The position numbers and the translations under genes are program-made. Positions 1 through 39,845 of a DNA stretch of 39,845 nucleotides are shown here, piece after piece. The stretch comes from Escherichia phage vB_EcoP-101120B1-2, in sequence record MZ234022.1, one strand, 5' to 3'. The notes below the pieces were generated by a model. It was given only the letters and a program-made list of their open reading frames with translations, did not search any database and was not told where the DNA came from. Positions within the stretch are counted from its first letter, which is position 1; the number at the start of each line of letters is the position of its first letter.

Positions 1-3000
1 ATGCAGGAGCAAGAGGACCGCTCTACGTGGTTCGGTTTCGGTGCGGCTACAGAAGCTGAAGTGAAGAACTCTATGGTCGGCGTGGCTATACGAGCTGGTC
101 AGACTGAGGACTCACTGGATGTCATTGGCGATGTGTTCAACCCAACCAGATGGAACAACCATAAGTGGTCTCGTGAGGAGCTAGACCAGATTCGTAACGC
201 TGGGGTTTTGCCTCAGTATTACGGAGTCATTACTGGTGGCTCTCCTCAGAACCTGACCGAGCTTATTAACTTGGCGCTTGAGAACCAGAAGTTGGACCAA
301 GAGAAGGCCAAGGCTGGGACTGGTGCTCAACTGGCGGCTGGTGTGATTGGTGCTGGCGTGGACCCTCTGACCTACGTTCCTATTGCTGGGCAGGTAGGTA
401 AAGGTGGTAAGCTAGTCAACAAGATGTTCACTGTGGCTGCTCAGTCTGGTGCTCTGGCTGGGGCATCCGAGATTGCTCGAACATCAGTTGCTGGTGGGGA
501 CGCTCATGTTGCTGAAGCTATCCTTGGTGGCGCTCTCTTCGGTGGTGGCATGACTGCTATCGCTGATGGACTAGGCAGAGCCTTAGGTCGCAACACTAAT
601 GAGTTTGCTGGTCCAGCTACACGTTTGGAAGCTCGTGAGACAGCTCGTAACGTTGATGGTCAGGACCTGTCCCGTCTCCCTATTCAGGAAGGTGAGCAGA
701 CCTTTAGTCATCAAGGCGTTAAGTTCGCTGACGTTCCGAATGAGCCGGGAAGTGTACGATTAGAAGACGGTTCAATCCTGATTGGTGAGAACCCTCTGAA
801 CCCTAAGACACGTCAAGTCTTTGACGAAGTGATTGAGCCGGAACGTGCCGCTGCTGGTGTGAACCTTGGTGGACTTACCGAGATTGGCCTGAAGCTGCTT
901 CGGTCTGAGAACCCTGAGATTCGTGGAGTAGCTGCTGACTTAGTGCGTTCACCTACTGGTATGCAGTCTGGGGCCTCAGGTAAAATCGGGACAACTGCGT
1001 CAGACGTGTTCGAGAGACTTCGTTCTGTGGACCATCGGTTCTACAACGACATCGACGATGCGGTTACTGAGGCACTAAAGGACCCGTACTTCCAGACTGC
1101 ATTCTGGCGAGACTCTGGCGCATTCCGTCAGGACATCTACCAGCGTGTGTCTATGGCTATCGAAGATGGTAGCGGAAACCTGAAGGCTGAACTGACTCCG
1201 GGAGAACTGAAAGTCTATGACCTACTGAAGAACCAGTTCGACGCCAAGCGTGAGATGATGGAGAACCCAGCGATGTTTGGTCGTCCAGACGCTCAGTCTA
1301 TCTTTCCGGGTAGCCGCTTCAAGGGAACCTACGTCCCTCATGTGTATAGCAAACAGATGAAGGAGCTGTACATCAAGGAGCTTGGGAGTCCAGAGGCGTT
1401 GCAGGAGGCCATCAAGAAGTCATGGTTGACCAGCTATGCGTCTCGACCTGAAGTCAAGAAACGCGTGGACGAGGCACTTTTAGAGGCTGACCCTACGTTG
1501 ACTCCAGAAGGACTTGCGGCTGCGGTCGATAAGTACGCCAACGATAAGGCTTATGGTATCTCTCACACCGAGCAGTTCGAGCGTTCATCCGTAATGGAGG
1601 AGAACATCAACGGGCTGGTGGGTCTGGAGAACAACAGCTTCCTTGAGGCTCGTAACCTGTTCGATAGCGATATGTCAATCGTTCTTCCTAACGGTCAGAC
1701 CTTCAGTGTCAACAACCTGCGTGAGTGGGACATGGACAAGATTGTCCCGGCCTACAACCGTCGAGTTAATGGTGATATTGCTATCATGGCTGGTACAGGC
1801 AAGACCACGAAGGAAATGAAGGACTTAGTTGAGACCATGATGAACAAGGCTGGCGATGACGGAAAGTTGAAAGGTGAAGTATCTACCTTACGTGACACCC
1901 TGAAGATTCTCACTGGTCGTGCTCGACGTGATGGTGCTGATGATGCGGCCTTCGCTACCGTGATGCGCACGATGACAGACCTATCGTTCTTCGCTAAGAA
2001 TGCCTACATGGGTGTTCAGAACTTAACGGAGATTGGTGGTATGCTGGCTCGTGGTAACGTTCGTGCACTGCTACACGGAGTACCGATGTTCCGTGACCTA
2101 GCCTTCCGTAACAAGAAGGTCGGGGCCTCGGAGATTAAGGACCTGCATAATGTTATCTTCGGTAAAGAATTAGACGACTCAATCCGTCCGTCTAAACAGG
2201 ATGTTATCGACCGTCTGCGATCTTACAGTGACCTTAGTCGTGGTACAGCTACAGCTCTGGGGACTGCTAAGTATTACACTGGTGAACTTGCAGTACGCTC
2301 TCCGTTCACTAAAGTCCTCAACGGTACGACCAACTACCTGTTAGATGCTGGACGTCAAGGCTTCCTGTCTGACATCGTGGAGCATAGCCTGACTGGTAGT
2401 AAGCGTAAGTTCGATGACCGCTGGCTGAAGACCGCTGGTATATCTGGCGAGCAGTGGAGTGGAATTAAGTCCCTAATCCGTGAGTCAGTGACTCGTGGGC
2501 CAGACGGGAAGTACACCATCAAGGATAAGAAGGCGTTCAGTCAGGACCCAAGGGCTATGGACCTGTGGCGTATGGGTGACACCATCGCTGACGAGACGTT
2601 ACTCCGGCCTCATAAGCTGTCAAACATGGACGCCAAGGCTTATGGTCCTCTCGCTAAGACTGTCCTTCAGTTTAAGAACTTCGTCATCAAGTCTATCAAT
2701 GGGAGAACCATGCGAACCTTCTATAACGCCACGAAGAACAACAGAGCGATTGACGCTGCACTGTCGACCGTGATGTCTATGGGTCTGGCTGGTATCTACT
2801 ACATGGCTCAGGCGCATGTCAAGGCTTATGCTATGCAGGATGGTCGAGACCGTGACTACCTTAAGCAAGCTCTGGACCCAACGATGATTGGCTATGCGGC
2901 CCTGTCCCGTAGTTCACATCTTGGTGGCCCACTTGGGGTAGCTAACATTCTGGGAGGCATCGCTGGATATGAGGACACTAAGATGCTCCGTTCGTCTATC

Positions 3001-3303
3001 CTACCTCGTTCTCCTACAGAGAAGCCTGAGCGTGCCATCGCGTATGGTGCAGCTACAAGTGACCCTGTGATGAATGTTGTTGGTAACTTCTTGGAGCAGG
3101 TTCCAGCTTTCGGATATGCTGCTAACGTTGGCGCTTCGGCTTACAACTTGGCTGGCTACCTCAAGGCTGATACTCGTGTCAACGAGCGTGACTACATGAC
3201 CGGGATGTATAATACGTTCCGTGAACTGGTTCCGAACGACCCCATTACCCAGAAGCTGCTGCTTGGAACGTTTGAGGAGCAAGGCATCCACATCAAGGAC
3301 TAA
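1..3303 (+). CDS. Internal virion (core/ejection) protein gp16, C-terminal 1100 aa; the ORF continues from 39261..39845 across the window boundary (circular permutation)
   Basis: Translation aligns along its length with T7 gp16 as recalled (e.g. RLEARETARN, VRSPTGMQSGASGK, GTYVPHVY, SRPEVK, LEARNLFDSD, NGTTNYLLDA, LVPNDP). Window end ...GET joins window start MQEQEDRSTWFGF in frame, matching T7 ...GETLDEYNSRSTFFGF. Confidence 0.9.
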   Translation: MQEQEDRSTWFGFGAATEAEVKNSMVGVAIRAGQTEDSLDVIGDVFNPTRWNNHKWSREELDQIRNAGVLPQYYGVITGGSPQNLTELINLALENQKLDQEKAKAGTGAQLAAGVIGAGVDPLTYVPIAGQVGKGGKLVNKMFTVAAQSGALAGASEIARTSVAGGDAHVAEAILGGALFGGGMTAIADGLGRALGRNTNEFAGPATRLEARETARNVDGQDLSRLPIQEGEQTFSHQGVKFADVPNEPGSVRLEDGSILIGENPLNPKTRQVFDEVIEPERAAAGVNLGGLTEIGLKLLRSENPEIRGVAADLVRSPTGMQSGASGKIGTTASDVFERLRSVDHRFYNDIDDAVTEALKDPYFQTAFWRDSGAFRQDIYQRVSMAIEDGSGNLKAELTPGELKVYDLLKNQFDAKREMMENPAMFGRPDAQSIFPGSRFKGTYVPHVYSKQMKELYIKELGSPEALQEAIKKSWLTSYASRPEVKKRVDEALLEADPTLTPEGLAAAVDKYANDKAYGISHTEQFERSSVMEENINGLVGLENNSFLEARNLFDSDMSIVLPNGQTFSVNNLREWDMDKIVPAYNRRVNGDIAIMAGTGKTTKEMKDLVETMMNKAGDDGKLKGEVSTLRDTLKILTGRARRDGADDAAFATVMRTMTDLSFFAKNAYMGVQNLTEIGGMLARGNVRALLHGVPMFRDLAFRNKKVGASEIKDLHNVIFGKELDDSIRPSKQDVIDRLRSYSDLSRGTATALGTAKYYTGELAVRSPFTKVLNGTTNYLLDAGRQGFLSDIVEHSLTGSKRKFDDRWLKTAGISGEQWSGIKSLIRESVTRGPDGKYTIKDKKAFSQDPRAMDLWRMGDTIADETLLRPHKLSNMDAKAYGPLAKTVLQFKNFVIKSINGRTMRTFYNATKNNRAIDAALSTVMSMGLAGIYYMAQAHVKAYAMQDGRDRDYLKQALDPTMIGYAALSRSSHLGGPLGVANILGGIAGYEDTKMLRSSILPRSPTEKPERAIAYGAATSDPVMNVVGNFLEQVPAFGYAANVGASAYNLAGYLKADTRVNERDYMTGMYNTFRELVPNDPITQKLLLGTFEEQGIHIKD

Positions 3304-3321
3304 ACTATCACTATAGGAAAC
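3299..3321 (+). promoter_or_regulatory. Phage RNA polymerase promoter (T7 phi17 position), motif TAAACTATCACTATAGGAAA
   Basis: One of 11 copies of the ACTATCACTATAGG core; lies in the gp16-gp17 intergenic gap, overlapping the gp16 stop codon. Confidence 0.75.
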
Positions 3322-3367
3322 TGGAGGCGCTACCATAGGTCTCCATTTAAATCACAAAGGAGGCATA

Positions 3368-5899
3368 ATGTCCACGATTACACAATTCCCTTCAGGAAAC
3401 ACTCAGTACAGGATTGAGTTCGACTACCTAGCCAGAACGTTTGTTGTTGTTACGCTGGTGAATAGCTCTAACCCTACCCTGAACCGTGTACTGGAAGTTG
3501 GTCGAGATTACCGATTCCTTAATCCAACGATGATTGAGATGTTGGTTGACCAATCAGGTTTCGACATAGTTCGTATTCACCGTCAGACTGGAACTGACTT
3601 AGTGGTAGATTTCAGGAATGGCTCAGTGTTGACAGCTAGTGACCTGACCAATTCAGAGCTTCAGGCTATCCATATTGCAGAAGAAGGTCGAGACCAAACG
3701 GTTGACTTAGCGAAGGAATATGCCGATGCTGCTGGTAGCTCTGCTGGCAACGCTAAGGATAGCGAGGACGAAGCACGCCGAATCGCTGCGAGTATCAGGG
3801 AAGCTGGTCTAATTGGCTATATTACCCGTCGCTCCTTCGAGAAAGGCTACAACGTTACAACATGGAGCGAGGTCCTGCTATGGGAAGAGGATGGTGATTA
3901 TTACCGCTGGGATGGTACGCTTCCAAAGAACGTTCCTGCTGGTTCAACTCCTGAAACTTCCGGTGGGATTGGATTAGGTGCGTGGGTTAGTGTTGGTGAT
4001 GCTGCTTTAAGAAGTCAGATTTCAAACCCGGAAGGGGCAATACTCTACCCGGAATTGCAGATGGCAAGATGGCGTGATGAGGGTGATGTTCGAGGCTGGG
4101 GTGCTAAAGGGGATGGTGTAACAGATAGTACGGAGAATATAGCTGCTTCACTAAGTTCTCAAAAAGCTGTCGTAGCATCAGAAGGTGTATTCTCTAGTTC
4201 TGGTATTAATAGTAATTACTGTAACTTAGACGGTAGGGGTAGTGGCGTGCTAAGTCACCGTTCCAGTACAGGTAACTACTTAGTATTTAACAATCCACGT
4301 ACAGGTCGCTTAAGTAATATTACGGTAGAAAGTAATAAGGCGACTGATACAACTCAGGGACAGCAGGTATCTCTTGCGGGTGGAAGCGATGTTACTGTAA
4401 GTGACGTTAACTTCTCAAACGTTAAAGGTACTGGTTTCAGTTTAATCGCATACCCTAATGATGCGCCACCTGATGGACTTATGATTAAAGGCATTCGAGG
4501 TAGCTATTCCGGCTATGCTACTAATAAGGCAGCCGGATGCGTACTTGCTGACTCCTCAGTTAACTCCCTCATAGATAACGTTATTGCTAAGAACTACCCT
4601 CAGTTCGGAGCAGTAGAGTTGAAAGGTACAGCCAGTTACAACATAGTCAGTAATGTTATAGGGGCAGATTGCCAGCATGTAACTTACAACGGCACTGAAG
4701 GGTCAATAGCTCCTTCTAATAACATTATAAAGGGGGTGATGGCTAATAACCCTAAGTATGCAGCGGTTGTTGCAGGCAAAGGAAATACTAACTTAATCTC
4801 AGACGTGCTCGTAGATTACTCAACTTCTGATGCTAGCCAGGCTCATGGCGTTACCGTAGAAGGGTCTGATAACGTCATAAATAATGTGCTTATGTCAGGA
4901 TGTGATGGTACTAACTCTTTAGGACAAAGGCAGACTGCTACAATTGCACGCTTTATAGGTACAGCTAATAACAACTATGCGTCTGTATTTCCTAGCTACA
5001 GTGCTACAGGTGTTATTACTTTCGAATCCGGCTCTACCCGTAACTTCGTAGAGGTAAAACACCCTGGCAGGAGAAACGACCTTCTCAGTTCTGCTAGTAC
5101 TATTGACGGTGCAGCTACTATTGACGGCACTAGTAATAGTAACGTAGTGCACGCACCTGCCTTAGGGCAGTACATAGGTAGTATGTCAGGTAGGTTCGAA
5201 TGGTGGATTAAGTCCATGTCACTCCCTTCAGGCGTTCTTACTTCTGCTGATAAGTACAGAATGCTTGGGGATGGTGCTGTGTCATTAGCTGTAGGTGGTG
5301 GTGCATCTTCTCAAGTTCGACTATTTACTTCTGATGGTATTTATCGGACAGTGTCCCTCACCAACGGCAACGTGCGTCTTCCTACCAGTAGCACAGGTTA
5401 TTTGCAGTTAGGTTCTAATGCAATGACCCCAGATAGTACTAATACATACGCATTAGGTTCCGCAAGTCGAGCATGGTCTGGCGGTTTTACTCAATCAGCA
5501 TTCACTGTTGTCTCAGATGCTAGGGATAAAACAGAGCCTCTTAATATCTCAGATGCTTTACTGGATGCTTGGTCTGAAGTTGACTTTGTGCAGTTTCAGT
5601 ACTTGGACCGAATTGAGGAGAAGGGTGCAGACTCAGCTAGATGGCACTTCGGCATCATCGCTCAGCGAGCTAAGGAGGCCTTCGAACGTCACGGTATAGA
5701 TGCACATCGCTATGGCTTCCTGTGCTTCGACAGTTGGGATGATGTATACGAGGAAGATGCCAATGGCTATCGTAAACTGATTACACCAGCAGGTTCCCGC
5801 TACGGTATTCGTTACGAGGAAGTACTGATATTAGAGGCTGCGTTGATGCGGCGTACTATTAAGCGTATGCAGGAAGCATTAGCTGTTATGTCTAAGTGA
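3368..5899 (+). CDS. Tailspike protein (gp17 homolog): T7-like N-terminal adaptor domain, pectate-lyase-like beta-helix depolymerase body, C-terminal intramolecular chaperone domain
   Basis: SD CAAAGGAGG upstream of ATG. N-terminus EFDYLARTFVVVTLV resembles T7 gp17 FEYLARKFVVVTLI. Central motif WGAKGDGVTDSTENIAAS is typical of pectate-lyase-3 beta-helix tailspikes. C-terminus carries SDARDK (Ser716, Lys721) in the spacing of the peptidase S74 Ser-Lys dyad. Confidence 0.85.
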   Translation: MSTITQFPSGNTQYRIEFDYLARTFVVVTLVNSSNPTLNRVLEVGRDYRFLNPTMIEMLVDQSGFDIVRIHRQTGTDLVVDFRNGSVLTASDLTNSELQAIHIAEEGRDQTVDLAKEYADAAGSSAGNAKDSEDEARRIAASIREAGLIGYITRRSFEKGYNVTTWSEVLLWEEDGDYYRWDGTLPKNVPAGSTPETSGGIGLGAWVSVGDAALRSQISNPEGAILYPELQMARWRDEGDVRGWGAKGDGVTDSTENIAASLSSQKAVVASEGVFSSSGINSNYCNLDGRGSGVLSHRSSTGNYLVFNNPRTGRLSNITVESNKATDTTQGQQVSLAGGSDVTVSDVNFSNVKGTGFSLIAYPNDAPPDGLMIKGIRGSYSGYATNKAAGCVLADSSVNSLIDNVIAKNYPQFGAVELKGTASYNIVSNVIGADCQHVTYNGTEGSIAPSNNIIKGVMANNPKYAAVVAGKGNTNLISDVLVDYSTSDASQAHGVTVEGSDNVINNVLMSGCDGTNSLGQRQTATIARFIGTANNNYASVFPSYSATGVITFESGSTRNFVEVKHPGRRNDLLSSASTIDGAATIDGTSNSNVVHAPALGQYIGSMSGRFEWWIKSMSLPSGVLTSADKYRMLGDGAVSLAVGGGASSQVRLFTSDGIYRTVSLTNGNVRLPTSSTGYLQLGSNAMTPDSTNTYALGSASRAWSGGFTQSAFTVVSDARDKTEPLNISDALLDAWSEVDFVQFQYLDRIEEKGADSARWHFGIIAQRAKEAFERHGIDAHRYGFLCFDSWDDVYEEDANGYRKLITPAGSRYGIRYEEVLILEAALMRRTIKRMQEALAVMSK
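5516..5896 (+). other. Predicted auto-cleaved C-terminal intramolecular chaperone domain of the tailspike (residues 717-843); cleavage predicted after Ser716
   Basis: SDARDK motif with Ser and Lys five residues apart, followed by a roughly 125-aa domain, as in the endosialidase/T5 L-shaped fibre chaperone domains (recalled from literature). Confidence 0.5.
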
Positions 5900-6123
5900 G
5901 TAATACTGGTACGGTATTTCGCACAATGAAATCGTTGAACACACTGACGAGGAGGGTAATGTCACTACTACGGAAGAACCTGTATACACCGAGGTGGTTA
6001 TTCACGAAGAGGGTGAGGAGTGGGGGTGTTCGGCCTGACGGAATTTTCTTTGCTGAAGCCGCTTATCAGAGAAGAAAACTGGAAAGAATCGAAGCCAGAC
6101 TTTCTGCTCTTGAACAGAAGTAA
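5896..6123 (+). CDS. Hypothetical basic protein between tailspike and holin; start uncertain (GTG 5896, ATG 5926 or ATG 5959)
   Basis: ORF from the track. Arg/Lys-rich with a C-terminal coiled-coil-like segment (RRKLERIEARLSALEQK). No well-spaced SD for any candidate start; T7 has no gene here. Confidence 0.25.
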   Translation: MSNTGTVFRTMKSLNTLTRRVMSLLRKNLYTPRWLFTKRVRSGGVRPDGIFFAEAAYQRRKLERIEARLSALEQK

Positions 6124-6233
6124 TAAACAAAACCATTTTGCCATTAGGTTGGTGGGGTAGAGACTAACTACACGCTAACCAACGTATGTAACAACTTTGG
6201 GTCACGGACGACCCGCTTTAAACTGGAGGTTTT

Positions 6234-6428
6234 ATGATTGAGTTAGACTTCAAGAATGAGGTCCTTAAAGCCTCTCCTATCGTCGGGACCGCTGCGGCTG
6301 ATGGTGCCAGTCGGTTCTTCTTCGGACTTACACTGAACGAATGGTTCTACGTTGCAGCTATCGCGTACACCGTTGTCCAGATTGGTGTGCTAGTCTACAA
6401 AACGATTAAAGGAGGTGGTAAAACATGA
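6234..6428 (+). CDS. Type II holin (gp17.5 homolog)
   Basis: MIELDFKNEVLKASPIVGTAAADGASRFFFGLTLNEWFYVAAIAYTVVQIG closely matches T7 gp17.5 as recalled; single hydrophobic segment; SD GGAGG. Confidence 0.85.
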   Translation: MIELDFKNEVLKASPIVGTAAADGASRFFFGLTLNEWFYVAAIAYTVVQIGVLVYKTIKGGGKT

Positions 6429-6688
6429 CGCAGATGGACTTAGAGAAGTTCCTCTTGATGCTGGATACTGAACGTGCTAGACTCATGCTGCAAGACCTGC
6501 GGGATGACTCTAAGCGTTCACCTCAGCTTTACAACGCCATTGAGAAGCTACTGGCTCGTCACAACTTCGTGCTAAGTAAGGTGTCTGTGGACGAGAAGAC
6601 GCTGGCTGATATGGAGGCCCTGAACGCAGAGTACGATAAGGTGCTTTCAGCGACTGAGGATAATGACACCGGGTATGGCGTTCAATAA
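6425..6688 (+). CDS. Terminase small subunit / DNA maturation protein A (gp18 homolog)
   Basis: 87 aa at the T7 gene 18 position; FLLMLDTERARLMLQDL...SPQLYNAIEKLLARH resembles T7 gp18 ITFLEMLDTAMAQRMLADL...SPQLYNAINKLLDRH. Confidence 0.85.
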   Translation: MTQMDLEKFLLMLDTERARLMLQDLRDDSKRSPQLYNAIEKLLARHNFVLSKVSVDEKTLADMEALNAEYDKVLSATEDNDTGYGVQ

Positions 6689-6692
6689 GTGT

Positions 6693-6736
6693 TAGACTCA
6701 AGGTCATTACTATATGTAGTGGCCTTTATGGTTAAC
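6693..6736 (+). promoter_or_regulatory. Conserved RNA hairpin, late family copy 1 (candidate RNase III processing site, T7 R18.5 position)
   Basis: TAGACTCAAGGTCAT...GTGGCCTTTATG shared with 16336..16379 and 23562..23602. Stem AAGGUCA/UGGCCUU (one G-U) is conserved while the loops differ. Confidence 0.45.
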
Positions 6737-6789
6737 ACTAACTAGTGGAGGAGACTCTACGTGAAATCTGATAAACCGGGAGGGCAACT

Positions 6790-7233
6790 ATGCTCGAATT
6801 TTTAAAGAGAGCGGCTCCGTGGTTACTTGCAGCAGTGATGTTTGCTGGTGGCTACCACACCGCTAACAATAAGTGGGAGGCTAAGGTAAATGCAGAATAC
6901 ACCTCGAATCTTAAGGCATCGGAGGATACAAGGCTTGCTGTCCAAGCTGAAGTCAACAAAGTGTCCAAACGGTTTCAGGACGAAATGTCCTCGCTGGAAG
7001 GCAGCACTGACAGGATTATTGCTGACCTTCAGTCTGACAATAAGCGGCTGCGCATCCGAGTCAAACCTACGAGTGGAACCACGCAAAGTGACGGTCGATG
7101 CGTCATTGATGGTTACGCCGAACTTGACGAACGAGATGCTAAACGTCTTATCTCCATCGGACTGAAAGGGGACGCTTGGATTAAAGCACTACAGGATACT
7201 ATCCGCAAACTTCAACAAGACAAGGAGAAATGA
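6790..7233 (+). CDS. Rz-like i-spanin (gp18.5 homolog)
   Basis: MLEFLKRAAPWLLAAVMFAGG N-terminal TM segment; ...STDRIIADLQSDNKRLRIRVK...DERDAKRLI...GDAWIKALQDTIRKLQ matches T7 gp18.5 as recalled. Confidence 0.85.
   Translation: MLEFLKRAAPWLLAAVMFAGGYHTANNKWEAKVNAEYTSNLKASEDTRLAVQAEVNKVSKRFQDEMSSLEGSTDRIIADLQSDNKRLRIRVKPTSGTTQSDGRCVIDGYAELDERDAKRLISIGLKGDAWIKALQDTIRKLQQDKEK
6890..7165 (+). CDS. Rz1-like o-spanin lipoprotein (gp18.7 homolog), embedded in the +1 frame of the Rz gene
   Basis: Contains lipobox-like LTISGC followed by ASES...VDASLMVTPNLTNEMLNV, matching T7 gp18.7. Embedded Rz/Rz1 architecture. Exact start uncertain. Confidence 0.65.
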   Translation: MQNTPRILRHRRIQGLLSKLKSTKCPNGFRTKCPRWKAALTGLLLTFSLTISGCASESNLRVEPRKVTVDASLMVTPNLTNEMLNVLSPSD

Positions 7234-7670
7234 TGCTCAGTGATTCGTATTTCTATGATGAGTCCAGTAAGTCTGGCCTGAAGTCCCTGCGTTCTGGTAA
7301 GGATGTGGGGTGTGTGGGAAACCACGGGTATTATCAGGTAGGAACTCGACGTCATGGACTCCTGCTGGCCCATAGAGTCGTCTGGGAGCTAACCAACGGT
7401 CCTATACCAGAAGGGATGGAGATTGACCATATCGACCGCTGCCGGACTAACAACAGGCTGGACAACCTCCGGCTAGTTACTTCAAGCGAGAACTCCTGCA
7501 ACACCTCAGGACATTCCGACTCAAAGACTGGAGTTAAGAACATATCGTTCCATCAGAATGGCTACGCTATCGAGGTCATGCGTAAGGGGGTCCGTATGCG
7601 AACAACACGTCCTACTTTAGAGGAGGCTATCTCTGTCCGGGACCTAATGCTGGAGGGACTCTATGTCTAA
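7230..7670 (+). CDS. HNH homing-endonuclease-like protein inserted between the spanin and large-terminase genes
   Basis: Motif [30 protein letters not shown] (His-Asn-Asn HNH core with Cys ligands); ATGATG start after SD AAGGAGA; overlaps the gp19 start by 8 nt. Absent at this position in T7. Confidence 0.75.
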
Positions 7671-9429
7671 GAAAACACCTGCTGAAAGACAGGCTGAAAT
7701 GACCCAAAGGATGAGGGACGACTTCGTGTTCTTCATCTTCGTTCTCTGGAAAGCGCTGAGCCTTCCGGTTCCAACCAGATGTCAGATAGATATGTGTAAG
7801 AAGCTGGCTGCTGGCGATAACCGACGCTTCATCCTTCAGGCGTTCCGAGGTATTGGCAAATCGTTTCTGACCTGTGGTTTCGTGGTCTGGAAGCTATGGA
7901 ATAACCCAGACTTGAAGTTCATGATTGTGTCGGCCTCAAAGGAGCGAGCCGATGCTAACTCCATCTTCATCAAGCGAATCATCGACCTCATGCCTCAGCT
8001 TCAGGAACTCAAACCTAAGCAGGGACAGCGAGATGCGGTTATTAGCTTCGACGTGGGACCTGCCAAGCCAGACCACTCACCTTCGGTTAAGTCCGTTGGT
8101 ATCACTGGTCAGTTGACTGGTAGTCGTGCTGACATCCTGATTGCCGATGACGTGGAGGTTCCGAACAACTCAGCGACTCAGGCTGCACGAGACCGTCTAT
8201 CAGAGCTTGTGAAAGAGTTCGACGCTATCCTGAAGCCGGGAGGTACGATCATCTATCTGGGTACTCCTCAGAACGAGATGACCCTGTACCGTGAGCTGGA
8301 AGGTCGTGGGTACACCACTACTATCTGGCCCGCTCGTTATCCACGCGACAGGAAGGACTGGCAGTCTTACGGCGACCGTCTGGCTCCTATGCTTCAGGCA
8401 GAGCTGGAAGAGGACCCTGAGTCCTTCTACTGGCGTCCGACTGATGAAGTACGCTTCGATGATACGGACCTGAAGGAACGTGAGCTGTCCTACGGTAAAG
8501 CTGGCTTCGCTCTACAGTTCATGCTTAACCCGAACCTGAGTGATGCCGAGAAGTACCCTCTTAAGCTCCGTGACCTTATCGTAGCCGACTTGGACCCAGC
8601 GTCCAGCCCAATGGCCTACCAATGGTTGCCGAACCCTCAGAACAAGCGTGAGGACGTTCCTAACGTTGGACTCATGGGTGACTCGTACCACACGTATCAG
8701 ACTGTAGGTTCTGCCTTCAGCTCATACACCCAGAAGATTCTGGTCATTGACCCTAGTGGTCGTGGTAAGGATGAAACTGGATATGCGGTACTGTACCAGC
8801 TCAACGGCTACATCTTCGCTATGGAAGTTGGTGGCATGCGTGGTGGTTATGAATACTCTACGCTGGAAGCCTTGGCTAAGATTGGTCGTAAGTGGAGGGT
8901 AAACGAATACGTCATTGAGGGTAACTTCGGTGATGGTATGTACCTTGAGCTATTCAAGCCTGCATCGGCCCGTATCCATCCTGCGGCTGTAACTGAAGTG
9001 AAGAGTAAGGGTCAGAAAGAACTACGCATCTGTGACGTTCTGGAGCCTATCATGGGGTCTCACAGACTTATCGTTAACGCTGCTGCTATCGTCCAAGACT
9101 ACCAGACAGCCTCTGACAAGGATGGTGTTCGTAACCCTATCTACTCTCTATTCTATCAGATGACACGTATCTCTCGTGAGCGTGGAGCCTTGGCACACGA
9201 TGACCGACTTGATGCGCTGGCTATCGGTGTACAGTTCTTCGTTGAGTCGATGGCTAAGGATGCCAACAAAGGCGAACGTGAAGTCACTGAGGAATGGCTG
9301 GAGGAACAGATGGAGAACCCACGGAAAGGCTTCGAGTCCATCCACACTGAGTTCTGGGACAATGGGGTCCGGGTAACTCACGATACGGACGACGAGCTTG
9401 GACTAGGGTCATACGTTACGTTCCACTAG
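7663..9429 (+). CDS. Terminase large subunit / DNA maturation protein B (gp19 homolog)
   Basis: 588 aa; long stretches match T7 gp19 ([91 protein letters not shown]). Confidence 0.95.
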
Positions 9430-9523
9430 CTGAATGAATAATTATAGGTGAAAGCCGCATGAATACGCGGTTAGTAACCTATAGTTACTACCAGTCTAAC
9501 ATACTGTTTTACAAGGAGTTTGG

Positions 9524-9546
9524 ACTTAACTATCACTATAGGGAAG
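9524..9546 (+). promoter_or_regulatory. Phage RNA polymerase promoter near the right genome end (phiOR-like), CTTAACTATCACTATAGGGAAG
   Basis: Core ACTATCACTATAGG, downstream of the gene 19 stop. Confidence 0.7.
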
Positions 9547-9726
9547 ACCCCCGGTTACTTATAGTATTACTGTAGTGAATATACATATGCAGACTTTATG
9601 CAAGACCTTAGGAGGCAGACTCCGAGTTCTTACCTAAGGCTTGCACCGATGGAAGGAGGGTGATATTAATCATAATCCCTCCAATACAGATAGTCACCGA
9701 CCATAGATACAGGAGGTATGTAGCAT

Positions 9727-9885
9727 ATGGCAAAGACCAAAGCTGTACTTAAAGCTCTGGCGACCAATCGAGCTACATACAGGTTTCTTGCTGCTGTTCT
9801 ACTTGCTGCTGGCGTTACTGCTGGAAGTCAGGGGGTCGGGTGGGTCGAGACTCTCGTATGTTCTCTGGTGTCTGAGTGTCGTTAA
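9727..9885 (+). CDS. Small hydrophobic protein (52 aa), candidate gp19.5 analogue
   Basis: ATG preceded by SD AGGAGG; MAKTKAVLKALATNRATYRFLAAVLLAAGVTAGSQGVGWVETLVCSLVSECR. Under the 60-aa track threshold. Position corresponds to T7 gene 19.5. Confidence 0.4.
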   Translation: MAKTKAVLKALATNRATYRFLAAVLLAAGVTAGSQGVGWVETLVCSLVSECR

Positions 9886-10121
9886 CGCCGTAATGGTAAC
9901 AATCAACGAAAGTAAGACCTAAGGTCAGTTCATAGCTGACGCTACTCTACTGACCTTAGCTACTGTAGTCAAGGACTTTAGGTAACACCTTAAAAGAAGC
10001 TCACTTAGGGTCATCCTACTTATTGGTCTATCCTAGTGTCGCCTGACCTACGGTCCTTGACCTACAGTAGCTGGTTCCTAAGGAGGGACGATGAGTTTTG
10101 GACCAAAAGTTTGAGACCACA

Positions 10122-10310
10122 TCTCACAGTTCAAGAACATCAAGTCTCCCCCATAGGCCTCTTTCAGTCCAGACCAAAGGCCCTACCCCAGTCTATCATA
10201 AGGTTGGACCGATGGTCAAGACTTCAGGTCAACGATAGGTTGTGGCTATGGCTTAGGGAAGGACGATAGGTTGGGACTATGGGTCTGTCTTTGAGTCTCT
10301 ATCTGTATCA
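10122..10310. repeat. Predicted direct terminal repeat / concatemer junction region (present once in this circular assembly); genome left end predicted near 10122
   Basis: TCTCACAGTT...CCCCCATAGG...GTCTGTCTTTGAGTCTCTATCTGT resembles the T7 left end TCTCACAGTG...CCCCCATAGGGGG...GTTTGTCTTTGGGTG...CCCTATCTGTTACAGTC as recalled. Boundaries are approximate. Confidence 0.3.
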
Positions 10311-10324
10311 GACCTTGAGTCACT

Positions 10325-10381
10325 ACCTACAGTCTAACTACCTACAGTCATCGACCATCGGTAATGCCGCTACCTACAGTC
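10325..10381. repeat. Three direct copies of ACCTACAGTC (10325, 10340, 10372), with related copies GACCTACGGT / GACCTACAGT at 10044-10070
   Basis: Seen directly in the sequence. Analogous in position to the short repeat arrays beside the T7 terminal repeat. Confidence 0.5.
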
Positions 10382-10507
10382 ATCGACCTACGGTTAATAG
10401 ACACAAGGATATAGACTTAAGGTCTAATACATGTTAGTCAAAGACTATATCCTCTTAGTCACTATGGGGCCGACGATAGCTTAATCAATATTATTTAAGA
10501 TTACCTA

Positions 10508-10536
10508 TTGACTACAGGTCCAGACTATGGCTTAAT
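10508..10536 (+). promoter_or_regulatory. Host sigma70-type early promoter (T7 A1-like): -35 TTGACT, 17-bp spacer, -10 CTTAAT
   Basis: TTGACT at 10508-10513 and CTTAAT at 10531-10536; downstream ACGACACGGCAAC resembles the T7 A1 transcribed region ACACGGCGAA. Confidence 0.45.
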
Positions 10537-10648
10537 AGCTTCCGTCAACACGACACGGCAACAACCGGATAGTGAAGACGCCGGGTCATCCCGGTTAAGT
10601 AGACAGCCTGATAAGTCATACGAACAACAGGCAGATGACAGAAAGTAG

Positions 10649-10678
10649 TTGACAAGATGTACCGACTTAAAGTAGTAT
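10649..10678 (+). promoter_or_regulatory. Host sigma70-type early promoter (T7 A2/A3-like): -35 TTGACA, 18-bp spacer, -10 TAGTAT
   Basis: GTAGTTGACAAGATGTACCGACTTAAAGTAGTATGTACCACATC resembles T7 A3 TTGACAACATGAAG...TACGATGTACCACATG. Confidence 0.45.
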
Positions 10679-10790
10679 GTACCACATCAACACGAAACAA
10701 CGGTGACGACCAACACTGAAACGGTCTACCTGAAGTCCTCTGACTGAAGGGAATGCTCTTTAACAATCTGGATAAACTCTTAATGTGCGC

Positions 10791-10854
10791 CGACAGTGAT
10801 TAACTACAGGGTCTTTGAGTCTACATCTGAAGGCCCTGACTGATAGTCACTAAC
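10791..10854 (+). promoter_or_regulatory. Conserved 64-nt hairpin, early family copy 1 (candidate RNase III site, T7 R0.3 position)
   Basis: Near-identical to 11939..12002 (one mismatch); shorter variant at 11119..11171. Upper stem CAGGGTCTT/AAGGCCCTG, lower stem AGTGA/TCACT, separated by an internal loop, as in T7 RNase III sites. Confidence 0.55.
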
Positions 10855-10861
10855 TTAACGG

Positions 10862-11116
10862 ATGGACACTATGAAACACTTAAGCACAATCACTAATCGC
10901 AATGAAGTATTCGTGAACACTAAAGGTTATGCGTGGATTCAGCTTAAAGAGATGAGAGGAGCGCGTCACCGTGTGGTAGTTCGCAAGGTATCAAGCAAGC
11001 CGTTCAGCAACTACAGCGTAGATACTATGCGTATAGACAACGAGACTTACCTGATAGACTCGCAGATAACCGTGCGTCCTACAGCGGGCATCTCAGCTCC
11101 TTATTTCGCTAACTGA
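10862..11116 (+). CDS. Hypothetical early protein (84 aa), first gene of the early operon, upstream of the Ocr homolog
   Basis: ORF bracketed by two copies of the conserved early hairpin; MDTMKHLSTITNRNEVFVNTKGYAWIQLKEMRGARHRVVVRKV...; basic. No T7 counterpart recognised. Confidence 0.55.
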   Translation: MDTMKHLSTITNRNEVFVNTKGYAWIQLKEMRGARHRVVVRKVSSKPFSNYSVDTMRIDNETYLIDSQITVRPTAGISAPYFAN

Positions 11117-11118
11117 GA

Positions 11119-11171
11119 GTGATTAACTACAGGTCGTTAGACTGATAGCGGCCTGACTGATAGTCACTAAC
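11119..11171 (+). promoter_or_regulatory. Conserved hairpin, early family copy 2 (shorter variant) immediately upstream of the Ocr homolog
   Basis: GAGTGATTAACTACAGG...GGCCTGACTGATAGTCACTAAC shares both flanking arms with copies 1 and 3. Confidence 0.45.
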
Positions 11172-11199
11172 ACATAATTAACTTTGAGAGGATATAACT

Positions 11200-11706
11200 A
11201 TGGAACGTAATGCTAACGCATACTATGAGCTGCTGGCTGCAACCGTTGAGGCATTTATCGAGCGTATTCAGTACGACCACCTGACTCAAGATGATGACTA
11301 CAGCGATGCGCTGCATGAGGTCGTAGACGGTCAGGTTCCACACTATTACCACGAGATTTTTACGGTGATGGCTGCTGATGGTATAGACCACGAGTTCGAA
11401 GACTCTGGGCTGATGCCTGAAACCAAGGACGTAACGCGTATCCTACAAGCTCGCATCTATGAGGCGCTTTATAACGATGTGTCTAATAGCTTGGATGTAG
11501 TCTGGTTTGAGGATGAAGAGGCAGAAGAAGAGGATGAATATTGGGTAGTTGACGCTAAAACAGGCGCAATAATTGTGCAAGCTGTAGCTCTTGAGGTCGC
11601 TACTGCATGTACCAAGGTTAACTATGCGGCAGGTCGCCACCTGAAGGTGGAAGACATCAATGATAACGTAGTGTTCGACCCTGCGGCTGAGGACTGCGAG
11701 CGATGA
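11200..11706 (+). CDS. ocr: Ocr-like DNA mimic (gp0.3 homolog, anti-restriction) with an extra C-terminal region of about 45 aa
   Basis: [43 protein letters not shown] matches T7 Ocr [43 protein letters not shown]. The acidic run [10 protein letters not shown] corresponds to the T7 C-terminus but the ORF continues (168 vs 117 aa). Confidence 0.85.
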
Positions 11707-11873
11707 TAACTTACGGTTTATGCCAGCACCACGTCACCAACGCCCGACTTATGGTCAAGACCGGGCGGTTAACCCATGATGAGACTATGCGTCTCCTGAA
11801 GGTGGTCTACAAGCGCCGCAAGCGCATACACGACAGTTTGCACGCTGAGGATAACCAACAATGCTCCAGATAA
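11703..11873 (+). CDS. Small hypothetical early protein (56 aa), basic
   Basis: ATGA overlap with the Ocr stop; [56 protein letters not shown]; weak RBS. Confidence 0.3.
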
Positions 11874-11938
11874 CTTATAGCAGCGAACAAGCGTTCTACG
11901 ACGGGTGCTACGAGATGATGAAGCGCGATACTTGCTAG

Positions 11939-12002
11939 CGACAGTGATTAACTACAGGGTCTTTGAGTCTACATCTGAAGGCCCTGACTGATAGCCACTA
12001 AC
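11939..12002 (+). promoter_or_regulatory. Conserved 64-nt hairpin, early family copy 3 (candidate RNase III site)
   Basis: 63 of 64 nt identical to 10791..10854; immediately upstream of ORF 12019. Confidence 0.55.
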
Positions 12003-12018
12003 AACTGAGAGGACAGAT

Positions 12019-12246
12019 ATGAACACAATCACTGGTGCCATAGCCAAAGGTTTTCGAGCAATTTTCAGTGAATCGCAAGAAGTATGCACCAATCATAAAT
12101 TCGTACTTTCTTGCGTAGTAGGGGACGAGTTTGACGGATTCGATAAACTGGTGGTTTGCGACCATTGTGGACAAGAGGCTATCCAACGCTCAAACGGTAA
12201 ATTTGAATTAATAGACGATAGCCTTACAGAAGGAGACGGCGAGTAA
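12019..12246 (+). CDS. Hypothetical early protein (75 aa) with Cys-containing motif (C..C...CDHCG), possible zinc ribbon
   Basis: SD GAGAGGA upstream of ATG; MNTITGAIAKGF...VCTNHKFVLSCVVGDEFDGFDKLVVCDHCGQEAIQ; acidic C-terminus. Confidence 0.55.
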   Translation: MNTITGAIAKGFRAIFSESQEVCTNHKFVLSCVVGDEFDGFDKLVVCDHCGQEAIQRSNGKFELIDDSLTEGDGE

Positions 12247-12378
12247 CCTAGATAAACAGGAGAGAACCAAATCGTAGCTTGACCATAACGCTGACAGGTG
12301 GATACTGAGTGATAGACGAGAGGCCGTCGAATGATAGGTGGCCTCAAAGATTATCACTTGAATTAATAGGAGTTAACT

Positions 12379-12468
12379 ATGAGTGTGGGATATTGGGTCT
12401 GCCTAGCGCCAGTTATCTGGATGATAGGCTATGGGTTATACGACTGTATTAAACGGAAATCACTATGA
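12379..12468 (+). CDS. Tiny hydrophobic peptide (29 aa), putative
   Basis: SD AGGAG 6 nt upstream of ATG; MSVGYWVCLAPVIWMIGYGLYDCIKRKSL; ATGA overlap with the next ORF. Confidence 0.25.
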   Translation: MSVGYWVCLAPVIWMIGYGLYDCIKRKSL

Positions 12469-12662
12469 GTCTTGCACTATTGATAGCCATAGGCTATGGA
12501 CTTATCGCATACGTGCTGGTGAGAGACATCAACAAGGCACGTAAAGTCTATAAATTCAACTATGTACGTATGGTCCGCTGGACTGTACGTCAACCTAACG
12601 GACGATTCCTGCGCAATTTAGCGAACGTCTGGGATATAGCAACTCTTGGGAGCAAACTGTAA
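12465..12662 (+). CDS. Hypothetical early membrane protein (65 aa), N-terminal TM segment
   Basis: MSLALLIAIGYGLIAYVLV then basic tail; translationally coupled to its neighbours. Confidence 0.45.
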   Translation: MSLALLIAIGYGLIAYVLVRDINKARKVYKFNYVRMVRWTVRQPNGRFLRNLANVWDIATLGSKL

Positions 12663-12988
12663 TGAACAAGTCATACGGGATTAATCTGGTACACTCTATG
12701 GACGCAGAAATGAACATGTTAAGCCTACTGGCTACCGGGTATCGTCACGGAACGTCAAGTCACACCGCACGTCAACAGCAGGAGAGGGACCGTGTACTAC
12801 AGGCGCGACTCAGGGCAGAGGGCCATAAGTCCGAACTGATGTGTCTGGCGTATGGCGGACGACCGATCACTGACGATGGTAAACTTCTGGTATCAGGCTG
12901 GAAGGCGATAGACCAACGGTCAACCATCAAGCACACGACTCACGGTGACTTCAGCCGTCTCCACGCTAACCCACTGATATGCAAGTGA
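12662..12988 (+). CDS. Hypothetical early protein (108 aa), last gene before the RNA polymerase gene
   Basis: ORF at the position T7 uses for gene 0.7, but far too short to be the 359-aa kinase and no kinase motifs seen. Confidence 0.5.
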   Translation: MNKSYGINLVHSMDAEMNMLSLLATGYRHGTSSHTARQQQERDRVLQARLRAEGHKSELMCLAYGGRPITDDGKLLVSGWKAIDQRSTIKHTTHGDFSRLHANPLICK

Positions 12989-12993
12989 TTATG

Positions 12994-13016
12994 ACTTAAC
13001 TATCACTATAGGACTC
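12994..13016 (+). promoter_or_regulatory. Phage RNA polymerase promoter immediately upstream of the RNA polymerase gene, CTTAACTATCACTATAGGACTC
   Basis: Core ACTATCACTATAGG; +1 about 75 nt upstream of the gene 1 ATG; leader contains direct repeats AAGTGAAAGAC x2. Confidence 0.7.
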
Positions 13017-13085
13017 AAGGTCTAAGACTCCAAGTGAAAGACCAAAGAGACTTTAAGTGAAAGACTAATAACAAGGACTTTAAGT

Positions 13086-15767
13086 ATGAGCGTCATCTCT
13101 ATTGACAAACACGACTTCTCTGATGTGTCGAACGCCATTGAGCCGTTTAACCTGCTGGCTGACCACTACGGGCAAGACCTTGCAGTCAAACAGCTTCAGC
13201 TTGAGCATGAGGCCTACACTGAAGGTGAGCGACGTTTCATCAAGAACCTTGAGCGTCAGACCGAGCGAGGGGAACTGGCAGACAATCAGGTCGCCAAGCC
13301 TTTGATGCAGACTCTGGTTCCTAAGATTGCGCAAGCCGTCAAGGAGTGGCACGAAGGTCCAGACGGGAAGCTGTCAACCTCACGTCCGAGCGTAGCGTTC
13401 ACCATGTTAAGCACTGAAGAGAAGGCCGTCAAGGACCGCTCTCTTCGCATCTCCTGCGAGTCTGCTGCGGTTATCATACTGAAGGTCATCCTCTCCAAGC
13501 TGGTCAAGCCTGAAGGTATACCGATTACACCGATGGCCTCCGCGATAGGTCGCACACTTGAGGATGAAATCCGATTCGGTCGCATTCGTGACAAGGAGAA
13601 GGAGCACTTCAAGAAGGCGATAGCTGATAACCTGAACAAGAGAGCCGGGGCATCATACAAGAAAGCCTACATGCAAGCGGTCGAGACATCCATGCTGGAG
13701 CAAGGCCAACTAGAAGATGCGTGGGGAACTTGGAGTCCGACCGAGGCTGTCCACGTTGGAATCAAGATGCTGGAGATTGTCATACAGTCAACACAACTGG
13801 TCAAGCTTAAGCGTTACGGTGCTGGCAATGCAGCGGCTGACGTTGAGATGGTCCACCTGTCAGACTTCTGGGTCAAGAAGATGGCACAACGAGGATTCAG
13901 CCTTGCGGGTATCGCCCCAGTCTACCAGCCTTGCGTCGTTCCGCCTAAGCCGTGGACTGGTGTCGTAGGCGGTGGGTATTGGGCCAAAGGTCGAAGACCA
14001 TTGCCACTGATTCGCTTAGGGTCTAAGTCTGCGGTAGCACGTTATGAAGACGTATACATGCCTGAAGTCTATGAAGCTGTGAATATCATCCAGAATACAC
14101 CTTGGAAAGTGAACAAGAAGGTATTGGACGTGGTGAACAGGGTCGAGAAGCTGAACAACACGCCTATTAATGACATCCCTCAGATGGAACCGCTGAAGCC
14201 TGAGGACTATGCTGGTGAAACCGAGGAGGAACTCAAGGCATGGAAGAAGGCTGCTGCTGGTATCTATCGCCGCGAGAAGGCCAGACAGTCACGCAGATTA
14301 TCACTGAGCTTTATCGTTAACCAAGCAAACAAGTTCTCTCAGTTCAAGGCCATCTGGTTCCCGTACAACATGGATTGGCGAGGTCGTGTCTACGCTGTCC
14401 CGATGTTCAACCCTCAGGGTAACGACATGCAGAAGGGGCTCCTGACTCTGGCAGTCGGCAAGCCTATTGGTGCTGACGGTTTCAAATGGCTGAAGGTCCA
14501 CGGTGCAAACTGTGCGGGTGTCGATAAAGTCACCTTCGATGAGCGCATCAAGTGGGTGGAAGACAACCACGAAAACATCATGGCTGCTGCTAAGGCACCG
14601 ATGGATAGCATTGAGTGGTGGGGCAAGTTAGACTCTCCGTTCTGCTTCCTAGCGTTCTGCTTCGAGTATGCTGGCGTAATGCACCACGGCTTGTCTTACT
14701 CCTGCTCGCTGCCGATAGCGTTCGATGGGTCCTGCTCTGGGATTCAGCACTTCAGCGCTATGCTTCGCGACCACATCGGTGGACATGCAGTAAACCTGAC
14801 GCCATCCGGTAAGGTCCAAGACATCTACCGCATCGTGTCTGACCGCATTGAGGAGGAGCTTAAAGTCCTACTGGTTAACGGTACGGACAACGAGATGGTA
14901 ACTCACGAGGACAAGAAAACTGGTGAGATTACCGAGCGTCTCAAGCTGGGGACACGAGAGCTTGCCCGTCAGTGGCTGACCTACGGTATGTCACGAAAGG
15001 TCACTAAGCGTTCGGTCATGACTCTGGCCTACGGGTCGAAAGAGTACGGCTTCGCAGACCAAGTTTACGAGGACATCGTGATGCCAGCGATTGACTCAGG
15101 GTCTGGCGCTATGTTCACTGAACCAAGCCAAGCAGCTCGCTTCATGGCTAAGATGATTTGGGAAGCTGTGAGTGTGACCGTAGTTGCTGCGGTTGACGCG
15201 ATGAAATGGCTTCAGGGTGCTGCCAAGCTGCTTGCTGCTGAAGTGAAGGACAAGAAGACTGGAGAAATCCTGAAGCCTTGTCTTCCGGTACACTGGGTCA
15301 CACCTGATGGTTTCCCTGTCTGGCAGGAATACCGAAAGAAGGACACCACTCGTCTGAACCTGATGTTCTTAGGGTCATTCAACCTTCAGCCTACCGTCAA
15401 CAAAGGCACGAAGAAAGAGCTGGACAAGCACAAGCAGGAGTCAGGCATTAGCCCGAACTTCGTCCACTCACAAGATGGTAGCCACCTCCGCAAGACTGTA
15501 GTCCACACGCACCGCAAATATGGCGTGATGTCATTCGCAGTGATTCACGATAGCTTCGGGACCATCCCGGCTGACGCTGAGTATCTGTTCCGTGGAGTCC
15601 GTGAGACGATGGTCGAGACCTACCGCGACAACGATGTGCTGCTTGACTTCTACGAGCAGTTTGAATACCAGCTTCACGAGAGCCAGAGAGACAAGTTGCC
15701 TGAGCTTCCTAAGAAAGGTAAACTGAATATCGAAGACATCTTGTCTTCAGACTTTGCATTCGCTTAA
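13086..15767 (+). CDS. Single-subunit DNA-dependent RNA polymerase (gp1 homolog)
   Basis: 893 aa, collinear with T7 RNAP (883 aa): RFGRIRD, FQPCVVPPKPWTG, AIWFPYNMDWRGRVYAV, FNPQGNDM, DGSCSGIQHFSAMLRD, VTKRSVMTLAYGS, FVHSQDGSHLR, IHDSFGT, C-terminal DFAFA. Confidence 0.98.
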   Translation: MSVISIDKHDFSDVSNAIEPFNLLADHYGQDLAVKQLQLEHEAYTEGERRFIKNLERQTERGELADNQVAKPLMQTLVPKIAQAVKEWHEGPDGKLSTSRPSVAFTMLSTEEKAVKDRSLRISCESAAVIILKVILSKLVKPEGIPITPMASAIGRTLEDEIRFGRIRDKEKEHFKKAIADNLNKRAGASYKKAYMQAVETSMLEQGQLEDAWGTWSPTEAVHVGIKMLEIVIQSTQLVKLKRYGAGNAAADVEMVHLSDFWVKKMAQRGFSLAGIAPVYQPCVVPPKPWTGVVGGGYWAKGRRPLPLIRLGSKSAVARYEDVYMPEVYEAVNIIQNTPWKVNKKVLDVVNRVEKLNNTPINDIPQMEPLKPEDYAGETEEELKAWKKAAAGIYRREKARQSRRLSLSFIVNQANKFSQFKAIWFPYNMDWRGRVYAVPMFNPQGNDMQKGLLTLAVGKPIGADGFKWLKVHGANCAGVDKVTFDERIKWVEDNHENIMAAAKAPMDSIEWWGKLDSPFCFLAFCFEYAGVMHHGLSYSCSLPIAFDGSCSGIQHFSAMLRDHIGGHAVNLTPSGKVQDIYRIVSDRIEEELKVLLVNGTDNEMVTHEDKKTGEITERLKLGTRELARQWLTYGMSRKVTKRSVMTLAYGSKEYGFADQVYEDIVMPAIDSGSGAMFTEPSQAARFMAKMIWEAVSVTVVAAVDAMKWLQGAAKLLAAEVKDKKTGEILKPCLPVHWVTPDGFPVWQEYRKKDTTRLNLMFLGSFNLQPTVNKGTKKELDKHKQESGISPNFVHSQDGSHLRKTVVHTHRKYGVMSFAVIHDSFGTIPADAEYLFRGVRETMVETYRDNDVLLDFYEQFEYQLHESQRDKLPELPKKGKLNIEDILSSDFAFA

Positions 15768-15782
15768 CAACAGGAGAAGTAT

Positions 15783-16013
15783 ATGTCAATGAAACTTGTA
15801 GCACACAACAGGGTATTCAACGATGGGTCGGGACGTTGCCATGTAGAGCTGACTTATAAGGATTTAATCATTCTCCGAGACAGATTACAGTCGGGTGTGA
15901 CTGGGTGGATTCAACCTAACGAGTACAACCTTATAGCTTCGATTGATGAAGTTCTTAACGCGTGGATGGAAGACGAGCGCATTCAGTATCCGTCATTCCC
16001 TCTAATTAGATAA
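15783..16013 (+). CDS. Hypothetical protein (76 aa) between the RNAP gene and gene 1.1
   Basis: SD AGGAGA upstream of ATG; no T7 counterpart recognised at this position. Confidence 0.5.
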   Translation: MSMKLVAHNRVFNDGSGRCHVELTYKDLIILRDRLQSGVTGWIQPNEYNLIASIDEVLNAWMEDERIQYPSFPLIR

Positions 16014-16023
16014 GGAGAGAGTT

Positions 16024-16239
16024 ATGAAATTTGCACACAAGCATACTGGCGTTAATGGTGGGACTCAAATCGTGACCGTAACAGAACACAACGGCAAGGG
16101 TCTGGTGAAGACCACGGTCACCCCTACCGAGATGTCCAAGCAGCTTAACATCCCGTTCAAGACTCTTGTATATCTGGTCGAGTCCAGCCACGAGAAGTAC
16201 CTGAAGGACGCAGTGTCCAAGCTGGAGCAGGCCAAATGA
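16024..16239 (+). CDS. Hypothetical protein (71 aa) between the RNAP gene and gene 1.1
   Basis: SD AAGGAGA upstream of ATG; MKFAHKHTGVNGGTQIVTVTEHNGKGLVKTTVTPTEMSKQ... Confidence 0.5.
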   Translation: MKFAHKHTGVNGGTQIVTVTEHNGKGLVKTTVTPTEMSKQLNIPFKTLVYLVESSHEKYLKDAVSKLEQAK

Positions 16240-16314
16240 CAGACATACAGTTACTGGCCCTGTGGCTGGGAGCACTCGCAGTATTCACTTTAATCCAACG
16301 CAGAAGAGGTTAAC

Positions 16315-16337
16315 CCTAAACTATCACTATAGGCTTA
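16315..16337 (+). promoter_or_regulatory. Phage RNA polymerase promoter (phi1.1 position), CTAAACTATCACTATAGGCTTAG
   Basis: Core motif, intergenic. Confidence 0.75.
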
Positions 16338-16379
16338 GACTCAAGGTCATGACTCAAAGTCGTGGCCTTCATGATTAAC
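16336..16379 (+). promoter_or_regulatory. Conserved RNA hairpin, late family copy 2 (candidate RNase III site, R1.1 position)
   Basis: TAGACTCAAGGTCAT...GTGGCCTTCATGATTAAC; same stem as copies at 6693 and 23562. Confidence 0.45.
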
Positions 16380-16410
16380 CCTAAATAAACACTACTGGAG
16401 ATTTAACCGT

Positions 16411-16590
16411 ATGTATCAGAACACTATCAACTTCGAGCGCATCCGTGAACGTCAGCAGACTGAAGGTTACATCCCTAAGGGCCGCAAGCTGAACAAGACT
16501 AAACGTGGCGGTGGTATCAAAGGCGCTTTCAGAAACGCTGAAGGTAAAGACTCTCTGGTCAACCAAGAGAAATACTTCGTAGGAGCATAA
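16411..16590 (+). CDS. gp1.1 homolog (59 aa, basic)
   Basis: MYQNTINFERIRERQQTEGYIPKGRKLNKTKRGGGIK...; GRKLNKTKR matches T7 gp1.1. Below the track threshold. Confidence 0.6.
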   Translation: MYQNTINFERIRERQQTEGYIPKGRKLNKTKRGGGIKGAFRNAEGKDSLVNQEKYFVGA

Positions 16591-16594
16591 CTCT

Positions 16595-16858
16595 ATGGGC
16601 CGACTTTATAGTGGCAACCTCAACGCTTTCAGAGCAGCGTGTAACAGGCTTTATCAGTTAGACTTCTGCGTGATACAGCAGGACTGGTACGACGCGCATC
16701 TTCGGAAAGAGTGCATGAGACTTCAAGTCGAGGACCGAGCTGGTAACATCTTCGCGCTTGAGACCTTCGCACACTACGATGAAGACGTGCTGTATAATAC
16801 CGCAACCGACTACCTCAACGGTCTCGCTGACCATCTCGACACATGGAGCAAAGAATAA
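16595..16858 (+). CDS. gp1.2 homolog (inhibitor of host dGTP triphosphohydrolase Dgt)
   Basis: MGRLYSGNLNAFRAACNRLYQLDFCVIQQDWYDAHLRKECMRLQVEDRAGN... matches T7 gp1.2 MGRLYSGNLAAFKAATNKLFQLDLAVIYDDWYDAYTRKDCIRLRIEDRSGN. Confidence 0.9.
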   Translation: MGRLYSGNLNAFRAACNRLYQLDFCVIQQDWYDAHLRKECMRLQVEDRAGNIFALETFAHYDEDVLYNTATDYLNGLADHLDTWSKE

Positions 16859-17946
16859 TGACAACTATCAAAACTAACCCTCACCGCGCTGTAGATTACT
16901 CTGAGTCTGGAATTAAGAAGGCACTGGAAGCAGCCGGGTCTCTGGAAGCTGAAGTGAAGTACGATGGTGTGCGCCTGAACCTCCTGGTCCTGCGTGAAGG
17001 TGAGACCTACTGGCTTAGCCGCGAGTCGAAACCTCTACCAGCCTTGGAGTGGATGAACTCTGAGTTAGGTAATGCGTGGACCCAAGCTGACTGGCGATGG
17101 TTCCTGCGTCAATCCGGCTACGAAGGTGTGGGCATGATGATTGATGGCGAGGTCATGGTCAAAGGTGTAGACTTCAACACCTCCTCAGGTCTCATCCGAA
17201 CGAAGTGGCTCAAGCCTAACAACGAGGAGTTCGCTGAATACTATTCGCCGGCGACTGGTGGAAAGAAGCTCCCGTTCTGGGGATCCCGGTCACGACTTCA
17301 GGTTGTGGTATATGGCGTTGTCGATATGACAACCATAGCAGACCCGAAAGCAGAAGGTCCTATCCATAGCGTAACCCGCCTGAAGGCTGAAGCTATCGTC
17401 CCTCTCCTCCAGAAATACTTCCCGGAAATCGACTGGGTTCTGTCTGAGTCACACACGGTCTATGACCTTGAGTCGCTCAACTCCCTGTACGAACAGAAGC
17501 GTCTGGAAGGACATGAGGGTCTGGTAGTCAAGGACCCACTGGGTAAGTACAAGCGTGGCAAGAAGTCTGGCATGTGGAAAATGAAGCCTGAGGAGACCAT
17601 CGACGGGACCGTGTGTGGCCTCGTGTGGGGGACTCCTGGTAAGGCTAACGAAGGTAAGGTCATCGGCTTTGAGGTTCTACTGGAGGATGGCATGGTGGTC
17701 AACGCCTGTGGTCTGACTGAAGAACAGAAGGACGAGTTTACGGCTAAGGTCAAGGAGGACACGCTTGCTGCGGTTGGCATCTTTGCGCCGTACGGCATTG
17801 GTGGTAACGAACCTTGCTTCGATAACCCATACGAAGGCTGGCAGTGTGAAGTCCTCTTCATGGAGAGGTTCCCTGATGGCTCCCTTCGTCACCCCAGCTT
17901 CAAGTGCTGGCGTGGAACCGAAGACAACCCAACGGTGAAGTCATGA
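16858..17946 (+). CDS. ATP-dependent DNA ligase (gp1.3 homolog)
   Basis: Adenylation motif EVKYDGVR (KxDG); N-terminus MTTIKTNP matches T7 ligase MMNIKTNP. Start taken at the TAATG overlap with gp1.2 rather than the longer track ORF. Confidence 0.9.
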   Translation: MTTIKTNPHRAVDYSESGIKKALEAAGSLEAEVKYDGVRLNLLVLREGETYWLSRESKPLPALEWMNSELGNAWTQADWRWFLRQSGYEGVGMMIDGEVMVKGVDFNTSSGLIRTKWLKPNNEEFAEYYSPATGGKKLPFWGSRSRLQVVVYGVVDMTTIADPKAEGPIHSVTRLKAEAIVPLLQKYFPEIDWVLSESHTVYDLESLNSLYEQKRLEGHEGLVVKDPLGKYKRGKKSGMWKMKPEETIDGTVCGLVWGTPGKANEGKVIGFEVLLEDGMVVNACGLTEEQKDEFTAKVKEDTLAAVGIFAPYGIGGNEPCFDNPYEGWQCEVLFMERFPDGSLRHPSFKCWRGTEDNPTVKS

Positions 17947-18122
17947 GTACACAACTTTATATCAACATAGCAAGTGGTCAACTCTACGCTGTGGTAAATG
18001 GCGAGCTGTGGTATCGTAAACTCAAGAAGTGGGCCAAGTCCTACTACGATGAAGAGACAATATCAACCATGAGTAATCGCTACCGTAAGGCTGCTAAGGT
18101 GAACAACTTTAAGATGCGTTAA
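17943..18122 (+). CDS. Small hypothetical protein (59 aa) after the ligase
   Basis: ATGA overlap with the ligase stop; MSTQLYINIASGQLYAVVNGELWYRKLKKWAKSYYDEE... Confidence 0.4.
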   Translation: MSTQLYINIASGQLYAVVNGELWYRKLKKWAKSYYDEETISTMSNRYRKAAKVNNFKMR

Positions 18123-18181
18123 CGTCAACCCAGTGGTCTTAGGACTGCTGGGTTTCTTTGCTTCTGGGCCACCAGCTAGAC

Positions 18182-18204
18182 CCTAAGCTATCACTATAGG
18201 ACAA
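18182..18204 (+). promoter_or_regulatory. Phage RNA polymerase promoter (phi1.5/1.6 position), CCTAAGCTATCACTATAGGACAA
   Basis: Core CTATCACTATAGG with one upstream substitution. Confidence 0.7.
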
Positions 18205-18230
18205 CCCTAACCGACCAAAGGAGAAACCTT

Positions 18231-18485
18231 ATGTCTAAAAACTTAATGTTCAACCGATCTACTCGAAGCTTCCACCTGTCGCATAGCCCATTCAGCTTCC
18301 ATAAAGCTAATCAACCATTACCCCGCTTTGGTAAGACAGTGGCTCTGTCTCCAGCAGTTCATGCGCTAGTCACCCGCAAGTCTATGCTGAAGGCTATGGA
18401 TAAAGAACAAGTTGATGTGCCTGTGGTCATTACAAAATGGCCTCGCATTAAGCTGGCACTTCTGGTAATTAAGGAGGCGCTCTGA
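18231..18485 (+). CDS. Hypothetical protein (84 aa), gp1.6-like by position
   Basis: SD AAAGGAGA upstream of ATG; assignment by position only. Confidence 0.5.
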   Translation: MSKNLMFNRSTRSFHLSHSPFSFHKANQPLPRFGKTVALSPAVHALVTRKSMLKAMDKEQVDVPVVITKWPRIKLALLVIKEAL

Positions 18486-18817
18486 TGACATACTGTGATA
18501 GCACCACATACTGTGAAGCGTGTAATGGTGACGACCGCTTCCCGCACGTTGGTAAACTTGTAGGTAACAAACTACAAGAAATTGATGACGTCCGCAAGCC
18601 GTCCCACTATCAGGTCTTTGATAGCGTGGAATCCATTGAGATTATCGCACGGTCAATGACTGTGAGTGAGTTCCGTGGGTTCTGCATGGGTAACGTCCTG
18701 AAGTATCGACTCCGGGCTGGTAAGAAGTCCGAACTGGCTACTATGGAGAAGGACCTGAACAAAGCATCCTTCTATCAGAAGCTGTTCGACTTGCATAAAG
18801 GTAAGTGCTATGCTTAA
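18485..18817 (+). CDS. gp1.7-like nucleotide kinase, short form (110 aa)
   Basis: C-terminal KPSHYQVFDSVESIEIIARSMTVSEFRGFCMGNVLKYRLRAGKKSELATMEKDLNKASFYQKLFDLHKGKCYA matches the T7 gp1.7 C-terminus; N-terminal region shorter than the 196-aa T7 protein. Confidence 0.8.
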   Translation: MTYCDSTTYCEACNGDDRFPHVGKLVGNKLQEIDDVRKPSHYQVFDSVESIEIIARSMTVSEFRGFCMGNVLKYRLRAGKKSELATMEKDLNKASFYQKLFDLHKGKCYA

Positions 18818-18992
18818 TGATATTGTGTATTACTGTGTAGTATGCGCCGGAGTTGGAGCACTAATCCTTTTAATATATTGGGCCATAGAGGTGTAATATG
18901 GAAAAGCCGAGTGAGTGGTGCGAGCGTAAATTTGAGGAGACAGGTAACGTCGATTACCTTCAGCTCTACAACTTATGGAAGGAGCGTGGTCT

Positions 18993-19151
18993 ATGACTGA
19001 CGTAGAGAAGAAGTACATCGTGGAGCTTGAGGGTCGCATTCAGTCCTTCGAGGTTCCGGTGTACGCAAAGTCTCTTGAAGAGGCTACCCTGAAGTCCCAA
19101 GAGTATGAGGACGCTGGGTTTGTGGTCGGACGGATTCGCCCTGAGACCTAA
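18993..19151 (+). CDS. gp2 homolog (inhibitor of host RNA polymerase), 52 aa
   Basis: [33 protein letters not shown] matches T7 gp2 [42 protein letters not shown]. Below the track threshold. Confidence 0.75.
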
Positions 19152-19169
19152 ACTATCACTGTAGGACAG
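19147..19169 (+). promoter_or_regulatory. Phage RNA polymerase promoter variant (phi2.5 position), CTAAACTATCACTGTAGGACAGA
   Basis: Core with A to G change (CACTGTAGG instead of CACTATAGG). Confidence 0.6.
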
Positions 19170-19208
19170 ACGTCCAGTTCGTAACTTTAAATTAGGAGAT
19201 TTACACCA

Positions 19209-19907
19209 ATGGCTAAAGAGCAACTGAAGACTTTCACCACTCCGGTAGCTGGTATCGTTGAGCCTTACGCATGGCTGAACAAAGCAGACACCAAGTTTAA
19301 TGAACGTGGTGAGCATAAGGTTAACCTGACATTCGACCTGAGCAACCCGAAGGTCCGTAAGATGATTGATGTCTTACAGAAGATTCACGACGATGCGTAT
19401 GCGAAAGCACTCGCAGACCACGAGAAGAACCCACCTCAGGTTCAGCGTGGCAAGAAGCCTATTGAACCACGAGAGGGCGACATGCCGTGGATTGAGAATG
19501 GGGACGGTACTGTTACCATGAAGTTTAAATGCTTTGCGTCTTACCTGAAAGACGGCAAGTCAGAGCCTATCGTATTACGGTTCTACGACACTGATGCTAA
19601 GTTAATCCGTGACGTCCCGAATATTGGCGCTGGCTCCAAACTGAAGGTCAAGTTCAAAGTCCTGCCGTTCAAGTGGAACGCTGCGACTGGTGCAAGCGTT
19701 AAGCTCCAGCTTGAGTCCTGCCGTCTGGTAGAACTGAAGGAGTGGAAAGGTGATGGTGCTGGTGGTGATGGTGGCTGGGGTGACGATGAAGACCTCGGTA
19801 CTGGGTACAAAGCGTCAACCGATGGTGACTTCGGGTCTGATGACTTCGGTGACGATGGTTCCGAAGGTGGTGACGACTCCAGCTCTGGTGGCGATTACGA
19901 CTTCTAA
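19209..19907 (+). CDS. Single-stranded DNA-binding protein (gp2.5 homolog)
   Basis: 232 aa; FKCFASYLKDG, GAGSKLKVKFKVLPFKWNAATGASVKLQLES match T7 gp2.5; acidic tail ending DYDF. Confidence 0.95.
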   Translation: MAKEQLKTFTTPVAGIVEPYAWLNKADTKFNERGEHKVNLTFDLSNPKVRKMIDVLQKIHDDAYAKALADHEKNPPQVQRGKKPIEPREGDMPWIENGDGTVTMKFKCFASYLKDGKSEPIVLRFYDTDAKLIRDVPNIGAGSKLKVKFKVLPFKWNAATGASVKLQLESCRLVELKEWKGDGAGGDGGWGDDEDLGTGYKASTDGDFGSDDFGDDGSEGGDDSSSGGDYDF

Positions 19908-20362
19908 TGGCCCAATGGTCTGCAAAACGGGGGCACTCTGTGGGTGCCTACCGCTCTGGACTTGAAGCCAAGAACCAGCAGTGGCTGGAACAGAACGGCG
20001 TCAAAGCGGAGTACGAAAGCCATTATATCAACTATGTGATTCCGGCTTCCGACCACAAGTACACACCAGATTTTATCCTTCCCAACGGTATCATCGTGGA
20101 GACCAAAGGTATCTTCGATAGTGATGACCGTAAGAAGCACCTTCTGGTACGAGAACAGCACCCAGAGTTAGACATCCGGTTCGTGTTCTCAAGTTCACGC
20201 TCCAAGCTATACAAAGGGTCCCCGACCACGTATGGCGCATGGTGCGAAAAGAACGGCTTTAAGTTTGCCGACAAGTTTATCCCTGTTGAGTGGCTGCGAG
20301 AGGCGACTGTACGTCTGCCTTCAGGTATACTCATTCCCAAGAAGAAAGGAGTTAAGAAATGA
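19907..20362 (+). CDS. Endonuclease I (gp3 homolog, Holliday-junction resolvase)
   Basis: VIPASDHKYTPDFILPNGIIVETKG...DDRKKHLLVREQHPELDIRFVFSSSRSKLYKGSPTTYG matches T7 endonuclease I. Confidence 0.95.
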   Translation: MAQWSAKRGHSVGAYRSGLEAKNQQWLEQNGVKAEYESHYINYVIPASDHKYTPDFILPNGIIVETKGIFDSDDRKKHLLVREQHPELDIRFVFSSSRSKLYKGSPTTYGAWCEKNGFKFADKFIPVEWLREATVRLPSGILIPKKKGVKK

Positions 20363-20850
20363 GCCAGAAGTTTAAACTGTTAGTAGATATATATGGTTGG
20401 CCTCGTGGGACTATCGTTACCAAGTGTAAGAAGGACCCAGCTCCGTTGCCTACCCTTACCCTAGTTGAGTGCCAGACTCCAGGCAAATACAAACATGGGC
20501 CTAACGGCTTCAATACTCAGCCTAAGGGCATGTGGGGAGCATGGATTGCTGACAGATATCTTGAGGAAATCAAACCAGAAGAGGAACTCACTGGTGTACA
20601 GACCACTCAAGTCCTTCCAGCTTCGAGCGTACCTCCTGTGACAGTGAAACGCGAAGTCCTGACCATCGACAAGATTGGTGTAGGCCAGACGTTCATCGTC
20701 CATGGAAAGCCTGAAGAAGTTTACGTGAAGATTAGCAACTCACACGTCTTCAACCATAAGCATCTCCAGATGCACACCACGGACGCACAACGCTTCACCC
20801 AGCACCTGAATCTGGTTGTCGTAGAATTGGTGGTGTACAATGGTAAGTAA
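20359..20850 (+). CDS. Hypothetical protein (163 aa) inserted between the endonuclease I and amidase genes
   Basis: SD AAAGGAG upstream of ATG, translationally coupled on both sides; no T7 gene at this position; no motif recognised. Confidence 0.6.
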   Translation: MSQKFKLLVDIYGWPRGTIVTKCKKDPAPLPTLTLVECQTPGKYKHGPNGFNTQPKGMWGAWIADRYLEEIKPEEELTGVQTTQVLPASSVPPVTVKREVLTIDKIGVGQTFIVHGKPEEVYVKISNSHVFNHKHLQMHTTDAQRFTQHLNLVVVELVVYNGK

Positions 20851-21298
20851 GGTACAGTTCAATCCACGGTCCCGGACCGACGCTATCTTCGTTCACTGTT
20901 CGGCTACCAAGCCAGAGATGGACATCGGGGTAGAGACCATCCGTATGTGGCACAAGCAGCAAGGCTGGCTGGACGTAGGCTACCACTTTATCATCAAGCG
21001 CGATGGTACTGTGGAAGAGGGACGCCCTGTCAATGTCGTAGGGTCACACGTTAAGGACTGGAACTCACGGTCTGTAGGCGTCTGCCTTGTAGGTGGAATT
21101 GACGCTAAGGGCAAGTTTGAAGCTAACTTCACTCCAGCCCAGATGAACTCCCTGCGCAACAAGCTGGCTGACCTGAAGGACTTGTATCCTCAGGCAGAAA
21201 TCAAGGCTCACCACGATGTAGCACCAAAGGCTTGCCCAAGTTTCGACTTGCAGCGCTGGCTTAACACTAACGAACTGGTCACTTCCGACCGAGGCTAA
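20840..21298 (+). CDS. N-acetylmuramoyl-L-alanine amidase / T7-type lysozyme (gp3.5 homolog)
   Basis: TDAIFVHCSATKP, GWLDVGYHFIIKRDGTVEEGR, GVCLVGGIDAKGKFEANFTPAQMNSLR, HHDVAPKACPSFDL, ELVTSDRG match T7 lysozyme. Confidence 0.95.
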   Translation: MVSKVQFNPRSRTDAIFVHCSATKPEMDIGVETIRMWHKQQGWLDVGYHFIIKRDGTVEEGRPVNVVGSHVKDWNSRSVGVCLVGGIDAKGKFEANFTPAQMNSLRNKLADLKDLYPQAEIKAHHDVAPKACPSFDLQRWLNTNELVTSDRG

Positions 21299-21312
21299 TA
21301 AGGAGAATTAAC

Positions 21313-21525
21313 ATGATTAAACTTATTGAATTTCTGGGTCGTCTGGTTGTGCGTGGCTATTCTCGTGCTGCGAGTGTGGAACGAAAAGTCGCATCTGCTG
21401 CGGCTAAAGGTGCGGAAGCGGCTGCTGCGGAAGCGGATAGTCTGCGCATCAAGTCTCTGGACGCTGGCCTACGTGCCAAAGGTCTTGACAAGAAAGCCGA
21501 GCAACTGAAAGGCTTCTTCAGCTAA
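21313..21525 (+). CDS. Hypothetical Ala-rich protein (70 aa) after the amidase gene
   Basis: SD AAGGAGA upstream of ATG; N-terminal hydrophobic segment then AAAKGAEAAAAEADSL... Confidence 0.45.
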   Translation: MIKLIEFLGRLVVRGYSRAASVERKVASAAAKGAEAAAAEADSLRIKSLDAGLRAKGLDKKAEQLKGFFS

Positions 21526-21542
21526 ACTATCACCTTAGGGAT
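21520..21542 (+). promoter_or_regulatory. Phage RNA polymerase promoter variant (phi3.8/4 position), CTAAACTATCACCTTAGGGATG
   Basis: Core with two substitutions (CACCTTAGG), probably weaker. Confidence 0.5.
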
Positions 21543-21588
21543 GAGACCACGGGTCTTGTCCCTTTGTTCGCATTTGAGATTAAGAAAT

Positions 21589-21667
21589 GTCTCCATAGCT
21601 CAAACGGTAGAGCGGTGGGTCGTGATGGCCTATTGCGATTAGGGTTCGAATCCCCGTGGAGACGCCA
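21589..21667 (+). tRNA. tRNA-like element: canonical acceptor stem, D-arm, T-arm and 3' CCA, but a non-canonical anticodon region (possible degenerate tRNA or tRNA-like processing signal)
   Basis: GTCTCCA (21589-95) pairs perfectly with TGGAGAC (21657-63), followed by G and CCA. D-arm GCTC-AAACGGTA-GAGC. T-arm TAGGG-TTCGAAT-CCCCG with one A-C mismatch. No 5-bp stem with a 7-nt loop and U33 could be folded in the intervening 26 nt. Confidence 0.4.
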
Positions 21668-21678
21668 CTAAGGAGTGA

Positions 21679-23382
<1,704 letters not shown>

Positions 23383-23393
23383 GGAGGAGTACA

Positions 23394-23558
23394 TTGCTAA
23401 GAAAACTTAAAGCTCGCTACCATCGGTTCATGTACAAATGGTGGAGCGATGAAGCAACCTGCCTGTCGAACATTCTGGGAGACCAGCGGTTCAACTCTGA
23501 GGCATGGAAGAAAGCTAACCGGAAGTTCATGTATCACTTCTTGCGTACAGACTTCTAG
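23394..23558 (+). CDS. Small hypothetical protein (about 54 aa), gp4.x-like by position; TTG start inferred
   Basis: Strong SD AAGGAGG 7 nt upstream of TTG at 23394; in-frame alternative ATG at 23430; the track ORF starts at GTG 23361 inside gp4. Confidence 0.35.
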   Translation: MLRKLKARYHRFMYKWWSDEATCLSNILGDQRFNSEAWKKANRKFMYHFLRTDF

Positions 23559-23561
23559 GTC

Positions 23562-23602
23562 TAGACTCAAGGTCATTCATAGCGAGTGGCCTTTATGATT
23601 AG
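23562..23602 (+). promoter_or_regulatory. Conserved RNA hairpin, late family copy 3 (candidate RNase III site, R4.7 position)
   Basis: TAGACTCAAGGTCATTCATAGCGAGTGGCCTTTATGATTAG; stem AAGGUCA/UGGCCUU. Confidence 0.45.
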
Positions 23603-23622
23603 ACTAAAGCGGAGGATTAACC

Positions 23623-25794
23623 ATGTTTGACCTTAAGAGTATCTGGGGTTCTGACATCGAGACCAACGGTCTCCTTGATACAGTCTCCCAGTTTCACTGT
23701 GGGGTCCTGATTAACGCCGAGTCGAATGAGACCCTTAAGTATGGGGTAGCTCCGATGGTCGGTATCGTCGGCGGCTTCAAAGAGTATGTTCATAAAGTGG
23801 AAGAGATTGCCGCATCACCTGATGGTATGCTGGTATTCCATAACGGTATCAACTATGACGTCCCGGCTATAGACAAGCTGAAGCGTTTGTACTTTGGGAA
23901 ACGCTTTAACTTCCCGAAACATAAGATGATTGATACCTTGGTGCTGGGACGCTTGATGTATCCAAACATTAAGTTCTCAGACATGGGCGCGGTGAAAGCT
24001 GGTCGTCTGCCACCTAAGATGATGGGACGCCAGTCTCTTGAGGCTTGGGGCTATCGTCTCGGTGAGATGAAAGGTGAGTACAAACACGATTACGTTGCCA
24101 AGTGCAAGGCTGAAGGTATCGAATATAAGGCTGGGGACGAATGGTTGTTCCCGTCTCAGGAGATGCTGGACTATAACGTTCAAGACGTTGTGGTCACACT
24201 GGCGTTGTTCAAGAAGTTCCTGACTGACAAGTATTACTTCCAGTCTGAACAGTTCGCTTTCGACCAGATTTATGCGTTGCGTCTGGAACATGATGCTGCG
24301 TGGACCTGTGCGAAGATGGAGCGTAATGGCTATCCGATGAACACCGAGATGGTCGAAGGCTTATATCGTGAACTCACTGTCAAACGAGCAGAGTTGCTGG
24401 ACAAGCTGCGTTCGACTTTCGGTAGCTGGTACGCACCAAAGGGAGGCAAGGAGTTCTTCAGGCATCCACGGACAGGTAAGGACCTTCCGAAGTATCCGAG
24501 GGTCGTGTATCCTAAGGTCGGTGGCATCTTTAAGAAGCCGAAGAACAAAGCTCAACGCTTAGGTCTTGAACCTTGTGAACGCGATACGCGAGACACGATG
24601 GAAGGAGCACCATTCACGCCAATCACTTACGTTGAGTTTAATCCGGGAAGCGGAGACCACTTAGCGAAAGTCCTGATGGAGCGTGGCTGGGAGCCTGTTG
24701 ACTTCACTGACACCGGGAAACCTGTAGTCGATGACGAGACGTTGGAACACGTTAAGTTACCAGACGCAGAGGCTCAGGCTTGCGTAGAGCTGGTCCGTGA
24801 GTATCTGGTAGTCCAGAAGCGCATCGGTCAGGCGGCTGAAGGTAAGAACGCATGGTTGAAACTTGTAGGTCCAGACGGACGGATGCACGGCTCAATAAAC
24901 CCATGCGGGGCAGTAACCGGACGTGCGACCCATAGTTCACCAAACATGGCTCAGGTCCCGGCTAACGGTGCTCCATATGGTGAGACTTGCCGTGGTGCTT
25001 TCGGTGCAGCGTGGAACAAGAAGGACGGTAAGCCAGACCCTTGGATTCAAGTTGGTGTGGATGCCTCAGGTCTTGAGCTTCGTTGTCTTGGGAACAGAGC
25101 GGCTCCGTTTGATGGTGGTGCATATGCGAAGACTGTGGTAGAAGGTGACATCCACTGGGCCAACGCAGTAAACGCTGGGTTAGCACCTAACGTCCAACGC
25201 GATAAGTCTAACCACGACCATGAGGCTTTCCGTAACAACGCTAAGACGTTCATCTACGCGTTCCTGTATGGTGCAGGGGCCGCTAAGATTGGACTGATAG
25301 TAGGCGGTGGTAAGAAGGAAGGTTCAGCGCTCATGAAGAAATTCATTGAGGGTACACCAGCTATCAAGGACCTCAGGGAAGCTGTAAGTAATACGTTAAT
25401 CTCAGACTCTAAGTGGGTGGACGGAGAGAACATCGTTAAATGGAAACGCCGTTGGTTGCGTGGACTCGATGGTCGCCGTATACACATACGGTCTCCACAC
25501 TCAGCACTGAACGCATTACTTCAAGGTGATGGTGCGGTAGTATGTAAGCACTGGATTGTTGAGACTGAACGTATGCTCGAAGAGGCCGGGTATGTCCACG
25601 GCTGGGAAGGAGACTTTGCGTACATGGCATGGGTCCACGACGAATTGCAGATTGCAGCTCGGAACATGGAGATTGCCGAAGATATTCGCAGGATTGCTCA
25701 ACTTGCTATGCGTAAGGTGGGTGAGTTCTATAACTTTAAATGTGTCCTTGATACTGAAGGTAAGATTGGACCAACTTGGAAGGAGTGTCACTAA
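23623..25794 (+). CDS. DNA polymerase (gp5 homolog, family A with 3'-5' exonuclease)
   Basis: 723 aa; DIETNGL, FHNGINYDVPA, LEAWGYRLGEMKGEYK, YNVQDVVVT, GAVTGRATHSSPNMAQVP, KTFIYAFLYGAG, WVHDELQ, all collinear with T7 gp5. Confidence 0.98.
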   Translation: MFDLKSIWGSDIETNGLLDTVSQFHCGVLINAESNETLKYGVAPMVGIVGGFKEYVHKVEEIAASPDGMLVFHNGINYDVPAIDKLKRLYFGKRFNFPKHKMIDTLVLGRLMYPNIKFSDMGAVKAGRLPPKMMGRQSLEAWGYRLGEMKGEYKHDYVAKCKAEGIEYKAGDEWLFPSQEMLDYNVQDVVVTLALFKKFLTDKYYFQSEQFAFDQIYALRLEHDAAWTCAKMERNGYPMNTEMVEGLYRELTVKRAELLDKLRSTFGSWYAPKGGKEFFRHPRTGKDLPKYPRVVYPKVGGIFKKPKNKAQRLGLEPCERDTRDTMEGAPFTPITYVEFNPGSGDHLAKVLMERGWEPVDFTDTGKPVVDDETLEHVKLPDAEAQACVELVREYLVVQKRIGQAAEGKNAWLKLVGPDGRMHGSINPCGAVTGRATHSSPNMAQVPANGAPYGETCRGAFGAAWNKKDGKPDPWIQVGVDASGLELRCLGNRAAPFDGGAYAKTVVEGDIHWANAVNAGLAPNVQRDKSNHDHEAFRNNAKTFIYAFLYGAGAAKIGLIVGGGKKEGSALMKKFIEGTPAIKDLREAVSNTLISDSKWVDGENIVKWKRRWLRGLDGRRIHIRSPHSALNALLQGDGAVVCKHWIVETERMLEEAGYVHGWEGDFAYMAWVHDELQIAARNMEIAEDIRRIAQLAMRKVGEFYNFKCVLDTEGKIGPTWKECH

Positions 25795-26078
25795 TGGCTA
25801 TTACTAAACGTATTCGTGTGAGTTTTGATCTGAAGATGGTTGCTAACTCAAAGGAAGAAGATACCATGTGTCGCCAACTGGCTGATATGACTAAAGCCTA
25901 CGCTGAGGGTGAGAAGCTGGATGGTCTTCAGTTGGCTCTGGTCAAAACCGCAATCGAGTCAGGCCCTGAGTCTGCCCTTGAAATTGCCCTCAAGAAGACC
26001 ATCAAGGAGAAGCTGGTAGACGACTTTGGTTATGGCCAGTTCGGAGTATCTAACCTGCGATTCGAGGTCAAGCAATGA
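25794..26078 (+). CDS. gp5.5-like protein (94 aa)
   Basis: TAATG overlap with the gp5 stop; [22 protein letters not shown]... at the T7 gene 5.5 position. Confidence 0.6.
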   Translation: [94 protein letters not shown]

Positions 26079-26284
26079 GTGAATACTTACGGGTCCTAGC
26101 GGCCCTTAAGTCCTGCCCGAAGACCTTCCAGTCCAACTATGTGCGCAACAACGCTGCACTTGTGGCTGAGGCTGCGAGTCGTGGACATCTAAGCTGCCTG
26201 TCTATGGATGGGCGTAACAACGGTGCGTGGGAGATTACCGCTGCTGGCACCAAGTTCCTGAACCAACACGGAGGATGCCTGTGA
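26075..26284 (+). CDS. gp5.7 homolog
   Basis: MSEYLRVLAALKSCPKTFQSNYVRNNAALVAEAASRGHLSCLS...GAWEITAAGTKFL matches T7 gp5.7 MSDYLKVLQAIKSCPKTFQSNYVRNNASLVAEAASRGHISCLS; identical length (69 aa). Confidence 0.9.
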   Translation: MSEYLRVLAALKSCPKTFQSNYVRNNAALVAEAASRGHLSCLSMDGRNNGAWEITAAGTKFLNQHGGCL

Positions 26285-27147
26285 GCGAAAAGAAAATAGC
26301 TCTGGTGCTAGACGGTGACTACTTAGTGTTCTCTTCTATGGCTGCTGCCGAGGACGAGACAGACTGGGGTGATGGCATATGGACCCTTATCTGCGACCAT
26401 GAGAAGGCTCGTCGTATCCTTGAGAACACCATCGCTGAAATCGTTAAGAAGCGTAAGGCGTGGAAAGACGCTAAGATTGTGATGTGCTTTACTGACGATA
26501 ACAACTGGCGTAAGGACGTGCTACCTACCTATAAGGCCAATCGTAAAGGTTCCCGCAAGCCTGTAGGTTACAAGAAGTTCGTAGCCGAAGTGATGGCTGA
26601 CCCACGGTTCAACAGCTTCCTGCGTCCTACGCTTGAAGGTGATGACTGTATGGGCATCATCGGGACCAGACCTCAGATTGTCGGCTGTGACCATGCGGTT
26701 CTGGTATCCTGCGATAAGGACTTCAAGACCATCCCGAACTGTGAGTTCTTCTGGTTAACCACTGGTGAAATCCTGAGTCATACGACTGCTGAGGCAGACT
26801 ACTGGCACATGGAGCAAACCATCAAGGGTGACACTACAGATGGATACGGTGGCATTCCGGGGATGGGTGAGGACACCACTCGTGCGTTCCTTGACGAGCC
26901 GTACTACTTCGTGCAGGAGAGCCGTGAGCTTAAGACTGGTAAGAACAAAGGCCAGATTAAGACTGAGTGGAAGAAGTATCCAAAGCGTGAAGACATGACG
27001 CTGTGGGACTGCATGGTGACTCTGGCTGCTAAAGCGGGGATGACCGAGGAGGAACTTCTGGTCCAAGCTCAGGTAGCTCGTATTTGTCGAGCCTCTGACT
27101 ACGACCCTAAGTCAAAGGAGGTCATCCTGTGGACACCATCCATGTAA
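26275..27147 (+). CDS. 5'-3' exonuclease (gp6 homolog); start ambiguous (ATG 26275 or GTG 26281)
   Basis: LDGDYLVF, FTDDNNWRK, YKANRK, KPVGY, LEGDDCMGIIG, SCDKDFKTIPNC, TIKGDTTDGYGGIPG, GKNKGQ, LWDC, AKAGMTEEEL match T7 gp6. SD GGAGGA precedes both candidate starts. Confidence 0.93.
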   Translation: MPVSEKKIALVLDGDYLVFSSMAAAEDETDWGDGIWTLICDHEKARRILENTIAEIVKKRKAWKDAKIVMCFTDDNNWRKDVLPTYKANRKGSRKPVGYKKFVAEVMADPRFNSFLRPTLEGDDCMGIIGTRPQIVGCDHAVLVSCDKDFKTIPNCEFFWLTTGEILSHTTAEADYWHMEQTIKGDTTDGYGGIPGMGEDTTRAFLDEPYYFVQESRELKTGKNKGQIKTEWKKYPKREDMTLWDCMVTLAAKAGMTEEELLVQAQVARICRASDYDPKSKEVILWTPSM

Positions 27148-27273
27148 TTTACTGGGCCGGACTTCTGGCCCTTTACTGCATGTACAAGTGGTTCGGGTCG
27201 AACAACCGCCCTAAACACTGAGTCTAACCGATAGTCATATCCTATCAATCCAACAGTCATCCATAGGTGAAAT

Positions 27274-27296
27274 ACTAAACTATCACTATAGGGACT
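27274..27296 (+). promoter_or_regulatory. Phage RNA polymerase promoter (phi6.5 position), CTAAACTATCACTATAGGGACTT
   Basis: Core motif, intergenic. Confidence 0.75.
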
Positions 27297-27357
27297 TTAG
27301 GACCTAAGATATGACTATAAGATAGACTTTAGTCTTAACTTAAAGAGGAGATTCAAG

Positions 27358-27630
27358 ATGGCGATTAATGCTATTGAAAACGTTGTTAAGCAGTTACAGG
27401 AAGAAAGACTTGATGTCCCTAACATCTCCCAGTCTGCCATCCAGTTCCTGCACGTACTGTTCAACGCAAGCTACGCTGAGAAGATGGGAGCTATCAGTCT
27501 CCTCAAGCAGCAGGGCTACAGCGATGCGTTCATTGCTGGGTTCATCAAGGGTCTCCAGTATTGTTCTGACACTCTCGACTCTGCGATTGCTATGCGTCGT
27601 GAGCTGAAAGATACCGTTCAGTTCGATTAA
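27358..27630 (+). CDS. Hypothetical protein (90 aa), gp6.5-like by position
   Basis: SD AGAGGAG upstream of ATG; first gene after the promoter at 27291. Confidence 0.5.
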   Translation: MAINAIENVVKQLQEERLDVPNISQSAIQFLHVLFNASYAEKMGAISLLKQQGYSDAFIAGFIKGLQYCSDTLDSAIAMRRELKDTVQFD

Positions 27631-27644
27631 CTGTAGGAGGGACT

Positions 27645-27869
27645 ATGTGTTTCAGTCCAAAGATTAGCACTCCGAAGCCTTCGGTCCAAGCACCTGAACC
27701 AGCACCTCTGAGTGAGGAAGTTGCGTCAGTTGACATCGGGGCTGAATCGGATGTGGACACCAACGAGACCAAAGGTATCAAAGACCTGAAGGTCAAGAAG
27801 GAGTCTGCACCTAAAGATAAATCGTCAGTGAGTCGCGCCATGCGAGCCTCTGGCGTAAACATGGGGTAA
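27645..27869 (+). CDS. gp6.7 homolog (small virion protein)
   Basis: N-terminus MCFSPKI and APEPAPL match T7 gp6.7; SD AGGAGGG. Confidence 0.8.
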   Translation: MCFSPKISTPKPSVQAPEPAPLSEEVASVDIGAESDVDTNETKGIKDLKVKKESAPKDKSSVSRAMRASGVNMG

Positions 27870-27873
27870 GACA

Positions 27874-28278
27874 ATGCTACCATATCTCAACTCACGCGAA
27901 GGTCGCCACATGTGCGCCTGTCGCCTCTGGGAAGACGGGCAGTATAACTTCAAGTCATTCGAGGACTTCAAGGCTCATACTTACCGTATGGCTGACGAGT
28001 TCGAAGGTGAAGAGTACACAATCTACGATGTCTCAGGTCAACCAGTAGCGTATCTCTACATGCTGGCTACCGCATCTTGGCACCGACCGACTCCCGGTCT
28101 TGACCTTTCAATCGTCGCTATTCGTAGTGACTCTCAGTCCTCCCGCAAGGTTCTTGAGACTGTCAGGCACATCATAAACGAAGAATGCAAGCGTTGGGGT
28201 CTTGGCTGGTATTCTCGTGTCAAGCATGTTTCCGGGTCGGTAGACATCGTAACAACTAAGGAGATTAACCGTGGGTAA
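27874..28278 (+). CDS. gp7-like protein by position and size (134 aa); alternative start at ATG 27910
   Basis: ORF from the track; weak SD at 27874, better-spaced GAAGG before 27910. Confidence 0.55.
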   Translation: MLPYLNSREGRHMCACRLWEDGQYNFKSFEDFKAHTYRMADEFEGEEYTIYDVSGQPVAYLYMLATASWHRPTPGLDLSIVAIRSDSQSSRKVLETVRHIINEECKRWGLGWYSRVKHVSGSVDIVTTKEINRG

Positions 28279-28519
28279 ATCAATCAGTAAGGCTTTCAAG
28301 AAAGTGGTGAACAATGCGTTGGGGACCGTTGGTCTAGGTAAGGACGATGCGCCTAAGGTTGTTGAGGCTCAGACCCCAGCAGCACCAGTGGAAGTACCGA
28401 ACGACAAAGTGGAGGATGTGGATACTGAAACAACCGCATCTGACGAGAAGAAAGTGAAGCGTTCCGGTAAGCGTAGCCTTCAGGTCTCTCGTACCTCTGG
28501 TGGCGGTATTTCTATTTAA
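28271..28519 (+). CDS. gp7.3 homolog (tail-associated protein), GTG start
   Basis: C-terminus KRSGKRSLQVSRTSGGGISI matches T7 gp7.3 ...KKSLSVARSSGGGINI; SD AAGGAG 7 nt upstream of GTG. Confidence 0.8.
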   Translation: MGKSISKAFKKVVNNALGTVGLGKDDAPKVVEAQTPAAPVEVPNDKVEDVDTETTASDEKKVKRSGKRSLQVSRTSGGGISI

Positions 28520-28530
28520 GGAGGTGACGA

Positions 28531-30099
28531 ATGGCTGAACGTGAAGGGTTCGCTGCTGAAGGAGCCAAAGCGGTCTATGACCGACTGAAGAACGGTAGAC
28601 AGCCATATGAGACACGCGCTCAGAACTGTGCTGCTGTCACTATCCCGTCACTGTTTCCTAAGGAGTCCGACAACTCGTCTACTGAGTACACCACTCCGTG
28701 GCAATCTGTGGGTGCTCGCTGCTTGAACAACTTGGCTGCGAAGCTGATGTTGGCATTATTCCCTCAGTCACCGTGGATGCGACTTACAGTCTCCGAATAT
28801 GAGGCAAAGACCTTGAGTCAGGACTCAGAGGCGGCTGCTCGTGTTGATGAAGGGCTGGCTATGGTCGAGCGTGTGTTGATGGCTTACATGGAGACTAACA
28901 GTTTCCGTGTCCCATTATTCGAGGCGCTGAAGCAGCTTATCGTCTCAGGTAACTGCCTGCTCTACATCCCTCCTCCAGAACAAGGAACCTACAGTCCTAT
29001 GCGAATGTACCGCTTAGTGTCCTACGTTGTTCAACGTGATGCTTTCGGTAACATCTTACAGATTGTGACTCTCGACAAGGTAGCGTTTAGTGCTCTACCG
29101 GAAGACGTGAAGTCTCAACTCAACGCAGACGACTATGAGCCTGACACCGAGCTTGAAGTGTATACGCACATCTACCGTCAGGACGACGAGTATCTGCGCT
29201 ACGAGGAAGTGGAAGGCATTGAGGTGACAGGTACCGATGGTTCCTACCCGCTGACTGCATGTCCATACATCCCGGTACGAATGGTTCGACTGGATGGTGA
29301 AGACTACGGTCGTTCTTACTGCGAGGAGTATCTGGGCGACCTCAACTCGCTGGAGACGATTACAGAAGCTATCACAAAAATGGCTAAGGTAGCCTCCAAG
29401 GTGGTGGGCCTCGTTAACCCGAACGGTATCACGCAACCTAGACGTCTGAACAAGGCGGCTACAGGTGAGTTCGTGGCTGGTCGAGTTGAGGACATCAACT
29501 TCCTGCAACTGACGAAAGGTCAGGACTTTACGATTGCTAAGTCGGTGGCTGACGCTATCGAGCAACGTTTAGGCTGGGCCTTCCTTCTTAATAGTGCTGT
29601 TCAGCGTAATGCCGAGCGTGTCACTGCTGAAGAGATTCGTTATGTTGCTGGCGAACTGGAGGCGACCTTAGGTGGCGTGTACTCAGTACAGTCACAAGAG
29701 CTTCAGTTGCCTATCGTCCGTGTGCTGATGAACCAACTTCAGTCTGCTGGCATGATTCCAGACCTTCCGAAAGAAGCGGTAGAGCCTACGGTCTCCACTG
29801 GTCTGGAAGCGTTAGGTCGTGGTCAGGACTTAGAGAAGCTGACTCAGGCAGTCAACATGATGACCGGGCTACAGCCTCTACAACAGGACCCAGACATTAA
29901 CTTGCCTACACTGAAGCTGCGACTGCTGAATGCCTTAGGCATTGACACCGCTGGTCTGCTACTGACTCAGGACGAGAAGTTGCAACGCATGGCTGAACAA
30001 TCCGCTCAAGGAGCTGTGGTCAATGGTGCGTCTGCTGCTGGTGCTAACATGGGTGCTGCTGTGGGTCAGGGAGCTGGTGAGGACATGGCTCAAGCCTAA
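28531..30099 (+). CDS. Portal (head-tail connector) protein (gp8 homolog)
   Basis: 522 aa, SD AAGGAGG, at the T7 gene 8 position; acidic flexible C-terminus. Confidence 0.9.
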   Translation: MAEREGFAAEGAKAVYDRLKNGRQPYETRAQNCAAVTIPSLFPKESDNSSTEYTTPWQSVGARCLNNLAAKLMLALFPQSPWMRLTVSEYEAKTLSQDSEAAARVDEGLAMVERVLMAYMETNSFRVPLFEALKQLIVSGNCLLYIPPPEQGTYSPMRMYRLVSYVVQRDAFGNILQIVTLDKVAFSALPEDVKSQLNADDYEPDTELEVYTHIYRQDDEYLRYEEVEGIEVTGTDGSYPLTACPYIPVRMVRLDGEDYGRSYCEEYLGDLNSLETITEAITKMAKVASKVVGLVNPNGITQPRRLNKAATGEFVAGRVEDINFLQLTKGQDFTIAKSVADAIEQRLGWAFLLNSAVQRNAERVTAEEIRYVAGELEATLGGVYSVQSQELQLPIVRVLMNQLQSAGMIPDLPKEAVEPTVSTGLEALGRGQDLEKLTQAVNMMTGLQPLQQDPDINLPTLKLRLLNALGIDTAGLLLTQDEKLQRMAEQSAQGAVVNGASAAGANMGAAVGQGAGEDMAQA

Positions 30100-30117
30100 A
30101 CTATCACTATAGGAACA
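30095..30117 (+). promoter_or_regulatory. Phage RNA polymerase promoter (phi9 position), CTAAACTATCACTATAGGAACAA
   Basis: Core motif overlapping the gp8 stop. Confidence 0.75.
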
Positions 30118-30188
30118 ACGTCTGGTCTACAATTTGTAGGTTTCTAGTCCAGTTGTTCCTACCATTTCAATCAAAGGAGAATGACTCA

Positions 30189-31073
30189 ATGTCTCAATCA
30201 GTTTATGCCGAGTTCGGCGTTAGCTCTAATGCAATCACTGGTTCCGTTGAGGACCTGAACGAACACCAGAAGTCTATGCTTGAACAGGACGTAGCTGTTC
30301 GTGATGGCGATGACGCTATTACCTTCAAGCAACTGGAAGCCGAAAACGAAGAGGCGACCGAAGAAGACGAGAACGTCGAAGAGACGGAGGGTGCTGAAGA
30401 CAACGAGTCCGATGACGAAGAGTCTGAGACCGATGGTGAGCAGCCTGAGTTCATTGAACTGGGTGATGCACCGAAAGAGCTGACCGAAAGTGTCACCGCT
30501 CTGGATGAAAACGAAGCTGCATTTGACGACATGGTGTCTTCCGCTGTAGAAGCTGGCAAGGTCACTGCTGATGAAATTACCGCTATCAAGGCTGAATACG
30601 CCAAGGACGGTAAGCTGTCTGACGCATCCTACGCTAAGTTGCAGGAAGCAGGTTACACCAAGCGTTTCGTAGATTCGTTTGTCCGTGGTCAGGAAGCTCT
30701 GGCTGAACAGTATGCTGCTGGAGTGGTTCGCTACGCTGGTGGAGCTGAACAGTTTAACCGCATTCTGTCTCACCTTGAGTCAACCGACCCGTCAACTCGT
30801 GAGGCACTGGAAGCTGCTATCGTTCGTAAGGACATTTCGACTACCAAAGCTCTGCTGAATCTGGCTGGCAAGACTCTGGGTAAAGCTGTTGGTGTTAAAC
30901 CTCAGCGTACCATCACCACTCAGGCTAAACCTGTGGTCGCACCTAAGGCTCCTCAGACCGAAGCATTCAGCTCCAAGGCTGACATGATTAAGGCTATGAG
31001 TGACCCGCGATACCTTCGTGACGCTAAGTACACGATGGAAGTACGCGCTAAGGTAGCTGCCTCAAGCCTGTAG
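30189..31073 (+). CDS. Capsid assembly scaffolding protein (gp9 homolog)
   Basis: Start at ATG 30189 (MSQSVYAEFGV, cf. T7 VYASFGV) after SD AAGGAG; highly acidic N-half; C-terminal KAMSDPRY matches T7 gp9. Confidence 0.9.
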   Translation: MSQSVYAEFGVSSNAITGSVEDLNEHQKSMLEQDVAVRDGDDAITFKQLEAENEEATEEDENVEETEGAEDNESDDEESETDGEQPEFIELGDAPKELTESVTALDENEAAFDDMVSSAVEAGKVTADEITAIKAEYAKDGKLSDASYAKLQEAGYTKRFVDSFVRGQEALAEQYAAGVVRYAGGAEQFNRILSHLESTDPSTREALEAAIVRKDISTTKALLNLAGKTLGKAVGVKPQRTITTQAKPVVAPKAPQTEAFSSKADMIKAMSDPRYLRDAKYTMEVRAKVAASSL

Positions 31074-31074
31074 G

Positions 31075-31097
31075 ACTAAACTATCACTATAGGGAGA
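31075..31097 (+). promoter_or_regulatory. Phage RNA polymerase promoter (phi10 position), CTAAACTATCACTATAGGGAGAC
   Basis: Best match to a TATAGGGAGA initiating sequence, upstream of the major capsid gene. Confidence 0.8.
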
Positions 31098-31199
31098 CCA
31101 AGAGACAGACTCAAGGTTTCCCTATTACTTCAGTCCATACGGATTGGGCGTACAGTAAGTAATAAACTTTATCTTTCAATTGAATAGGAGAATTATCAT

Positions 31200-32249
31200 A
31201 TGGCAAACGTTCCGGGTCAGAAAGTTGGTACAGACCAAGGTAAAGGCAAATCTGGTTCCGACGCTCTGGCGTTGTTCCTGAAGGTCTTTGCTGGTGAAGT
31301 CCTGACCGCATTCACTCGCCGCTCTGTAACTGCTGACAAGCATATTGTCCGTACCATTCAGAACGGTAAGTCTGCTCAGTTCCCGGTCATGGGACGCACC
31401 TCTGGGGTGTATCTGGCTCCGGGTGAGCGACTGTCCGATAAGCGTAAAGGTATCAAACATACCGAGAAAGTGATTACCATTGATGGTCTGCTGACTGCCG
31501 ATGTGATGATTTTCGACATTGAAGACGCGATGAACCACTATGACGTGGCTGGCGAGTACTCCAACCAGTTGGGCGAAGCTCTGGCTATCGCTGCCGATGG
31601 TGCGGTACTGGCTGAGATGGCTATTCTGTGTAACCTACCGGCTACATCTGATGAAAACATCGCTGGTCTTGGCAAAGCGTCTGTGCTGGAAGTTGGTACT
31701 AAAGCAGACCTGAACACTCCGGCTAAGCTGGGTGAAGCAATCATCGGTCAACTGACCATTGCTCGTGCGAAGCTGACATCCAACTACGTTCCTGCTGGCG
31801 ACCGTTACTTCTACACCACGCCGGACAACTACTCTGCAATCCTCGCGGCTCTGATGCCGAACGCTGCTAACTATGCTGCGCTGATTGACCCAGAGACTGG
31901 TAACATCCGTAACGTAATGGGCTTCGTGGTTGTTGAAGTTCCACACTTGACTCAGGGTGGTGCTGGGGAAACTCGTGGTGCCGATGGTATCACTATTGCG
32001 ACTGGTCAGAAGCACGCCTTCCCAGCTACTGCTACTGGTGATGTTAAAGTTGCTCTGGACAACGTTGTGGGCCTGTTCTCTCACCGTTCTGCTGTAGGTA
32101 CTGTTAAGCTGCGTGACTTGGCGCTGGAACGTGACCGTGACGTCGATGCTCAGGGCGACCTGATTGTTGGTAAGTACGCTATGGGTCACGGTGGTCTGCG
32201 TCCAGAAGCAGCAGGCGCACTGGTTTTCACAGCGGCGTCAGCGGGTTAA
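31200..32249 (+). CDS. Major capsid protein (gp10A homolog)
   Basis: 349 aa; LALFLKVF..GEVLTAF, GKSAQFPV, HTEKVITIDGLLTADV, MNHYDV, ILAALMPNAANYAALIDPE, IRNVMGF, VVEVPHLT, HRSAVGTVKLRDLALER, KYAMGHGGLRPEAAG match T7 gp10A. Confidence 0.98.
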   Translation: MANVPGQKVGTDQGKGKSGSDALALFLKVFAGEVLTAFTRRSVTADKHIVRTIQNGKSAQFPVMGRTSGVYLAPGERLSDKRKGIKHTEKVITIDGLLTADVMIFDIEDAMNHYDVAGEYSNQLGEALAIAADGAVLAEMAILCNLPATSDENIAGLGKASVLEVGTKADLNTPAKLGEAIIGQLTIARAKLTSNYVPAGDRYFYTTPDNYSAILAALMPNAANYAALIDPETGNIRNVMGFVVVEVPHLTQGGAGETRGADGITIATGQKHAFPATATGDVKVALDNVVGLFSHRSAVGTVKLRDLALERDRDVDAQGDLIVGKYAMGHGGLRPEAAGALVFTAASAG

Positions 32250-32512
32250 CGACCTTTAAGGCCCTCTCTACAGAGGGTCCTACCTTAGAGACGTATAGTT
32301 CTACGGTGGGAACCAGCCTGAAGGTTGACTTCCCTGAGCTTTCAGATGTGACCGATTGGTCGCTGCTTGAGGTGACTACGCCTGATGGTGTTAGCTACTC
32401 CCGTAGAACCAACAGTCTCTACTTCAAGGCCACCTCTGGCGTGGAAGGTCTGGTGATTGTTGGGTATGACGGTACGCCTGTGCGTTCCTTCAACGTATCT
32501 TTCACAAACTAA
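32228..32512 (+). CDS. Minor capsid protein 10B extension: -1 frame ORF reached by programmed -1 frameshift at GGTTTTC (32222..32228); adds about 94 aa
   Basis: The -1 frame is open from 32174 to the stop at 32510-32512, overlapping the last 25 codons of gene 10. The heptamer GGTTTTC matches the T7 gene 10 frameshift site as I recall it. Tphi-like terminator follows. Confidence 0.6.
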   Translation, partial: HSGVSGLTTFKALSTEGPTLETYSSTVGTSLKVDFPELSDVTDWSLLEVTTPDGVSYSRRTNSLYFKATSGVEGLVIVGYDGTPVRSFNVSFTN

Positions 32513-32517
32513 TTGAA

Positions 32518-32557
32518 ACCCCTTGGGTGCCTTCGGGTGCTTGAGGGGTTTTTTTTG
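32518..32557 (+). terminator. Tphi-like intrinsic terminator (hairpin plus T8 run)
   Basis: AACCCCTTGGGTGCCTTCGGGTGCTTGAGGGGTTTTTTTT resembles T7 Tphi AACCCCTTGGGGCCTCTAAACGGGTCTTGAGGGGTTTTTTG. Confidence 0.8.
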
Positions 32558-32571
32558 CTTAAGGAGGGACT

Positions 32572-32661
32572 ATGTTCCTTATTTACACAGGGTTAGCACT
32601 ATTCGTCTTATTCTGGGCGTACCTGCTGCCCAGCTCACCGTCTAGCCCCTATGACCGCTAA
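32572..32661 (+). CDS. Tiny hydrophobic peptide (29 aa) between the terminator and gene 11, putative
   Basis: SD AAGGAGG 4 nt upstream of ATG; MFLIYTGLALFVLFWAYLLPSSPSSPYDR; stop overlaps the gene 11 SD. Confidence 0.25.
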   Translation: MFLIYTGLALFVLFWAYLLPSSPSSPYDR

Positions 32662-32672
32662 GGAGTAAACCT

Positions 32673-33239
32673 ATGTCTCAATACATTCCACTTAATGCTA
32701 ACGATGACTTAGATGCCATCAACGATATGTTAGCTGCTATTGGTGAACCAGCAGTCCTACAGCTTGACGAAGGTAACGCTGACGTCTCGAACGCTCAACG
32801 TATCCTGCATCGTGTTAATCGTCAGGTCCAAGCTAAAGGCTGGAACTTTAACATCAACGAAGCTGCTGTCCTGACGCCTGATGTCCAAGACAACAGGATT
32901 CGATTCCTGCCGTCTTACCTTCGGGTCATGACTGCTGGGACCACCAGCTACTACAGCAACATGGGTGGATACCTATACGACCTGTCCACTCAGTCAACCA
33001 CTTTCACCGACCCTATAACGGTAGAGCTTGTTGAGATGAAACCGTTCTCGGAGATGCCTGTGGTATTCAGGGACTACATCGTTACCAAGGCCAGCCGTGA
33101 GTTCAACGCTAAGTTCTTCGGTAGCCCAGAGTCTGAACTGTACCTTCGTGAGCAGGAATCAGAACTCTATCAGCAGGTCATGGAATACGAGATGGACACT
33201 GGTCGCTACAACATGATGTCCGACATCGGGAGGGACTAA
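32673..33239 (+). CDS. Tail tubular protein A (gp11 homolog)
   Basis: 188 aa, SD AAGGAG, at the T7 gene 11 position. Confidence 0.85.
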   Translation: MSQYIPLNANDDLDAINDMLAAIGEPAVLQLDEGNADVSNAQRILHRVNRQVQAKGWNFNINEAAVLTPDVQDNRIRFLPSYLRVMTAGTTSYYSNMGGYLYDLSTQSTTFTDPITVELVEMKPFSEMPVVFRDYIVTKASREFNAKFFGSPESELYLREQESELYQQVMEYEMDTGRYNMMSDIGRD

Positions 33240-33466
33240 TGGCTAGTCACAACCTGAAGATTCACCGCCAGCACTTTGGTCCGGTACAACTAGGTCTAAA
33301 GACAGCAGAGCTGAGACTTAACGACCGGGACTTTAAGGTTGGCGACTGGCTTATCCTGAATGAGTGGGACAACGGGTATACTGGACAACAGGTAGCACGT
33401 AAGGTTGTCCACATTGCTGACGTTGGTGACATCGCTGAGGGATACGTCCTAATGAGTATGATTTAA
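33239..33466 (+). CDS. ASCH/PUA-like small protein (DUF3850-like, 75 aa) inserted between tail tubular genes A and B
   Basis: KIHRQHFGPVQLGLKTAELRLNDRDFKVGDWLILNEWD...YTGQQVARKVVHI...EGYVLMSM fits the DUF3850 pattern as I recall it; TAATG coupling with gp11. T7 has no gene here. Confidence 0.6.
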   Translation: MASHNLKIHRQHFGPVQLGLKTAELRLNDRDFKVGDWLILNEWDNGYTGQQVARKVVHIADVGDIAEGYVLMSMI

Positions 33467-33475
33467 GGAGGGCCT

Positions 33476-35833
33476 ATGCCACTAATTACTCAATCAATCA
33501 AGAACCTTAAAGGTGGCATTAGCCAGCAGCCAGACATCCTGAGGTTCTCGGACCAAGGCGAAGAACAGGTAAACTGCTGGTCATCAGAGAGTGATGGCCT
33601 ACAGAAGCGTCCACCTACAGTCTTCAAGAGACGTCTTAACATCGACGTTGGGAGCAACCCTAAGTTCCACCTGATTAACCGTGACGAGCATGAGCAGTAT
33701 TACATCGTGTTCAACGGGTCAAACATTCAGGTAGTTGACTTGAGTGGTAATCAATACTCAGTTTCCGGTGCGGTAGATTACGTTAAGTCGTCCAACCCGC
33801 GAGATGACATCCGTGTCGTTACTGTTGCAGACTATACGTTCGTCGTTAACCGTAAGGTTGTCGTTAAAGGTGGAAGCGATAAGTCACACTCTGGTTATAA
33901 TCGTAAAGCACGCGCTTTAATTAACCTGCGCGGTGGACAGTATGGTCGCACCCTTAAGGTAGGAATCAACGGTGGAGTTAAGGTCTCGCATAAGCTGCCA
34001 GCAGGTAATGATGCCGAGAATGACCCACCTAAGGTGGACGCTCAAGCCATTGGTGCAGCTCTGAGAGACCTTCTTGTTGCTGCCTATCCTACCTTCACGT
34101 TCGACCTTGGGTCTGGCTTCCTGCTAATCACAGCTCCTTCAGGGACCGACATTAACTCAGTGGAGACTGAGGATGGATACGCTAACCAGCTAATCAGCCC
34201 AGTCCTCGACACGGTGCAAACAATCTCTAAGTTGCCTCTTGCGGCTCCAAATGGGTACATCATTAAGATTCAAGGTGAGACCAACAGTAGCGCCGATGAA
34301 TATTACGTGATGTACGACTCCAACACTAAGACGTGGAAGGAGACAGTAGAGCCGGGAGTGGTCACTGGGTTCGATAACACCACAATGCCACATGCTCTGG
34401 TGAGACAATCTGACGGCTCCTTTGAGTTCAAGACTCTGGACTGGTCCAAGCGTGGTGCTGGTAATGATGACACAAACCCTATGCCTAGCTTCGTGGATGC
34501 CACGATTAACGATGTGTTCTTCTACAGGAACAGGCTGGGGTTCTTGTCAGGTGAGAACGTAATCATGAGCCGTTCAGCCAGCTACTTTGCGTTCTTCCCT
34601 AAGAGTGTGGCGACACTGAGTGATGATGACCCTATTGATGTAGCTGTAAGTCACCCTAGAATCTCAATACTTAAGTATGCCGTTCCGTTTAGCGAGCAGC
34701 TACTACTTTGGTCTGATGAGGTTCAGTTTGTGATGACAAGCTCTGGGGTCCTTACCTCGAAGTCTATCCAGCTTGATGTAGGCTCAGAGTTTGCCTTAGG
34801 TGACAATGCCAGACCGTTCGCTGTAGGACGCTCAGTCTTCTTCTCAGCTCCTCGTGGGTCATTCACCAGCATTAAGAGATACTTCGCTGTAGCTGATGTG
34901 TCTGATGTGAAGGATGCCGATGATACAACTGGTCACGTACTGTCCTACATCCCTAACGGGGTGTTTGATATTCAAGGTACAGGGACTGAGAACTACATCT
35001 GCGTCAACTCTACAGGTGCATACAACCGTATCTACATCTACAAGTTCTTGTTTAAGGATGGCGTACAGCTTCAAGCCTCTTGGTCACACTGGGAGTTCCC
35101 TAAAGCTGATAAGATTCTGGCATCTGCTTCCATTGGCTCTACCATGTTCATTGTTCGTCAGCACCAAGGCGGCGTGGACCTTGAGCACCTTAAGTTCATC
35201 AAGGAGGCAACTGACTTTCCGTCAGAGCCGTATAGACTCCACGTTGACTCCAAGGTGTCTATGGTCATCCCAATTGGCTCGTTTAATGCTGACACATATA
35301 AGACTACGGTTGACATTGGTGCTGCTTATGGTGGTAATGCCCCTTCTCCCGGTCGGTACTATCTGATTGACAGTCAGGGTGCTTATTTGGACCTTGGGGA
35401 CTTGACCAGTATCTCTACTGTGATTACCCTCAACGGCGATTGGTCAGGACGTACAGTGTTCATCGGGAGGCCCTATCTGATGTCCTACAAGTTCTCACGG
35501 TTCCTGATTAAGATTGAAGATGATAGTGGCACCCAGTCTGAAGACACTGGTCGTCTACAGCTTCGTCGGGCTTGGGTCAACTACAAGGACACTGGCGCTC
35601 TGAGACTCATTGTCAGAAACGGTGAGCGAGAGTTCGTTAACACCTTTAATGGGTACACCCTTGGTCAGCAGACCATAGGGACTACTAACATTGGTGACGG
35701 GCAGTATCGCTTCGCTATGAATGGTAACGCATTGACCACGAGTCTAACCTTAGAGTCCGACTATCCTACCCCAGTGTCAATCGTTGGGTGTGGCTGGGAG
35801 GCGTCATACGCTAAGAAAGCTCGTTCCGTTTAA
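33476..35833 (+). CDS. Tail tubular protein B (gp12 homolog)
   Basis: 785 aa, SD AAGGAGGG, at the T7 gene 12 position (T7 gp12 794 aa). Confidence 0.9.
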   Translation: MPLITQSIKNLKGGISQQPDILRFSDQGEEQVNCWSSESDGLQKRPPTVFKRRLNIDVGSNPKFHLINRDEHEQYYIVFNGSNIQVVDLSGNQYSVSGAVDYVKSSNPRDDIRVVTVADYTFVVNRKVVVKGGSDKSHSGYNRKARALINLRGGQYGRTLKVGINGGVKVSHKLPAGNDAENDPPKVDAQAIGAALRDLLVAAYPTFTFDLGSGFLLITAPSGTDINSVETEDGYANQLISPVLDTVQTISKLPLAAPNGYIIKIQGETNSSADEYYVMYDSNTKTWKETVEPGVVTGFDNTTMPHALVRQSDGSFEFKTLDWSKRGAGNDDTNPMPSFVDATINDVFFYRNRLGFLSGENVIMSRSASYFAFFPKSVATLSDDDPIDVAVSHPRISILKYAVPFSEQLLLWSDEVQFVMTSSGVLTSKSIQLDVGSEFALGDNARPFAVGRSVFFSAPRGSFTSIKRYFAVADVSDVKDADDTTGHVLSYIPNGVFDIQGTGTENYICVNSTGAYNRIYIYKFLFKDGVQLQASWSHWEFPKADKILASASIGSTMFIVRQHQGGVDLEHLKFIKEATDFPSEPYRLHVDSKVSMVIPIGSFNADTYKTTVDIGAAYGGNAPSPGRYYLIDSQGAYLDLGDLTSISTVITLNGDWSGRTVFIGRPYLMSYKFSRFLIKIEDDSGTQSEDTGRLQLRRAWVNYKDTGALRLIVRNGEREFVNTFNGYTLGQQTIGTTNIGDGQYRFAMNGNALTTSLTLESDYPTPVSIVGCGWEASYAKKARSV

Positions 35834-35840
35834 CTTATTG

Positions 35841-35890
35841 AAGGGCCTATAGATTTACCTTAACTATCACTATAGGGACTATAGGCCCTT
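35841..35890 (+). repeat. Perfect 12-bp inverted repeat (AAGGGCCTATAG / CTATAGGCCCTT) bracketing the gene 13 promoter (candidate processing hairpin, R13 position)
   Basis: Arms at 35841-35852 and 35879-35890 are exact reverse complements; the promoter core lies in the 26-nt loop. Confidence 0.5.
35858..35880 (+). promoter_or_regulatory. Phage RNA polymerase promoter (phi13 position), CTTAACTATCACTATAGGGACTA
   Basis: Core motif, intergenic between genes 12 and 13. Confidence 0.75.
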
Positions 35891-35919
35891 TAAGTTATAA
35901 TACTTTAATAGGAGACTTT

Positions 35920-36390
35920 ATGTATATTCGTAAAGCTACTGAACCCGATGTCCACCACTTTCTATGGAATCTTTCGGCAGATGATGTTAATGAGTGCAAA
36001 GCAAACTACGGGTCAACCGTGGGTCTCTCTGAAAGACTGCTTAAGCACCTATCTCCGTCATCTGTGGTTTTAACGAACGGTGTAGGCGAAGTGTTTGCCT
36101 ATGGTGGAAACCAAGGGGATAACGTATGGTTCTTGACTTCCGGTCTTGTCTATAAGCTGAGACCTAAAGAGAAGCGAGAGTTCATGAAGCGTATCTCTGA
36201 GTACAGGGACTTAATGTTAGACCAATACGGGACCATCTGGAACTACGTGTGGTCAGGCAATAAGTCTCACATTAAATTCTTGAAGTTGCTTGGGGCTAAA
36301 TTCCATGATGATTGGACTGTCAGCCCGGTAACTGGTGAGCGTTTTCAATTATTCACTATCTCTAAGGAGGACGTATGTGTGAACCCGTAA
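35920..36390 (+). CDS. Internal virion protein A (gp13-like, by position)
   Basis: 156 aa, SD AGGAGA; overlaps the gp14 start by 16 nt. Confidence 0.6.
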   Translation: MYIRKATEPDVHHFLWNLSADDVNECKANYGSTVGLSERLLKHLSPSSVVLTNGVGEVFAYGGNQGDNVWFLTSGLVYKLRPKEKREFMKRISEYRDLMLDQYGTIWNYVWSGNKSHIKFLKLLGAKFHDDWTVSPVTGERFQLFTISKEDVCVNP

Positions 36391-36962
36391 GTATCGGCAT
36401 GGGTATCATGGCTGTAGCCGGGGCCACTATGTCCGCATCCCAGCAGGCCAAGGCCGAAGGTGCAGCAATTGACGCTCAGAACCGACAGGCTCAGGAAATG
36501 GTTAAGCAGATGAACTACTCTGACGCCAACCTGAGGATGCAGGAGCGAGACCTGAAGGAGCAGCAGATGGCTGAACTGACAGAGACCACGCTCAACGGTA
36601 TCCGAAATCAGGGTATGGTACGAGCTGCGGTGGCTGAGTCCGGTCTGGAAGGTAACTCTATGGACAGGATTGAACGTCAGGTCGAAGGGGATACAGTCAA
36701 GGAGCGAGCAGGGATTACAGAAAGTTACAACCGCGACTATGCGGCTATCTTCGGGAACCGTATCGCCAACATTGAGAACACCAAGTCTGCTATCCGTGGT
36801 CAGGGTAAAATTATCAAGACCAGCCCACTGGCTCATGCACTTAATGTTGCAAGCGCCGGGATGCAGGGGTACGCTGCTGGTAAGTCAATCTCTGGGGCAT
36901 CAAGCTCTGGTGGTGCTGCACCGATTAGTGCTGCTAAAGGCACACCTACAGGTCATAGCTAA
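36375..36962 (+). CDS. Internal virion protein B (gp14 homolog)
   Basis: 195 aa vs T7 196; MC... N-terminus, GNSMDRIERQVEGD (T7 GSSMDRIKRVTEGQ), NRDYAAIF (T7 RRDYQAIF), C-terminal AAKGT.TG. Confidence 0.85.
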   Translation: MCEPVSIGMGIMAVAGATMSASQQAKAEGAAIDAQNRQAQEMVKQMNYSDANLRMQERDLKEQQMAELTETTLNGIRNQGMVRAAVAESGLEGNSMDRIERQVEGDTVKERAGITESYNRDYAAIFGNRIANIENTKSAIRGQGKIIKTSPLAHALNVASAGMQGYAAGKSISGASSSGGAAPISAAKGTPTGHS

Positions 36963-36973
36963 GAGGAGGACTA

Positions 36974-39256
36974 ATGGCTAGTAATATTGAATCAGCTCTG
37001 GCTAATCGGACTATGGGTCGCGGCAGAGCGCCGGGTAAAACTATCGCCGTAAACTATCAAGCAGCCAACGTTCAGGCTCCGACTGGGGACTCCGGGCTGG
37101 CTCGTGCATTGACTAACTTCGTTGAGTCTGGGACAGGATTGTACAAGCAGTTCAAGGACGATGAGAAGACCAGAGCTGACGAGCGGTCTAACGAGATTAT
37201 CCGTAAGTTGACACCTCAGCAGAGACGTGAGGCTATCCAGAACGGCACATTGCTGTATCAGGATGACCCTTACGCTATGGAAGCACTTCGAGTCAAGACT
37301 GGTCGTAATGCTGCCTTTGCCGTAGACGACGAGATTAACGTTAAGATTCAGAATGGTGAGTTCCGCACACGTCAGGAAATGGAAGAATATCGACACCAGC
37401 GACTTCAGGATGCCGCTAAGTCATATGCCGAAGAGGCGGGTATTAACCCTACCGACGAGTTCTTCCAGCGTGGATTCAACGATAACATCACGGACCGAAA
37501 CATCGCTATCTATGGGTCTTTCAATAAGTATTTCAGCAAGCAGTCTGAAGAGACAGCAATGTTGAACACTCGTATTGAGATGAACTCATTCCTGAACGAT
37601 GGGGACCTGATGCGTTCGCCTGAGTCTGGAAAGACCTTCATGGCCTACCTTCGGGATGGACTAACGACTGCAGCTATCCCTTCGGACCAGCGAGCACGAG
37701 AGGTCATTACCCAGACGGTACGTGACGCAATCCAGAAGTCTGGAGGCTCAAACTTCCTACAGCAAGTTCGAGGCGAGCGAATCACCCTTAACGGTGTGGA
37801 TGCTACAGTCGAAGAGATTGTAGGACCTGATGTCTTCAACGCTGCTATTGTTGAGGCACAGGGCACTGAGTACAAGCTGGTGGCTAAGTATCAGGAAGAC
37901 TTGGCTTTAGGCGTTCAGTCTGCGATTCTTCAGGATGACCCGACCATCGGTCTGGCCCAGATTCAGAAACTCAAGGAGCAGAACAACCTGCTTCAACCGG
38001 GTGAAGAACTCACGCCTCAGCGTCAGATGCTTATTAATGCCGAAGCCAGCTTGCTTGAAGCGGTCAAGCGTAAGTCTGCTGAACAGGCGAAGGAGAACAC
38101 TAAGTTAATCCAGACCCAGAACAAGCAACTGGTCATTGACCAAGTGTATCAGCGACGTCTGGCTGGGGACAACGTGTCCACCAACTATGAGGACCTTCCT
38201 GTCTCTGACGCTACAGGTGAGTTCAAGCGTTCAGATATGAACAACTACGCGTCTGCCAAGCTACAGCAGATTGACCAGATGGACATCCCTGAGGCTGCTA
38301 AGGACGCTCAGAAGGTGGCATTGTTAAGAGCTGACACTAACAACGGTCCATTCCGTAATGCCTTCCAGACGCTGACTCAGGACGCTGCTGGTGAGTGGCA
38401 AGCTGCGGTCATCCGTGGACAGTACGACCCAGACAAGATGAAACGCTTCGAGTCTCTTCGTCGTGCCTACACTCAGGACCCTTCAAGTTTCGCTGCTCTG
38501 TATCCTGACCAAGCTCAGTTGTTCTCTACGTTCGACCAGATGGACAAGATGGGTCTGGACCCTCAGACGATGATTGAAGCCGATAAGCAAGCTGCAAGTC
38601 AAAGCCGTGAGATGCGCATGGAGTCAGACAAGGCGTGGCAGGAGTTGAAGAACGACTCTCGGAATAAGGACCTTTCGCGTCTTCCTACGTCTCTGGACGC
38701 AAGTGCTCGTAAGGTCTGGGACTCATGGTACTACCGTACAGGTAACGCTGATGCTGCAACTCAGCAGACTCAACGATGGCTGAATGAAAATACCGTAACG
38801 TTCCAGTCTGAAGGTTCTGACGGTAAGTCCATCGGCATGGTGTCAAAGCACCAGCTTATGGTCGGGGATAACCCAGAGTCGTGGCAGGTTGGTCGAGACA
38901 TTATCGACACCGCTCGTAAGCAGCTCATTAAGGCCAACCCTTGGGTAGTGAACTCTCAGTTGTCCGTTGTTGAACAGAACGGCTCTATCTTCCTCCAAGA
39001 CGCTACAGGGACTATTCGTATTCGCTACGATAAAGAACTTGTAGGTAAACTCTACCGCGAACAACAGCAGAAGGCACAAGATGCCGCATACGCTCAGGCA
39101 GAACGTGACGCTAACAAGCGCGCGCGTATCGTCGGGACTAAAGCTGCTGGTGACAAACGTCGAGCTGACCGAGAGGCCAACATCGAGAAGCGCGGAGGGA
39201 TGTACAATGACGTCTCATTGGAGGGTATCGCAAACGTACTAATCGGTAAGGAGTAA
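36974..39256 (+). CDS. Internal virion protein C (gp15 homolog)
   Basis: 760 aa, SD GAGGAGG, at the T7 gene 15 position (T7 gp15 747 aa). Confidence 0.85.
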   Translation: MASNIESALANRTMGRGRAPGKTIAVNYQAANVQAPTGDSGLARALTNFVESGTGLYKQFKDDEKTRADERSNEIIRKLTPQQRREAIQNGTLLYQDDPYAMEALRVKTGRNAAFAVDDEINVKIQNGEFRTRQEMEEYRHQRLQDAAKSYAEEAGINPTDEFFQRGFNDNITDRNIAIYGSFNKYFSKQSEETAMLNTRIEMNSFLNDGDLMRSPESGKTFMAYLRDGLTTAAIPSDQRAREVITQTVRDAIQKSGGSNFLQQVRGERITLNGVDATVEEIVGPDVFNAAIVEAQGTEYKLVAKYQEDLALGVQSAILQDDPTIGLAQIQKLKEQNNLLQPGEELTPQRQMLINAEASLLEAVKRKSAEQAKENTKLIQTQNKQLVIDQVYQRRLAGDNVSTNYEDLPVSDATGEFKRSDMNNYASAKLQQIDQMDIPEAAKDAQKVALLRADTNNGPFRNAFQTLTQDAAGEWQAAVIRGQYDPDKMKRFESLRRAYTQDPSSFAALYPDQAQLFSTFDQMDKMGLDPQTMIEADKQAASQSREMRMESDKAWQELKNDSRNKDLSRLPTSLDASARKVWDSWYYRTGNADAATQQTQRWLNENTVTFQSEGSDGKSIGMVSKHQLMVGDNPESWQVGRDIIDTARKQLIKANPWVVNSQLSVVEQNGSIFLQDATGTIRIRYDKELVGKLYREQQQKAQDAAYAQAERDANKRARIVGTKAAGDKRRADREANIEKRGGMYNDVSLEGIANVLIGKE

Positions 39257-39260
39257 CATA

Positions 39261-39845
39261 ATGGCGACTCGTGGTATTCGCAATAACAATCCGGGTAACA
39301 TCCGGGTAAGTAAGGACCAATGGGAAGGAATGACTGGAGATGATGGCGCATTCGTCACCTTCGATAGTCCAGAGTCTGGCGTCCGAGCTTTAGGTAAAAA
39401 CCTGCTGTCCTACGGTCGCCAAGGTTATGATTCCATCGAGAAGATTATCAACAGATGGGCACCTCCTAACGAGAACGACACTAAGGCTTATATTGACTCA
39501 GTGGTGGCTGCAACTGGTATTCCAGCTACACAGAGTCTCGACCTATCGGACCCTGACACCCTGTCTTCTCTGGCACAAGCTATCAGCTTCCATGAGACAG
39601 GCTCACGGTACGACCCTGAAGTCTATCAGAAGGGAGTCGCACGGGCACTCAACGGCATTAGCCCAAAGACTCCACCAGTAAGCGCTAACGTATTTGACGC
39701 ACTCACGGAAGGACTCAAGGCTAAACCTAAAGTAGCTCTGGGTGAGAACCTTCCGACCGCTGCTGGTCTGAACATTGAGGGTCAAGCACCTGAATCTCCC
39801 AACGAATCGTTCGGTGAGATGTTCTATAAGGCTACTGGAGAGACC
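39261..39845 (+). CDS. Internal virion protein gp16, N-terminal 195 aa (ORF continues at position 1); this domain does not resemble the T7 gp16 lytic transglycosylase domain
   Basis: SD AAGGAG upstream of ATG; open to the window end and joins 1..3303 in frame. MATRGIRNNNPGNIRVSKDQWEGMTGDDGAFVTFDSPESGVRALGKNLLSYGRQGYDSIEKIINRWAPP... lacks the T7 AWTESRF motif. Confidence 0.85.
   Translation, partial: MATRGIRNNNPGNIRVSKDQWEGMTGDDGAFVTFDSPESGVRALGKNLLSYGRQGYDSIEKIINRWAPPNENDTKAYIDSVVAATGIPATQSLDLSDPDTLSSLAQAISFHETGSRYDPEVYQKGVARALNGISPKTPPVSANVFDALTEGLKAKPKVALGENLPTAAGLNIEGQAPESPNESFGEMFYKATGET

Follow-up and report, generated by a model that had tools for sequence, protein, structure and literature searches.

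Is the DNA of Escherichia phage vB_EcoP-101120B1-2 (record MZ234022.1), analysed here over its whole 39,845-nucleotide length and called the window, a complete T7-like genome that is circularly permuted, and does its RNA polymerase recognise promoters with a specificity of its own, as the original prediction held? We are highly confident that the window holds a Kayfunavirus genome unit written as a rotated circle with its terminal repeat collapsed to a single copy, that it most likely works in the manner of T7, and that it carries the polymerase and promoter pair of phage K1F.

Genome identity

Judged by its sequence, the window holds a single complete genome unit of a Kayfunavirus (K1F-like phages of the T7 group, Studiervirinae). 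It is 99.8-100% identical at the DNA level to GenBank records MZ234023 and MZ234044-47, all classed as Kayfunavirus. Intergenomic similarity (identity multiplied by aligned fraction) was 0.998 to MZ234023, 0.82 to the type phage K1F and 0.24 to T7. By ICTV convention, phages of one genus share nucleotide similarity of about 70% or more, and the value for K1F places the window within the genus. Colinearity with K1F spans 88% of the window length, and annotation transferred from MZ234023 together with Pfam searches recovered genes in the colinear T7-type order, among them, in the early region, a gene for a single-subunit RNA polymerase. The description of the window as a complete T7-like genome thus holds, with the qualification that this full unit on the T7-group gene plan is written as a rotated circle. 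Phage 101120B1-2 (MZ234022) is itself listed as a Kayfunavirus of 39,845 bp in a published genome table (Loose et al., 2021; PMC8614997).

The gene 16 junction and the physical ends

Gene 16 had been predicted to be split across the window boundary and to rejoin in frame. Three features bear on this and on the ends of the virion DNA:

39261-39845, plus strand: gene 16 (internal virion protein / lytic transglycosylase), N-terminal 195 codons, continuing at position 1
1-3303, plus strand: gene 16, C-terminal 1100 codons and stop
10122-10299, plus strand: direct terminal repeat, single collapsed copy, to which the K1F 178-bp repeat maps at 93% identity

Joining 39261-39845 to 1-3303 produced a single 1295-codon open reading frame with one terminal stop, whose product aligned with K1F gp16 over its full length without gaps (97.5% identity). 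Moreover, the 800 nt across the join ran uninterrupted in 193 independent phage records, three of them at 99.9% identity. The split and its in-frame closure were therefore upheld, and a chimeric join inside gene 16, named at the outset as a possible flaw of the assembly, gives way to an authentic one.

The circular permutation, by contrast, is most likely true of the record and not of the virus, an artefact of assembly or of record layout: near-identical GenBank records share the same starting base, and the terminal repeat is present once. In K1F this repeat is 178 bp long (1-178 = 39527-39704), and its homologue in the window opens with the T7-type end TCTCACAG, which probably puts the physical left end at 10122. 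A direct repeat of about 150-250 bp was seen in one copy, which is all that a collapsed circular assembly can show. With one copy of about 178 bp at 10122-10299, the most likely form of the virus genome is a linear molecule with fixed ends, and the DNA in the virion probably exceeds the record by about 178 bp. We regard it as very improbable that the virion DNA is truly circularly permuted through headful packaging, or that the gene 16 join is a chimera. The window does close on itself in frame and lacks a second repeat copy, as such a genome might; against this stand the contiguity of the join in K1F as well as in the independent records, the single K1F-type repeat with its T7-type end, a 190-bp terminal repeat annotated in the related phage Ro45lw, and the one arbitrary start inside gene 16 that the sibling records share.

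Eleven predicted promoter sites

The original prediction counted eleven copies of a 16-mer placed where T7 has its own promoters. Eleven sites are indeed present, all on the plus strand, although the exact 16-mer AAACTATCACTATAGG occurs only five times (at 3302, 16318, 27277, 30098 and 31078; none expected from shuffles); the 13-mer core CTATCACTATAGG has nine exact copies, and two variants complete the set. Shuffled sequences gave a mean of 0.87 sites, and none of 100 reached eleven. When both strands were scanned with a weight matrix built from the eleven sites themselves, these scored 28-37 bits and the next best candidates 14.5 (at 27320) and then 7, and because of this wide gap we put the number at exactly eleven. 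Ten of the predicted +1 coordinates were correct; the eleventh, given as 21537, is 21538. Each site is listed below over -17 to +6, with its predicted +1:

3299-3321, plus strand: promoter, +1 G at 3316, phi17 equivalent, 52 nt before gene 17; K1F site 32614
9524-9546, plus strand: promoter, +1 G at 9541, phiOR equivalent, downstream of gene 19; K1F site 38869
12994-13016, plus strand: promoter, +1 G at 13011, 75 nt upstream of gene 1; K1F site 2491
16315-16337, plus strand: promoter, +1 G at 16332, phi1.1-type position; K1F site 5569
18182-18204, plus strand: promoter, +1 G at 18199, phi1.5/1.6 position, G at -12; K1F site 7200
19147-19169, plus strand: promoter variant CACTGTAGG, +1 G at 19164, phi2.5 position; same variant in K1F (8516) and Ro45lw
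21521-21543, plus strand: promoter variant CACCTTAGG, +1 G at 21538, phi3.8 position; same variant in K1F (10883)
27274-27296, plus strand: promoter, +1 G at 27291, phi6.5 position; K1F site 17194
30095-30117, plus strand: promoter, +1 G at 30112, phi9 position; K1F site 20015
31075-31097, plus strand: promoter, +1 G at 31092, phi10 position; K1F site 21014
35858-35880, plus strand: promoter, +1 G at 35875, phi13 position; K1F site 25338

As to placement, ten sites correspond to T7 phi17, phiOR, phi1.1, phi1.5/1.6, phi2.5, phi3.8, phi6.5, phi9, phi10 and phi13 in the T7 annotation, and the site at 13011 is without a T7 phage-promoter counterpart. The sites lie 32-144 nt upstream of gene starts and share the consensus (A/C)CT(A/T)AACTATCACTATAGG(A/G)A. 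Positions -12 to -8 read ACTAT in ten of the eleven and GCTAT in the other, followed by CACTATAGG, and a complete GGGAGA start is found at 31092 only. The variant cores read CTATCACTGTAGG at 19164 and CTATCACCTTAGG at 21538; these two sites may be weak or inactive. Everything expected of a T7-group phage promoter is present in the repeated motif.

The motif could in principle be a dispersed repeat with a role outside transcription, such as a recombination or packaging signal. Some T7 promoters also serve replication, and the similarity between the 9541 and 13011 sites extends further upstream, over about 52 nt. Nevertheless, all eleven sites share the strand of the genes and closely precede gene blocks, their -7 to +2 core is that of T7-group promoters, and a 94%-identical polymerase, that of Ro45lw, initiates in vitro at the predicted G on the same sequence, the G of ...CACTATAGGGA (PMC12272871), leaving the dispersed-repeat explanation with hardly any probability. 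By analogy with Ro45lw, transcription would thus start at the eleven Gs in the window phage. In the mechanism we propose, the gene 1 polymerase would read eleven 23-bp promoters, (A/C)CT(A/T)AACTATCACTATA followed by GG(A/G)A, beginning at the first G.

The RNA polymerase and its specificity class

The presumed reader of these promoters is encoded by gene 1:

13086-15767, plus strand: gene 1, single-subunit RNA polymerase (PF00940, PF14700) with a K1F-type specificity loop (residues 749-771, YRKKDTTRLNLMFLGSFNLQPTV)

The motif had been said to differ from the T7 promoter, and it does: positions -12 to -9 are ACTA here and CGAC in T7. Because of this difference, neither consensus occurs in the other genome: with up to 3 mismatches allowed, a search of the window for the T7 core and a search of T7 for the K1F-type core returned one chance-level match each and nothing more. 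The further step, that the polymerase has its own specificity, failed on comparison with K1F, whose promoter was read off its own genome and also taken from PMC11880802 (Table 2). The gene 1 product is 99% identical to K1F gp1, 94% to the Ro45lw enzyme and 62.8% to that of T7 (tblastn). It differs from K1F gp1 by nine substitutions in 893 residues, none of them in the specificity loop, and K1F carries the same eleven sites. The specificity loop sets promoter choice. Aligned with T7 and K1F, this loop has S, N and V at T7 positions 754, 756 and 761 and keeps R746, N748 and Q758. This S/N/V combination (T7 Q754S/R756N/I761V) has been paired with promoters bearing ACTAT at -12 to -8 (PMC11880802 Table 2), and in the window such a loop would read ACTAT where that of T7 reads CGACT.

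A promoter specificity distinct from that of every characterised T7-group polymerase might be argued from the divergence at -12 to -9, from the absence of each consensus in the other genome and from the low identity to the T7 enzyme. It is, however, already refuted by comparison with K1F, sequenced in 2005, whose promoters and loop are identical to those of the window. Polymerases at least 95% identical occur in 173 phage records, and the pair has been both exploited and assayed: the K1F loop grafted into T7 RNA polymerase was active on its own promoter and orthogonal in vivo in 2012 (PMC3458549), and the Ro45lw polymerase was found in 2025 to transcribe in vitro from ACTTAACTATCACTATAGGGA with G as +1 (PMC12272871). 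In another Kayfunavirus, the repeat CTWAACTATCACTATAGG has been reported as promoters (PMC13298934). We therefore give next to no weight to a new specificity. Since promoters and loop are identical to those of K1F, the specificity is predicted to differ from those of T7, T3 and K11 but is not the phage's own; by sequence, the polymerase/promoter pair is of the K1F class.

Predicted transcription plan

After injection, host RNA polymerase would transcribe the early region, including gene 1, from sigma-70 promoters immediately rightward of the left end. The gene 1 polymerase would then drive the genes for DNA metabolism and for the virion, which all lie on one strand, with a hairpin terminator after the ligase gene and a Tphi-like terminator after the capsid gene. 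Candidates for these elements are as follows:

10508-10678, plus strand: two candidate host sigma-70 early promoters (TTGACT at 10508; TTGACA-18-TAGTAT at 10649-10678), consensus matches only
18127-18154, plus strand: early-terminator-like hairpin after the ligase gene, a 12-bp stem and then a T-rich tail, at the T7 TE position
32515-32560, plus strand: Tphi-like terminator hairpin and then a T run, with a 17-bp stem (-25.4 kcal/mol, z = -4.8)

T7 TE is annotated directly after gene 1.3. The role of the first element as host promoters and of the two hairpins as terminators is predicted from motif, fold and position.

A tRNA-like insert and other genes

Relative to K1F, the window has an 84-nt insertion (21585-21668) that follows the phi3.8-type promoter and precedes gene 4, at a position that presumably corresponds to the T7 RNase III site R3.8:

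21589-21667, plus strand: tRNA-like element (pseudo-tRNA), Rfam tRNA 38.7 bits, also found by ARAGORN

An Rfam scan of the window at gathering thresholds found this element alone. Its acceptor stem is perfect and its D arm, T loop and encoded CCA end are kept; across phages, two pairs show compensatory changes and the anticodon loop varies freely. Apparent acceptor-stem covariation in a Kosakonia phage copy was left uncounted because it reflected a one-base shift in alignment register. A search for a host tRNA origin returned no match to the element in 5,426 E. coli genomes, and none of 185,579 bacterial and archaeal genomes contained an exact copy of the D-arm pattern, which matched one IMG/VR contig only. 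That the insert is a functional RNA, for example one at which RNase P and tRNA 3'-processing cuts release gene 4 mRNA, or else a decoy for host enzymes, is an idea we hold as doubtful but worth stating. As a decoy, it would be bait for host enzymes that target tRNA.

Other genes located in the window include the following:

3368-5899, plus strand: gene 17 tailspike, with a T7-type N-terminal adaptor, a K5 (heparosan) lyase body and a C-terminal endosialidase-type chaperone domain
7230-7670, plus strand: HNH homing endonuclease reading frame between genes 18.5 and 19 (PF13392, 1.8e-21)
7663-9429, plus strand: gene 19, terminase large subunit (MZ234023 annotation)
11200-11706, plus strand: gene 0.3, Ocr anti-restriction protein (MZ234023 annotation; K1F gene 0.3 region colinear)
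21682-23382, plus strand: gene 4, primase/helicase
23623-25794, plus strand: gene 5, DNA polymerase, uninterrupted
31200-32249, plus strand: gene 10A, major capsid protein

The tailspike has Pfam domains PF03906, PF18668 and PF13884 and matches the K5 lyase structure PDB 2x3h over residues 242-716 (E = 1e-287) and 9vvr over its full length; the tailspike stretch at 4127-5909 found no K1F match in the genome alignment. In the capsid gene, a GGTTTTC heptamer is followed by a -1 frame that is open as far as 32512 (10B-type extension).

Significance and comparison with known systems

The finding is real but ordinary: the phage, its genus, the promoter consensus and the polymerase specificity have all been published, and synthetic biology already uses the polymerase/promoter pair as a part. 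Its practical value lies in reading the record correctly, as a rotated genome minus one terminal-repeat copy. From the K5 capsule lyase tailspike, the phage is predicted to be specific for E. coli bearing a K5 capsule; this is of relevance to urinary-tract infection therapy, the purpose for which these phages were isolated.

The closest relatives, vB_EcoP-101120B2 (MZ234023) and PM129, PM131, PM137 and PM139 (MZ234044-47), have the same gene order, promoters and tRNA-like insert as the window. MZ234023 differs from it by a 55-bp copy-number difference at about 11118-11183 and 7 mismatches, and the PM phages exceed it by about 350 bp. K1F (DQ111067, type species of Kayfunavirus) shares the gene order, a terminal repeat whose homologue is seen once in the window, and all eleven promoters, in the same places and with the same sequences, both variants included. 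Its tailspike body, however, is an endosialidase where that of the window is a K5 lyase, its DNA polymerase gene is split by a homing endonuclease, and it lacks the HNH gene and the tRNA-like insert; the early genes at 11854-12462 and the extension after gene 10 also differ.

The Ro45lw polymerase has the same residues as that of the window at T7 positions 746, 748, 754, 756, 758 and 761, and its minimal promoter equals the window sites at 9541 and 13011 through +2. The two enzymes are separated by 53 substitutions, including Met to Leu at the T7 M750 position, and the Ro45lw enzyme is the one assayed. With T7 (V01146) the window shares its overall plan: an early region predicted to be host-transcribed, a single-subunit RNA polymerase, 23-bp promoters with the same -7 to +2 core, putative terminators after gene 1.3 and gene 10, and the opening of the terminal repeat, of which the window shows one copy. 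T7 has 17 promoters to the window's 11; its phiOL, 1.3, 4c, 4.3 and 4.7 promoters have no counterpart in the window, and the phage promoter directly upstream of gene 1 in the window is absent from T7.

Genome identity and genome ends

Over its whole length the window is 99.8-100% identical to MZ234023 and MZ234044-47, which are E. coli phages of Kayfunavirus (Studiervirinae) whose records have the same first base inside gene 16. These phages are described in PMC8614997, where the Kayfunavirus 101120B1-2 of the same host strain (MZ234022, 39,845 bp) also appears. The single length difference between the window and MZ234023 is a 55-bp copy-number difference at 11118-11183. Coliphage K1F (DQ111067), the type phage of Kayfunavirus, is colinear with the window across 88% of the window's length, with 72-96% identity per aligned block; identity multiplied by aligned fraction comes to 0.82 against K1F and 0.24 against T7 (V01146).

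Gene 16 is split at the window ends and, as the original prediction had it, rejoins in frame: 39261-39845 and 1-3303 form a single 1295-codon reading frame, the product of which is 97.5% identical to K1F gp16 end to end. A probe of 800 nt with the join at its centre was contiguous in 193 phage records (99.9% identity in three), and the DNA over the join is colinear with K1F. Because the probe is contiguous in these records and the reading frame is gap-free against K1F gp16, we regard the join as authentic; the contiguous records and the colinearity with K1F exclude a chimeric join inside gene 16.

The genome had also been proposed to be complete and circularly permuted. Both copies of the 178-bp direct terminal repeat of K1F (1-178 = 39527-39704) match a single stretch of the window, 10122-10299. 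The rotation thus belongs to the assembly and to the record as deposited, and most likely not to the virus. This stretch opens with the T7-type end sequence TCTCACAG, and a 190-bp terminal repeat is annotated in Ro45lw, another Kayfunavirus. We infer that the virion most likely contains linear DNA whose ends are fixed, starting at about 10122 and some 178 bp longer than the window, which is complete except for one copy of the terminal repeat. On both sides of the terminal repeat lie imperfect repeats of ~25 nt (CTACCTACAGTCATCGACC...; 9684-9708, 10044-10068, 10338-10362 and 10370-10394), which recall the short repeat arrays beside the terminal repeats of T7.

Eleven predicted promoter sites and their placement

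A 16-base motif had been reported in eleven copies. Five of these are exact, and the total of eleven promoter-like sites holds once core matches and variants are included. The 13-base core CTATCACTATAGG occurs exactly nine times in the window, and two variants with one- or two-base changes, before gene 2.5 and before gene 4, complete the set, which lies on the + strand only:

3316, 9541, 13011, 16332, 18199, 19164, 21538, 27291, 30112, 31092, 35875 (+): predicted start bases

Ten of the eleven start coordinates first assigned were correct, and the remaining one, 21537, was off by one base (21538). In 100 shuffles that preserved dinucleotides, motif matches averaged 0.87 and never came to eleven. 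Both strands were also scored with a weight matrix derived from the eleven sites themselves (span -17 to +6). The set is sharply bounded, since its members scored 28-37 bits, while the next position on either strand scored 14.5 and the following one 7. The consensus of the eleven sites is (A/C)CT(A/T)AACTATCACTATAGG(A/G)A; positions -12 to -8 read ACTAT in ten sites and GCTAT in one, and the full GGGAGA start is found at the phi10-type site only. The sites stand 32-144 nt from the downstream gene starts. The 14.5-bit position, CCTAAGATATGACTATAAGATAG at 27298-27320, is the sole sub-threshold promoter-like site; at 29 nt downstream from the phi6.5-type promoter, it probably represents a degenerate duplicate.

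The original prediction placed all eleven sites where T7 has its promoters. This holds for ten, which match the places of phi17, phiOR, phi1.1, phi1.5/1.6, phi2.5, phi3.8, phi6.5, phi9, phi10 and phi13, but the 13011 site has no T7 counterpart. This promoter (12994-13016) precedes gene 1, which encodes the phage RNA polymerase, by 75 nt and has ~52 nt of extended upstream similarity in common with the phiOR-type site (9541). T7 lacks a phage promoter directly before gene 1, whereas K1F has one, as the window does, and the promoter is therefore not new. Its placement implies positive feedback on polymerase synthesis, a natural 'autogene' arrangement. The coding strand of the K1F genome likewise has eleven copies of the motif, in one-for-one correspondence with the window sites, and both variants are present there, CACTGTAGG before gene 2.5 and CACCTTAGG before gene 4. 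The claim that the motif differs from that of T7 was confirmed: at up to three mismatches, neither the T7 consensus in the window nor the window consensus in T7 was found.

A polymerase of the K1F specificity class, judged by sequence

13086-15767: gene 1, single-subunit RNA polymerase of 893 aa (Pfam PF00940 and PF14700)

The gene 1 product is 99% identical to K1F gp1 (nine substitutions), and 62.8% (tblastn) or 64% (MAFFT alignment) identical to T7 RNAP; polymerases at least 95% identical to it occur in 173 phage records. Its specificity loop (T7 residues 739-761) is identical to that of K1F, YRKKDTTRLNLMFLGSFNLQPTV. Relative to the base-contacting residues of T7, R746, N748 and Q758 are unchanged, and R756 is replaced by Asn, Q754 by Ser and I761 by Val. 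Table 2 of PMC11880802 lists 754S, 756N and 761V (the K1F loop that Temme et al. grafted) as reading ACTAT at -12 to -8, where the T7 promoter has CGACT. The loop of the window polymerase has exactly this combination of residues, and ten of the eleven window sites carry its ACTAT.

A T7 backbone with the K1F loop is active on the predicted promoter, and the pair is orthogonal to T7, T3 and N4-type pairs (Temme et al., PMC3458549). The Ro45lw polymerase, 94% identical to that of the window with unchanged contact residues, has been purified, its minimal promoter defined as ACTTAACTATCACTATAGGGA and its start mapped to G via sequencing of RNA 5' ends (Takatsuki et al., PMC12272871). A 2026 genome note (PMC13298934) interprets the repeat CTWAACTATCACTATAGG of another Kayfunavirus as promoters. 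With a loop identical to that of K1F and K1F's eleven sites, the proposal that this polymerase has a specificity of its own did not hold; judged by sequence, its "distinct promoter specificity" falls into the K1F class, and the promoter/polymerase finding is already known.

Proposed transcription programme

10508 and 10649-10678: candidate sigma-70 promoters
18127-18154: predicted hairpin terminator after the ligase gene
32515-32560: Tphi-like strong hairpin and T run after the capsid gene (-25.4 kcal/mol, z = -4.8)

By analogy with T7 and from their position, host RNA polymerase would initiate at the candidate sigma-70 promoters, a short way to the right of the left end, and read through the early genes, among them gene 0.3 (Ocr) and gene 1, as far as the predicted terminator after the ligase gene. 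The phage polymerase would next use the eleven promoters. The early region contains two 64-nt direct repeats, 98% identical, at 10791-10854 and 11939-12002, which fold as long hairpins with an internal loop and by position are candidate RNase III processing sites, like those of the T7 early RNA.

A tRNA-like insert before gene 4

Relative to K1F, the window carries an insert of exactly 84 nt (21585-21668) between the phi3.8-type promoter and the gene 4 ribosome-binding site, which contains:

21589-21667 (+): tRNA-like element (Rfam tRNA model, 38.7 bits; gathering score 29)

ARAGORN reads it as a 79-nt tRNA-Ser(UGA) whose CCA end is encoded. Of 158 phage records with a match to the region, 34 carry the element, under labels that include tRNA-Thr, tRNA-OTHER and pseudo-tRNA, and a Kosakonia phage paper (PMC8402661) notes a 'pseudo-tRNA' here in several kayfunaviruses. 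Across seven copies compared, the acceptor stem, D arm and T loop are kept, with two genuine compensatory changes (pair 2-74, U-A to C-G in pO91; a T-stem pair, G-C to A-U in Kc166A). The anticodon loop is variable among them, and ARAGORN assigns a Ser, Thr, Met or stop anticodon. Searches of E. coli genomes found no match to the element, and its exact D-arm pattern was not found in the bacterial genomes of a species collection. It looks like a conserved tRNA-shaped RNA without decoding; a processing signal or a decoy would be guesses at its role.

Other differences from K1F

7228-7710: stretch with an HNH homing endonuclease ORF (7230-7670, +) between genes 18.5 and 19 (PF13392)

This ORF, which overlaps the terminase gene start by 8 nt, is absent from K1F. 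Conversely, the K1F DNA polymerase gene is split by a homing endonuclease, whereas the window's gene is uninterrupted and that endonuclease absent. The -1 frame has no stop for ~110 codons (32174-32512), beginning shortly before gene 10A ends, and a GGTTTTC heptamer stands at ~32221-32227, 23-29 nt upstream of the 10A stop. This arrangement suggests that a minor capsid protein 10B is made by frameshifting as in T7, with a C-terminal module unlike that of K1F, and 32243-32662 has no K1F counterpart. Relatives' annotation gives the tail of the -1 frame as a separate hypothetical protein.

The gene 17 tailspike (3368-5899) has a body that is a K5 (heparosan) lyase (PDB 2x3h, E = 1e-287; full-length match to 9vvr), flanked by an N-terminal adaptor of T7 type and a C-terminal chaperone domain of endosialidase type. 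In a near-identical GenBank record this tailspike is labelled merely 'hypothetical protein'. The K5 lyase predicts specificity for K5-encapsulated E. coli, whereas K1F has an endosialidase at the same place.

Follow-up and report, generated by a model that had tools for sequence, protein, structure and literature searches.

The window analysed here is a 39,845-nucleotide stretch of DNA from Escherichia phage vB_EcoP-101120B1-2 (MZ234022.1). In the gene 17 position it holds an open reading frame for 843 aa, which exists just as the initial annotation described it (Table 1). GenBank labels this coding sequence "hypothetical protein". CDS 002 of the Escherichia phage vB_EcoP-101120B2 (Kayfunavirus) has the same DNA sequence (100% identity) and was called "K5 lyase" in the paper describing that phage (PMC8614997). 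The product is matched over its full length by PDB entry 9vvr (~97% identity, 1,816 bits) and over residues 209 to 843 by PHROG 14895, "tail spike protein" (E value of 0). No second tailspike or adaptor gene was found among the window's open reading frames of at least 180 aa. The tailspike gene is the only receptor-binding gene found, and the rest of the genome is standard T7-like.

Table 1. Features of the tailspike locus, in window positions; domain and relic assignments are by homology.
Feature	Position	Strand	Residues or codons	Remarks
Phage-RNA-polymerase promoter-like element, ACTAAACTATCACTATAGGAAAC	3299..3321	+		Directly upstream of the tailspike gene
Ribosome-binding site, AAGGAGG	3357..3363	+		4 nt before the start codon (3368)
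Tailspike gene (gene 17 position)	3368..5899	+	1-843	ATG start; 843-aa precursor, 90.4 kDa
T7 gp17-type tail-attachment domain, then helical linker	3368..3817	+	1-150	Pfam, PDB
Tail_spike_N (TSP1/Gp66-type) small beta domain and neck helix	3818..4099	+	151-244	
Parallel beta-helix catalytic domain, predicted K5 (heparosan) lyase	4100..5062	+	245-565	2x3h, model
C-terminal stalk	5063..5512	+	566-715	Ends at Val715, the residue before the predicted scissile bond
Peptidase_S74 intramolecular chaperone	5513..5899	+	716-843 and stop	128 aa, 14.9 kDa
Relic of the displaced 3' end of a K1F-type gene 17	5910..6123	+	~995-1064 of gene 17	End of the chaperone domain

The promoter-like element upstream of the tailspike gene overlaps the stop codon of gene 16 (TAA, 3301-3303) and is the positional analogue of T7 phi17. 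Its core, TCACTATAGG, occurs in nine exact copies on the + strand of the window. When one mismatch is allowed, the two strands together hold 12 matches where 2.4 would be expected, a number reached by none of 100 shuffles. The extended consensus CTWAACTATCACTATAGG is present in all + strand copies of the core except that at 10459. From these sequence features, we infer that the element functions as a promoter. Neither a sigma-70 promoter nor an intrinsic terminator was found in the interval 5850-6300.

The protein begins with a tail anchor. Residues 10 to 115 match the Pfam family Phage_T7_tail (PF03906; E value of 2e-15; 57.2 bits against a cut-off of 25.2), and a PDB sequence search aligns residues 6 to 116 with the solved T7 gp17 N termini 7boz, 8dsp, and 8e4g, which bears out the earlier proposal that the first ~150 residues are T7 gp17-like. 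These 150 residues are 96 to 100% identical to the N terminus of the K1F-type endosialidase. Between this anchor and the beta-helix, residues 156 to 211 match Pfam Tail_spike_N (PF18668; E value of 3e-19), a domain that the initial annotation had missed. CBA120 TSP1 (4oj5) matches residues 151 to 265 in the PDB sequence search, and the AlphaFold model reaches a pLDDT of 75 to 87 across residues 151 to 244, a segment common to K1F-like, Gamaleyavirus, and other tailspikes.

The catalytic module is that of KflA. Residues 242 to 716 match PDB 2x3h, the crystal structure of this K5 lyase from coliphage K5A, with an E value of 1e-287 and ~97% identity, and the motif WGAKGDGVTDSTENIAAS that had first suggested a beta-helix lies at residues 243 to 260. 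An AlphaFold model built from the single sequence had a mean pLDDT of only 31.8, whereas one built with an alignment of 50 sequences, used here throughout, gives regular short strands with a pLDDT of ~90 over residues 240 to 560; this monomer model is unreliable for residues 1 to 132 and 568 to 655. The best Foldseek match of the model is 2x3h (E value of 9e-53; TM score of 0.71 on the target), followed by 3gw6, 3gud, and 4uw8, with tailspikes and pectate-lyase-fold enzymes also among the matches. The fold library searched ends at 2026-04-08 and does not include 9vvr. Structure prediction, which the initial annotation had proposed as a check, thus recovers the beta-helix depolymerase fold together with S74 chaperone structures (3gud and 3gw6), and homology would make the helix right-handed, as had been suggested. 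That annotation had chosen neither between a glycanase and a lyase nor between a capsule and an O-antigen as the receptor. The KflA match points to a lyase, specifically a K5 heparosan lyase, and to a capsule.

Activity on heparosan is predicted from these homologues, and the conservation pattern agrees with it. None of the 172 columns that are invariant across 18 K5-lyase relatives (down to ~50% identity) is changed in the tailspike. The GAVELK motif (Glu417/Lys419) and His493 are invariant in 18 of 18 sequences, and Tyr440 is conserved in all but one; we regard these residues as putatively catalytic on the strength of family conservation. The tailspike does differ from K5A KflA by 31 substitutions over residues 244 to 843. 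Ser490, which is Arg in KflA and 9vvr, was considered as an inactivating change and rejected because the column varies across the family (R, S, K, M, E, or T). It is highly improbable that the KflA-like fold here represents an allele with shifted or lost activity, which would recognise another capsule or bind heparosan without cleaving it. The 31 differences speak for such a shift, as do the point mutations that accumulated in the tailspike coding sequence in breeding experiments and the host ranges reported without K-type correlation in a paper that never mentions capsule types (PMC8614997). Against these stand the ~97% identity to a crystallised enzyme over the catalytic domain and the unaltered family-invariant positions, while variable positions such as 490 and 613 vary in other members too.

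The anchor and the downstream sequence both recall the endosialidase (K1 capsule depolymerase) encoded by gene 17 of phage K1F, since the N-terminal 240 aa are 86 to 100% identical per 30-aa window to the K1F-type endosialidase and a piece of a K1F-type gene 17 is present immediately downstream. The sequence nevertheless refutes an endosialidase reading, which we rejected and whose probability we consider negligible. The catalytic region is that of KflA, and identity to the endosialidase drops to 14 to 40% per 30-aa window over residues 271 to 720. The piece downstream comprises only the chaperone end, as a frameshifted relic. Furthermore, no Asp-box (S-x-D-x-G-x-x-[WFY]) occurs in the 843-aa protein, and a Pfam search found no endosialidase families in it, whereas the K1F-type relative P0046 does carry PF12217, PF12218, PF12219, and PF12195. 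The initial annotation had likewise excluded an endosialidase.

The predicted stalk lies inside the 2x3h match and is 86 to 100% identical to KflA per 30-aa window. KflA has been described as a trimer whose beta-helical lyase part leads into a triple-stranded, intertwined beta-helix (PMC8822698). The pLDDT of the monomer model is low in the stalk, as would be expected of an intertwined trimer. The C-terminal domain that follows matches Pfam Peptidase_S74 (PF13884) at residues 716 to 776 (E value of 5e-14; 52.7 bits against a cut-off of 22) and the chaperone structures 3gud (E value of 3.5e-22) and 3gw6 (E value of 1.3e-18) in the PDB, and the AlphaFold model places a long C-terminal helix at residues 816 to 840. 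The domain begins with SDARDK (residues 716 to 721, codons 5513-5530), exactly where it had been proposed to begin, and its length is 128 residues rather than the ~125 first estimated. Ser716 (5513-5515) and Lys721 (5528-5530) align exactly with Ser911/Lys916 of the K1F-type endosialidase (endoNF) and with S505/K510 of KflA (whose numbering is lower by 211), upholding the S74 chaperone with its Ser-Lys dyad, and the surrounding SDARDKTEP motif is intact.

The function of the Ser-Lys dyad in S74 chaperones is documented (PMC8326128, PMC3828593), as is cleavage N-terminal to the dyad Ser (PMC8326128, PMC3828593, PMC4690869). By homology, cleavage would occur N-terminal of Ser716, and the mature spike would therefore comprise residues 1 to 715 (75.5 kDa), with release of a 128-aa chaperone; the ~716-aa mature form initially envisaged becomes 715 aa. 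Such release finds indirect support in homologues: in 2x3h the last residue of the deposited chain is the one that aligns with Ser716, and for K1-5 ORF46 a 67-kDa precursor and a 52-kDa mature form have been listed. That the spike forms trimers, that it cleaves itself, and at which bond it does so are all extrapolated from homologues and are best read as predictions. The tailspike has an Arg at -15 (Arg701), and so do KflA and the 820-aa relatives described below; the proposed folding-sensor Arg of the stalk is at -14 in endoNF (R897) and T5 (R1250).

One position deserves separate consideration. The tailspike has Val715 just before the predicted scissile bond, where KflA, endoNF, and T5 pb1 have Thr, and this difference raises the alternative that the S74 domain assists folding but stays attached, leaving the 843-aa form in the virion. 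The Thr side chain has been proposed to kink the chain, and endoNF T910 to help distort the scissile bond (PMC3828593), and 9vvr was deposited as the full 843-aa sequence, although such a deposition says nothing about which residues were modelled. The preceding residue is nonetheless variable, being often V, I, or L among K5-lyase relatives and Pro in MyRF proteins (PMC3828593), and the dyad and its SDARDKTEP context are unaltered. We thus consider retention of the chaperone very unlikely and favour a self-removing domain.

The DNA flanking the module shows how it was acquired. A blastn comparison aligns window positions 5910-7227 with the 3' end of K1F gene 17 and the downstream genes at 94.3% identity. 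The first part of this alignment is the relic, which is broken by two 1-nt indels. In tblastn it matches K1F-type residues 998 to 1033 in one frame (94%) and residues 1033 to 1064 in the next (97%), and GenBank annotates part of it (5959-6123) as "tail fiber protein". On the right, the junction is formed by the microhomology TACGGT (5910-5915), 10 nt past the tailspike stop codon. Sister phages have the same junction, with the relic deleted to varying extents in what amounts to a deletion series. On the left, the DNA homologies of K1F, UE-S5b, and kflA overlap in the region encoding residues 151 to 244, marking a recombination zone. Taken together, the sequence comparisons show a recombinant origin, in which a K5-lyase cassette took the place of the receptor-binding portion of a K1F-type gene 17; the left crossover falls within the segment 3982-4126, which is shared, and the TACGGT microhomology marks the right one. 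This cassette replacement and the frameshifted relic are new in this analysis. The junctions and the decaying relic offer a clean, datable case of a change of capsule specificity in T7-like phages, in which a K1F-type spike gave way to a K5 one through one homologous and one microhomology crossover.

We place the probability of the overall reading at roughly 0.93: the gene encodes a homotrimeric K5-lyase tailspike, with an anchor, a stalk, and a self-removing chaperone, that serves as the sole receptor-binding protein of a K1F-like Kayfunavirus of the T7 family. By homology the product is a K5 (heparosan) lyase tailspike of the KflA type, a protein already known and structurally solved. Because the protein has already been named K5 lyase and near-identical entries exist in the PDB, its receptor is predicted to be the E. 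coli K5 heparosan capsule. In the corresponding mechanism, residues 1 to 150 would dock the trimer on the tail, and residues 151 to 244 would form the small Tail_spike_N domain and neck. The parallel beta-helix of residues 245 to 565 would bind the K5 capsule (heparosan, -4GlcA-beta1,4-GlcNAc-alpha1-) and cut it by beta-elimination, allowing the virion to tunnel to the outer membrane. Residues 566 to 715 would make up the intertwined stalk, whose trimerisation the chaperone (residues 716 to 843) would nucleate before removing itself, with Lys721 activating Ser716 for attack on the Val715-Ser716 bond to leave the 715-aa mature spike.

The tailspike gene sets the host range and predicts infection of K5-encapsulated E. 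coli, which include uropathogenic and Nissle 1917-type strains. The recombinant spike is predicted to be a heparosan depolymerase. Possible uses are phage-therapy matching and a tool enzyme for glycosaminoglycans, both already established for KflA, and the practical gain is a better annotation of a coding sequence now labelled hypothetical. Heparosan is also the unsulfated backbone of mammalian heparan sulfate. The unsulfated domains of heparan sulfate are reportedly a substrate of K5 lyase, as cited in PMC7885116, and tethering to mucosal heparan sulfate has been proposed for phage ES17, whose fibre is only distantly KflA-like. By analogy, the tailspike might also tether or position the virion on the heparan sulfate proteoglycans of host mucosa, an idea that we regard as speculative and rather unlikely. 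If true, such tethering would be an advantage for Kayfunavirus phages with a K5 lyase during predation in the gut or urinary tract.

Comparison with known systems places this tailspike among a series of related proteins. A much more divergent one is an 820-aa "phage tail protein" (P0041 and P0042) encoded in the E. coli chromosome or a prophage. Its beta-helix, stalk, S74 domain, and dyad are homologous, but it shares only 58.7% identity over tailspike residues 223 to 836, has a different N terminus, and resides in bacterial genomes. It is probably the ElmA type of K5 lyase. Among proteins with the chaperone domain, ElmA has been given as one example from the K5-lyase family (PMC8326128). EndoNF, the gene 17 product of phage K1F, comes from the same genus and gene position and has the same N-terminal 240 aa, at the identity given above. 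The two S74 chaperones are homologues, in which S911/K916 of endoNF correspond to S716/K721, but the catalytic part of endoNF is a sialidase beta-propeller for polysialic acid (K1), in contrast to the beta-helix lyase of the tailspike. The K5 lyase of UE-S5b (Gamaleyavirus, 784 aa) shares residues 156 to 843, including Tail_spike_N, at 91.8% identity, and its DNA is identical across both cassette junction regions. UE-S5b is nevertheless an N4-like phage of 73 kb that carries its K5 lyase beside a separate endosialidase gene and on another N-terminal anchor.

PDB entry 9vvr, an 843-aa "Tail spike protein" deposited with 18 chains, for which our literature search found no paper, has the same length and architecture from end to end and differs by ~27 scattered substitutions. 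KflA of coliphage K5A (2x3h; GenBank Y10025) and K1-5 ORF46 have the same beta-helix, stalk, S74 chaperone, and Ser-Lys dyad. For KflA, protein identity is 94.8% over residues 244 to 843 and DNA identity 96.1% over window positions 4121-5903; the K5 phage kflA gene is 96.6% identical to nucleotides 762-2518 of the tailspike gene. The exchange of Thr for Val before the scissile bond is among the 31 substitutions that separate the tailspike from KflA. KflA has 632 aa, and its short N terminus docks on an SP6-type adaptor protein, whereas the tailspike described here fuses the same module to a 243-aa T7/K1F-type anchor with a Tail_spike_N domain.

By every feature testable here, the tailspike belongs to the K5-lyase tailspike family of KflA, the K5 lyase of coliphage K5A, its chaperone being a genuine S74 domain and its anchor of T7 type. 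A sequence search of solved structures returns PDB 9vvr ("Tail spike protein," 843 aa, 18 chains) as a full-length match at ~97% identity and PDB 2x3h ("K5 lyase") over aa 242-716 (E 1e-287), while aa 716-834 match the chaperone domains released from phi29 gp12 (3gud) and from the K1F endosialidase endoNF (3gw6). At the DNA level, nt 762-2518 of the gene are 96.6% identical to kflA of K5 phage (Y10025). Over its DNA the gene matches CDS 002 of the Kayfunavirus Escherichia phage vB_EcoP-101120B2 at 100% identity, a CDS that GenBank labels "hypothetical protein" and the source-phage paper terms "K5 lyase" (PMC8614997); ~12 other Kayfunavirus genomes match the gene at 96-99%. The identical 843-aa architecture recurs in 17 protein clusters (93-100% identity), 14 of which lie on ~37- to 40-kb contigs. 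The homologous K5-lyase spike of Kayfunavirus ZG49 (record L001, 4001-7241) has been annotated as a pair of CDSs (686 and 386 aa), and its match to the tailspike gene ends at nt 2050, suggesting a differing C-terminal end or a split gene.

Both motifs quoted in the initial annotation are present in the protein (WGAKGDGVTDSTENIAAS, aa 243-260; SDARDK, aa 716-721), and its beta-helix call is borne out by structure prediction. Without an alignment, AlphaFold reached a pLDDT of only 31.8; we used the model built with a 50-sequence alignment, which shows short, regular beta-helix strands at aa 240-560 (pLDDT ~90), a Tail_spike_N domain at pLDDT 75-87, and a long C-terminal helix at aa 816-840. A sub-threshold pectate-lyase-like Pfam match covers aa 241-372. 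The monomer model has low confidence at aa 1-132 and 568-655, the latter being expected because this region is intertwined between subunits in KflA, a trimeric beta-helical lyase continued by a triple-stranded beta-helix (PMC8822698). Foldseek against the PDB ranks 2x3h first (E 9e-53), followed by the CBA120 tailspikes, the 3gw6, 3gud, and 4uw8 chaperones, and then the Sf6, HK620, and phi29 tailspikes with pectate-lyase-fold enzymes.

KflA binds and degrades heparosan (PMC7885116; PMC5380687), and by homology the E. coli K5 capsule, which consists of heparosan, is the predicted receptor. In an alignment with 18 K5-lyase relatives (identity down to ~50%), the tailspike retains each of the 172 columns that do not vary among the other sequences, including H493 and E417/K419 of the GAVELK motif; Y440 is conserved in every sequence but one. 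Its 31 substitutions relative to K5A KflA fall in variable columns, so the catalytic apparatus is very probably intact. We found no Asp-box in the tailspike sequence, which upholds the earlier exclusion of an endosialidase.

The window holds the entire genome of a T7-like phage in circularly permuted form. It encodes RNA polymerase, ligase, primase-helicase, DNA polymerase, portal, capsid, and internal virion proteins, as well as tail proteins that correspond to the T7 gp11/gp12 positions; the tailspike is its sole receptor-binding gene. The permutation starts inside gene 16, which encodes an internal virion protein with a transglycosylase domain and spans the window ends (1-3303 and 39260-39845); ORF 1..3303 matches PHROG 342 from profile position 214 onward only. 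The tailspike start codon is preceded, at 4 nt, by a strong ribosome-binding site, AAGGAGG. The core TCACTATAGG of the upstream promoter-like element has nine exact plus-strand copies in the window; allowing one mismatch on both strands gives 12 matches against 2.4 expected, a count reached in no shuffle. The extended consensus is common to every plus-strand core copy except that at 10459. This recurring element resembles the phage-RNA-polymerase promoters of T7-like phages, and the tailspike gene is therefore likely to be transcribed from a late promoter of its own.

Sliding identity and blastn delimit a K5-lyase cassette with clean edges. The overlapping matches of K1F, kflA, and UE-S5b place the left crossover within a segment common to the three lineages, aa 205-253, which terminates in a GAxGDG motif at the start of the beta-helix. 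The longer motif WGAKGDG(V/S)xD(D/S)T, at aa 243-256 (window 4094-4135), was taken for a beta-helix signature in the initial annotation. It also occurs, equally placed, in the K1F-type endosialidase P0046 and in unrelated Kayfunavirus tailspikes, among them that of phage pO2 (P0048); rather than marking the downstream fold, it seems to be a boundary that these modules have in common and a site of recombination.

The right crossover lies 10 nt past the lyase stop codon, where a TACGGT microhomology joins the cassette to a relic of the displaced K1F-type gene 17, its last ~70 codons (5910-6123). K1F-type residues 998-1033 and 1033-1064 are readable there in two different frames, split by 1-nt indels, at 94-97% identity. 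Because these residues come from the end of the former chaperone domain, they mark the displaced spike as K1F-type, though not necessarily as an endosialidase. The right junction is the same in sister K5-lyase Kayfunaviruses, in which the relic is variously deleted between short direct repeats; the distance from the stop codon to the holin gene falls from 334 nt in the window to 183 nt in 22664UKE3-2 and to 104 nt in both IME177 and R1. The common junction and differing deletions point to one ancestral acquisition followed by decay. Frameshifted here and variously deleted in those three phages, the small CDS annotated as "tail fiber protein" is a pseudogene fragment. Farther downstream, an HNH homing endonuclease ORF overlaps the flanking Rz spanin and large terminase genes by a few bases each; K1F has only a 29-nt spacer there (record L005, 5854-5884), so this ORF is a mobile insertion.

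Coordinates of the tailspike, its domains, and neighboring features (window positions unless marked aa)
Feature	Position	Strand	Detail
Tailspike ORF	3368..5899	+	ATG start, 843 aa
Phage_T7_tail	aa 10-115		E 2e-15; Pfam, above curated threshold
Tail_spike_N (PF18668)	aa 156-211		E 3e-19; Pfam, above curated threshold
Peptidase_S74	aa 716-776		E 5e-14; Pfam, above curated threshold
Ser716 codon	5513-5515	+	tailspike gene
Lys721 codon	5528-5530	+	tailspike gene
23-nt promoter-like element, ACTAAACTATCACTATAGGAAAC	3299-3321	+	directly 5' of tailspike gene; overlaps preceding gene's stop codon
Promoter-like family, ~10 sites, consensus CTWAACTATCACTATAGGRA	3299-3321; cores 9533, 13003, 16324, 18191, 19156, 27283, 30104, 31084, 35867	+	
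K1F gene 16 and first 759 nt of gene 17	2000-4126		95.9%
kflA	4121-5903		96.1%
K5 lyase gene, N4-like Gamaleyavirus UE-S5b	3982-5915		92.7% overall; identical across both junction regions
K1F, gene 17 codon ~995 through holin, small terminase, Rz	5910-7227		94.3%
Relic ORF	5896..6123	+	GenBank CDS 5959..6123, "tail fiber protein"
HNH homing endonuclease ORF	7230-7670	+	146 aa; PHROG 99, E 7.5e-45

The proposed S74 chaperone with its Ser716/Lys721 dyad also holds: beyond the Pfam match, the pair aligns with Ser911/Lys916 of the K1F-type endosialidase, a documented Ser-Lys dyad (PMC8326128; PMC3828593). Cleavage is predicted to leave a 75.5-kDa mature spike (aa 1-715) and to free the chaperone as a 14.9-kDa fragment (aa 716-843); the deposited 2x3h chain ends exactly at the position aligned with Ser716. 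Val precedes the scissile bond, in contrast to Thr in endoNF and T5, and V, I, or L is common there among K5-lyase relatives. The stalk Arg lies at -15, as in KflA, rather than at -14 as in endoNF and T5. Named in print (PMC8614997) and represented in the PDB, the tailspike is already known, and our sole additions are a fuller domain map, a corrected cleavage position, and a mapped recombination scar.

Follow-up and report, generated by a model that had tools for sequence, protein, structure and literature searches.

I-HmuI of Bacillus phage SPO1 is an endonuclease encoded within a group I intron that nicks one DNA strand, and its C-terminal DNA-binding region is helical with a helix-turn-helix. 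The gene considered here comes from Escherichia phage vB_EcoP-101120B1-2 (MZ234022.1; "the window" denotes the whole stretch of 39,845 nucleotides that was analysed). It differs from I-HmuI in being free-standing and in the C-terminal domain of its product, which is predicted to be AP2-like. Closer to home, other T7-like phages have HNH genes, T7 genes 3.8 and 5.3 among them, that are likewise small, dispensable and free-standing. Their products belong to the same protein family as the window protein, that of T7 gene 3.8 being 47% identical over residues 48-109. However, these genes reside in the early/middle DNA-metabolism region, whereas the window HNH gene lies at the terminase gene.

Free-standing HNN-AP2 endonucleases are known to occur in phages (PMC2248197). 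Those of the Xanthomonas phages Xp10, OP1 and Xop411 have an HNN core followed by AP2, as proposed here for the window protein, with which they have the boxes AHR..W, DH, NN, NLR and EN in common; like the window gene, their genes are free-standing and variably present. In the window protein, by contrast, the AP2 domain is beyond detection by Pfam.

Nuclease genes have been found at the boundaries of genetic exchange between phages (PMC10448857). In the "intronless homing" of T4 SegF, SegG and MobE (cited in PMC10448857), a free-standing gene likewise sits between conserved genes, flanking markers are co-converted, and the target is presumed to lie in the neighbouring essential gene, as would be the case for the window gene. 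The Seg proteins are GIY-YIG enzymes, though, and their activity and marker exclusion were shown experimentally, whereas for the window HNH protein these are inferred.

The same locus, between genes 18.5 and 19, is occupied in CR8 and CR44b (gene 3.8A) and in Hafnia phage Ca (ORF48, MK610268), with the same overlaps with both neighbours as in the window. The CR8 copy is 98.6% identical to the window HNH gene. The proteins of CR44b and of the Hafnia phage, hereafter type B, are ~66% identical, with most of the coding sequence differing, and they start at a GTG located 11 nt inside gp18.5, unlike the ATG of the window gene. All of these genes already carry the label of homing endonuclease in annotations or publications, the one of Hafnia phage Ca being described as such at this very locus (PMC8861465).

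Genomic context and prior annotation

The window belongs to the genus Kayfunavirus (Studiervirinae). Its 3.5-kb HNH region is 100% identical to that of vB_EcoP-101120B2 (MZ234023.1), and over the whole window the two records differ by ~55 nt absent from the window near 11.1 kb and seven substitutions, and by nothing else. The deletion lies at window ~11118-11183; past ~11.18 kb, positions in the window and in MZ234023.1 are offset by 54-55. The name 'HNH homing endonuclease' is already given to 7233-7670 in MZ234023.1 and to GenBank entry QZI79814.1. The paper listing isolate 101120B1-2 does not discuss the gene (PMC8614997).

Elsewhere in the window, a 64-nt direct repeat (10791-10854 and 11939-12002), whose copies are 98% identical and 1148 nt apart, lies on either side of the ocr (gp0.3) region among the early genes and may contain promoter or regulatory elements. 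An ORF of 163 aa at 20359-20850 (+), between endonuclease I (gp3) and endolysin (gp3.5), has no Pfam match. The tail spike at 3368-5899 (+), 'hypothetical' in GenBank, has a T7 tail-fibre N-terminal adaptor and a TSP1/Gp66 N-domain, together with a Peptidase_S74 intramolecular chaperone at its C-terminus. The source paper calls CDS 002 a K5 lyase (PMC8614997).

The HNH gene and its neighbours

The initial annotation, made from the sequence alone, had reported a 146-aa HNH ORF between gp18.5 and gp19, overlapping both of them, at a position where T7 has no gene. This description is accurate. The ORF is intact on the + strand and contains the motif that had been quoted; the gp18.5 stop (TGA, 7231-7233) overlaps the HNH start; and the gp19 ATG at 7663 is 8 nt ahead of the HNH stop (TAA, 7668-7670), giving an 8-nt overlap. 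In T7, gene 18.5 ends at 37348 and gene 19 starts at 37370, leaving a gap of 21 nt. The coordinates of the features are collected in Table 1.

Two ATG codons may serve as the HNH start. The one at 7233 is the likelier, because the Shine-Dalgarno motif AAGGAG lies 5 nt from it and 2 nt from the ATG at 7230, and the choice made in GenBank agrees. Residue numbers below refer to the resulting 145-aa protein.

Among the neighbours, gp18.7 has a lipobox-like LTISGC, is without annotation in MZ234023.1 and lies outside the HNH insert. Gp19 matched the T7 RNaseH-like family PF22530 and, weakly, Terminase_6N in Pfam, while Terminase_1 was not matched. A tblastn search with the HNH protein against the whole window revealed no second copy. 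CR44b has a second HNH gene, '3.8B' (L006, 5078-5494), whose product is 39% identical over residues 33-137; since it lies directly downstream of gene 19, the terminase gene of CR44b is bracketed by two HNH genes.

Table 1. Features of the HNH locus in the window (positions of the whole stretch)
Feature	Position	Strand	Basis or remark
gp18.5, Rz-like i-spanin	6790..7233	+	Pfam Phage_lysis E=8e-5; GenBank 'Rz-like lysis protein'
gp18.7, o-spanin (lipoprotein)	6890..7165	+	PF17531 O_Spanin_T7 E=4.2e-26; other frame inside gp18.5
Shine-Dalgarno AAGGAG for HNH	7222..7227	+	Sequence, alignments
HNH ORF	7230-7670 (maximal, 146 aa); 7233-7670 (145 aa)	+	Intact; Pfam, PHROG, GenBank
Mobile/co-converted block (putative)	7231..7883	+	HNH gene and first ~220 nt of gp19; 653 nt
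HNH_3 beta-beta-alpha-metal core	7365..7496 (residues 45-88)	+	Profile match; predicted fold
Catalytic codons	D65 7425-7427; H66 7428-7430; N78 7464-7466; N87 7491-7493	+	
AP2-like C-terminal DNA-binding domain, predicted	7542..7655 (residues 104-141)	+	Three strands and a helix
Shine-Dalgarno GGAGGG for gp19	7652..7657	+	Sequence; inside HNH 3' end
gp19, large terminase, T7 type	7663..9429	+	PF22530 E=1.9e-36

Domain organization and conservation of the HNH protein

The HNH protein matched Pfam HNH_3 (PF13392) over residues 45-88 with 75.9 bits (cut-off 24.8; E=1.8e-21) and PHROG 99 'HNH endonuclease' with E=7.5e-45, so that a chance match can be discarded. HNH_3 alone was detected: the HNH family PF01844 gave no match to the window protein in Pfam even at E<=10. 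The only solved relative found by sequence was I-HmuI (1U3E; E=0.0026, 22% identity).

Because D65, H66, N78 and N87 line up with D74, H75, N87 and N96 of I-HmuI, the sequence identifies the window protein as an 'HNN' variant of HNH. A word-indexed protein search returned 26 homologues, and the four residues are unchanged across 24-25 homologues. The absence of catalytic residues would have counted against homing; the alignment shows that all four are present. Furthermore, dN/dS was 0.19-0.27 between types A and B (type A being the allele of the window) and 0.10-0.16 within type A, values which indicate that the coding sequence is under purifying selection.

An AlphaFold2 model of the protein (mean pLDDT 88) comprises an N-terminal beta region and the beta-beta-alpha core in residues 1-90, followed by a floppy linker of low confidence (residues 91-97) that joins the nuclease to the C-terminal domain. 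The predicted fold thus shows both the beta-beta-alpha-metal arrangement of HNH_3 and the three-stranded sheet on a helix that characterizes AP2, and the protein is predicted to consist of an I-HmuI-like nuclease domain and an AP2-like domain. Pfam gave no match to AP2 (PF00847) at E<=10 for the window protein or its C-terminal fragment, and no match of any kind when the N-terminal residues 1-49 and the C-terminal residues 89-145 were searched on their own. Four homologues (37-39% identity) have weak AP2 matches (E=7e-6 to 5e-3, all under the 33.3-bit cut-off) at the position aligned with the window C-terminal domain. The AP2 assignment is therefore a prediction from the modelled fold and these homologues, the window sequence itself being too diverged for Pfam.

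States of the 18.5/19 junction

The type-A HNH allele was found at full length in 39 phage records (90-100% DNA identity), compared with 764 records in which the 5' region of gene 19 is detectable; in all those inspected it lies between genes 18.5 and 19. Among its carriers are E. coli Kayfunavirus phages, phages of Enterobacter, the Salmonella phages PRF-SP, STP-SP and CRW-SP, and CR8, a Citrobacter phage of another genus (Caroctavirus). The ORF is intact in every complete carrier examined, and broken copies occur only in assemblies with frameshifts throughout. Since a scan of IMG/VR with TerL gave about seven close relatives, this survey rests mainly on GenBank phage records.

Besides type A, represented by the window, CR8 and PRF-SP2, the junction may hold a type-B gene (66% amino acid identity; CR44b, Hafnia phage Ca/yong1, TH16 and two IMG/VR contigs) or a third HNH allele (63% amino acid identity). 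The latter was found on a distant, T7-like IMG/VR contig (3300030238_000004, L024; HNH at 1089-1523) whose TerL is 68% identical and overlaps the HNH gene by 8 nt. On this contig the upstream neighbour of the HNH gene encodes a 196-aa membrane-like protein instead of a spanin.

The junction is empty in T7, GA2A, 216Ecol046PP, Mt1B1_P3 and CHRF_10037. In Bas105 (L094, 1002-1607) and CLB_P1 (L095, 1446-2237) it holds, at the equivalent of window ~7231, an unrelated cargo gene of phrog_17779, which has no Pfam match. CLB_P1 annotates its copy as 'gp18.8 putative protease'.

According to the initial annotation, universal presence at this locus in the lineage would have told against its reading. 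With the HNH gene missing from these seven phages, where the junction is empty or carries other cargo, it is far from universal, and the sporadic presence at a single locus is what is seen with homing genes. The junction is, moreover, a hot spot for more than one cargo.

Extent of the shared block and mosaicism around it

The HNH gene is 98.4-98.6% identical at the DNA level to those of the Salmonella PRF-SP phages and CR8, while the flanks in these comparisons fall to 64-80%. Against CR8, the window has 7 mismatches in 7220-7883, whereas identity is 63.5% upstream and 75.9% in the rest of gene 19 (7/643 vs 715/2482; Fisher test, p=7e-71); a second Fisher test gave p=2e-18. Against PRF-SP2 there are 10 mismatches in 7231-7907; the upstream flank (6200-7152) is 80% identical, and identity drops to only 60-73% within gp18.5. 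The stretch of high identity has sharp limits, at about 7220/7231 on the left and 7883 on the right.

The reverse pattern emerges with the nearest HNH-less relatives, 216Ecol046PP and Mt1B1_P3, which are 95-98% identical to the window on both sides but 69-70% identical in gene 19 from 7671 to 7883. Here the mismatches are dense, and they become sparse again exactly at 7884. We had considered the 7884 boundary as a shared cleavage site and dropped this idea, as it is merely the end of the patch in this genome. In the same segment of gene 19 the window is 99-99.5% identical to CR8 and PRF-SP2 and 93% identical to CR44b; types A and B have in common this 5' allele and the last ~50 nt of the HNH ORF. 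Relative to the HNH-less relatives, 31 codons differ, 26 of them synonymously, with a saturated pS of 0.78 and a pN of 0.08. It follows that the segment represents a deeply diverged allele rather than a mutated copy.

On the left, gp18.5 forms the flank of the HNH insertion up to 7230, and over 7090-7230 it shares 96-98% identity with Bas105, CLB_P1 and P762. Bas105 and CLB_P1 split from the window right after AAGGAGAAA. The stretch 7153-7229, initially taken as part of the mobile patch, was excluded from it: being shared with Bas105 and CLB_P1, which are HNH-less at this junction, it is an ordinary gp18.5 allele. Comparison with HNH-less relatives, which the initial annotation had suggested for defining the insertion point, thus places the HNH gene exactly between the stop of gene 18.5 and the start of gene 19. 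To judge from these alignments, the window genome looks like a Kayfunavirus whose backbone is of the type seen in 216Ecol046PP, Mt1B1_P3 and Bas105 and which has received a foreign patch of 653 nt, and the block points to horizontal movement with co-conversion of flanks, as in homing genes.

Bas105 and CLB_P1 keep the ordinary 5' allele of gene 19 (97% identical to 216Ecol046PP), so the diverged allele is paired with the HNH gene rather than with cargo in general. It is also found without the HNH gene in about a dozen phages, namely GA2A and about ten similar ones, and since it occurs in these HNH-less phages, it represents a natural lineage that is not strictly HNH-linked. GA2A (L008, 1486-1720) has the full 'HNH-linked' allele and no HNH gene. 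Monomax (L009, 1465-1690) and an IMG/VR contig (L013) are recombinants, also without an HNH gene, in which the allele switches ~60 nt into gene 19. The states seen in GA2A, Monomax and L013 may represent an ancestral empty context, products of loss, partial conversion or ordinary mosaics; they suggest that recombination at the 18.5/19 junction is frequent whether a nuclease is present or not.

Translation signals at the cassette borders

In HNH-less phages, AAGGAGG precedes a TTG start of gene 19 that overlaps the gp18.5 stop (TTGA), and this ancestral start context reads AAGGAGGTGACGCATTG. In the window, gene 19 is preceded by a GGAGGG stretch within the HNH 3' end, which is also kept in the type-B allele of CR44b. 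The cassette thus appears to take the old ribosome-binding site of gene 19 and to give gene 19 a new one, which would keep the terminase expressed. RNA folding at 7195-7265 and 7625-7695 did not go beyond that of shuffled controls (z=1.19 and 0.10, respectively) and so gave no evidence of translational sequestration at the two ribosome-binding sites.

In Hafnia phage Ca, small plaques are dominated by variants in which 397 bp of the type-B cassette have been lost spontaneously (PMC8861465). The translation signals offer a simple explanation, because the cassette carries the ribosome-binding site of gene 19: an imprecise deletion would damage the signals for terminase translation. The small plaques could also mean that the cassette is useful to the phage, but a polar effect on gene 19 translation explains them equally well.

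Discussion

Based on the sequence comparisons and the predicted fold, we propose that the window gene is probably a free-standing homing endonuclease of the I-HmuI-like HNH_3 family, an 'HNN' variant with a C-terminal AP2-like domain. The homing reading given in the initial annotation gains support from the bounded block, in that homing with co-conversion is suggested by ~99% identity over 7231-7883 amid flanks of 64-80%, and by HNH-less relatives being ~30% apart there.

The HNH protein would be made late, along with gp18.5 and gp19. In a cell co-infected by an HNH-less relative, it would nick or cut the DNA of this relative at or close to the boundary between genes 18.5 and 19, or within the 5' part of gene 19. 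The break would then be repaired by recombination with the HNH-carrying genome as template, and this repair would copy the HNH gene together with adjacent donor sequence into the recipient, while the diverged gene 19 5' allele of the carrier presumably escapes cleavage. We infer in this way the enzymatic activity, the kind of break (a nick or a double-strand break), the resistance of the carrier allele and the position of the target, which in HNH-less alleles would fall within or close to 7153-7884.

A bolder reading, which we put forward as a tentative possibility and regard as rather doubtful, sees the 18.5/19 junction of T7-like phages as a contested landing site at which at least three diverged HNH alleles and the phrog_17779 cargo replace one another. 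The HNH cassettes would be entrenched by seizing the ribosome-binding site of gene 19 and supplying their own, imprecise loss crippling terminase expression in an addiction-like manner, and the enzyme would find its target at the terminase gene 5' end in phages of different genera. If this were true, it would account for the small plaques of the Hafnia phage Ca deletion variants.

A pattern similar to the one we attribute to homing could also arise from ordinary mosaic recombination, the junction being known to vary. The gene would then be a passive passenger, a former homing endonuclease that no longer spreads by itself, and the block would stem from ordinary homologous recombination at a junction that accepts cargo. 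The unrelated phrog_17779 cargo in Bas105 and CLB_P1, the HNH-linked gene 19 allele without HNH in GA2A-like phages and the partial recombinants Monomax and L013 all speak for such an origin. We nevertheless consider it unlikely: the catalytic residues are intact and invariant, dN/dS stays at 0.1-0.27, the ORF is unbroken outside the frameshift-ridden assemblies, and the near-identity across genera is tightly bounded and centred on the HNH gene. Homing therefore remains our preferred explanation for the block.

The initial annotation had also mentioned assistance to terminase-mediated packaging, in which the HNH protein would work with the terminase in genome maturation as does HK97 gp74, which we take to be a member of the PF01844 HNH family. 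As in phages of the HK97 gp74 type, the window HNH gene is found beside a terminase gene; it adjoins and translationally overlaps the large-terminase gene in three diverged alleles, and small plaques go with the deletion in the type-B cassette of Hafnia phage Ca (PMC8861465). However, both protein families differ, the window combining an HNH_3 (I-HmuI type) protein, in which PF01844 is unmatched, with a T7-type terminase, which already contains an RNaseH-like nuclease domain and falls outside Terminase_1. As PMC8861465 summarises it, only phages with a Terminase_1 enzyme need an HNH protein of the HK97 type. Moreover, the gene is required and conserved there and optional in the lineage of the window: T7 and the closest relatives of the window, like most Kayfunavirus relatives, package without it. 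With the small plaques accounted for by the gene 19 ribosome-binding site in the cassette, a role in packaging finds no support and appears highly improbable to us.

Hardly any weight can be given to a nuclease kept mainly as a weapon that damages the genomes of co-infecting competitors, its own copying being a by-product: the target region would be in an essential gene of these competitors and the pattern fits the marker exclusion of T4 Seg endonucleases (cited in PMC10448857), but the sequences give no sign of a benefit to the carrier phage, and the molecular mechanism is the same as that of homing, so that sequence data cannot separate the two.

As phage mobile elements go, the HNH gene belongs to a familiar class and is unremarkable within it, and the feature itself is already known from the public record, from gene 3.8A of CR8 and CR44b and from Hafnia phage Ca (PMC8861465). 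What is added here, the limits set to the co-converted tract and a picture of the junction as a hot spot for several cargos, is detail and not a new kind of system, and its significance goes little beyond correct annotation. In phages bred or engineered for therapy, the cassette can be expected to spread and drag flanking sequence along, and if the cleavage site were mapped, the enzyme would be usable for counter-selection in T7-like phage engineering. For the T7-like phages themselves, the HNH cassette would explain the local mosaicism at the start of the terminase gene, which is relevant for terminase-based phage phylogeny and typing.

Follow-up and report, generated by a model that had tools for sequence, protein, structure and literature searches.

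Repeated hairpins between the early genes of a K1F-like coliphage are probable RNase III processing signals and look like recombination joints

A 64-nt sequence occurs twice, almost unchanged, in the early region of Escherichia phage vB_EcoP-101120B1-2, and a shorter version lies between the two copies. What does this element do, and why does it recur within one early region? We analyzed the whole 39,845-nt sequence (MZ234022.1, here called the window) and compared it to related phages. RNase III sites in T7 and T3 are textbook knowledge. The mRNAs of T7 are cut by Escherichia coli RNase III at ten known sites (PMC6938266). From sequence comparisons, we consider it highly probable (roughly 85%) that the three repeats and a fourth hairpin downstream are T7/T3-type RNase III processing signals in the early polycistronic transcript, with cleavage predicted at each. 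This class of hairpin is already known, and the element described here is an ordinary member of it with a small evolutionary twist. The hairpins also look like recombination joints for early gene cassettes.

The window is a circularly permuted Kayfunavirus (K1F-like, T7 family), because the region from 10400 to 12400 is 99.4-99.6% identical to that of Escherichia phages of the PM129 group and ~92% identical to that of K1F. The early region lies between the end of the large terminase gene (9429) and the start of the RNA polymerase gene (13086). The final promoter for host RNA polymerase before the hairpins (Table 1) is a strong sigma-70-type promoter at the position of T7 A3. The record of the relative EcoDS1 has three annotated host RNA polymerase promoters a short distance ahead of its long hairpin.

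Table 1. Positions of hairpins, open reading frames and other features in the window
Feature	Coordinates	Strand	Basis or remark
RNase III-type hairpin, R18.5 position	6685..6742	+	38.4 bits; between ORFs 6425-6688 and 6790-7233
Sigma-70-type early promoter, TTGACA-18-TAGTAT	10649..10678	+	10/12 consensus matches
CTCTTTAACAATCTGG, same as T7 814-829 upstream of R0.3	10756..10771	+	sequence identity (16-mer)
Hairpin copy 1, long (L) type, R0.3 orthologue	10792..10854	+	model 69.2 bits; predicted cut after U10841
84-aa ORF, K1F gp0.2 homolog, phrog_10124 (function unknown)	10862..11116	+	stop abuts copy 2
Hairpin copy 2, short (S) type	11115..11171	+	model 73.2 bits; predicted cut after U11158
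ocr (gene 0.3) homolog, 168 aa	11200..11706	+	phrog_2568, E 4e-54; relatives' annotations
gp0.35 homolog, 7 codons longer than in K1F	11703..11873	+	
25-codon remnant of 41-aa gene	11862..11939	+	41-aa gene intact in MopsHU1, phiHAO1-1
Hairpin copy 3, L type	11940..12002	+	model 67.3 bits; predicted cut after U11989
75-aa ORF, phrog_32657 (function unknown)	12019..12246	+	
Fourth early hairpin, F type	12305..12361	+	model 63.3 bits; predicted cut after A12348
RNase III-type hairpin, R1.1 position	16328..16385	+	25.8 bits; directly after phage promoter-like sequence at 16320
RNase III-type hairpin, R4.7 position	23555..23608	+	25.2 bits; just before 723-aa ORF at 23623

A repeat search recovered the 64-nt direct repeat (10791-10854 and 11939-12002; 98% identity, 1,148-bp spacing). 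As the first-pass annotation of this sequence had stated, the two copies differ at a single position, T10847 in copy 1 versus C11995 in copy 3. The shorter copy (copy 2) was said to have both arms, and its arms are identical to those of copy 1. The top of the upper stem and the loop differ. The 20-nt 3' arm, CCTGACTGATAGTCACTAAC, is found again, unchanged, at 11152-11171. In the window, AGTGATTAACTACAGG-N15-40-CCTGACTGATAGYCACT matched exactly three times, only on the + strand; 100 dinucleotide shuffles gave no match. The element had been called triplicated; the family also includes the fourth early hairpin and the hairpins at the R18.5, R1.1 and R4.7 positions. Each of the three copies lies ahead of an ORF, as had been noted, with start codons 8, 29 and 17 nt past copies 1, 2 and 3, respectively.

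We tested the proposed fold, two stems separated by an internal loop, by RNA folding. Copies 1 and 2 have an 8-bp lower stem, an internal loop and an upper stem of 9-10 bp (in copy 1, lower stem 10795-10802/10844-10851 and upper stem 10807-10815/10830-10838), with folding energies of -23.2 kcal/mol (z -3.2) and -23.8 kcal/mol (z -4.6). The fourth early hairpin has the same architecture (-22.9 kcal/mol, z -4.45), and its sequence is very close to that of T7 R0.5. Copy 3 had this architecture when folded as a 63-nt unit (-18.2 kcal/mol; lower-stem pair probabilities 0.67-0.95), but the minimum free energy structure of a 76-nt context lacked the lower stem (z -1.3) because C11995 makes an A-U pair into A.C. 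This mismatch costs ~5 kcal/mol, and copy 3 may be a poorer RNase III substrate.

We found that the two-stem fold is maintained by compensatory changes. We aligned 19 distinct hairpins, all from Kayfunavirus early regions and comprising four paralog types (L, S, H and F; alignment A3). In this alignment 96.5% of cells pair in the two-stem structure, compared to 84.3% in column shuffles (none of 500 shuffles reached the score), and 6 of the 17 pairs are altered on both sides. When the 3' partner was moved by 1-3 columns as a control, pairing fell to 26-52%. The picture was unchanged with 39 distinct sequences. Together, these results support compensatory maintenance of both stems. The alignment contains many U.G pairs, and the complementary strands of copies 1 and 2 folded no better than shuffles (z -0.1 and -0.9). 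Thus, the conserved structure is that of RNA from the transcribed strand.

We built a covariance model, R1, from alignment A3, which contains no T7 or T3 sequences, and searched with filters off. Because the T7 GenBank tables consulted list no R sites, we used as a benchmark the ten stem-loops annotated as "RNase III recognition site" in the T3 GenBank record (NC_003298). The top seven matches in T3 were the annotated R4.7, R0.5, R0.3, R6.5, R1.1, R18.5 and R1, with limits within 1-3 nt of the annotation, and nothing else scored above those seven. The other T3 sites (R3.8, R13 and R1.3) have a different shape and were unmatched. In T7, the eight best matches lie at the R sites R0.5, R6.5, R0.3, R1.1, R18.5, R1, R4.7 and R1.3; R3.8 and R13 were missed in both phages. 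The sites in T7 and T3 scored just 14-40 bits with the R1 model.

The alignment also indicates where the window hairpins would be cut. Dunn and Studier reportedly placed, in 1983, T7 cleavages at coordinates 890, 1468, 3138, 5887, 13892, 18563 and 36856. All seven share a single alignment column, 3 nt beyond the upper stem (..UAU^GAU..), and this perfect co-alignment is the only support for the coordinates. Based on the single column, we predict cuts after 10841, 11158, 11989 and 12348 in the four early hairpins.

The window hairpins resemble the T7 sites in other respects. Both have two stems and an internal loop, are intergenic and lie on the transcribed strand, and they share the motifs AGUGAU..ACU.AAGG/CAGG...GGCCU..GAU..UCACU. 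The L and S types have a CAGG...CCUG base with ACUA/ACUGA loops, closest to T7 site R1, in place of the common ACUCAAGG...CCUUUAUGA. The other matches in the window lie in slots syntenic with T7/T3 sites; in T3 and in the window the same gene-order slots R0.3, R0.5, R1.1, R4.7 and R18.5 are occupied. In T3, R4.7 precedes gene 5, and the 723-aa ORF that follows the corresponding window hairpin lies in the slot of T7/T3 gene 5 and, judging by position and size only, may be its counterpart. There are also differences. The window, unlike T7, has near-identical paralogs within one genome and four sites ahead of gene 1, every one followed by a very small ORF. It also differs from T7 in having no R1-type hairpin directly before the RNA polymerase gene; at that position we found a half-motif only, with a fold no better than shuffles. 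The T3 sites, in contrast to those of the window, are single-copy and mutually divergent, and none is duplicated.

We also considered what else stem-loops at these positions might be. A terminator or attenuator reading was rejected: no hairpin is followed by a U-tract (the sequence after the stem is CACUAAC...) and a terminator scan found nothing at the hairpins. No promoter pattern was found at the hairpins, and no Rfam family matched them at either the gathering threshold or E<=1. It is conceivable that the hairpins act mainly on translation or stability without being cleaved, as 3'-protective stem-loops, as ribosome standby or insulation elements, or as partial attenuators. They do lie 8-29 nt ahead of start codons, and stable stems could block 3' exonucleases without RNase III. 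However, the missing U-tract and the empty terminator scan argue against attenuation, the Shine-Dalgarno sequences are outside the stems, and both the ..U^GAU.. context and the conserved internal loop agree with the T7 cut site. In addition, the protective 3' hairpin of T7 is itself a product of RNase III cleavage. We consider a role without cleavage quite unlikely. The reading of these elements as T7-type RNase III sites, already proposed in the first-pass annotation, has strong computational support as a prediction, every check of this kind having come out in its favor: the model transfers to T7 and T3, the stems covary, the fold is strand-specific, and there is no terminator or Rfam alternative. 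RNase III sites are unannotated in the Kayfunavirus records that we examined, and a literature search on K1F and RNase III returned reviews only.

If the early hairpins are processing signals, then by homology to T7 we expect the following. Host RNA polymerase would start at the left-end promoters, the last of which is the one in Table 1, and transcribe through the early genes. Each hairpin in the RNA would form two stems of ~8-10 bp around an internal loop, and host RNase III would cut once, on the 3' side of that loop, at the predicted positions. The upstream mRNA would retain a protective hairpin at its 3' end, and the mRNA downstream would begin 20-40 nt before a Shine-Dalgarno sequence and start codon, that is, with a short, defined leader. 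A cut between cassettes would therefore insulate each small gene cassette from its neighbors. T7 grows without RNase III (PMC6938266), so the fitness effect of the sites may be small.

In T3/T7 nomenclature, R0.3 is the site between promoter A3 and gene 0.3 (PMC3276506). Copy 1 had been assigned to the R0.3 position because of the flanking sequence CTCTTTAACAATCTGG, which is indeed present in both T7 and the window (Table 1). By ancestry the assignment fits, but in this phage the gene that follows copy 1 is a gp0.2 homolog and it is copy 2 that precedes ocr (gene 0.3). We compared relatives that lack the gp0.2 gene (MopsHU1, SH3, PE3-1, EcoDS1 and CR44b). In these, the long hairpin lies directly before ocr, so the L type is the orthologue of R0.3. 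In the K1F clade, including the window, the gp0.2 ORF and an S hairpin are inserted between the L hairpin and ocr. The first-pass annotation had named absence of the repeats from related genomes as grounds for refutation; we found the element in 195 phage records, in which the R0.3 slot retains the long hairpin. The 20 Kayfunavirus early regions compared had 2-5 hairpins each, solely on the transcribed strand and between ORFs, and an ORF started 4-33 nt after every hairpin. Beyond the first, most hairpins touch or overlap the stop codon of the ORF before them; the F slot is an exception in several genomes, including the window.

Comparison of close relatives indicated that genes have been gained, lost and reordered at the hairpins. 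The window corresponds to PM129 (99.6% identical) minus exactly one unit of 349 bp, an S hairpin plus a 92-aa ORF, and in PM129 two identical S copies flank this unit. In phage 101120B2, two S hairpins stand in tandem, a single base apart. The order in Vec13 is L-[ORF92]-S-[ORF84]-S-ocr, compared to L-[ORF84]-S-[ORF92]-S-ocr in PM129; the leaders move with their ORFs, and hairpins are at the joints of the permutation. Both junction types were found again in several independent isolates, and Vec13 was also recovered as an IMG/VR contig. A pattern scan of IMG/VR yielded three contigs only, so the comparison rests on GenBank phages.

Copy 3 is part of an insertion, the L hairpin plus the 75-aa ORF. 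This insertion splits a 41-aa gene, which MopsHU1 and phiHAO1-1 have intact, and truncates it to 25 codons in the window. In HC12 and ST0223, another hairpin paralog, the H type, stands before the 75-aa ORF, and similarity to the window resumes within the shared 3' arm CCTGACTGATAG, which places the crossover inside the arm. LI10P1 has the same insertion as the window, with several differences between its two L copies. This suggests a recent origin for the one-mismatch identity of window copies 1 and 3, which probably reflects a recent recombination or conversion event and not a separate function. An alternative is that selection for a shared function, such as coordinated processing or long-range pairing, has kept the two copies alike. 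One mismatch in 64 nt at a spacing of 1,148 bp might suggest this, as might the two-copy state that is also found in the PM129 group and LI10P1. However, the LI10P1 copies have diverged, the majority of relatives carry a single L copy, HC12 and ST0223 show that the 75-aa ORF works behind an H-type hairpin, and splitting of an older gene is typical of recent recombination. We think it extremely unlikely that selection explains the near-identity. A product of deletion between copies 1 and 3, which would have lost gp0.2-ocr-0.35, is absent from deposited genomes, plausibly because losing ocr may be costly.

We also asked how often similarity to relatives breaks at a hairpin. We compared the window to 17 relatives using HSPs of at least 100 nt, clustering the breakpoints and excluding inflation by paralogous hairpin-to-hairpin matches. 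Six of the 15 clusters touched a hairpin, compared to 13% expected (binomial P ~0.01, calculated for genomes that are non-independent). The enrichment is modest. At the DNA level, we suggest that the paralogous hairpins, with their exact 16-nt and 20-nt arms, serve as patches of homology at which cassettes would be gained, lost, swapped and reordered. This behavior of the hairpins as cassette joints is a modest, testable and only modestly new point, and it concerns gene order.

These rearrangements raise the question of whether the repeats are RNA signals at all. They could be selfish or scar elements at the DNA level, either a MITE- or REP-like palindrome or a recombination footprint, that travel with inserted ORFs and have no part in RNA processing. 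Copy number does vary among phages that are >99% identical, and cassettes are bounded by the repeats. In the L hairpin of SR04, moreover, the 18-nt apex is exactly reverse-complemented, with the stem preserved and the loop turned around, as expected of DNA inverted repeats. These observations have to be set against the strand-specific fold with its many U.G pairs and the location of the elements, solely on the transcribed strand and between ORFs. Also against a DNA element are the homology to the annotated T3 sites and to the T7 sites, in register with the T7 cuts, and the long hairpin kept at the R0.3 slot in 195 records. It is very unlikely that these are DNA elements with no role in RNA processing, and we favor RNase III sites that also look like recombination joints.

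The closest analogy for the recombination role is the PeSL system of T4-type phages. A PeSL consists of a sigma-70 promoter and a terminator stem-loop, and PeSLs are mobile regulatory cassettes (Arbiol et al. 2010, PMC2839356; PMC4122927). In both systems, a repeated regulatory stem-loop flanks small nonessential early ORFs, and the motif is where the insertions, deletions, replacements and changes of order that distinguish close relatives have their end points. The window hairpins differ from PeSLs in that each is a predicted RNA processing hairpin, neither a promoter nor a terminator, and there are only a handful of sites per genome. It is possible, although we put it at slightly less than an even chance, that the hairpins are the functional equivalent of PeSLs. 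They would then be portable joints, with the arms they share causing homologous exchange, deletion, duplication and reordering of anti-defense or host-takeover mini-genes of the early operon at high frequency, and an incoming gene would automatically get its own processed 5' end.

The findings on these hairpins do not overturn existing understanding. The R1 model and the predicted cuts would improve the annotation of hundreds of coliphages that are candidates for therapy, because the Kayfunavirus records examined and Rfam lack RNase III-site entries. The variable early mini-genes, including the neighborhood of ocr, are delimited by the hairpins, and cassettes seem to have been exchanged there. 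If the hairpins are points of exchange, this would explain how host-takeover genes are reshuffled in K1F-like phages. The hairpin joints also suggest natural, insulated insertion sites for phage engineering. If the hairpins are in fact equivalent to PeSLs, then this T7-like phage would have a built-in "plug-and-play" cassette system.

We found that the apex of the long early hairpin, a type read as a T7-like RNase III site, is inverted in one related phage. The 18-nt apex TTCAGATGTAGACTCAAA of phage SR04 is the exact reverse complement of TTTGAGTCTACATCTGAA, the sequence found in all the other phages. In SR04 this apex caps the long hairpin at 2608-2670, and the stem is the same as in the other phages. 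The SR04 apex is a natural loop inversion inside an inverted repeat. We also compared the apex GTCTTTGAGTCTACATCTG (10811-10829 and 11959-11977 in the window) to GTCTTTGAGTCTCTATCTG at 10287-10305, and 17 of 19 positions are alike. The latter sequence belongs to the left-end short-repeat region. This likeness may be due to chance.

In the lower stem, the partner of A8 of the 5' arm (11995 in the window) forms an A.C mismatch that recurs at that position across different paralog types. Among 19 distinct Kayfunavirus hairpins, pair 8-56 was A-U in 14 and unpaired in 5; in the set of 39 distinct sequences, 10 were unpaired at this pair. Hairpins of HC12, SH3, phiHAO1-1 and others that are of the same type as the fourth early hairpin of the window have the A.C mismatch in this same column. 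Possibly, pair 8-56 is a position that RNase III tolerates or that tunes its action.

Phage vB_EcoP-101120B2 has two identical copies of the short hairpin in direct tandem (1716-1827), separated by 1 base and with no intervening ORF. This arrangement may represent a cassette site that is "empty", what is left after a deletion, or an artefact of assembly.

Ocr of the window is 168 aa and has a C-terminal extension, whereas T7 Ocr is 117 aa. Within ocr (11200-11706), similarity to many relatives is lost at ~11507-11534 and regained at ~11689-11708. Because similarity breaks and resumes in this way, the extension looks, from sequence comparison, like an intragenic module that can be exchanged.

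T7 and T3 have R1 ahead of the RNA polymerase gene. In contrast, we found no R1-type hairpin there in the window (12999-13090, plus strand), and the fold of this region was not better than that of shuffled sequences (z = 0.03). A sequence like a phage promoter is present at 12999, and 3' of it there is only a 5' half-motif, GACTCAAGGTC.

A tRNA-like element lies between genes, 15 nt upstream of the primase/helicase start at 21682, and was present in only 33 phage records.

tRNA-like element of the window
Feature	Position	Strand	Assignment
tRNA-like element	21589-21667	+	Rfam tRNA, 38.7 bits; ARAGORN tRNA-Ser(tga), 79 nt

Its labels in these records vary (tRNA-Thr, tRNA-Pseudo, "tRNA", or unannotated), and a phage-promoter-like sequence, AACTATCACCTTAGGGA, lies upstream. 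In T7 and T3, the slot that this element holds is instead occupied by phi3.8 and the RNase III site R3.8. The covariance model of the early hairpins gave no match in this slot of the window. The tRNA-like element might be a signal for processing by RNase P/Z that replaces an RNase III site.

Follow-up and report, generated by a model that had tools for sequence, protein, structure and literature searches.

A probable K1F-type class I operon in Escherichia phage vB_EcoP-101120B1-2 carries small-gene cassettes bounded by predicted RNase III-type hairpins

Analysis of the 39,845-nt sequence of Escherichia phage vB_EcoP-101120B1-2 (MZ234022.1; this whole stretch is called the window) revealed that positions 10500-13085 probably make up the early (class I) operon, of the ordinary host-takeover type, in a Kayfunavirus of the K1F lineage. 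This grading applies to the explanation as a whole, including the expression of the operon, its products, the evolution of its cassettes, and the status of its kinase module. By sequence comparison, the window is a Kayfunavirus, that is, a K1F-like relative of T7, with ~99.7% identity to deposited phages, and the region is 99.5 to 99.7% identical to deposited Kayfunavirus genomes. We surveyed 27 early regions, comprising the window and 26 related loci, and found by ORF clustering that their gene content is mosaic; kinase and Ocr modules were counted over 33 loci. The features of the region are as follows.

10508..10536, + strand: A1-like host (sigma-70) promoter, TTGACT, 17-nt spacer, CTTAAT; aligns base for base with the T7 A1 block and with K1F
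10649..10678, + strand: A2/A3-like host promoter, TTGACA, 18-nt spacer, TAGTAT; agrees with the consensus at 10 of 12 positions, better than any other site in the region
10795..10851, + strand: hairpin A, predicted RNase III-type signal 5' of gp0.2; -23.2 kcal/mol, z -3.2
10871..11116, + strand: gp0.2, basic all-beta small protein of 81 aa (84 aa from 10862), mobile accessory gene
11118..11168, + strand: hairpin B, predicted R0.3-equivalent RNase III-type site 5' of ocr and putative cassette recombination point; folding z -4.3
11200..11706, + strand: 168-aa Ocr-like DNA mimic, extended at its C terminus by ~50 aa; PF08684, E 3.5e-30, residues 8-95; phrog_2568, E 4e-54
11703..11873, + strand: gp0.35, 56 aa, remote Gp0.4 homolog and predicted FtsZ inhibitor; K1F gp0.35, 92% identity
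11861..11938, + strand: truncated 5' part (25 codons) of a backbone ORF designated C4; from ORF clustering and alignment with cassette-free relatives
11939..12282, + strand: inserted cassette; carries hairpin A' (11943-11999), the 75-aa ORF with its Shine-Dalgarno site, plus an orphan ribosome-binding site
12019..12246, + strand: 75-aa acidic Cys/His protein, probably zinc-ribbon-like; phrog_32657, E 9e-51
12308..12358, + strand: hairpin C, predicted R0.5-equivalent RNase III-type site; from its fold and compensatory changes in the stem
12379..12468, + strand: 29-aa microprotein with one hydrophobic helix and the basic C terminus IKRKSL; related loci have 17 sequence variants, all of one length
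12465..12662, + strand: gp0.37, 65 aa, transmembrane helix at the N terminus, basic tail; K1F "0.6"/gp0.37, 92% identity
12662..12988, + strand: gp0.38, 108 aa, conserved core at about residues 25-108; phrog_7066, E 7e-45
12991..13014, + strand: phage-RNA-polymerase-type promoter directly 5' of gene 1; member of a promoter repeat family of 10 to 11 copies, TAAACTATCACTATAGG
13086..15767, + strand: gene 1, single-subunit RNA polymerase of 893 aa; bounds the early region on its downstream side

Compared with its relatives, this early architecture is not unusual, as K1F has the like. In the K1F records (NC_007456, NC_007636), the genes and their order are as in the window (0.2, 0.3, 0.35, 0.36, 0.37, 0.38, 1), hairpins B and C are found at the same places, and there is no kinase. 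Amino acid identities between the two phages are 94% for gp0.2, 81% for Ocr, 92% for gp0.35, 92% for gp0.37, and 73% over the core of gp0.38. Unlike K1F, the window has an extra cassette of hairpin A' and the 75-aa ORF, its gp0.35 is 7 residues longer, and the N terminus of its gp0.38 is longer; the slot of the window's 29-aa ORF is occupied in K1F by a 55-aa gp0.36. The order in T7 is A1-A3 promoters, R0.3, 0.3 (ocr), 0.4, R0.5, 0.5, 0.6, 0.7 (kinase), R1, and gene 1. The window resembles T7 in its host promoters, which are homologous, in having Ocr and a Gp0.4-like gene that overlaps the stop codon of ocr, in the gene for a small hydrophobic peptide that comes after an RNase III-type hairpin, and in ending with gene 1. 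In contrast to T7, the window has no sequence homologs of gp0.7, gp0.5, and gp0.6, places gp0.2 and a hairpin ahead of ocr, has gp0.37 and gp0.38 before gene 1, and carries a phage promoter where T7 has the E. coli C promoter.

A preliminary description of this DNA had listed an 84-aa ORF, Ocr, and ORFs of 56, 75, 29, 65, and 108 aa between host-type promoters and gene 1, and our analysis recovered every one of them at its position, the early region transcribed by host RNA polymerase being as described: Ocr, a string of small ORFs, and no kinase. Could some of these ORFs be chance reading frames? They are very short (29 to 84 aa), and the deposited annotations of these phages include evidently spurious ORFs overlapping the promoter region. 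However, each is conserved at the protein level in many phages with a pattern of synonymous and nonsynonymous changes that indicates purifying selection, and Shine-Dalgarno sites precede Ocr, the 75-aa ORF, and the 29-aa ORF, so that we give this explanation almost no weight. All the early ORFs except the 29-aa ORF matched a PHROG family (E 1e-25 to 1e-54), and K1F records already name four of them (gp0.2, gp0.35, gp0.37, and gp0.38), one record naming gp0.2, 0.3, 0.35, 0.36, 0.37, and 0.38. Doubt attaches only to the 3 codons that make the first ORF 84 aa long, as the start of gp0.2 is most likely the second ATG (10871), which is the one used in most homologs.

Host RNA polymerase is predicted to start at the A1-like and A2/A3-like promoters and to produce one long transcript. 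The A1-like promoter is assigned its function by homology to T7 A1, and the A2/A3-like promoter lies where the stretch alignable with the T7 A1-A2 promoter region ends. Just 3' of the latter, a box, GTACCACAT, resembles by eye the box after T7 A3, and the alignment leaves the two unpaired. The phage-type promoter before gene 1 is kept in 20 of the 26 related loci, and over 898 aligned positions the gene 1 product shares 63% identity with T7 gp1. Homologs of gp2 and gp5.7 are also kept in the window, and these would still cover the shutoff of host RNA polymerase despite the absence of the kinase.

The absence of a gp0.7-type kinase, part of the preliminary description, was borne out. A tblastn search of the whole window with T7 and T3 gp0.7 gave a best E value of 0.76, no early ORF had a kinase match in Pfam or PHROGs, and the same gp0.7 queries found the kinase in 16 of 16 T7-like loci that served as a positive control. 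No + strand ORF between the host promoters and gene 1 is larger than ocr. Its product (pI 4.1) shares 63.5% identity with T7 Ocr over 74 aa and 81% with K1F gp0.3, and as a member of this family of DNA mimics it would block type I restriction and BREX. A short kinase of 244 aa (phrog_15752, E 5e-110) occurs together with a SAM lyase in 6 of the 33 related loci (~20%), and none of these six carries Ocr. Judged by this distribution, the absence of the kinase is a choice of module and not a trait of the genus: the kinase and the Ocr module alternate, and the kinase has not simply been lost. We suggest that the anti-restriction module of a lineage sets its kinase status, with Ocr and a Gp0.4-like protein here and a SAM lyase and short kinase in other Kayfunaviruses. 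In these other phages, the neighbors of the kinase are the 29-aa ORF or gp0.36, gp0.37, and gp0.38; Shigella phage SFP21B, classed as a Kayfunavirus, has SAM hydrolase, kinase, gp0.37, and gp0.38 together. Since gp0.37 and gp0.38 are found with either module, they would not be replacements for the kinase.

One potential explanation for the small ORFs is that the lineage lost an anti-defense kinase and that these ORFs, above all the 84-aa and 75-aa ORFs, are new dedicated defense inhibitors that compensate for it. The T7 kinase has been reported to be a broad anti-defense factor (PMC13645617), and relatives without it would thus plausibly depend on other means. Both gp0.2 and the 75-aa ORF are early genes of variable occurrence that are under purifying selection and are exchanged between unrelated virulent coliphages, gp0.2 is confined to kinase-less loci among the 27 early regions (7 of 27, all seven without the kinase), and the 75-aa protein is small and acidic, as are many protein inhibitors. 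On the other hand, neither homology nor fold links these ORFs to a known inhibitor, most kinase-less relatives have neither gp0.2 nor the 75-aa ORF (the latter occurs in 3 of 27 early regions), gp0.35 and gp0.37 fall in known T7/T3 families, and the co-occurrence of the 29-aa ORF, gp0.37, and gp0.38 with the kinase argues against their being substitutes. The PADLOC defense-system library, which holds no anti-defense proteins, gave no match, and motifs of the window's ORFs were absent from the table of a 200-gene accessory screen (Silas et al., bioRxiv 10.1101/2023.04.06.535777). We therefore regard compensation for a lost kinase as possible but doubtful. The proposal in the preliminary description that the 84-aa and 75-aa ORFs are candidates for new inhibitors fits their behavior as mobile accessory genes, although it gains no homology or fold link to a known inhibitor.

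What moves these genes? Our data point to four hairpins, A, B, A', and C, all with significant folds. Each has an 8-bp lower stem, an asymmetric internal loop, and a 9- to 11-bp upper stem with GGUC/GGCC, and each is followed after 20 to 32 nt by an ATG; the Shine-Dalgarno site is weak before gp0.2 and clear at the other three. Of 28 hairpin sequence variants in the 27 regions, 27 keep the two-stem fold, and an RNAalifold consensus that included the T3 sites had 18 pairs, 7 of them with compensatory changes. The hairpins found no matching Rfam family. Their two stems, internal loop, upper-stem motif, and location just 5' of early genes are those of T7/T3 R0.3, R0.5, and R1; the layout of hairpin A (stem, internal loop, stem) is that of annotated T3 R0.3 and R0.5, and the window hairpins can be aligned with these two sites. 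On the basis of this architecture and homology, we infer that the hairpins are cleaved as RNase III-type sites, which would split the transcript into the units gp0.2; Ocr and gp0.35; the 75-aa ORF; and the 29-aa ORF, gp0.37, and gp0.38.

Unlike the T7/T3 sites, two of the window sites are nearly identical, and copy number differs between sibling phages. Hairpins A and A' lie in a 64-nt direct repeat (10791-10854 and 11939-12002; 98% identity, 1.1 kb apart). In K1F and Pipis, a pattern search detected no hairpin A copy 5' of gp0.2. Hairpin B is present once in the window, twice in tandem in 101120B2, and twice in PM129, where the copies flank an extra 92-aa ORF; the copies are 100% identical to each other. 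Hairpin C lies directly 5' of the 29-aa ORF or gp0.36 in 21 of the 27 early regions. Such near-identical copies (98% over 64 nt for A and A', 100% for B), flanking units that come and go like the terminal repeats of a mobile cassette, could instead suggest that the hairpins are the ends of a small mobile element carrying the ORFs or, alternatively, transcription attenuators. However, no U-tract follows them and a terminator scan was empty at their positions, the copies are direct and not inverted repeats, transposase and integrase are absent, the layout and sequences agree with annotated T3 RNase III sites, and the position of hairpin C is fixed in all the early regions where it was detected. 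We consider either alternative very improbable.

Besides acting as predicted RNase III-type sites, the repeated hairpins probably double as portable homology, with recombination between copies adding, deleting, and reordering cassettes. We propose this because three near-identical siblings differ by exactly one hairpin-bounded unit and because in locus L054 the 92-aa ORF and gp0.2 stand in the opposite order; the basis of the model is thus the 27 early regions and one sibling trio. The accessory regions of fast-turnover anti-defense genes described by Silas et al. likewise form a hotspot adjoining ocr in which variable small genes are exchanged between phages; in the window, unlike in those regions, the cassette borders are predicted RNA-processing hairpins.

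The 75-aa ORF illustrates such an acquisition. Its cassette DNA (window 11992-12272) is 86.5% identical to that of Kagunavirus XY1, and the alignment shows both the junction and the orphan AACAGGAGAGAA site of the cassette, which in XY1 precedes the next gene. The flanks of the cassette are contiguous in relatives without it. By this alignment, the insertion split the backbone ORF C4 (~41 aa, conserved in 14 related loci), whose 3' tail remains in the window at 12283-12306. The cassette probably entered when a hairpin A copy became joined to Kagunavirus-like siphophage DNA, and its insertion junction is a microhomology and not a clean hairpin-to-hairpin exchange. The ORF is present in 56 phage records at 74 to 100% amino acid identity, confined to Kayfunavirus or siphophages of 42 to 46 kb (those checked were Kagunavirus), and in 3 of the 27 early regions. 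It differs from a siphophage copy by 20 synonymous and 5 nonsynonymous codons. The protein (pI 4.5) is rare, with 5 clusters among 5.8 billion proteins and only its own cluster matched among 1.84 billion representatives; its invariant residues are C23-x2-H26, C32, and C47-x2-C50 (CxxH, C, CxxC), and its AlphaFold2 model (pLDDT 59) gave no fold match. Similarly, gp0.2 differs by 33 synonymous and 22 nonsynonymous changes from a copy in the 154-kb Phapecoctavirus phiWec186. On these comparisons, gp0.2 and the 75-aa ORF are real mobile genes swapped between unrelated coliphages. Homology and fold searches gave no functional link for either of them or for gp0.38, and we suggest that the two are optional cargo whose products most probably bind and neutralize a host factor or defense protein.

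These two ORFs, then, keep the label "uncharacterized" given in the preliminary description. The label did not hold for the 56-aa ORF, which is Gp0.4-like, or for the 65-aa ORF, which belongs to the T3 gp0.6 family; database matches to the T7-group 0.4-0.6 genes were found for these two and not for gp0.2 and the 75-aa ORF. The 65-aa product, gp0.37 (pI 11; maximum hydropathy 2.3 at residues 1-19), is assigned to that family by phrog_2385 and 40% identity (E 7e-7), and T3 gp0.6 is likewise 65 aa with an N-terminal hydrophobic helix; the T3 record used carries no function. gp0.37 falls outside phrog_8393, the family of T7 gp0.6A, a reported MreB inhibitor. The 29-aa ORF, with an AGGAG Shine-Dalgarno site 8 nt upstream, occupies the slot after R0.5 that in T7 belongs to the hydrophobic gp0.5, to which it showed no sequence homology. 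The two products would be the small membrane proteins of the T7 0.5/T3 0.6 slot. gp0.38, present in 216 phage records with an N terminus of variable length, occurs with the Ocr module or the kinase module and would be a conserved core protein specific to the K1F-like group; it had no PDB sequence match. gp0.38 as a relative of gp0.7 was rejected (hhalign probability, 0.1%).

The 56-aa product, gp0.35, is by profile comparison a remote homolog of T7 Gp0.4, an inhibitor of FtsZ polymerization (Kiro et al. 2013, as cited in PMC9372555). BLASTP gave 32% identity (E 0.001), T7 gp0.4 matched phrog_5058, the family of gp0.35, with an E value of 9e-5, and phrog_25044 was matched by both proteins. hhalign of the two families gave a probability of 91% (E 1e-6) over 40 columns, from short alignments of low diversity, with a Neff of ~1.3 to 1.6. 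The proteins are of similar length (51 versus 56 aa) and share their genome position, the start of gp0.35 overlapping the ocr stop like that of T7 0.4. The FtsZ-interface residues of T7 Gp0.4 that experiments show to be required are V15, V22, W28, M32, L35, and Y39, and replacement of W28 with Leu abolished FtsZ binding (PMC13423816). Five of these six (V15, V22, M32, L35, and Y39) are identical in gp0.35, compared with 13 of 40 columns overall (hypergeometric P = 0.0095), and none of the five CapRel-contact residues (A12, T14, L16, S19, and R23) is kept; this is also where Gp0.4 differs from gp0.35 in its contacts with CapRel-Ebc.

Has FtsZ nevertheless ceased to be the target of gp0.35, so that the division block of K1F comes from another early protein, such as a membrane peptide or gp0.38? 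The key residue W28, required for binding in T7 Gp0.4, is His in gp0.35, so FtsZ binding is not assured; identity overall is low at ~32%, and the C-terminal half of gp0.35 (pI 10) is far more basic than that of Gp0.4, whose C terminus is acidic. However, a kept interface with changed CapRel contacts is the pattern predicted where FtsZ binding is what has been conserved, gp0.35 retains the position and ocr-stop overlap of T7 0.4, and FtsZ is blocked by K1F (PMC9372555). Loss of the FtsZ target seems to us unlikely, though a serious alternative. gp0.35, as a diverged Gp0.4 that would bind FtsZ and block division, is the best candidate for the K1F division inhibitor. K1F infection leads to mislocalized FtsZ and filamentous cells, which PMC9372555 attributes to no identified factor; if gp0.35 does block FtsZ, the filamentation reported for K1F would be explained.

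The window holds a complete T7-like genome in circularly permuted form, round which T7 gp1 to gp19.5 map in order. The permutation begins within gene 16; the homolog of gp19.5 is at 9727-9885, and a phiOR-like phage promoter is at 9521-9542. By offset from K1F, the genome's physical left end is expected near 10087. Over 10400-13100, the sequence is 99.5-99.7% identical to the Kayfunavirus phages vB_EcoP-PM129, -101120B2, and -22664UKE3-2 and 93-97% identical to many further deposited phages. The preliminary description had listed seven early ORFs ahead of gene 1, and all of them were recovered at the same coordinates.

Early ORFs of the window and their counterparts in phage K1F
10862-11116, 84-aa ORF (gp0.2); 94% identity to K1F gp0.2
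11200-11706, 168-aa Ocr homolog
11703-11873, 56-aa ORF (gp0.35); 92% identity to K1F gp0.35
12019-12246, 75-aa ORF
12379-12468, 29-aa ORF
12465-12662, 65-aa ORF (gp0.37); 92% identity to K1F gp0.37 ('0.6' in the other K1F record)
12662-12988, 108-aa ORF (gp0.38); 73% identity to K1F gp0.38 over the core
13086-15767, gene 1

The K1F record NC_007636 annotates genes 0.1, 0.2, 0.3, 0.35, 0.36, 0.37, 0.38, and 1. PHROG family matches were obtained for six of the seven early ORFs of the window (E values of 1e-25 to 1e-54), and the 29-aa ORF keeps a constant length and pattern across 17 sequence variants. Compared with its siphophage copy, the 75-aa ORF has 20 synonymous and 5 non-synonymous codon differences; for gp0.2 and the copy in the 154-kb Phapecoctavirus phiWec186, the numbers are 33 and 22, respectively. 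As judged from this conservation, the early ORFs are genes. For the 84-aa ORF, the second ATG (10871) is the probable start, since most of its homologs are 81 aa long. A 46-aa ORF at 10508-10648 (named 'gp0.1' in one of the K1F records) overlaps with the block of A1/A2-like host promoters and is probably not a gene, because the corresponding conserved block of T7 is non-coding; further 'hypothetical proteins' annotated at 9459-10648 in sibling records look equally doubtful.

Host promoters homologous to T7 A1 (10508-10536) and A2/A3 (10649-10678) are present, and the early transcript would begin at them. A phage-RNA-polymerase-type promoter (TTAACTATCACTATAGG) was also seen at 12991-13014, 72 nt 5' of the start codon of gene 1, a position from which the phage polymerase could transcribe its own gene. 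Of 26 related loci, 20 are arranged in the same way; in the T7 record, the only promoter annotated at this place is an E. coli one.

The claim that no gp0.7 kinase is encoded held for the whole window, against which T7 and T3 gp0.7 gave a best tblastn E value of 0.76, and no early ORF had a kinase match in Pfam or PHROGs, where the gp0.7 kinase families are phrog_2828 and phrog_15752. As a control, the same queries detected the kinase in all 16 T7-like control loci, and they also found it in six Kayfunavirus-type loci. K1F also has no kinase in its annotated records, and the lack of a kinase together with small ORFs of unknown function is what already deposited K1F-type phages ordinarily show. 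Is it a trait of the whole genus? This was ruled out, as six of the 33 related early regions scanned have a short kinase and so does the Shigella phage SFP21B, classified by NCBI as a Kayfunavirus. The six loci (L041, L042, L047, L048, L050, and L051) encode a 244-aa protein matching phrog_15752 end to end (E = 5e-110) as well as a T3-type SAM lyase (PF23780; E = 5e-40), and none of them encodes Ocr. In SFP21B the order is SAM hydrolase, protein kinase, gp0.37, gp0.38, and RNA polymerase. Copies of the short kinase at ≥80% identity occur in ∼43 phage records, compared to 216 with gp0.38. The 244-aa kinase (in SFP21B at 2201-2935 of the locus) spans the whole 260-position phrog_15752 model and aligns to positions 47-225 only of the 366-position model of full-length gp0.7; since the alignment stops at position 225, the short kinase seems to be without the C-terminal shut-off/DNA-binding domain of T7 gp0.7.

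By these gene orders, no fewer than two front modules alternate in the group, Ocr with gp0.35 or SAM lyase with kinase. Either module is followed 3' by a shared core consisting of hairpin C (a predicted RNA element at 12308-12358), the 29-aa ORF and/or gp0.36, gp0.37, and gp0.38. Because the core adjoins either module, its genes cannot be replacements for the kinase. T7 has further inhibitors of host RNA polymerase, gp2 and gp5.7, and the window keeps homologs of both, at 18990-19142 and 26075-26281. In the Ocr module, the Ocr ORF scores 104.9 bits on PF08684 (gathering cut-off 25; E = 3.5e-30; residues 8-95), matches phrog_2568 (E = 4e-54), and is strongly acidic (pI 4.1; net charge -30). It is predicted to be an Ocr DNA mimic that may block type I restriction-modification or BREX. 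At 168 aa, it is longer than the 117-aa T7 protein; the extra C-terminal segment (residues ∼118-168) is not acidic-repeat-like and is common to K1F.

Within the core, the 65-aa ORF belongs to phrog_2385 (E = 2.4e-31), and T3 gp0.6 falls in the same family (E = 9e-30). The two proteins are of the same length, each has an N-terminal hydrophobic helix, and they share 40% identity by tblastn (E = 7e-7); the 65-aa ORF stands outside the PHROG family of T7 gp0.6A. The 29-aa ORF is a conserved one-helix micro-protein that occurs in tandem with the 55-aa gp0.36 in some relatives, while others have one of the two alone. Both come after hairpin C, the slot that in T7 is held by gp0.5 after the R0.5 site. 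The last core gene, gp0.38, consists of a conserved core (∼residues 25-108) preceded by an N-terminus of variable length. Homologs of 83-86, 108, 130, and 139 aa were seen, with differences confined to the N-terminal part, and one form has a 32-residue insert (LRTFTDKNGVEWEYVGTDSRGRNYWEKTG). In the last 20 residues, H91, H99, H101, and C107 are invariant or nearly so. We also considered gp0.38 as a remnant of the C-terminal shut-off/DNA-binding domain of gp0.7 and rejected this idea, as hhalign against T7 and T3 gp0.7 returned a probability of 0.1%. In SFP21B, gp0.38 also occurs together with a kinase. An endonuclease VII/HNH-type gene (PF02945; E = 3e-24) lies between gp0.37 and gp0.38 at L050 2818-3252 and in three other loci, and resembles an early-operon insertion of the homing-endonuclease type.

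The early genes are interspersed with repeats. A repeat search returned a 64-nt direct repeat at 10791-10854 and 11939-12002 (98% identity) with a partial third copy at 11115-11171, and every copy stands immediately 5' of an ORF. The three repeats and a fourth element at 12308-12358 share one fold: a lower stem of 8 bp and an upper stem of 9-11 bp ending in a loop, with a small asymmetric internal loop between the stems.

Hairpins of the early region
10795-10851, hairpin A; folding z of -3.2
11118-11168, hairpin B; folding z of -4.3
11943-11999, hairpin A', a mutated copy of A; folding z of only -1.3
12308-12358, hairpin C; folding z of -2.0 for a 132-nt stretch containing it

The annotated RNase III sites R0.3 and R0.5 of T3 have the same dot-bracket pattern as the hairpins, with alignable sequences. 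Across 27 early regions we collected 28 hairpin sequence variants, 27 of which keep the fold, and an RNAalifold consensus of 18 variants, including the two T3 sites, contained 18 pairs, 7 of them changed on both sides. No U-tract was present 3' of any hairpin. A match to a curated RNA family was sought in Rfam and discarded, with no match at E values up to 1. We conclude that the four hairpins are predicted RNase III processing signals. RNase III would cut the early transcript into segments carrying gp0.2; Ocr with gp0.35; the 75-aa ORF; and the 29-aa ORF with gp0.37 and gp0.38.

The hairpins are also the places at which close relatives differ. Three siblings are near-identical over the early region apart from hairpin B. 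The window has one copy of it, 101120B2 has two tandem copies 55 nt apart with nothing in between, and PM129 has two copies 349 nt apart that flank a 92-aa ORF (phrog_9817); 22664UKE3-2 carries an insertion of the same size as PM129. In L054, a related early-region locus, the 92-aa ORF comes before gp0.2 instead of after it, with junctions again at hairpin B. Clustering of the early ORFs from 25 loci revealed a stable core and a varied periphery made up of gp0.2, the 92-aa ORF, the 75-aa ORF, a 174-aa phrog_11084 protein, a DUF7300 protein, an HTH protein, the endonuclease VII gene, and several singletons. This pattern is as expected if the repeated hairpins provide homology for unequal recombination. 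Our literature search, whose coverage was partial and from which novelty is not implied, returned no relevant earlier account in which T7-like phages recombine at RNase III sites.

The surroundings of the 75-aa ORF bear on its origin. In 14 relatives, gp0.35 is followed by a short ORF that reaches hairpin C. The window keeps the first 25 codons of this ORF (11861-11938) and its last 24 nt (12283-12306), and a 345-nt insert separates the two remnants. The insert starts with a copy of hairpin A, and the rest of it (11992-12272) is 86.5% identical to the Kagunavirus siphophage XY1. The two parts join within the hairpin's 3' arm, at a short TAG(T/C)C motif that both have, and this accounts for the one T-to-C substitution by which hairpin A' is weakened. 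At the end of the insert stands AACAGGAGAGAA, which in XY1 is the ribosome-binding site of the next gene and in the window has nothing after it. Together, the XY1-like DNA, the hairpin junction, and the orphan ribosome-binding site indicate a transfer from siphophage to podophage. In XY1, the 75-aa gene comes first, next to a divergent DicA-like regulator. The ORF was found in 56 records of the phage collection, all of them Kayfunavirus or 42-46-kb siphophages; the two siphophages checked for genus (XY1 and K1ind1) are both Kagunavirus.

The 75-aa family is small, with 5 clusters among 5.8 billion proteins, and a profile search of 1.84 billion representatives returned its own cluster only. The protein is acidic (pI 4.5), and C23-x2-H26, C32, and C47-x2-C50 are invariant in all six clusters, with H49 varying. 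The family thus has two invariant metal-binding knuckles (CxxC or CxxH), as in zinc-ribbon-like small proteins. Its predicted structure is weak (pLDDT 59), and a fold search was without a match.

The other peripheral gene of interest, gp0.2, encodes a basic protein (pI 10.1) predicted to be all-beta with six strands (pLDDT 76), whose structural relatives in BFVD are only uncharacterised proteins of other podophages. It was present in 7 of 27 sampled Kayfunavirus-type regions, always with Ocr. Among unrelated virulent phages, homologs occur in the arrays of small early ORFs of Phapecoctavirus myophages (70-73% identity), N4-like phages of the genus Gamaleyavirus (34-49%), and T7-like phages of Klebsiella (65-67%). 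In a 141-kb myovirus contig (L059), a gp0.2 homolog was seen in an array, at 1295-8240, of more than 20 co-oriented small ORFs of 47-123 aa. This array includes a T7 gp1.1-like protein (PF08200), and therefore small T7-type early genes circulate in accessory arrays of large myophages.

What might these mobile genes do? The preliminary description had proposed that the small ORFs of the kinase-less early region, above all the 84-aa and 75-aa ones, are candidate new inhibitors. Its observation stands, with the ORFs present and the kinase absent, while its interpretation is supported only in part. Matches to T7-group proteins were found for the 56-aa ORF (a Gp0.4 homolog, see below) and the 65-aa ORF (the T3 gp0.6 family). 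No search gave a clue to the function of gp0.2 or the 75-aa ORF. Pfam, NCBIfam, and PADLOC scans of the seven ORFs returned nothing for gp0.2, the 75-aa ORF, the 29-aa ORF, and gp0.38. Profile searches of gp0.2, the 75-aa ORF, and gp0.38 against PDB gave nothing better than an E value of 0.8, and none of the three matched a characterised anti-defence or defence-related family in Pfam, NCBIfam, PADLOC, or PDB. We also asked whether the genes had already been screened by Silas et al. and dismissed this, as the conserved peptide words of five ORFs, gp0.2 and the 75-aa ORF among them, were absent from the 200-gene table, in which T7 Ocr, the control, was present. Our best guess is that gp0.2 and the 75-aa protein are small binders that neutralise a host protein; it is based on their early expression and small size, their extreme charge, their optional presence, and their transfer between phage families. 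That the target is specifically a defence system is possible, though we lean against it. We consider it still less probable that the 75-aa protein, and perhaps gp0.2, is a new inhibitor acting on a defence system that is frequent in capsulated, extra-intestinal E. coli, captured by a T7-like Kayfunavirus from a Kagunavirus siphophage with the same hosts, as part of a toolkit of cassettes exchanged at RNase III hairpins that replaces the broad anti-defence kinase in kinase-less T7 relatives.

For gp0.35, a function can be proposed. Plain tblastn with T7 gp0.4 returned no match in the window. However, T7 gp0.4 matches phrog_5058, the family of the 56-aa ORF, at an E value of 9e-5, and phrog_25044 is matched by both proteins. 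In pairwise BLASTP, the 56-aa ORF and T7 gp0.4 share 32% identity over 41 residues (E = 0.001). An hhalign comparison of the gp0.35 and Gp0.4 families, with alignments built from 10 Kayfunavirus and 13 T7-type sequences taken from viral contigs, gave 91% probability (E = 1e-6) over 40 of ∼50 columns. The position of the gene also agrees: ocr ends at 11706 and the 56-aa ORF starts at 11703, overlapping the ocr stop codon, and in T7 the end of 0.3 and the start of 0.4 are both at 1278, with the same overlap of the ocr stop. By these sequence comparisons, the 56-aa ORF is a hidden Gp0.4 homolog, with homology that we regard as demonstrated.

The residues of T7 Gp0.4 that matter were defined in a 2026 study (PMC13423816), and their fate in the window depends on their role.

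Functional residues of T7 Gp0.4 and the aligned residues of gp0.35 in the window
Needed to inhibit FtsZ: T7 V15, V22, W28, M32, L35, Y39; window V11, V18, H25, M29, L32, Y36; 5 of 6 identical
Needed only for CapRel-Ebc sensing: T7 A12, T14, L16, S19, R23; window Q, H, T, R, K; 0 of 5 identical

Against an overall identity of 13 of 40 aligned columns, identity at the FtsZ interface is enriched with a hypergeometric P of 0.0095. W28L in T7 Gp0.4 abolishes FtsZ binding (PMC13423816), and the His at this position in the window, which may or may not be tolerated, is a real caveat for FtsZ inhibition. During K1F infection, FtsZ is mislocalised and filaments with multiple Z-rings are formed (2022; PMC9372555). 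The same paper stated that K1F "lacks the 0.4 genes" and that the responsible peptide was unknown (PMC9372555), and our literature search returned no later paper tying K1F, FtsZ, and gp0.4 together. Given the Gp0.4 homology and K1F filamentation by an unnamed factor, gp0.35 is the obvious candidate for the K1F FtsZ inhibitor, and we infer from its sequence that it may act in this way.

These results put a named candidate of 49-56 aa, gp0.35, to the open question of the K1F division inhibitor. With the FtsZ residues kept and the CapRel ones not, they also predict a natural Gp0.4 variant that blocks division and escapes the CapRel-Ebc sensor (PMC13423816). The T7 kinase is now regarded as a broad anti-defence weapon (PMC13645617), and its alternation with the Ocr module inside one genus is a natural comparison set for the benefit of each module. 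Added by this analysis are a testable FtsZ inhibitor candidate of K1F type, the kinase and Ocr as alternative modules in one genus, and a cassette architecture of predicted RNase III hairpins with direct evidence of gain, loss, and siphophage capture. The siblings 101120B1-2, 101120B2, and 22664UKE3-2/PM129, which in the early region are one hairpin-bounded cassette apart, could be used for studies of accessory-gene function and of recombination at RNA-processing sites.

Follow-up and report, generated by a model that had tools for sequence, protein, structure and literature searches.

In described relatives of the phage analyzed here, public records already place a phage promoter directly ahead of gene 1, the gene for the phage RNA polymerase (RNAP). 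The EcoDS1 record (NC_011042) annotates a 'promoter phi' before gene 1 at 2244–2266, in a set that also comprises phi1.1-type, phi1.6, phi2.5, phi4, phi6.5, phi9, phi10, phi13, phi17 and phiOR promoters, and the record of the Caroctavirus CR8 (NC_023548) marks a 'predicted promoter' at 3356–3378. With the site annotated in these two GenBank records and contained in the 2005 genome of K1F (NC_007456, 2475–2492), the gene 1 promoter is real, ordinary for the genus and already known, and is not a discovery of this study. A 2026 Kayfunavirus paper lists a promoter set that includes it; in papers on SH3-5, Hafnia phage Ca, Ro45lw and IMM-002, promoters come up in generic terms only, and the Ro45lw record annotates other promoters and omits this one. 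We found no Kayfunavirus transcript mapping in the searchable literature.

T7 is organized differently at this point. Its record has no T7 promoter adjoining gene 1, and the 0.7/1 junction holds the RNase III site R1 and the minor E. coli promoter C, with R1 at the place homologous to that of the promoter described here. A first-pass annotation of our sequence had stated that T7 gene 1 is transcribed by host polymerase only. That statement stands as far as an adjacent T7 promoter is concerned, but it is simplified, because the T7-RNAP promoter phiOL (at 405) lies 2.8 kb upstream of gene 1, ahead of the host promoters and of all early genes, and transcription of gene 1 by phage polymerase via phiOL is possible in principle.

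The window, meaning the whole stretch of DNA analyzed, is the 39,845-nucleotide record MZ234022.1 of Escherichia phage vB_EcoP-101120B1-2, a complete, circularly permuted Kayfunavirus genome of the K1F/EcoDS1 group. Its gene 1 promoter spans 23 bp (12994..13016, + strand, −17..+6) and reads ACTTAACTATCACTATA followed by GGACTC. Within it, the 18-mer CTTAACTATCACTATAGG is found without mismatch at 12995–13012 on the + strand. The promoter lies on the gene-sense strand, begins 6 nt past the upstream stop codon and has GG at +1/+2; the first G of the GG after TATA, at 13011 (+ strand), is the predicted +1 by analogy with T7-group promoters. Both the exact 18-mer and a leader of 75 nt bear out the proposal of the first-pass annotation that a full core promoter with +1 at 13011 stands about 75 nt ahead of gene 1.

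When up to three mismatches are allowed, the 18-mer has 11 copies in the genome, every one of them on the + strand, where shuffled sequence would yield 0.04, and the sites at 9525 and 35859 share the 18-mer of the gene 1 site with no mismatch. In a leave-one-out weight matrix (−17..+6) the gene 1 promoter scores 31.3 bits, with the other ten between 20.6 and 35.6 bits and no genomic position outside the promoters above 15.3 bits. These figures dispose of a chance match as the origin of the site. Consensus, orientation with GG, and co-variation with polymerase specificity, by which a T7-group (Studiervirinae) promoter is judged, are all found at the gene 1 site, which is the leftmost of the 11 phage promoters when counted from the physical genome end at ~10122. 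Its initiating sequence is GGACTC, versus GGGAGA at the capsid-gene promoter; by analogy with the initiating sequences of T7 class II promoters, such a start may confer moderate strength.

The 11 sites pair one-to-one with the 11 annotated EcoDS1 promoters. At the gene 1 site EcoDS1 has an identical 18-mer and leader, and K1F has the exact 18-mer and a leader with one substitution; in both, the ATG lies 75 nt away and the flanking genes are the same. The feature is one and the same in these sister genomes and here, with no difference of substance, although ~150 bp of early DNA in EcoDS1, the third host promoter included, have no counterpart in the genome analyzed here. In CR8 the promoter likewise stands between a 0.38-like gene and gene 1, and its leader, of 87 nt, has ACTTTAAGT repeats; CR8 differs in its promoter sequence (AAGGAAGGTACACTATAGG), in its RNAP specificity loop and in possessing a 0.7 kinase gene.

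The first-pass annotation had treated a promoter in this place as unusual, a view that does not survive comparison with relatives: the position is standard in K1F, EcoDS1 and CR8, and all 21 related IMG/VR loci, whose RNAP identity is 79% or more, have the promoter, with leaders 75–87 nt long. It was also found in all 27 distinct upstream segments, 16 of them metagenome loci, that were gathered by a pattern that excludes the promoter. Among T7/T3/K11-like loci from IMG/VR at 58–64% RNAP identity the count is 0/58, and those 58 loci have the RNase III R1 hairpin in place of the promoter. The position before gene 1 is kept throughout the sampled Kayfunavirus and Caroctavirus; a feature peculiar to MZ234022.1 is excluded by its identity in K1F and EcoDS1 and its universality in the genus sample. 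In the Ro45lw lineage the gene 1 site alone among the promoters has A at −2 (CACTAAAGG), which could make it weaker.

The sequence of the site also follows the specificity of the polymerase. The genome analyzed here and K1F have ACTAT at −12..−8 together with an RNAP loop of the N..N..Q type (here RLNLMFLGSFNLQ, from alignment with T7-like RNAP). In GW1 all promoters, including the gene 1 site, read (A/T)TAAACCCTCACTATAGG, with ACCCT at −12..−8, and the RNAP loop carries D and R as in T3 (RLDL..FRLQ; D..R..Q); in CR8 all promoters, the gene 1 site among them, read AAGGAAGGTACACTATAGG, and the loop again differs. The gene 1 site thus matches its own genome's promoter type in all three cases, and its change in step with the other promoters in GW1 and CR8 argues that it has been kept functional.

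Gene 1 itself (13086..15767, + strand) encodes a single-subunit RNA polymerase of 893 aa (Pfam RNA_pol, 1.4e-106, and RPOL_N), with the Shine-Dalgarno sequence AAGGA at 13073–13077, 8 nt ahead of the ATG at 13086. Upstream of the promoter is an early ORF of 108 aa (12662..12988, + strand), which is the equivalent of the EcoDS1 gene labelled 0.38 and gave no match in a Pfam search. Scanning identified two sigma-70-type host promoters on the + strand, TTGACT...TTAATA at ~10509–10538 and TTGACA-18-TAGTAT at 10649–10678, homologous to EcoDS1 469–505 and 609–647, both of which carry the annotation 'host RNAP promoter'. Past the ligase gene, an early terminator (18127..18164, + strand), at the same relative place as the EcoDS1 TE, closes the host-RNAP early unit to which gene 1 belongs. 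No terminator-like site was found between 9300 and 18126, along the path from the host promoters through the phage promoter to gene 1.

We consider it probable that the site is a functional promoter for the phage's own RNAP, the leftmost of 11, set behind the last of the small early genes and ahead of gene 1, and that it renders gene 1 self-amplifying. The earliest gene 1 mRNA would come from host RNAP working from the sigma-70 promoters close to the left end; newly made phage RNAP would then also start at 13011 and transcribe its own gene and those downstream. Expression would amplify itself and would go on after the homologue of gp2 shuts off the host polymerase, and later brakes may come from the gp3.5 amidase/lysozyme homologue and from competition by stronger late promoters. 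Both partner genes are encoded, as a gp2-type RNAP inhibitor (3e-20) and an Amidase_2 lysozyme homologue (7.7e-17). Because a full cognate promoter stands upstream and no terminator-like site precedes gene 1, the self-amplifying loop proposed by the first-pass annotation is a reasonable inference, and the layout is that of an autogene: own promoter upstream, no terminator between, and the Shine-Dalgarno AAGGA in place. Judged from sequence, positive autoregulation of gene 1 by its own promoter is plausible; initiation at 13011 in vivo, and a quantitative effect on polymerase level, are what we infer from it. The extra output from the phage promoter could be small, since the host promoters already serve gene 1.

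The leader (13011..13085, + strand) is A-rich, and its direct repeats, reported by the first-pass annotation as two motifs present twice each, are real. AAGTGAAAGAC occurs at 13032..13042 and 13055..13065 and GACTTTAAGT at 13049..13058 and 13076..13085 (all + strand), each with only two copies in the whole genome; the second GACTTTAAGT copy follows the Shine-Dalgarno AAGGA and adjoins the gene 1 ATG. Of CTTTAAGT there are four copies genome-wide, two of them in the gene 1 leader. The leader also contains ACTTTAAG, which resembles the T7 gene 10 leader. It occurs only four times on the + strand, two of these in the leader, and so is not a general signal in the genome; a role as a genome-wide translational-enhancer motif was rejected. 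Our preferred reading of the leader repeats is a degenerate copy of an RNase III-type hairpin element, together with a ribosome-binding region that has been duplicated in part. GACTCAAGGTC (13012–13022) is the 5' half of an RNase III-type element that is intact elsewhere in the genome; the leader shares only this half with three intact hairpins of that type.

Folding and covariation tests gave no support for the repeats as a regulatory structure. A weak irregular hairpin (13003..13060, + strand) joins UCACU of the promoter core to AGUGA in the second repeat; only read-through RNA made by the host RNAP is able to form it. The leader has fold z-scores of 0.68 and −0.20 and no covariation; over phage-initiated and read-through RNAs z runs from +0.68 to −1.3, no better than shuffled sequence, whereas the three intact RNase III-type elements reach −2.1 to −4.6. 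RNAalifold on 10 leaders returned −3.9 kcal/mol with 0 compensatory pairs. In an alignment of 16 distinct leaders, which represent three lineages only, 92% of cells are compatible with the hairpin pairs and almost all are invariant, and pair counting on the same leaders gave one double change and a covariation score below that of shuffles. An Rfam search at the gathering threshold found nothing in the leader. A T7-type RNase III site is a stable, conserved, irregular hairpin of ~50–60 nt with lower stem, internal loop and upper stem, and folding did not reveal one in the leader; with stability not significant, no covariation among these leaders and no Rfam match, an RNase III site or structured leader was discarded.

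Other readings of the locus bear on what the promoter and its leader are for. The promoter could be functional but selected as a substitute for phiOL, serving as a left-end promoter and secondary replication origin, or as an entry point for rapid internalization driven by the polymerase and for transcription of the class II region, with transcription of gene 1 incidental. EcoDS1 has no annotated phiOL-type promoter, and the gene 1 promoter is leftmost here because the left end lacks one too, holding only a degenerate TCACTATGGG remnant (10459–10468) that falls below the top 16 weight-matrix positions. T7 promoters with A/T-rich DNA after them act as origins, and the A-rich leader resembles the DNA that follows such promoters. 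We nevertheless hold this account to be unlikely: the fixed spacing of 75–87 nt to gene 1 in all lineages points to a link with that gene, no feature specific to origins turned up at the promoter, and the promoter at 16332 would already be inside the cell once polymerase exists, which would leave little entry advantage. That downstream site, the phi1.1 equivalent (16315..16383, + strand, +1 at 16332), has an intact RNase III-type hairpin behind it (z = −2.7), and both it and the gene 1 cassette have AACTATCACTATAGG and GACTCAAGGTC. This likeness, with the hairpin half degenerate at gene 1, is what would favor a non-functional relic or chance match, for instance a duplicate, now decaying, of the promoter-plus-hairpin cassette located after gene 1. 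Such an origin has next to no chance of being right, given the expectation of 0.04 sites per genome and perfect conservation in all relatives examined; co-variation with polymerase specificity in GW1 and CR8 effectively refutes it, as relics would not be re-tuned.

We give slightly more, though still very little, credence to the promoter and leader acting in read-through RNA as the genus version of T7 R1, with the promoter match secondary or overlapping and the repeats supplying the 3' arm. The R1 hairpin of T7/T3/K11-like relatives sits at exactly the same junction, the leader opens with GACTCAAGGTC, the conserved half of the three intact elements, and the UCACU–AGUGA hairpin is predicted here, in GW1 and in Ro45lw, where 11 bp of it form a perfect inverted repeat (TATCACTAAAG/CTTTAGTGATA). 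The instability relative to intact elements and the invariant, uncompensated pairs described above count against it, and it leaves the tracking of polymerase specificity at −12..−8 unexplained. A combined scheme, which we regard as distinctly improbable, is that an ancestral R1 before gene 1 became a promoter-in-a-hairpin in Kayfunavirus and Caroctavirus. In transcripts that host polymerase reads through the site, the promoter core would be paired with the AAGTGA repeat, and phage-initiated transcripts would begin within the 5' arm, where the hairpin cannot form. If so, gene 1 mRNAs made early and those made by the phage polymerase itself would be unlike in processing, stability or translation, and a built-in switch would be added to simple positive feedback. 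The self-amplifying promoter remains our preferred account.

The gene 1 promoter of K1F-like phages is a real, genus-level departure from the T7 textbook scheme. It places the polymerase gene in both the host-transcribed early unit and the first phage-transcribed unit, a dual membership that should alter when the polymerase is made and the maximum its synthesis can reach, and is relevant to modelling or re-engineering K1F-like phages and to the use of K1F polymerase/promoter pairs in circuits. In Pseudomonas phage LUZ100 (phi1; PMC10134795) and Vibrio phage phiA318 (phi-A8; PMC4099482), a phage promoter directly ahead of the RNAP gene has been interpreted by the authors as positive feedback or autoregulation. 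Both are distant Autographiviridae whose promoter sequences are unrelated to the one here; in LUZ100 the loop has a temperate-like context and a proposed gating by a MarR-like repressor, and in phiA318 a kinase gene also lies downstream of the promoter. SP6 was set aside as a precedent, having no SP6-type promoter upstream of its RNAP gene and its first at 6118. The same circuit logic was reportedly engineered by Dubendorff and Studier in 1991 as a T7 'autogene', with gene 1 cloned behind a T7 promoter. That construct is synthetic and plasmid-borne and is tolerated only with lac repressor and lysozyme, whereas the arrangement here is natural and works in a cell already committed to lysis.

The gene for the phage's own single-subunit RNA polymerase, gene 1 (13086–15767; 893 aa; Pfam RNA_pol 1.4e-106, RPOL_N 1.1e-14), is directly preceded by a phage-type promoter. 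The 18-mer CTTAACTATCACTATAGG is found at 12995–13012 with 0 mismatches, the first G of its GG is position 13011, and a 75-nt leader runs from that G to the ATG. Eleven copies of this 18-mer occur at ≤3 mismatches, all on the + strand, where shuffled sequences give 0.04. With a leave-one-out weight matrix spanning −17 to +6, the gene 1 promoter scores 31.3 bits and the other ten 20.6–35.6 bits; the top non-promoter position on either strand scores 15.3 bits. Its initiating sequence is GGACTC and that of the capsid promoter GGGAGA, a difference that hints at class II-like strength. The leader holds two pairs of direct repeats: AAGTGAAAGAC, at 13032 and 13055, and GACTTTAAGT, at 13049 and 13076, neither of which occurs elsewhere in the window. 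The first-pass annotation, which had described this promoter, its start, its distance of about 75 nt from gene 1, and the repeats, is thus confirmed in every detail.

The genomic setting is that of a complete, circularly permuted T7-like podophage genome (39,845 bp) of the genus Kayfunavirus (K1F/EcoDS1 group). A query of 1 kb spanning the promoter is 100% identical in five Escherichia phage records (vB_EcoP-101120B2 and the vB_EcoP-PM phages PM129, PM131, PM137, and PM139) and 93–97% identical in many phages named Kayfunavirus. By alignment to EcoDS1 and K1F, the genome's physical left end falls near window position 10122, so the gene 1 start lies ~2.96 kb from that end, as it does in relatives. 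The phage genome is linear, with direct terminal repeats (178–190 bp in relatives), and the window is its circularly permuted assembly; the repeat is seen once and was therefore collapsed by assembly. Compared with EcoDS1, ~150 bp of the early control region is missing at 10680–10750, and with it the third host promoter of the EcoDS1 annotation (EcoDS1 764–800). A degenerate promoter-like remnant, TCCTCTTAGTCACTATGGG (10451–10468, +), sits ~330 bp inward of the left end, at about the place of phiOL, the T7 left-end phage promoter, and scores far below real promoters.

A promoter before gene 1 had been set against the T7 scheme, with the proviso that a standard position in close relatives would count against this reading; the position is standard in EcoDS1, K1F, and Citrobacter phage CR8. 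EcoDS1 has a ‘promoter phi’ in its GenBank annotation (2244–2266), directly before gene 1 at 2336, and its promoter-to-ATG sequence is identical to that of the window. The exact 18-mer is also present, at 2475–2492, in K1F, the type species, whose sequence dates from 2005; its spacing is likewise 75 nt, and the leader carries one substitution. All 11 window sites correspond one-to-one to the 11 promoters annotated in EcoDS1 (phi before gene 1, phi1.1-type, phi1.6, phi2.5, phi before gene 4, phi6.5, phi9, phi10, phi13, phi17, and phiOR), among which there is no phiOL. CR8, of the neighbouring genus Caroctavirus, carries an annotated ‘predicted promoter’ between a 0.38-like gene and gene 1. A 2026 Kayfunavirus paper gives the same consensus, CTWAACTATCACTATAGG, in eight copies, one of them at the 3′ end of SPD_007, whose number immediately precedes that of the polymerase gene, SPD_008 (PMC13298934). 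The arrangement is therefore normal, already annotated, and already known in Kayfunavirus and the neighbour genus.

At another of these promoters, that of gene 4 (+1 at 21538), a tRNA-like element (21589–21667, +) precedes the gene 4 ATG (21682). It scores 38.7 bits against the Rfam tRNA model (gathering score 29), and ARAGORN calls a 79-nt tRNA-Ser(tga) with an irregular anticodon arm and encoded CCA. EcoDS1 has no room for the element because the same junction is only ~50 nt there. The stretch matches 118 phage records, 34/118 over at least 80% of its length; among the matches listed, full-match records annotate it as tRNA-Thr, tRNA-OTHER, or tRNA-Pseudo, or leave it unannotated.

Three lineages differ in promoter specificity, and in each the gene 1 site matches the promoters of its own genome. 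These read (A/C)CT(A/T)AACTATCACTATAGG in the window, K1F, and EcoDS1; (A/T)TAAACCCTCACTATAGG at every promoter of the Cronobacter phage GW1 lineage; and AAGGAAGGTACACTATAGG at every promoter of CR8, the gene 1 site included in both cases. Polymerase specificity loops vary in line with promoter type: the window's is RLNLMFLGSFNLQ, that of GW1 is RLDLMFLGTFRLQ, with a T3-like D and a T7/T3-like R, and that of CR8 differs from both. The GW1-lineage polymerase (L083; L017/L041) is 88% identical to the window's. Re-tuning at each change of polymerase preference is not what a chance match or a relic would show, and argues that the gene 1 promoter is kept functional. The GW1 lineage represents a natural promoter-specificity switch within one genus, all its promoters having AAACCCTCACTATAGG in place of AACTATCACTATAGG. 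In the Ro45lw lineage (L084 2400–2475; L011–L013, L019, L020), the gene 1 promoter alone has A at −2, CACTAAAGG; the Ro45lw GenBank record annotates other promoters and omits this one.

The phage-initiated transcript begins with 12 nt, G-GACTCAAGGTC, that form the conserved 5′ half of an element with intact copies at three other + strand sites: 6688–6739, before gene 18.5 (fold z −4.6); 16330–16383, after the phi1.1-type promoter (z −2.7); and 23558–23605, before gene 5 (z −2.1). These intact elements (TAGACTCAAGGTCAT...GTGGCCTTTATGATTA) form stable irregular hairpins of the T7 RNase III-site type, which we take to correspond in position to T7 R18.5, R1.1, and R4.7. The gene 1 leader has a diverged 3′ arm, and its remaining hairpin does not exceed shuffled sequence in stability (z +0.68 to −1.3). 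In read-through RNA, made by host polymerase crossing the promoter, UCACU from the promoter core is able to pair with AGUGA in the second repeat, and in the Ro45lw lineage the promoter/leader pairing is an 11-bp perfect inverted repeat, TATCACTAAAG ... CTTTAGTGATA. An overlap of promoter and processing site before gene 1 would be a possibility of low probability. Across 16 distinct leaders the hairpin pairs are invariant apart from one double change, the covariation score falls below that of shuffles, and RNAalifold finds no compensatory pairs. With stability at shuffle level and 0 compensatory pairs, we read the repeats as the product of hairpin decay together with partial duplication of the ATG-abutting GACTTTAAGT segment, and do not accept them as a demonstrated regulatory structure.

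Near the left end are two predicted sigma-70-type promoters, ~10509–10538 and 10649–10678 (TTGACA-18-TAGTAT); EcoDS1 has three annotated host promoters, and two of them are homologous to these. No terminator-like site was found between the two window promoters and gene 1, so host polymerase would make the first gene 1 mRNA from these promoters; the sole strong terminator-like site is the TE equivalent at about 18127–18154, after the ligase gene. Newly made phage polymerase could then initiate at 13011, giving a transcript whose 75-nt leader is unstructured (fold z = 0.68) and has the Shine-Dalgarno sequence AAGGA 8 nt before the ATG. The result would be positive feedback on gene 1, whose transcription could continue once the gp2 homologue had inactivated host polymerase. 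Both gp2 and lysozyme homologues are encoded in the window. T7 has two limits, inhibition by lysozyme and competition from stronger late promoters; by analogy, the lysozyme homologue and stronger late promoters may limit the loop. A literature search for transcript mapping in Kayfunavirus phages found none, and autoregulation of gene 1 by its own predicted promoter is a reasonable reading of the sequence. Precedents for the concept have been published for other Autographiviridae, namely a positive feedback loop in LUZ100 (PMC10134795) and autoregulation in phiA318 (PMC4099482).

In a protein-guided IMG/VR scan (80 loci around polymerase homologues), the promoter core lies upstream of gene 1 at 21/21 loci with at least 79% polymerase identity, with leaders of 75–87 nt. 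Within 400 nt upstream of gene 1 it is absent from all 20 T7/T3-like loci (62–64% identity) and all 38 K11-like loci (58–59%). A further 16 loci came from a metagenome scan whose pattern was confined to the ribosome-binding site and the first part of gene 1, for a promoter in 27/27 distinct upstream segments in total. In SP6 the polymerase gene is not preceded by a cognate promoter. The T7 record has no T7 promoter adjoining gene 1 but places phiOL at 405, upstream of the entire early region, so the view that T7 gene 1 is transcribed by host polymerase only is a simplification. At the junction itself, T7 and the T7/T3-like and K11-like loci have the RNase III processing hairpin R1 (...CAAGGTC...GGCCTTTATAGATAAAC...) instead, and it is in this R1-to-promoter replacement, together with any quantitative role of the loop, that the residual value of the site lies.

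Follow-up and report, generated by a model that had tools for sequence, protein, structure and literature searches.

The gene between the endonuclease I gene (gp3) and the lysozyme gene (gp3.5) of Escherichia phage vB_EcoP-101120B1-2 (MZ234022.1) encodes a 163-residue protein, gp3.2, in which a constant C-terminal module is joined to an N-terminal module that is, with near certainty, an exchangeable cassette. Of all features of gp3.2, this combination of a fixed and a replaceable half is the most informative. Structure prediction indicates, again with near certainty, that the protein consists of two SH3-like small beta-barrels with an acidic spacer and, next to it, a conserved Pro-rich connector between them (Table 1). 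The stretch of DNA analysed here, referred to as the window, comprises 39,845 nucleotides and belongs to a Kayfunavirus (K1F-like, Autographiviridae/Studiervirinae). The gene itself is not new: it has been on record, invariably as a hypothetical protein, ever since annotation of the K1F genome. New are the two-barrel architecture, the constancy of the C-module, and the swappable nature of the N-module. The literature searched contained no description of such a modular cassette pattern and no functional study of gp3.2, the sole mention of “gp3.2” being an entry in a BLAST table of a Citrobacter phage paper (PMC4925675).

Table 1. Features of the gp3.2 locus in window coordinates, with Nei-Gojobori estimates of dN/dS from 12 type-A alleles.
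Feature	Position	Strand	dN/dS	Remarks
Phage-RNAP promoter-like motif CTAAACTATCACTGTAGG	19148..19170	+		Upstream of gene 2.5; likely start of the transcription unit containing gp3.2
gp3, endonuclease I (upstream neighbour)	19907..20362	+	0.12	Pfam PF05367, E=8.6e-82
Shine-Dalgarno AAGGAG of gp3.2	20346..20351	+		In the final codons of gp3, 7 nt 5' of the ATG; read from the sequence
gp3.2 ORF	20359..20850	+		163 aa; ATG start; stop codon within the coordinates
N-module, type A (aa 1-72)	20359..20574	+	0.29	dN 0.27, dS 0.95; predicted SH3-like beta-barrel; exchangeable, fast-evolving cassette
Acidic spacer KPEEELTGVQT, then conserved Pro-rich connector QVLPASSVPPVTVKR (aa 73-96)	20575..20646	+		
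Linker (aa 71-96)			0.13	
Constant C-module (aa 97-163)	20647..20847	+	0.08	dN 0.03, dS 0.40; predicted small SH3-like beta-barrel
Weak SD-like GGTGGTG and ATG of gp3.5	20829..20842	+		Both in the final gp3.2 codons; translational coupling
gp3.5, Amidase_2 lysozyme (downstream neighbour)	20840..21298	+	0.10	Pfam PF01510, E=7.7e-17

An earlier, sequence-only reading of the window had described a 163-aa ORF with a strong Shine-Dalgarno sequence between the endonuclease I and amidase genes, translationally coupled on both sides, and the ORF is present at exactly the position reported. Both overlaps that it gave can be read in the sequence: 4 nt (ATGA) with gp3, whose TGA stop occupies 20360-20362, and 11 nt with gp3.5, whose ATG lies at 20840-20842. 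The overlaps are conserved among relatives, with 4 nt or 1 nt on the gp3 side and 11 nt on the gp3.5 side, and GAAAGGAGTTAAG followed by AAATG, TGATG or TAATG is kept in all 12 of the 12 type-A loci. The same gp3.2/gp3.5 coupling arrangement is reported for Citrobacter phage SH3 (PMC4925675). The adjacency of genes 3 and 3.5 in T7, on which the earlier reading relied, was confirmed as well. The end of gene 3 and the start of gene 3.5 share base 10706 with no gene between them, and gp3.2 thus represents an insertion relative to T7. What that reading missed, while being right that the gene is real, inserted, coupled and free of known motifs, is the two-module architecture with its exchangeable N-terminal half.

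The sequence-only reading had also named a frameshift artefact as the outcome that would undo it. Apart from the short overlaps with both neighbours, nothing speaks for an annotation or sequencing artefact, whether as a spacer without coding function or as an extension of gp3 or gp3.5 produced by a frameshift. A tblastn search of 50,697 phage records returned gp3.2 homologues in 220 records, in which the frame is conserved, and the gene is intact at all loci examined. It has a strong Shine-Dalgarno sequence of its own, dN/dS is well below 1, and the structure models of both domains are confident. Moreover, HMMs of the N- and C-modules matched neither gp3 nor gp3.5. As they did not match T7 ORFs either (see below), gp3.2 did not arise by a frameshift that fused or split its neighbours, and the artefact explanation is considered refuted. 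It is near certain that gp3.2 is a genuine gene, far beyond a chance reading frame.

The window is 100% identical in the gp3.2 region to Escherichia phage vB_EcoP-101120B2 (MZ234023), and its gp3.2 is 100% identical to QZI79843.1 of that record, labelled hypothetical protein. The K1F and EcoDS1 annotations call the gene 3.2, with 77% and 86% identity of the respective proteins to that of the window, and Cronobacter phage Dev2 has a “gp3.2” of 74 aa. All these proteins belong to one family and are encoded at one position, between genes 3 and 3.5. The Dev2 type differs from the window protein in having no N-module and is otherwise not different in kind. PHROG 16385 is matched over the full length (hmmscan E=2.6e-91, residues 1-163 against positions 1-157 of the 157-position profile) and PHROG 15211 by the C-terminal barrel (E=3.1e-39, residues 94-163). 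The SNSHVFN...QMHTT...RF motif of PHROG 15211 is present, its columns being invariant or nearly so in the alignments, and the gene has the position expected of a Kayfunavirus gp3.2, i.e. between genes 3 and 3.5, on the same strand and overlapping both. Since all homologues are annotated as hypothetical only, this membership brings no function with it.

In line with the earlier statement that no motif could be recognised, Pfam gave no match for the window gp3.2 (E up to 1) or for ten variant proteins, NCBIfam gave none for the window gp3.2, and PADLOC-DB returned 0 families at E up to 1. The latter result says little on anti-defence because PADLOC covers defence systems and not anti-defence proteins. 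A sequence-profile search of the PDB gave a chance match at E=1.1 as its only hit, with none below E=1. PHROGs recognise the family only, and the N-module types other than A (see below) had no PHROG match. When 1.84 billion cluster representatives were searched with a profile, the 18 clusters retrieved all belonged to the gp3.2 family, and neither remote relatives nor homologues from cells were detected among these representatives. Profiles of both modules run with hmmsearch --max against all six-frame ORFs of T7 reached E=0.77 at best, the tblastn matches included neither T7 nor T3 records, and permissive HMM searches of the other ORFs of the window gave no match to either half of gp3.2 (best E about 0.8). 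Homology to a characterised T7-group protein, the second finding that the sequence-only reading had regarded as fatal, was thus not encountered, the homologues being themselves uncharacterised. Judged by these searches, the gp3.2 family is restricted to phages. HNH homing endonucleases are the usual inserted genes of T7-group genomes, e.g. T7 genes 2.8 and 3.8, and such an identity was considered for gp3.2 and rejected in view of the absence of a nuclease motif and of a Pfam match. Elsewhere in the genome, the gene between gp18.5 and that for the large terminase is annotated as an HNH homing endonuclease in MZ234023.

The C-module carries the near-invariant motif Y-x3-SNSHvFn-x4-QMHTT-x3-RF, with the core VYVKISNSHVFN-x4-QMHTT-x3-RF, in which N132 is replaced by Ser in one relative. 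The motif is kept even in the Providencia-phage versions, which are only 31-37% identical to the C-terminal fragment of the window protein when counted over the whole alignment. In the local tblastn match, PSTCR2 shares 47% identity with the window gp3.2. Dev2, Peacock and many other relatives have no N-module and encode the C-module alone as a protein of 74-75 aa. Short matches dominate the tblastn output: at least 80% of the protein was covered in only 54 of the 220 records, most records matching C-terminal residues only, and the partial matches start at about 62, 73, 84 or 94 and run to 163. A rough estimate from this spread assigns the C-module-only form to about 40% of the phage records. 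The Pro-rich connector occurs only together with an N-module, and its codons 89-97 showed significant purifying selection in a site-wise test. Overall, it is near certain that the C-module is constant, evolves in the manner of a core gene, and is able to stand alone. Among the metagenomic sequences, P0122, P0144 and P0147 (103, 107 and 87 aa) carry three independent in-frame deletions of most of the type-A N-module with connector and C-module intact, and P0123 has an apparently frameshifted type-A N-module. These four sequences suggest that the N-module was lost repeatedly while the C-module was retained.

At least nine sequence-unrelated N-modules fill the slot ahead of the C-module, and none of them was encountered at another location. 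Type A is found in the window, K1F and EcoDS1, type B in the STP-SP and PRF-SP Salmonella phages, type C in SEA1f, Vec13 and IMM-002, and type D in CR8. Types E1, E2 and E3 belong to Providencia-type phages, and types F and G to metagenomic sequences. No homology was detected between any two of these types (hhalign probability ≤12%). Types B and C are present in 21 and 27 phage records, respectively, always in this slot beside endonuclease I, and stacked modules exist as well, with A and B preceding the C-module in P0110 and A and C' in P0096. A common origin of the N- and C-modules by duplication was considered separately and is unsupported (hhalign probability ≤12%).

The boundaries of the exchange are visible at the DNA level. 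In blastn comparisons with Kayfunavirus relatives carrying other modules, the window is 84-97% identical through gp2.5-gp3 (about 74% throughout with Caroctavirus CR8), and homology to the other-module phages breaks at 20356-20363. It resumes at 20606-20609 for types B and C and at 20658 for type D and the short forms, and then extends through gp3.5. From these breakpoints and resumption points it follows that the end of gp3 and the connector/C-module act as homology arms around the exchangeable segment. GC3 is 0.49 in the N-module versus 0.59-0.65 in the neighbours, and the N-module type does not track the host genus cleanly. Within type A, alleles diverge down to about 57% N-module identity with the scaffold intact; a scan of metagenomes for further type-A alleles yielded only six loci. 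It is near certain that the N-module is a cassette which is exchanged at sharp breakpoints and accumulates substitutions rapidly.

Additional ORFs were observed around the slot. In Providencia phage PSTCR2 (L008, 1246-2278) it holds three ORFs, namely a divergent gp3.2 (152 aa) and ORFs of 117 and 79 aa. The 117-aa ORF, separate and downstream of gp3.2 in PSTCR2, is fused directly to the C-module in P0150. Salmonella phage STP-SP6 (L004, 1487-1936) has a 149-aa ORF between gp3.2 and gp3.5 that, by eye, resembles an HNH-type homing endonuclease and disrupts the usual gp3.2/gp3.5 overlap. Two further loci, L012 (PE3-1-like) and L026, carry an insertion of ~450 bp between genes 2.5 and 3, corresponding to about 19911-19931 of the window. 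T7 gene 2.8, an annotated endonuclease, sits at the matching place, which marks the gp2.5/gp3 junction as another variable slot.

The difference between the modules is equally apparent from the substitution rates (Table 1). dN is higher in the N-module than in the C-module by a factor of about 8, and within the N-module dN/dS amounts to 0.17 in predicted strands and 0.32 in loops. A SLAC-style parsimony count with 25 alleles gave dN/dS values of 0.50 for the N-module and 0.10 for C-module plus connector. Significant purifying selection was found for 27 of the 72 N-module codons, comprising a scaffold of Gly, Trp and Pro residues together with C23, D26, K45 and H46. Conversely, about 20 loop codons (9-12, 16, 28-34, 39, 43, 64-67) change on nearly every branch at an approximately neutral rate. 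The N-module is thus best described as a constrained fold with hypervariable loops. No region of gp3.2 has dN/dS >1 among the type-A alleles. Site-wise positive selection was nominal at codon 64 only (p=0.03) and was lost after correction for 72 tests, the power of the test being limited by synonymous saturation (about 4 changes per site). Diversifying selection on the loops is possible, and relaxed loop constraint accounts for the data equally well.

These data bear on the question whether the N-modules matter to the phage at all. If only the C-module were functional, the N-modules would be near-neutral passengers acquired by illegitimate recombination and decaying in a permissive slot. The prevalence of the C-module-only form, in as far as the rough estimate given above can be taken at face value, would be expected from this, as would the repeated in-frame deletions, the lack of significant positive selection, and the lower GC3 of the N-module. 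Still, a decaying passenger is difficult to reconcile with the codons under purifying selection and the confident barrel model, with the persistence of type A on an intact scaffold at the lowest identities observed, and with a connector that is tied to the presence of an N-module and itself under purifying selection. We consider this explanation very unlikely.

Structure models were obtained with AlphaFold2. With a 51-sequence alignment, residues 1-70 of the N-module were modelled as a five-stranded barrel at pLDDT 88-95; the C-module, whose alignment contains next to no variation, was for that reason not resolved in this model. With an alignment of 27 sequences of greater diversity, the C-module was modelled as a small barrel of six strands and a short helix (pLDDT 81, >90 in the core). 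The modelled fold is that of the SH3-like barrel (SH3 domain superfamily). In BFVD, the matches were limited to the family itself and uncharacterised phage proteins, hence the folds tell shape and not function; other fold matches include the KOW domains of NusG and Spt5, uL2 and EF-P. The structural comparison recommended in the sequence-only reading delivered two modelled barrels, albeit of a generic fold from which no function could be read. Both barrels are basic, with a pI of 9.4 for the N-module and 9.2 for the C-module, and the spacer between them is acidic (4.05).

Barrels contacting DNA or RNA are well known, e.g. the N-terminal barrels of Hpy99I, Sso7d, the integrase C-terminal domain, KOW domains, and ribosomal protein uL2. 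On this basis gp3.2 might be a nucleic-acid-binding accessory factor in replication, recombination or transcription, its two basic barrels contacting DNA or RNA. The pI of both modules would suit such a role, and so would the matches to the NusG and Spt5 KOW domains, uL2 and EF-P and the placement of the gene among those for SSB, endonuclease I and primase-helicase. The fold matches are generic, however, and T7 and T3-type phages manage without gp3.2. A universal substrate is, furthermore, ill-suited to an N-terminal half that is swapped among at least nine unrelated modules or lost altogether. A nucleic-acid-binding role is regarded as unlikely, though the basic tandem barrels are compatible with it.

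The promoter-like motif CTAAACTATCACTATAGG occurs in 9-11 copies in the window, and the next copy after the one at 19148 lies at about 21522, before gene 4. As these motifs flank the region and none is located within gp3.2, the gene is part of a 2.5-3-3.2-3.5-3.7 unit. A search inside gp3.2 revealed neither promoters (phage or sigma-70) nor a convincing terminator nor an Rfam family, and a cause of its conservation at the level of DNA or RNA was rejected for want of such an element within the ORF.

The position of the gene raises the question of a functional link to its neighbours. As a partner or modulator, gp3.2 could temper endonuclease I, or tune either the activity of the lysozyme or its inhibition of the phage RNA polymerase, with the coupling setting the stoichiometry. 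The conserved overlaps with gp3 and gp3.5, the location of the gp3.5 Shine-Dalgarno sequence within gp3.2, and the equality of the C-module rate with the rates of gp3 and gp3.5 are compatible with this idea. In addition, gp3.2 adjoins gp3 in all architectures, including PSTCR2 and STP-SP6, where ORFs precede gp3.5. The same two phages break the adjacency to gp3.5, however, and gene order is rigidly conserved throughout the T7 group, so that adjacency as such carries little information. Given also that gp3 and gp3.5 of T7 function without such a partner, and that the turnover of the N-module would be left unexplained, we find a neighbour-directed role rather improbable.

Several features of the wider genome should be mentioned. 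Compared with the canonical T7 map, the genome sequence is circularly permuted: its first base falls within gene 16, and the early region, which includes Ocr and the RNA polymerase, is located at ~11-16 kb. A tRNA-like element is present at 21589-21667 (+), downstream of the promoter-like motif at ~21522 and ahead of gene 4A, which starts at 21682. ARAGORN calls it tRNA-Ser(TGA), and its score for Rfam RF00005 is 38.7 bits (E=7e-6), above the gathering threshold of 29. Its acceptor, D and T arms look canonical and its anticodon arm looks odd; the element is unannotated in MZ234023. At the same position, SEA1f, an ST31-like contig and LM33_P1 have a 79-nt call, but of tRNA-Thr(CGT), and the element is absent from K1F, EcoDS1, Dev2, Peacock, CR8 and T7. 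tRNAs are unusual in T7-group phages. Lastly, a 55-bp tandem duplication in gp3.5 of vB_EcoP-22664BS1 (L077, ~1095-1160) shifts the frame, and the deposited endolysin of this phage starts at a downstream ATG. Either an error of assembly or a true lysozyme mutation may lie behind this duplication.

Our preferred reading, held tentatively and short of an even chance, is that gp3.2 serves host takeover or counter-defence as an adaptor that binds proteins. The protein would be produced together with the class II (DNA-metabolism) gene products, from the transcript starting upstream of gene 2.5. The C-module may perform the core task through its near-invariant polar patch (SNSH..N....QMHTT...RF), and this task would be docking on a conserved partner, which might come from the replication or transcription machinery of the phage or be a host protein that is itself conserved. 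Tethered by the acidic spacer and the Pro-rich connector, the N-module would serve as an interchangeable specificity module that recognises a variable host or defence factor by protein binding. Phages would exchange it by recombination, with the conserved gp3 end and the connector/C-module providing the homology arms. Binding of a variable host factor by the N-module would make gp3.2 most likely a host-takeover or counter-defence factor, and the turnover of the N-module cassette fits a host-interaction or anti-defence role, the latter being among the roles (regulatory, nucleic-acid or anti-defence) put forward in the sequence-only reading. Only a lead in this respect is the gene content of this lineage: according to the MZ234023 annotation, Ocr, gp1.2, gp2 and gp5.7 are present, and homologues of the gp0.7 kinase, gp4.5 and gp5.9 are absent, which leaves room for non-homologous replacements.

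A more specific version of the adaptor reading is speculative and, as it stands, unlikely: gp3.2 would be a plug-and-play counter-defence adaptor in which the C-terminal barrel docks on a conserved phage or host machine and each N-terminal barrel neutralises or recruits a different immunity or host-range factor. If this were true, recombination of cassettes at the slot between genes 3 and 3.5 would tune the range of strains on which K1F-like phages can grow. Type-A gp3.2 is carried by about 54 of the 220 records with a family member, and gp3.2-carrying phages are isolated in many places with a view to treating infections by E. coli, Salmonella, Klebsiella and Enterobacter. The combination of a constant and a swappable module gives an otherwise anonymous ORF a clear experimental handle. 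If the N-modules are determinants of host-factor or defence specificity, gp3.2 offers a compact natural scaffold for host-range engineering and also a set of small binders; if not, it is one more conserved phage ORFan.

In comparison with known systems, the likeness to other SH3-like barrels, such as those of eukaryotic SH3 domains, FeoA, the C-terminal domain of DtxR/IdeR, the Hpy99I N-terminal barrels, KOW and Tudor domains, is one of fold only. The SH3-like domain of DtxR/IdeR comes with a Pro-rich linker, too. Unlike members of the SH3, FeoA and KOW families, gp3.2 has no sequence-profile match, and similarity at the level of the SH3-like barrel does not imply shared function. The functional proposal draws instead on the small, non-essential class II proteins of T7 (gp1.2, gp2, gp4.5, gp5.5, gp5.7, gp5.9), which bind host proteins. 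They resemble gp3.2 in small size, class II location, patchy presence and restriction to phages, and it is this resemblance on which our guess at a host-takeover function is based. gp3.2 differs from them in having no sequence homology to any T7 ORF and, with regard to the acidic DNA mimics gp5.9 and Ocr, in being basic. To our knowledge, a two-module cassette architecture has not been described for any of these small T7 proteins. For this architecture the tail fibres and tailspikes of the T7 group provide a parallel. Compared to them, gp3.2 is small, presumably non-structural, encoded in the DNA-metabolism region and without homology, and its polarity is reversed in that the C-terminus is the constant part. 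By analogy, gp3.2 and the tail fibres and tailspikes may nevertheless follow a common design, in which a conserved anchor carries a specificity module that is swapped at conserved junctions.
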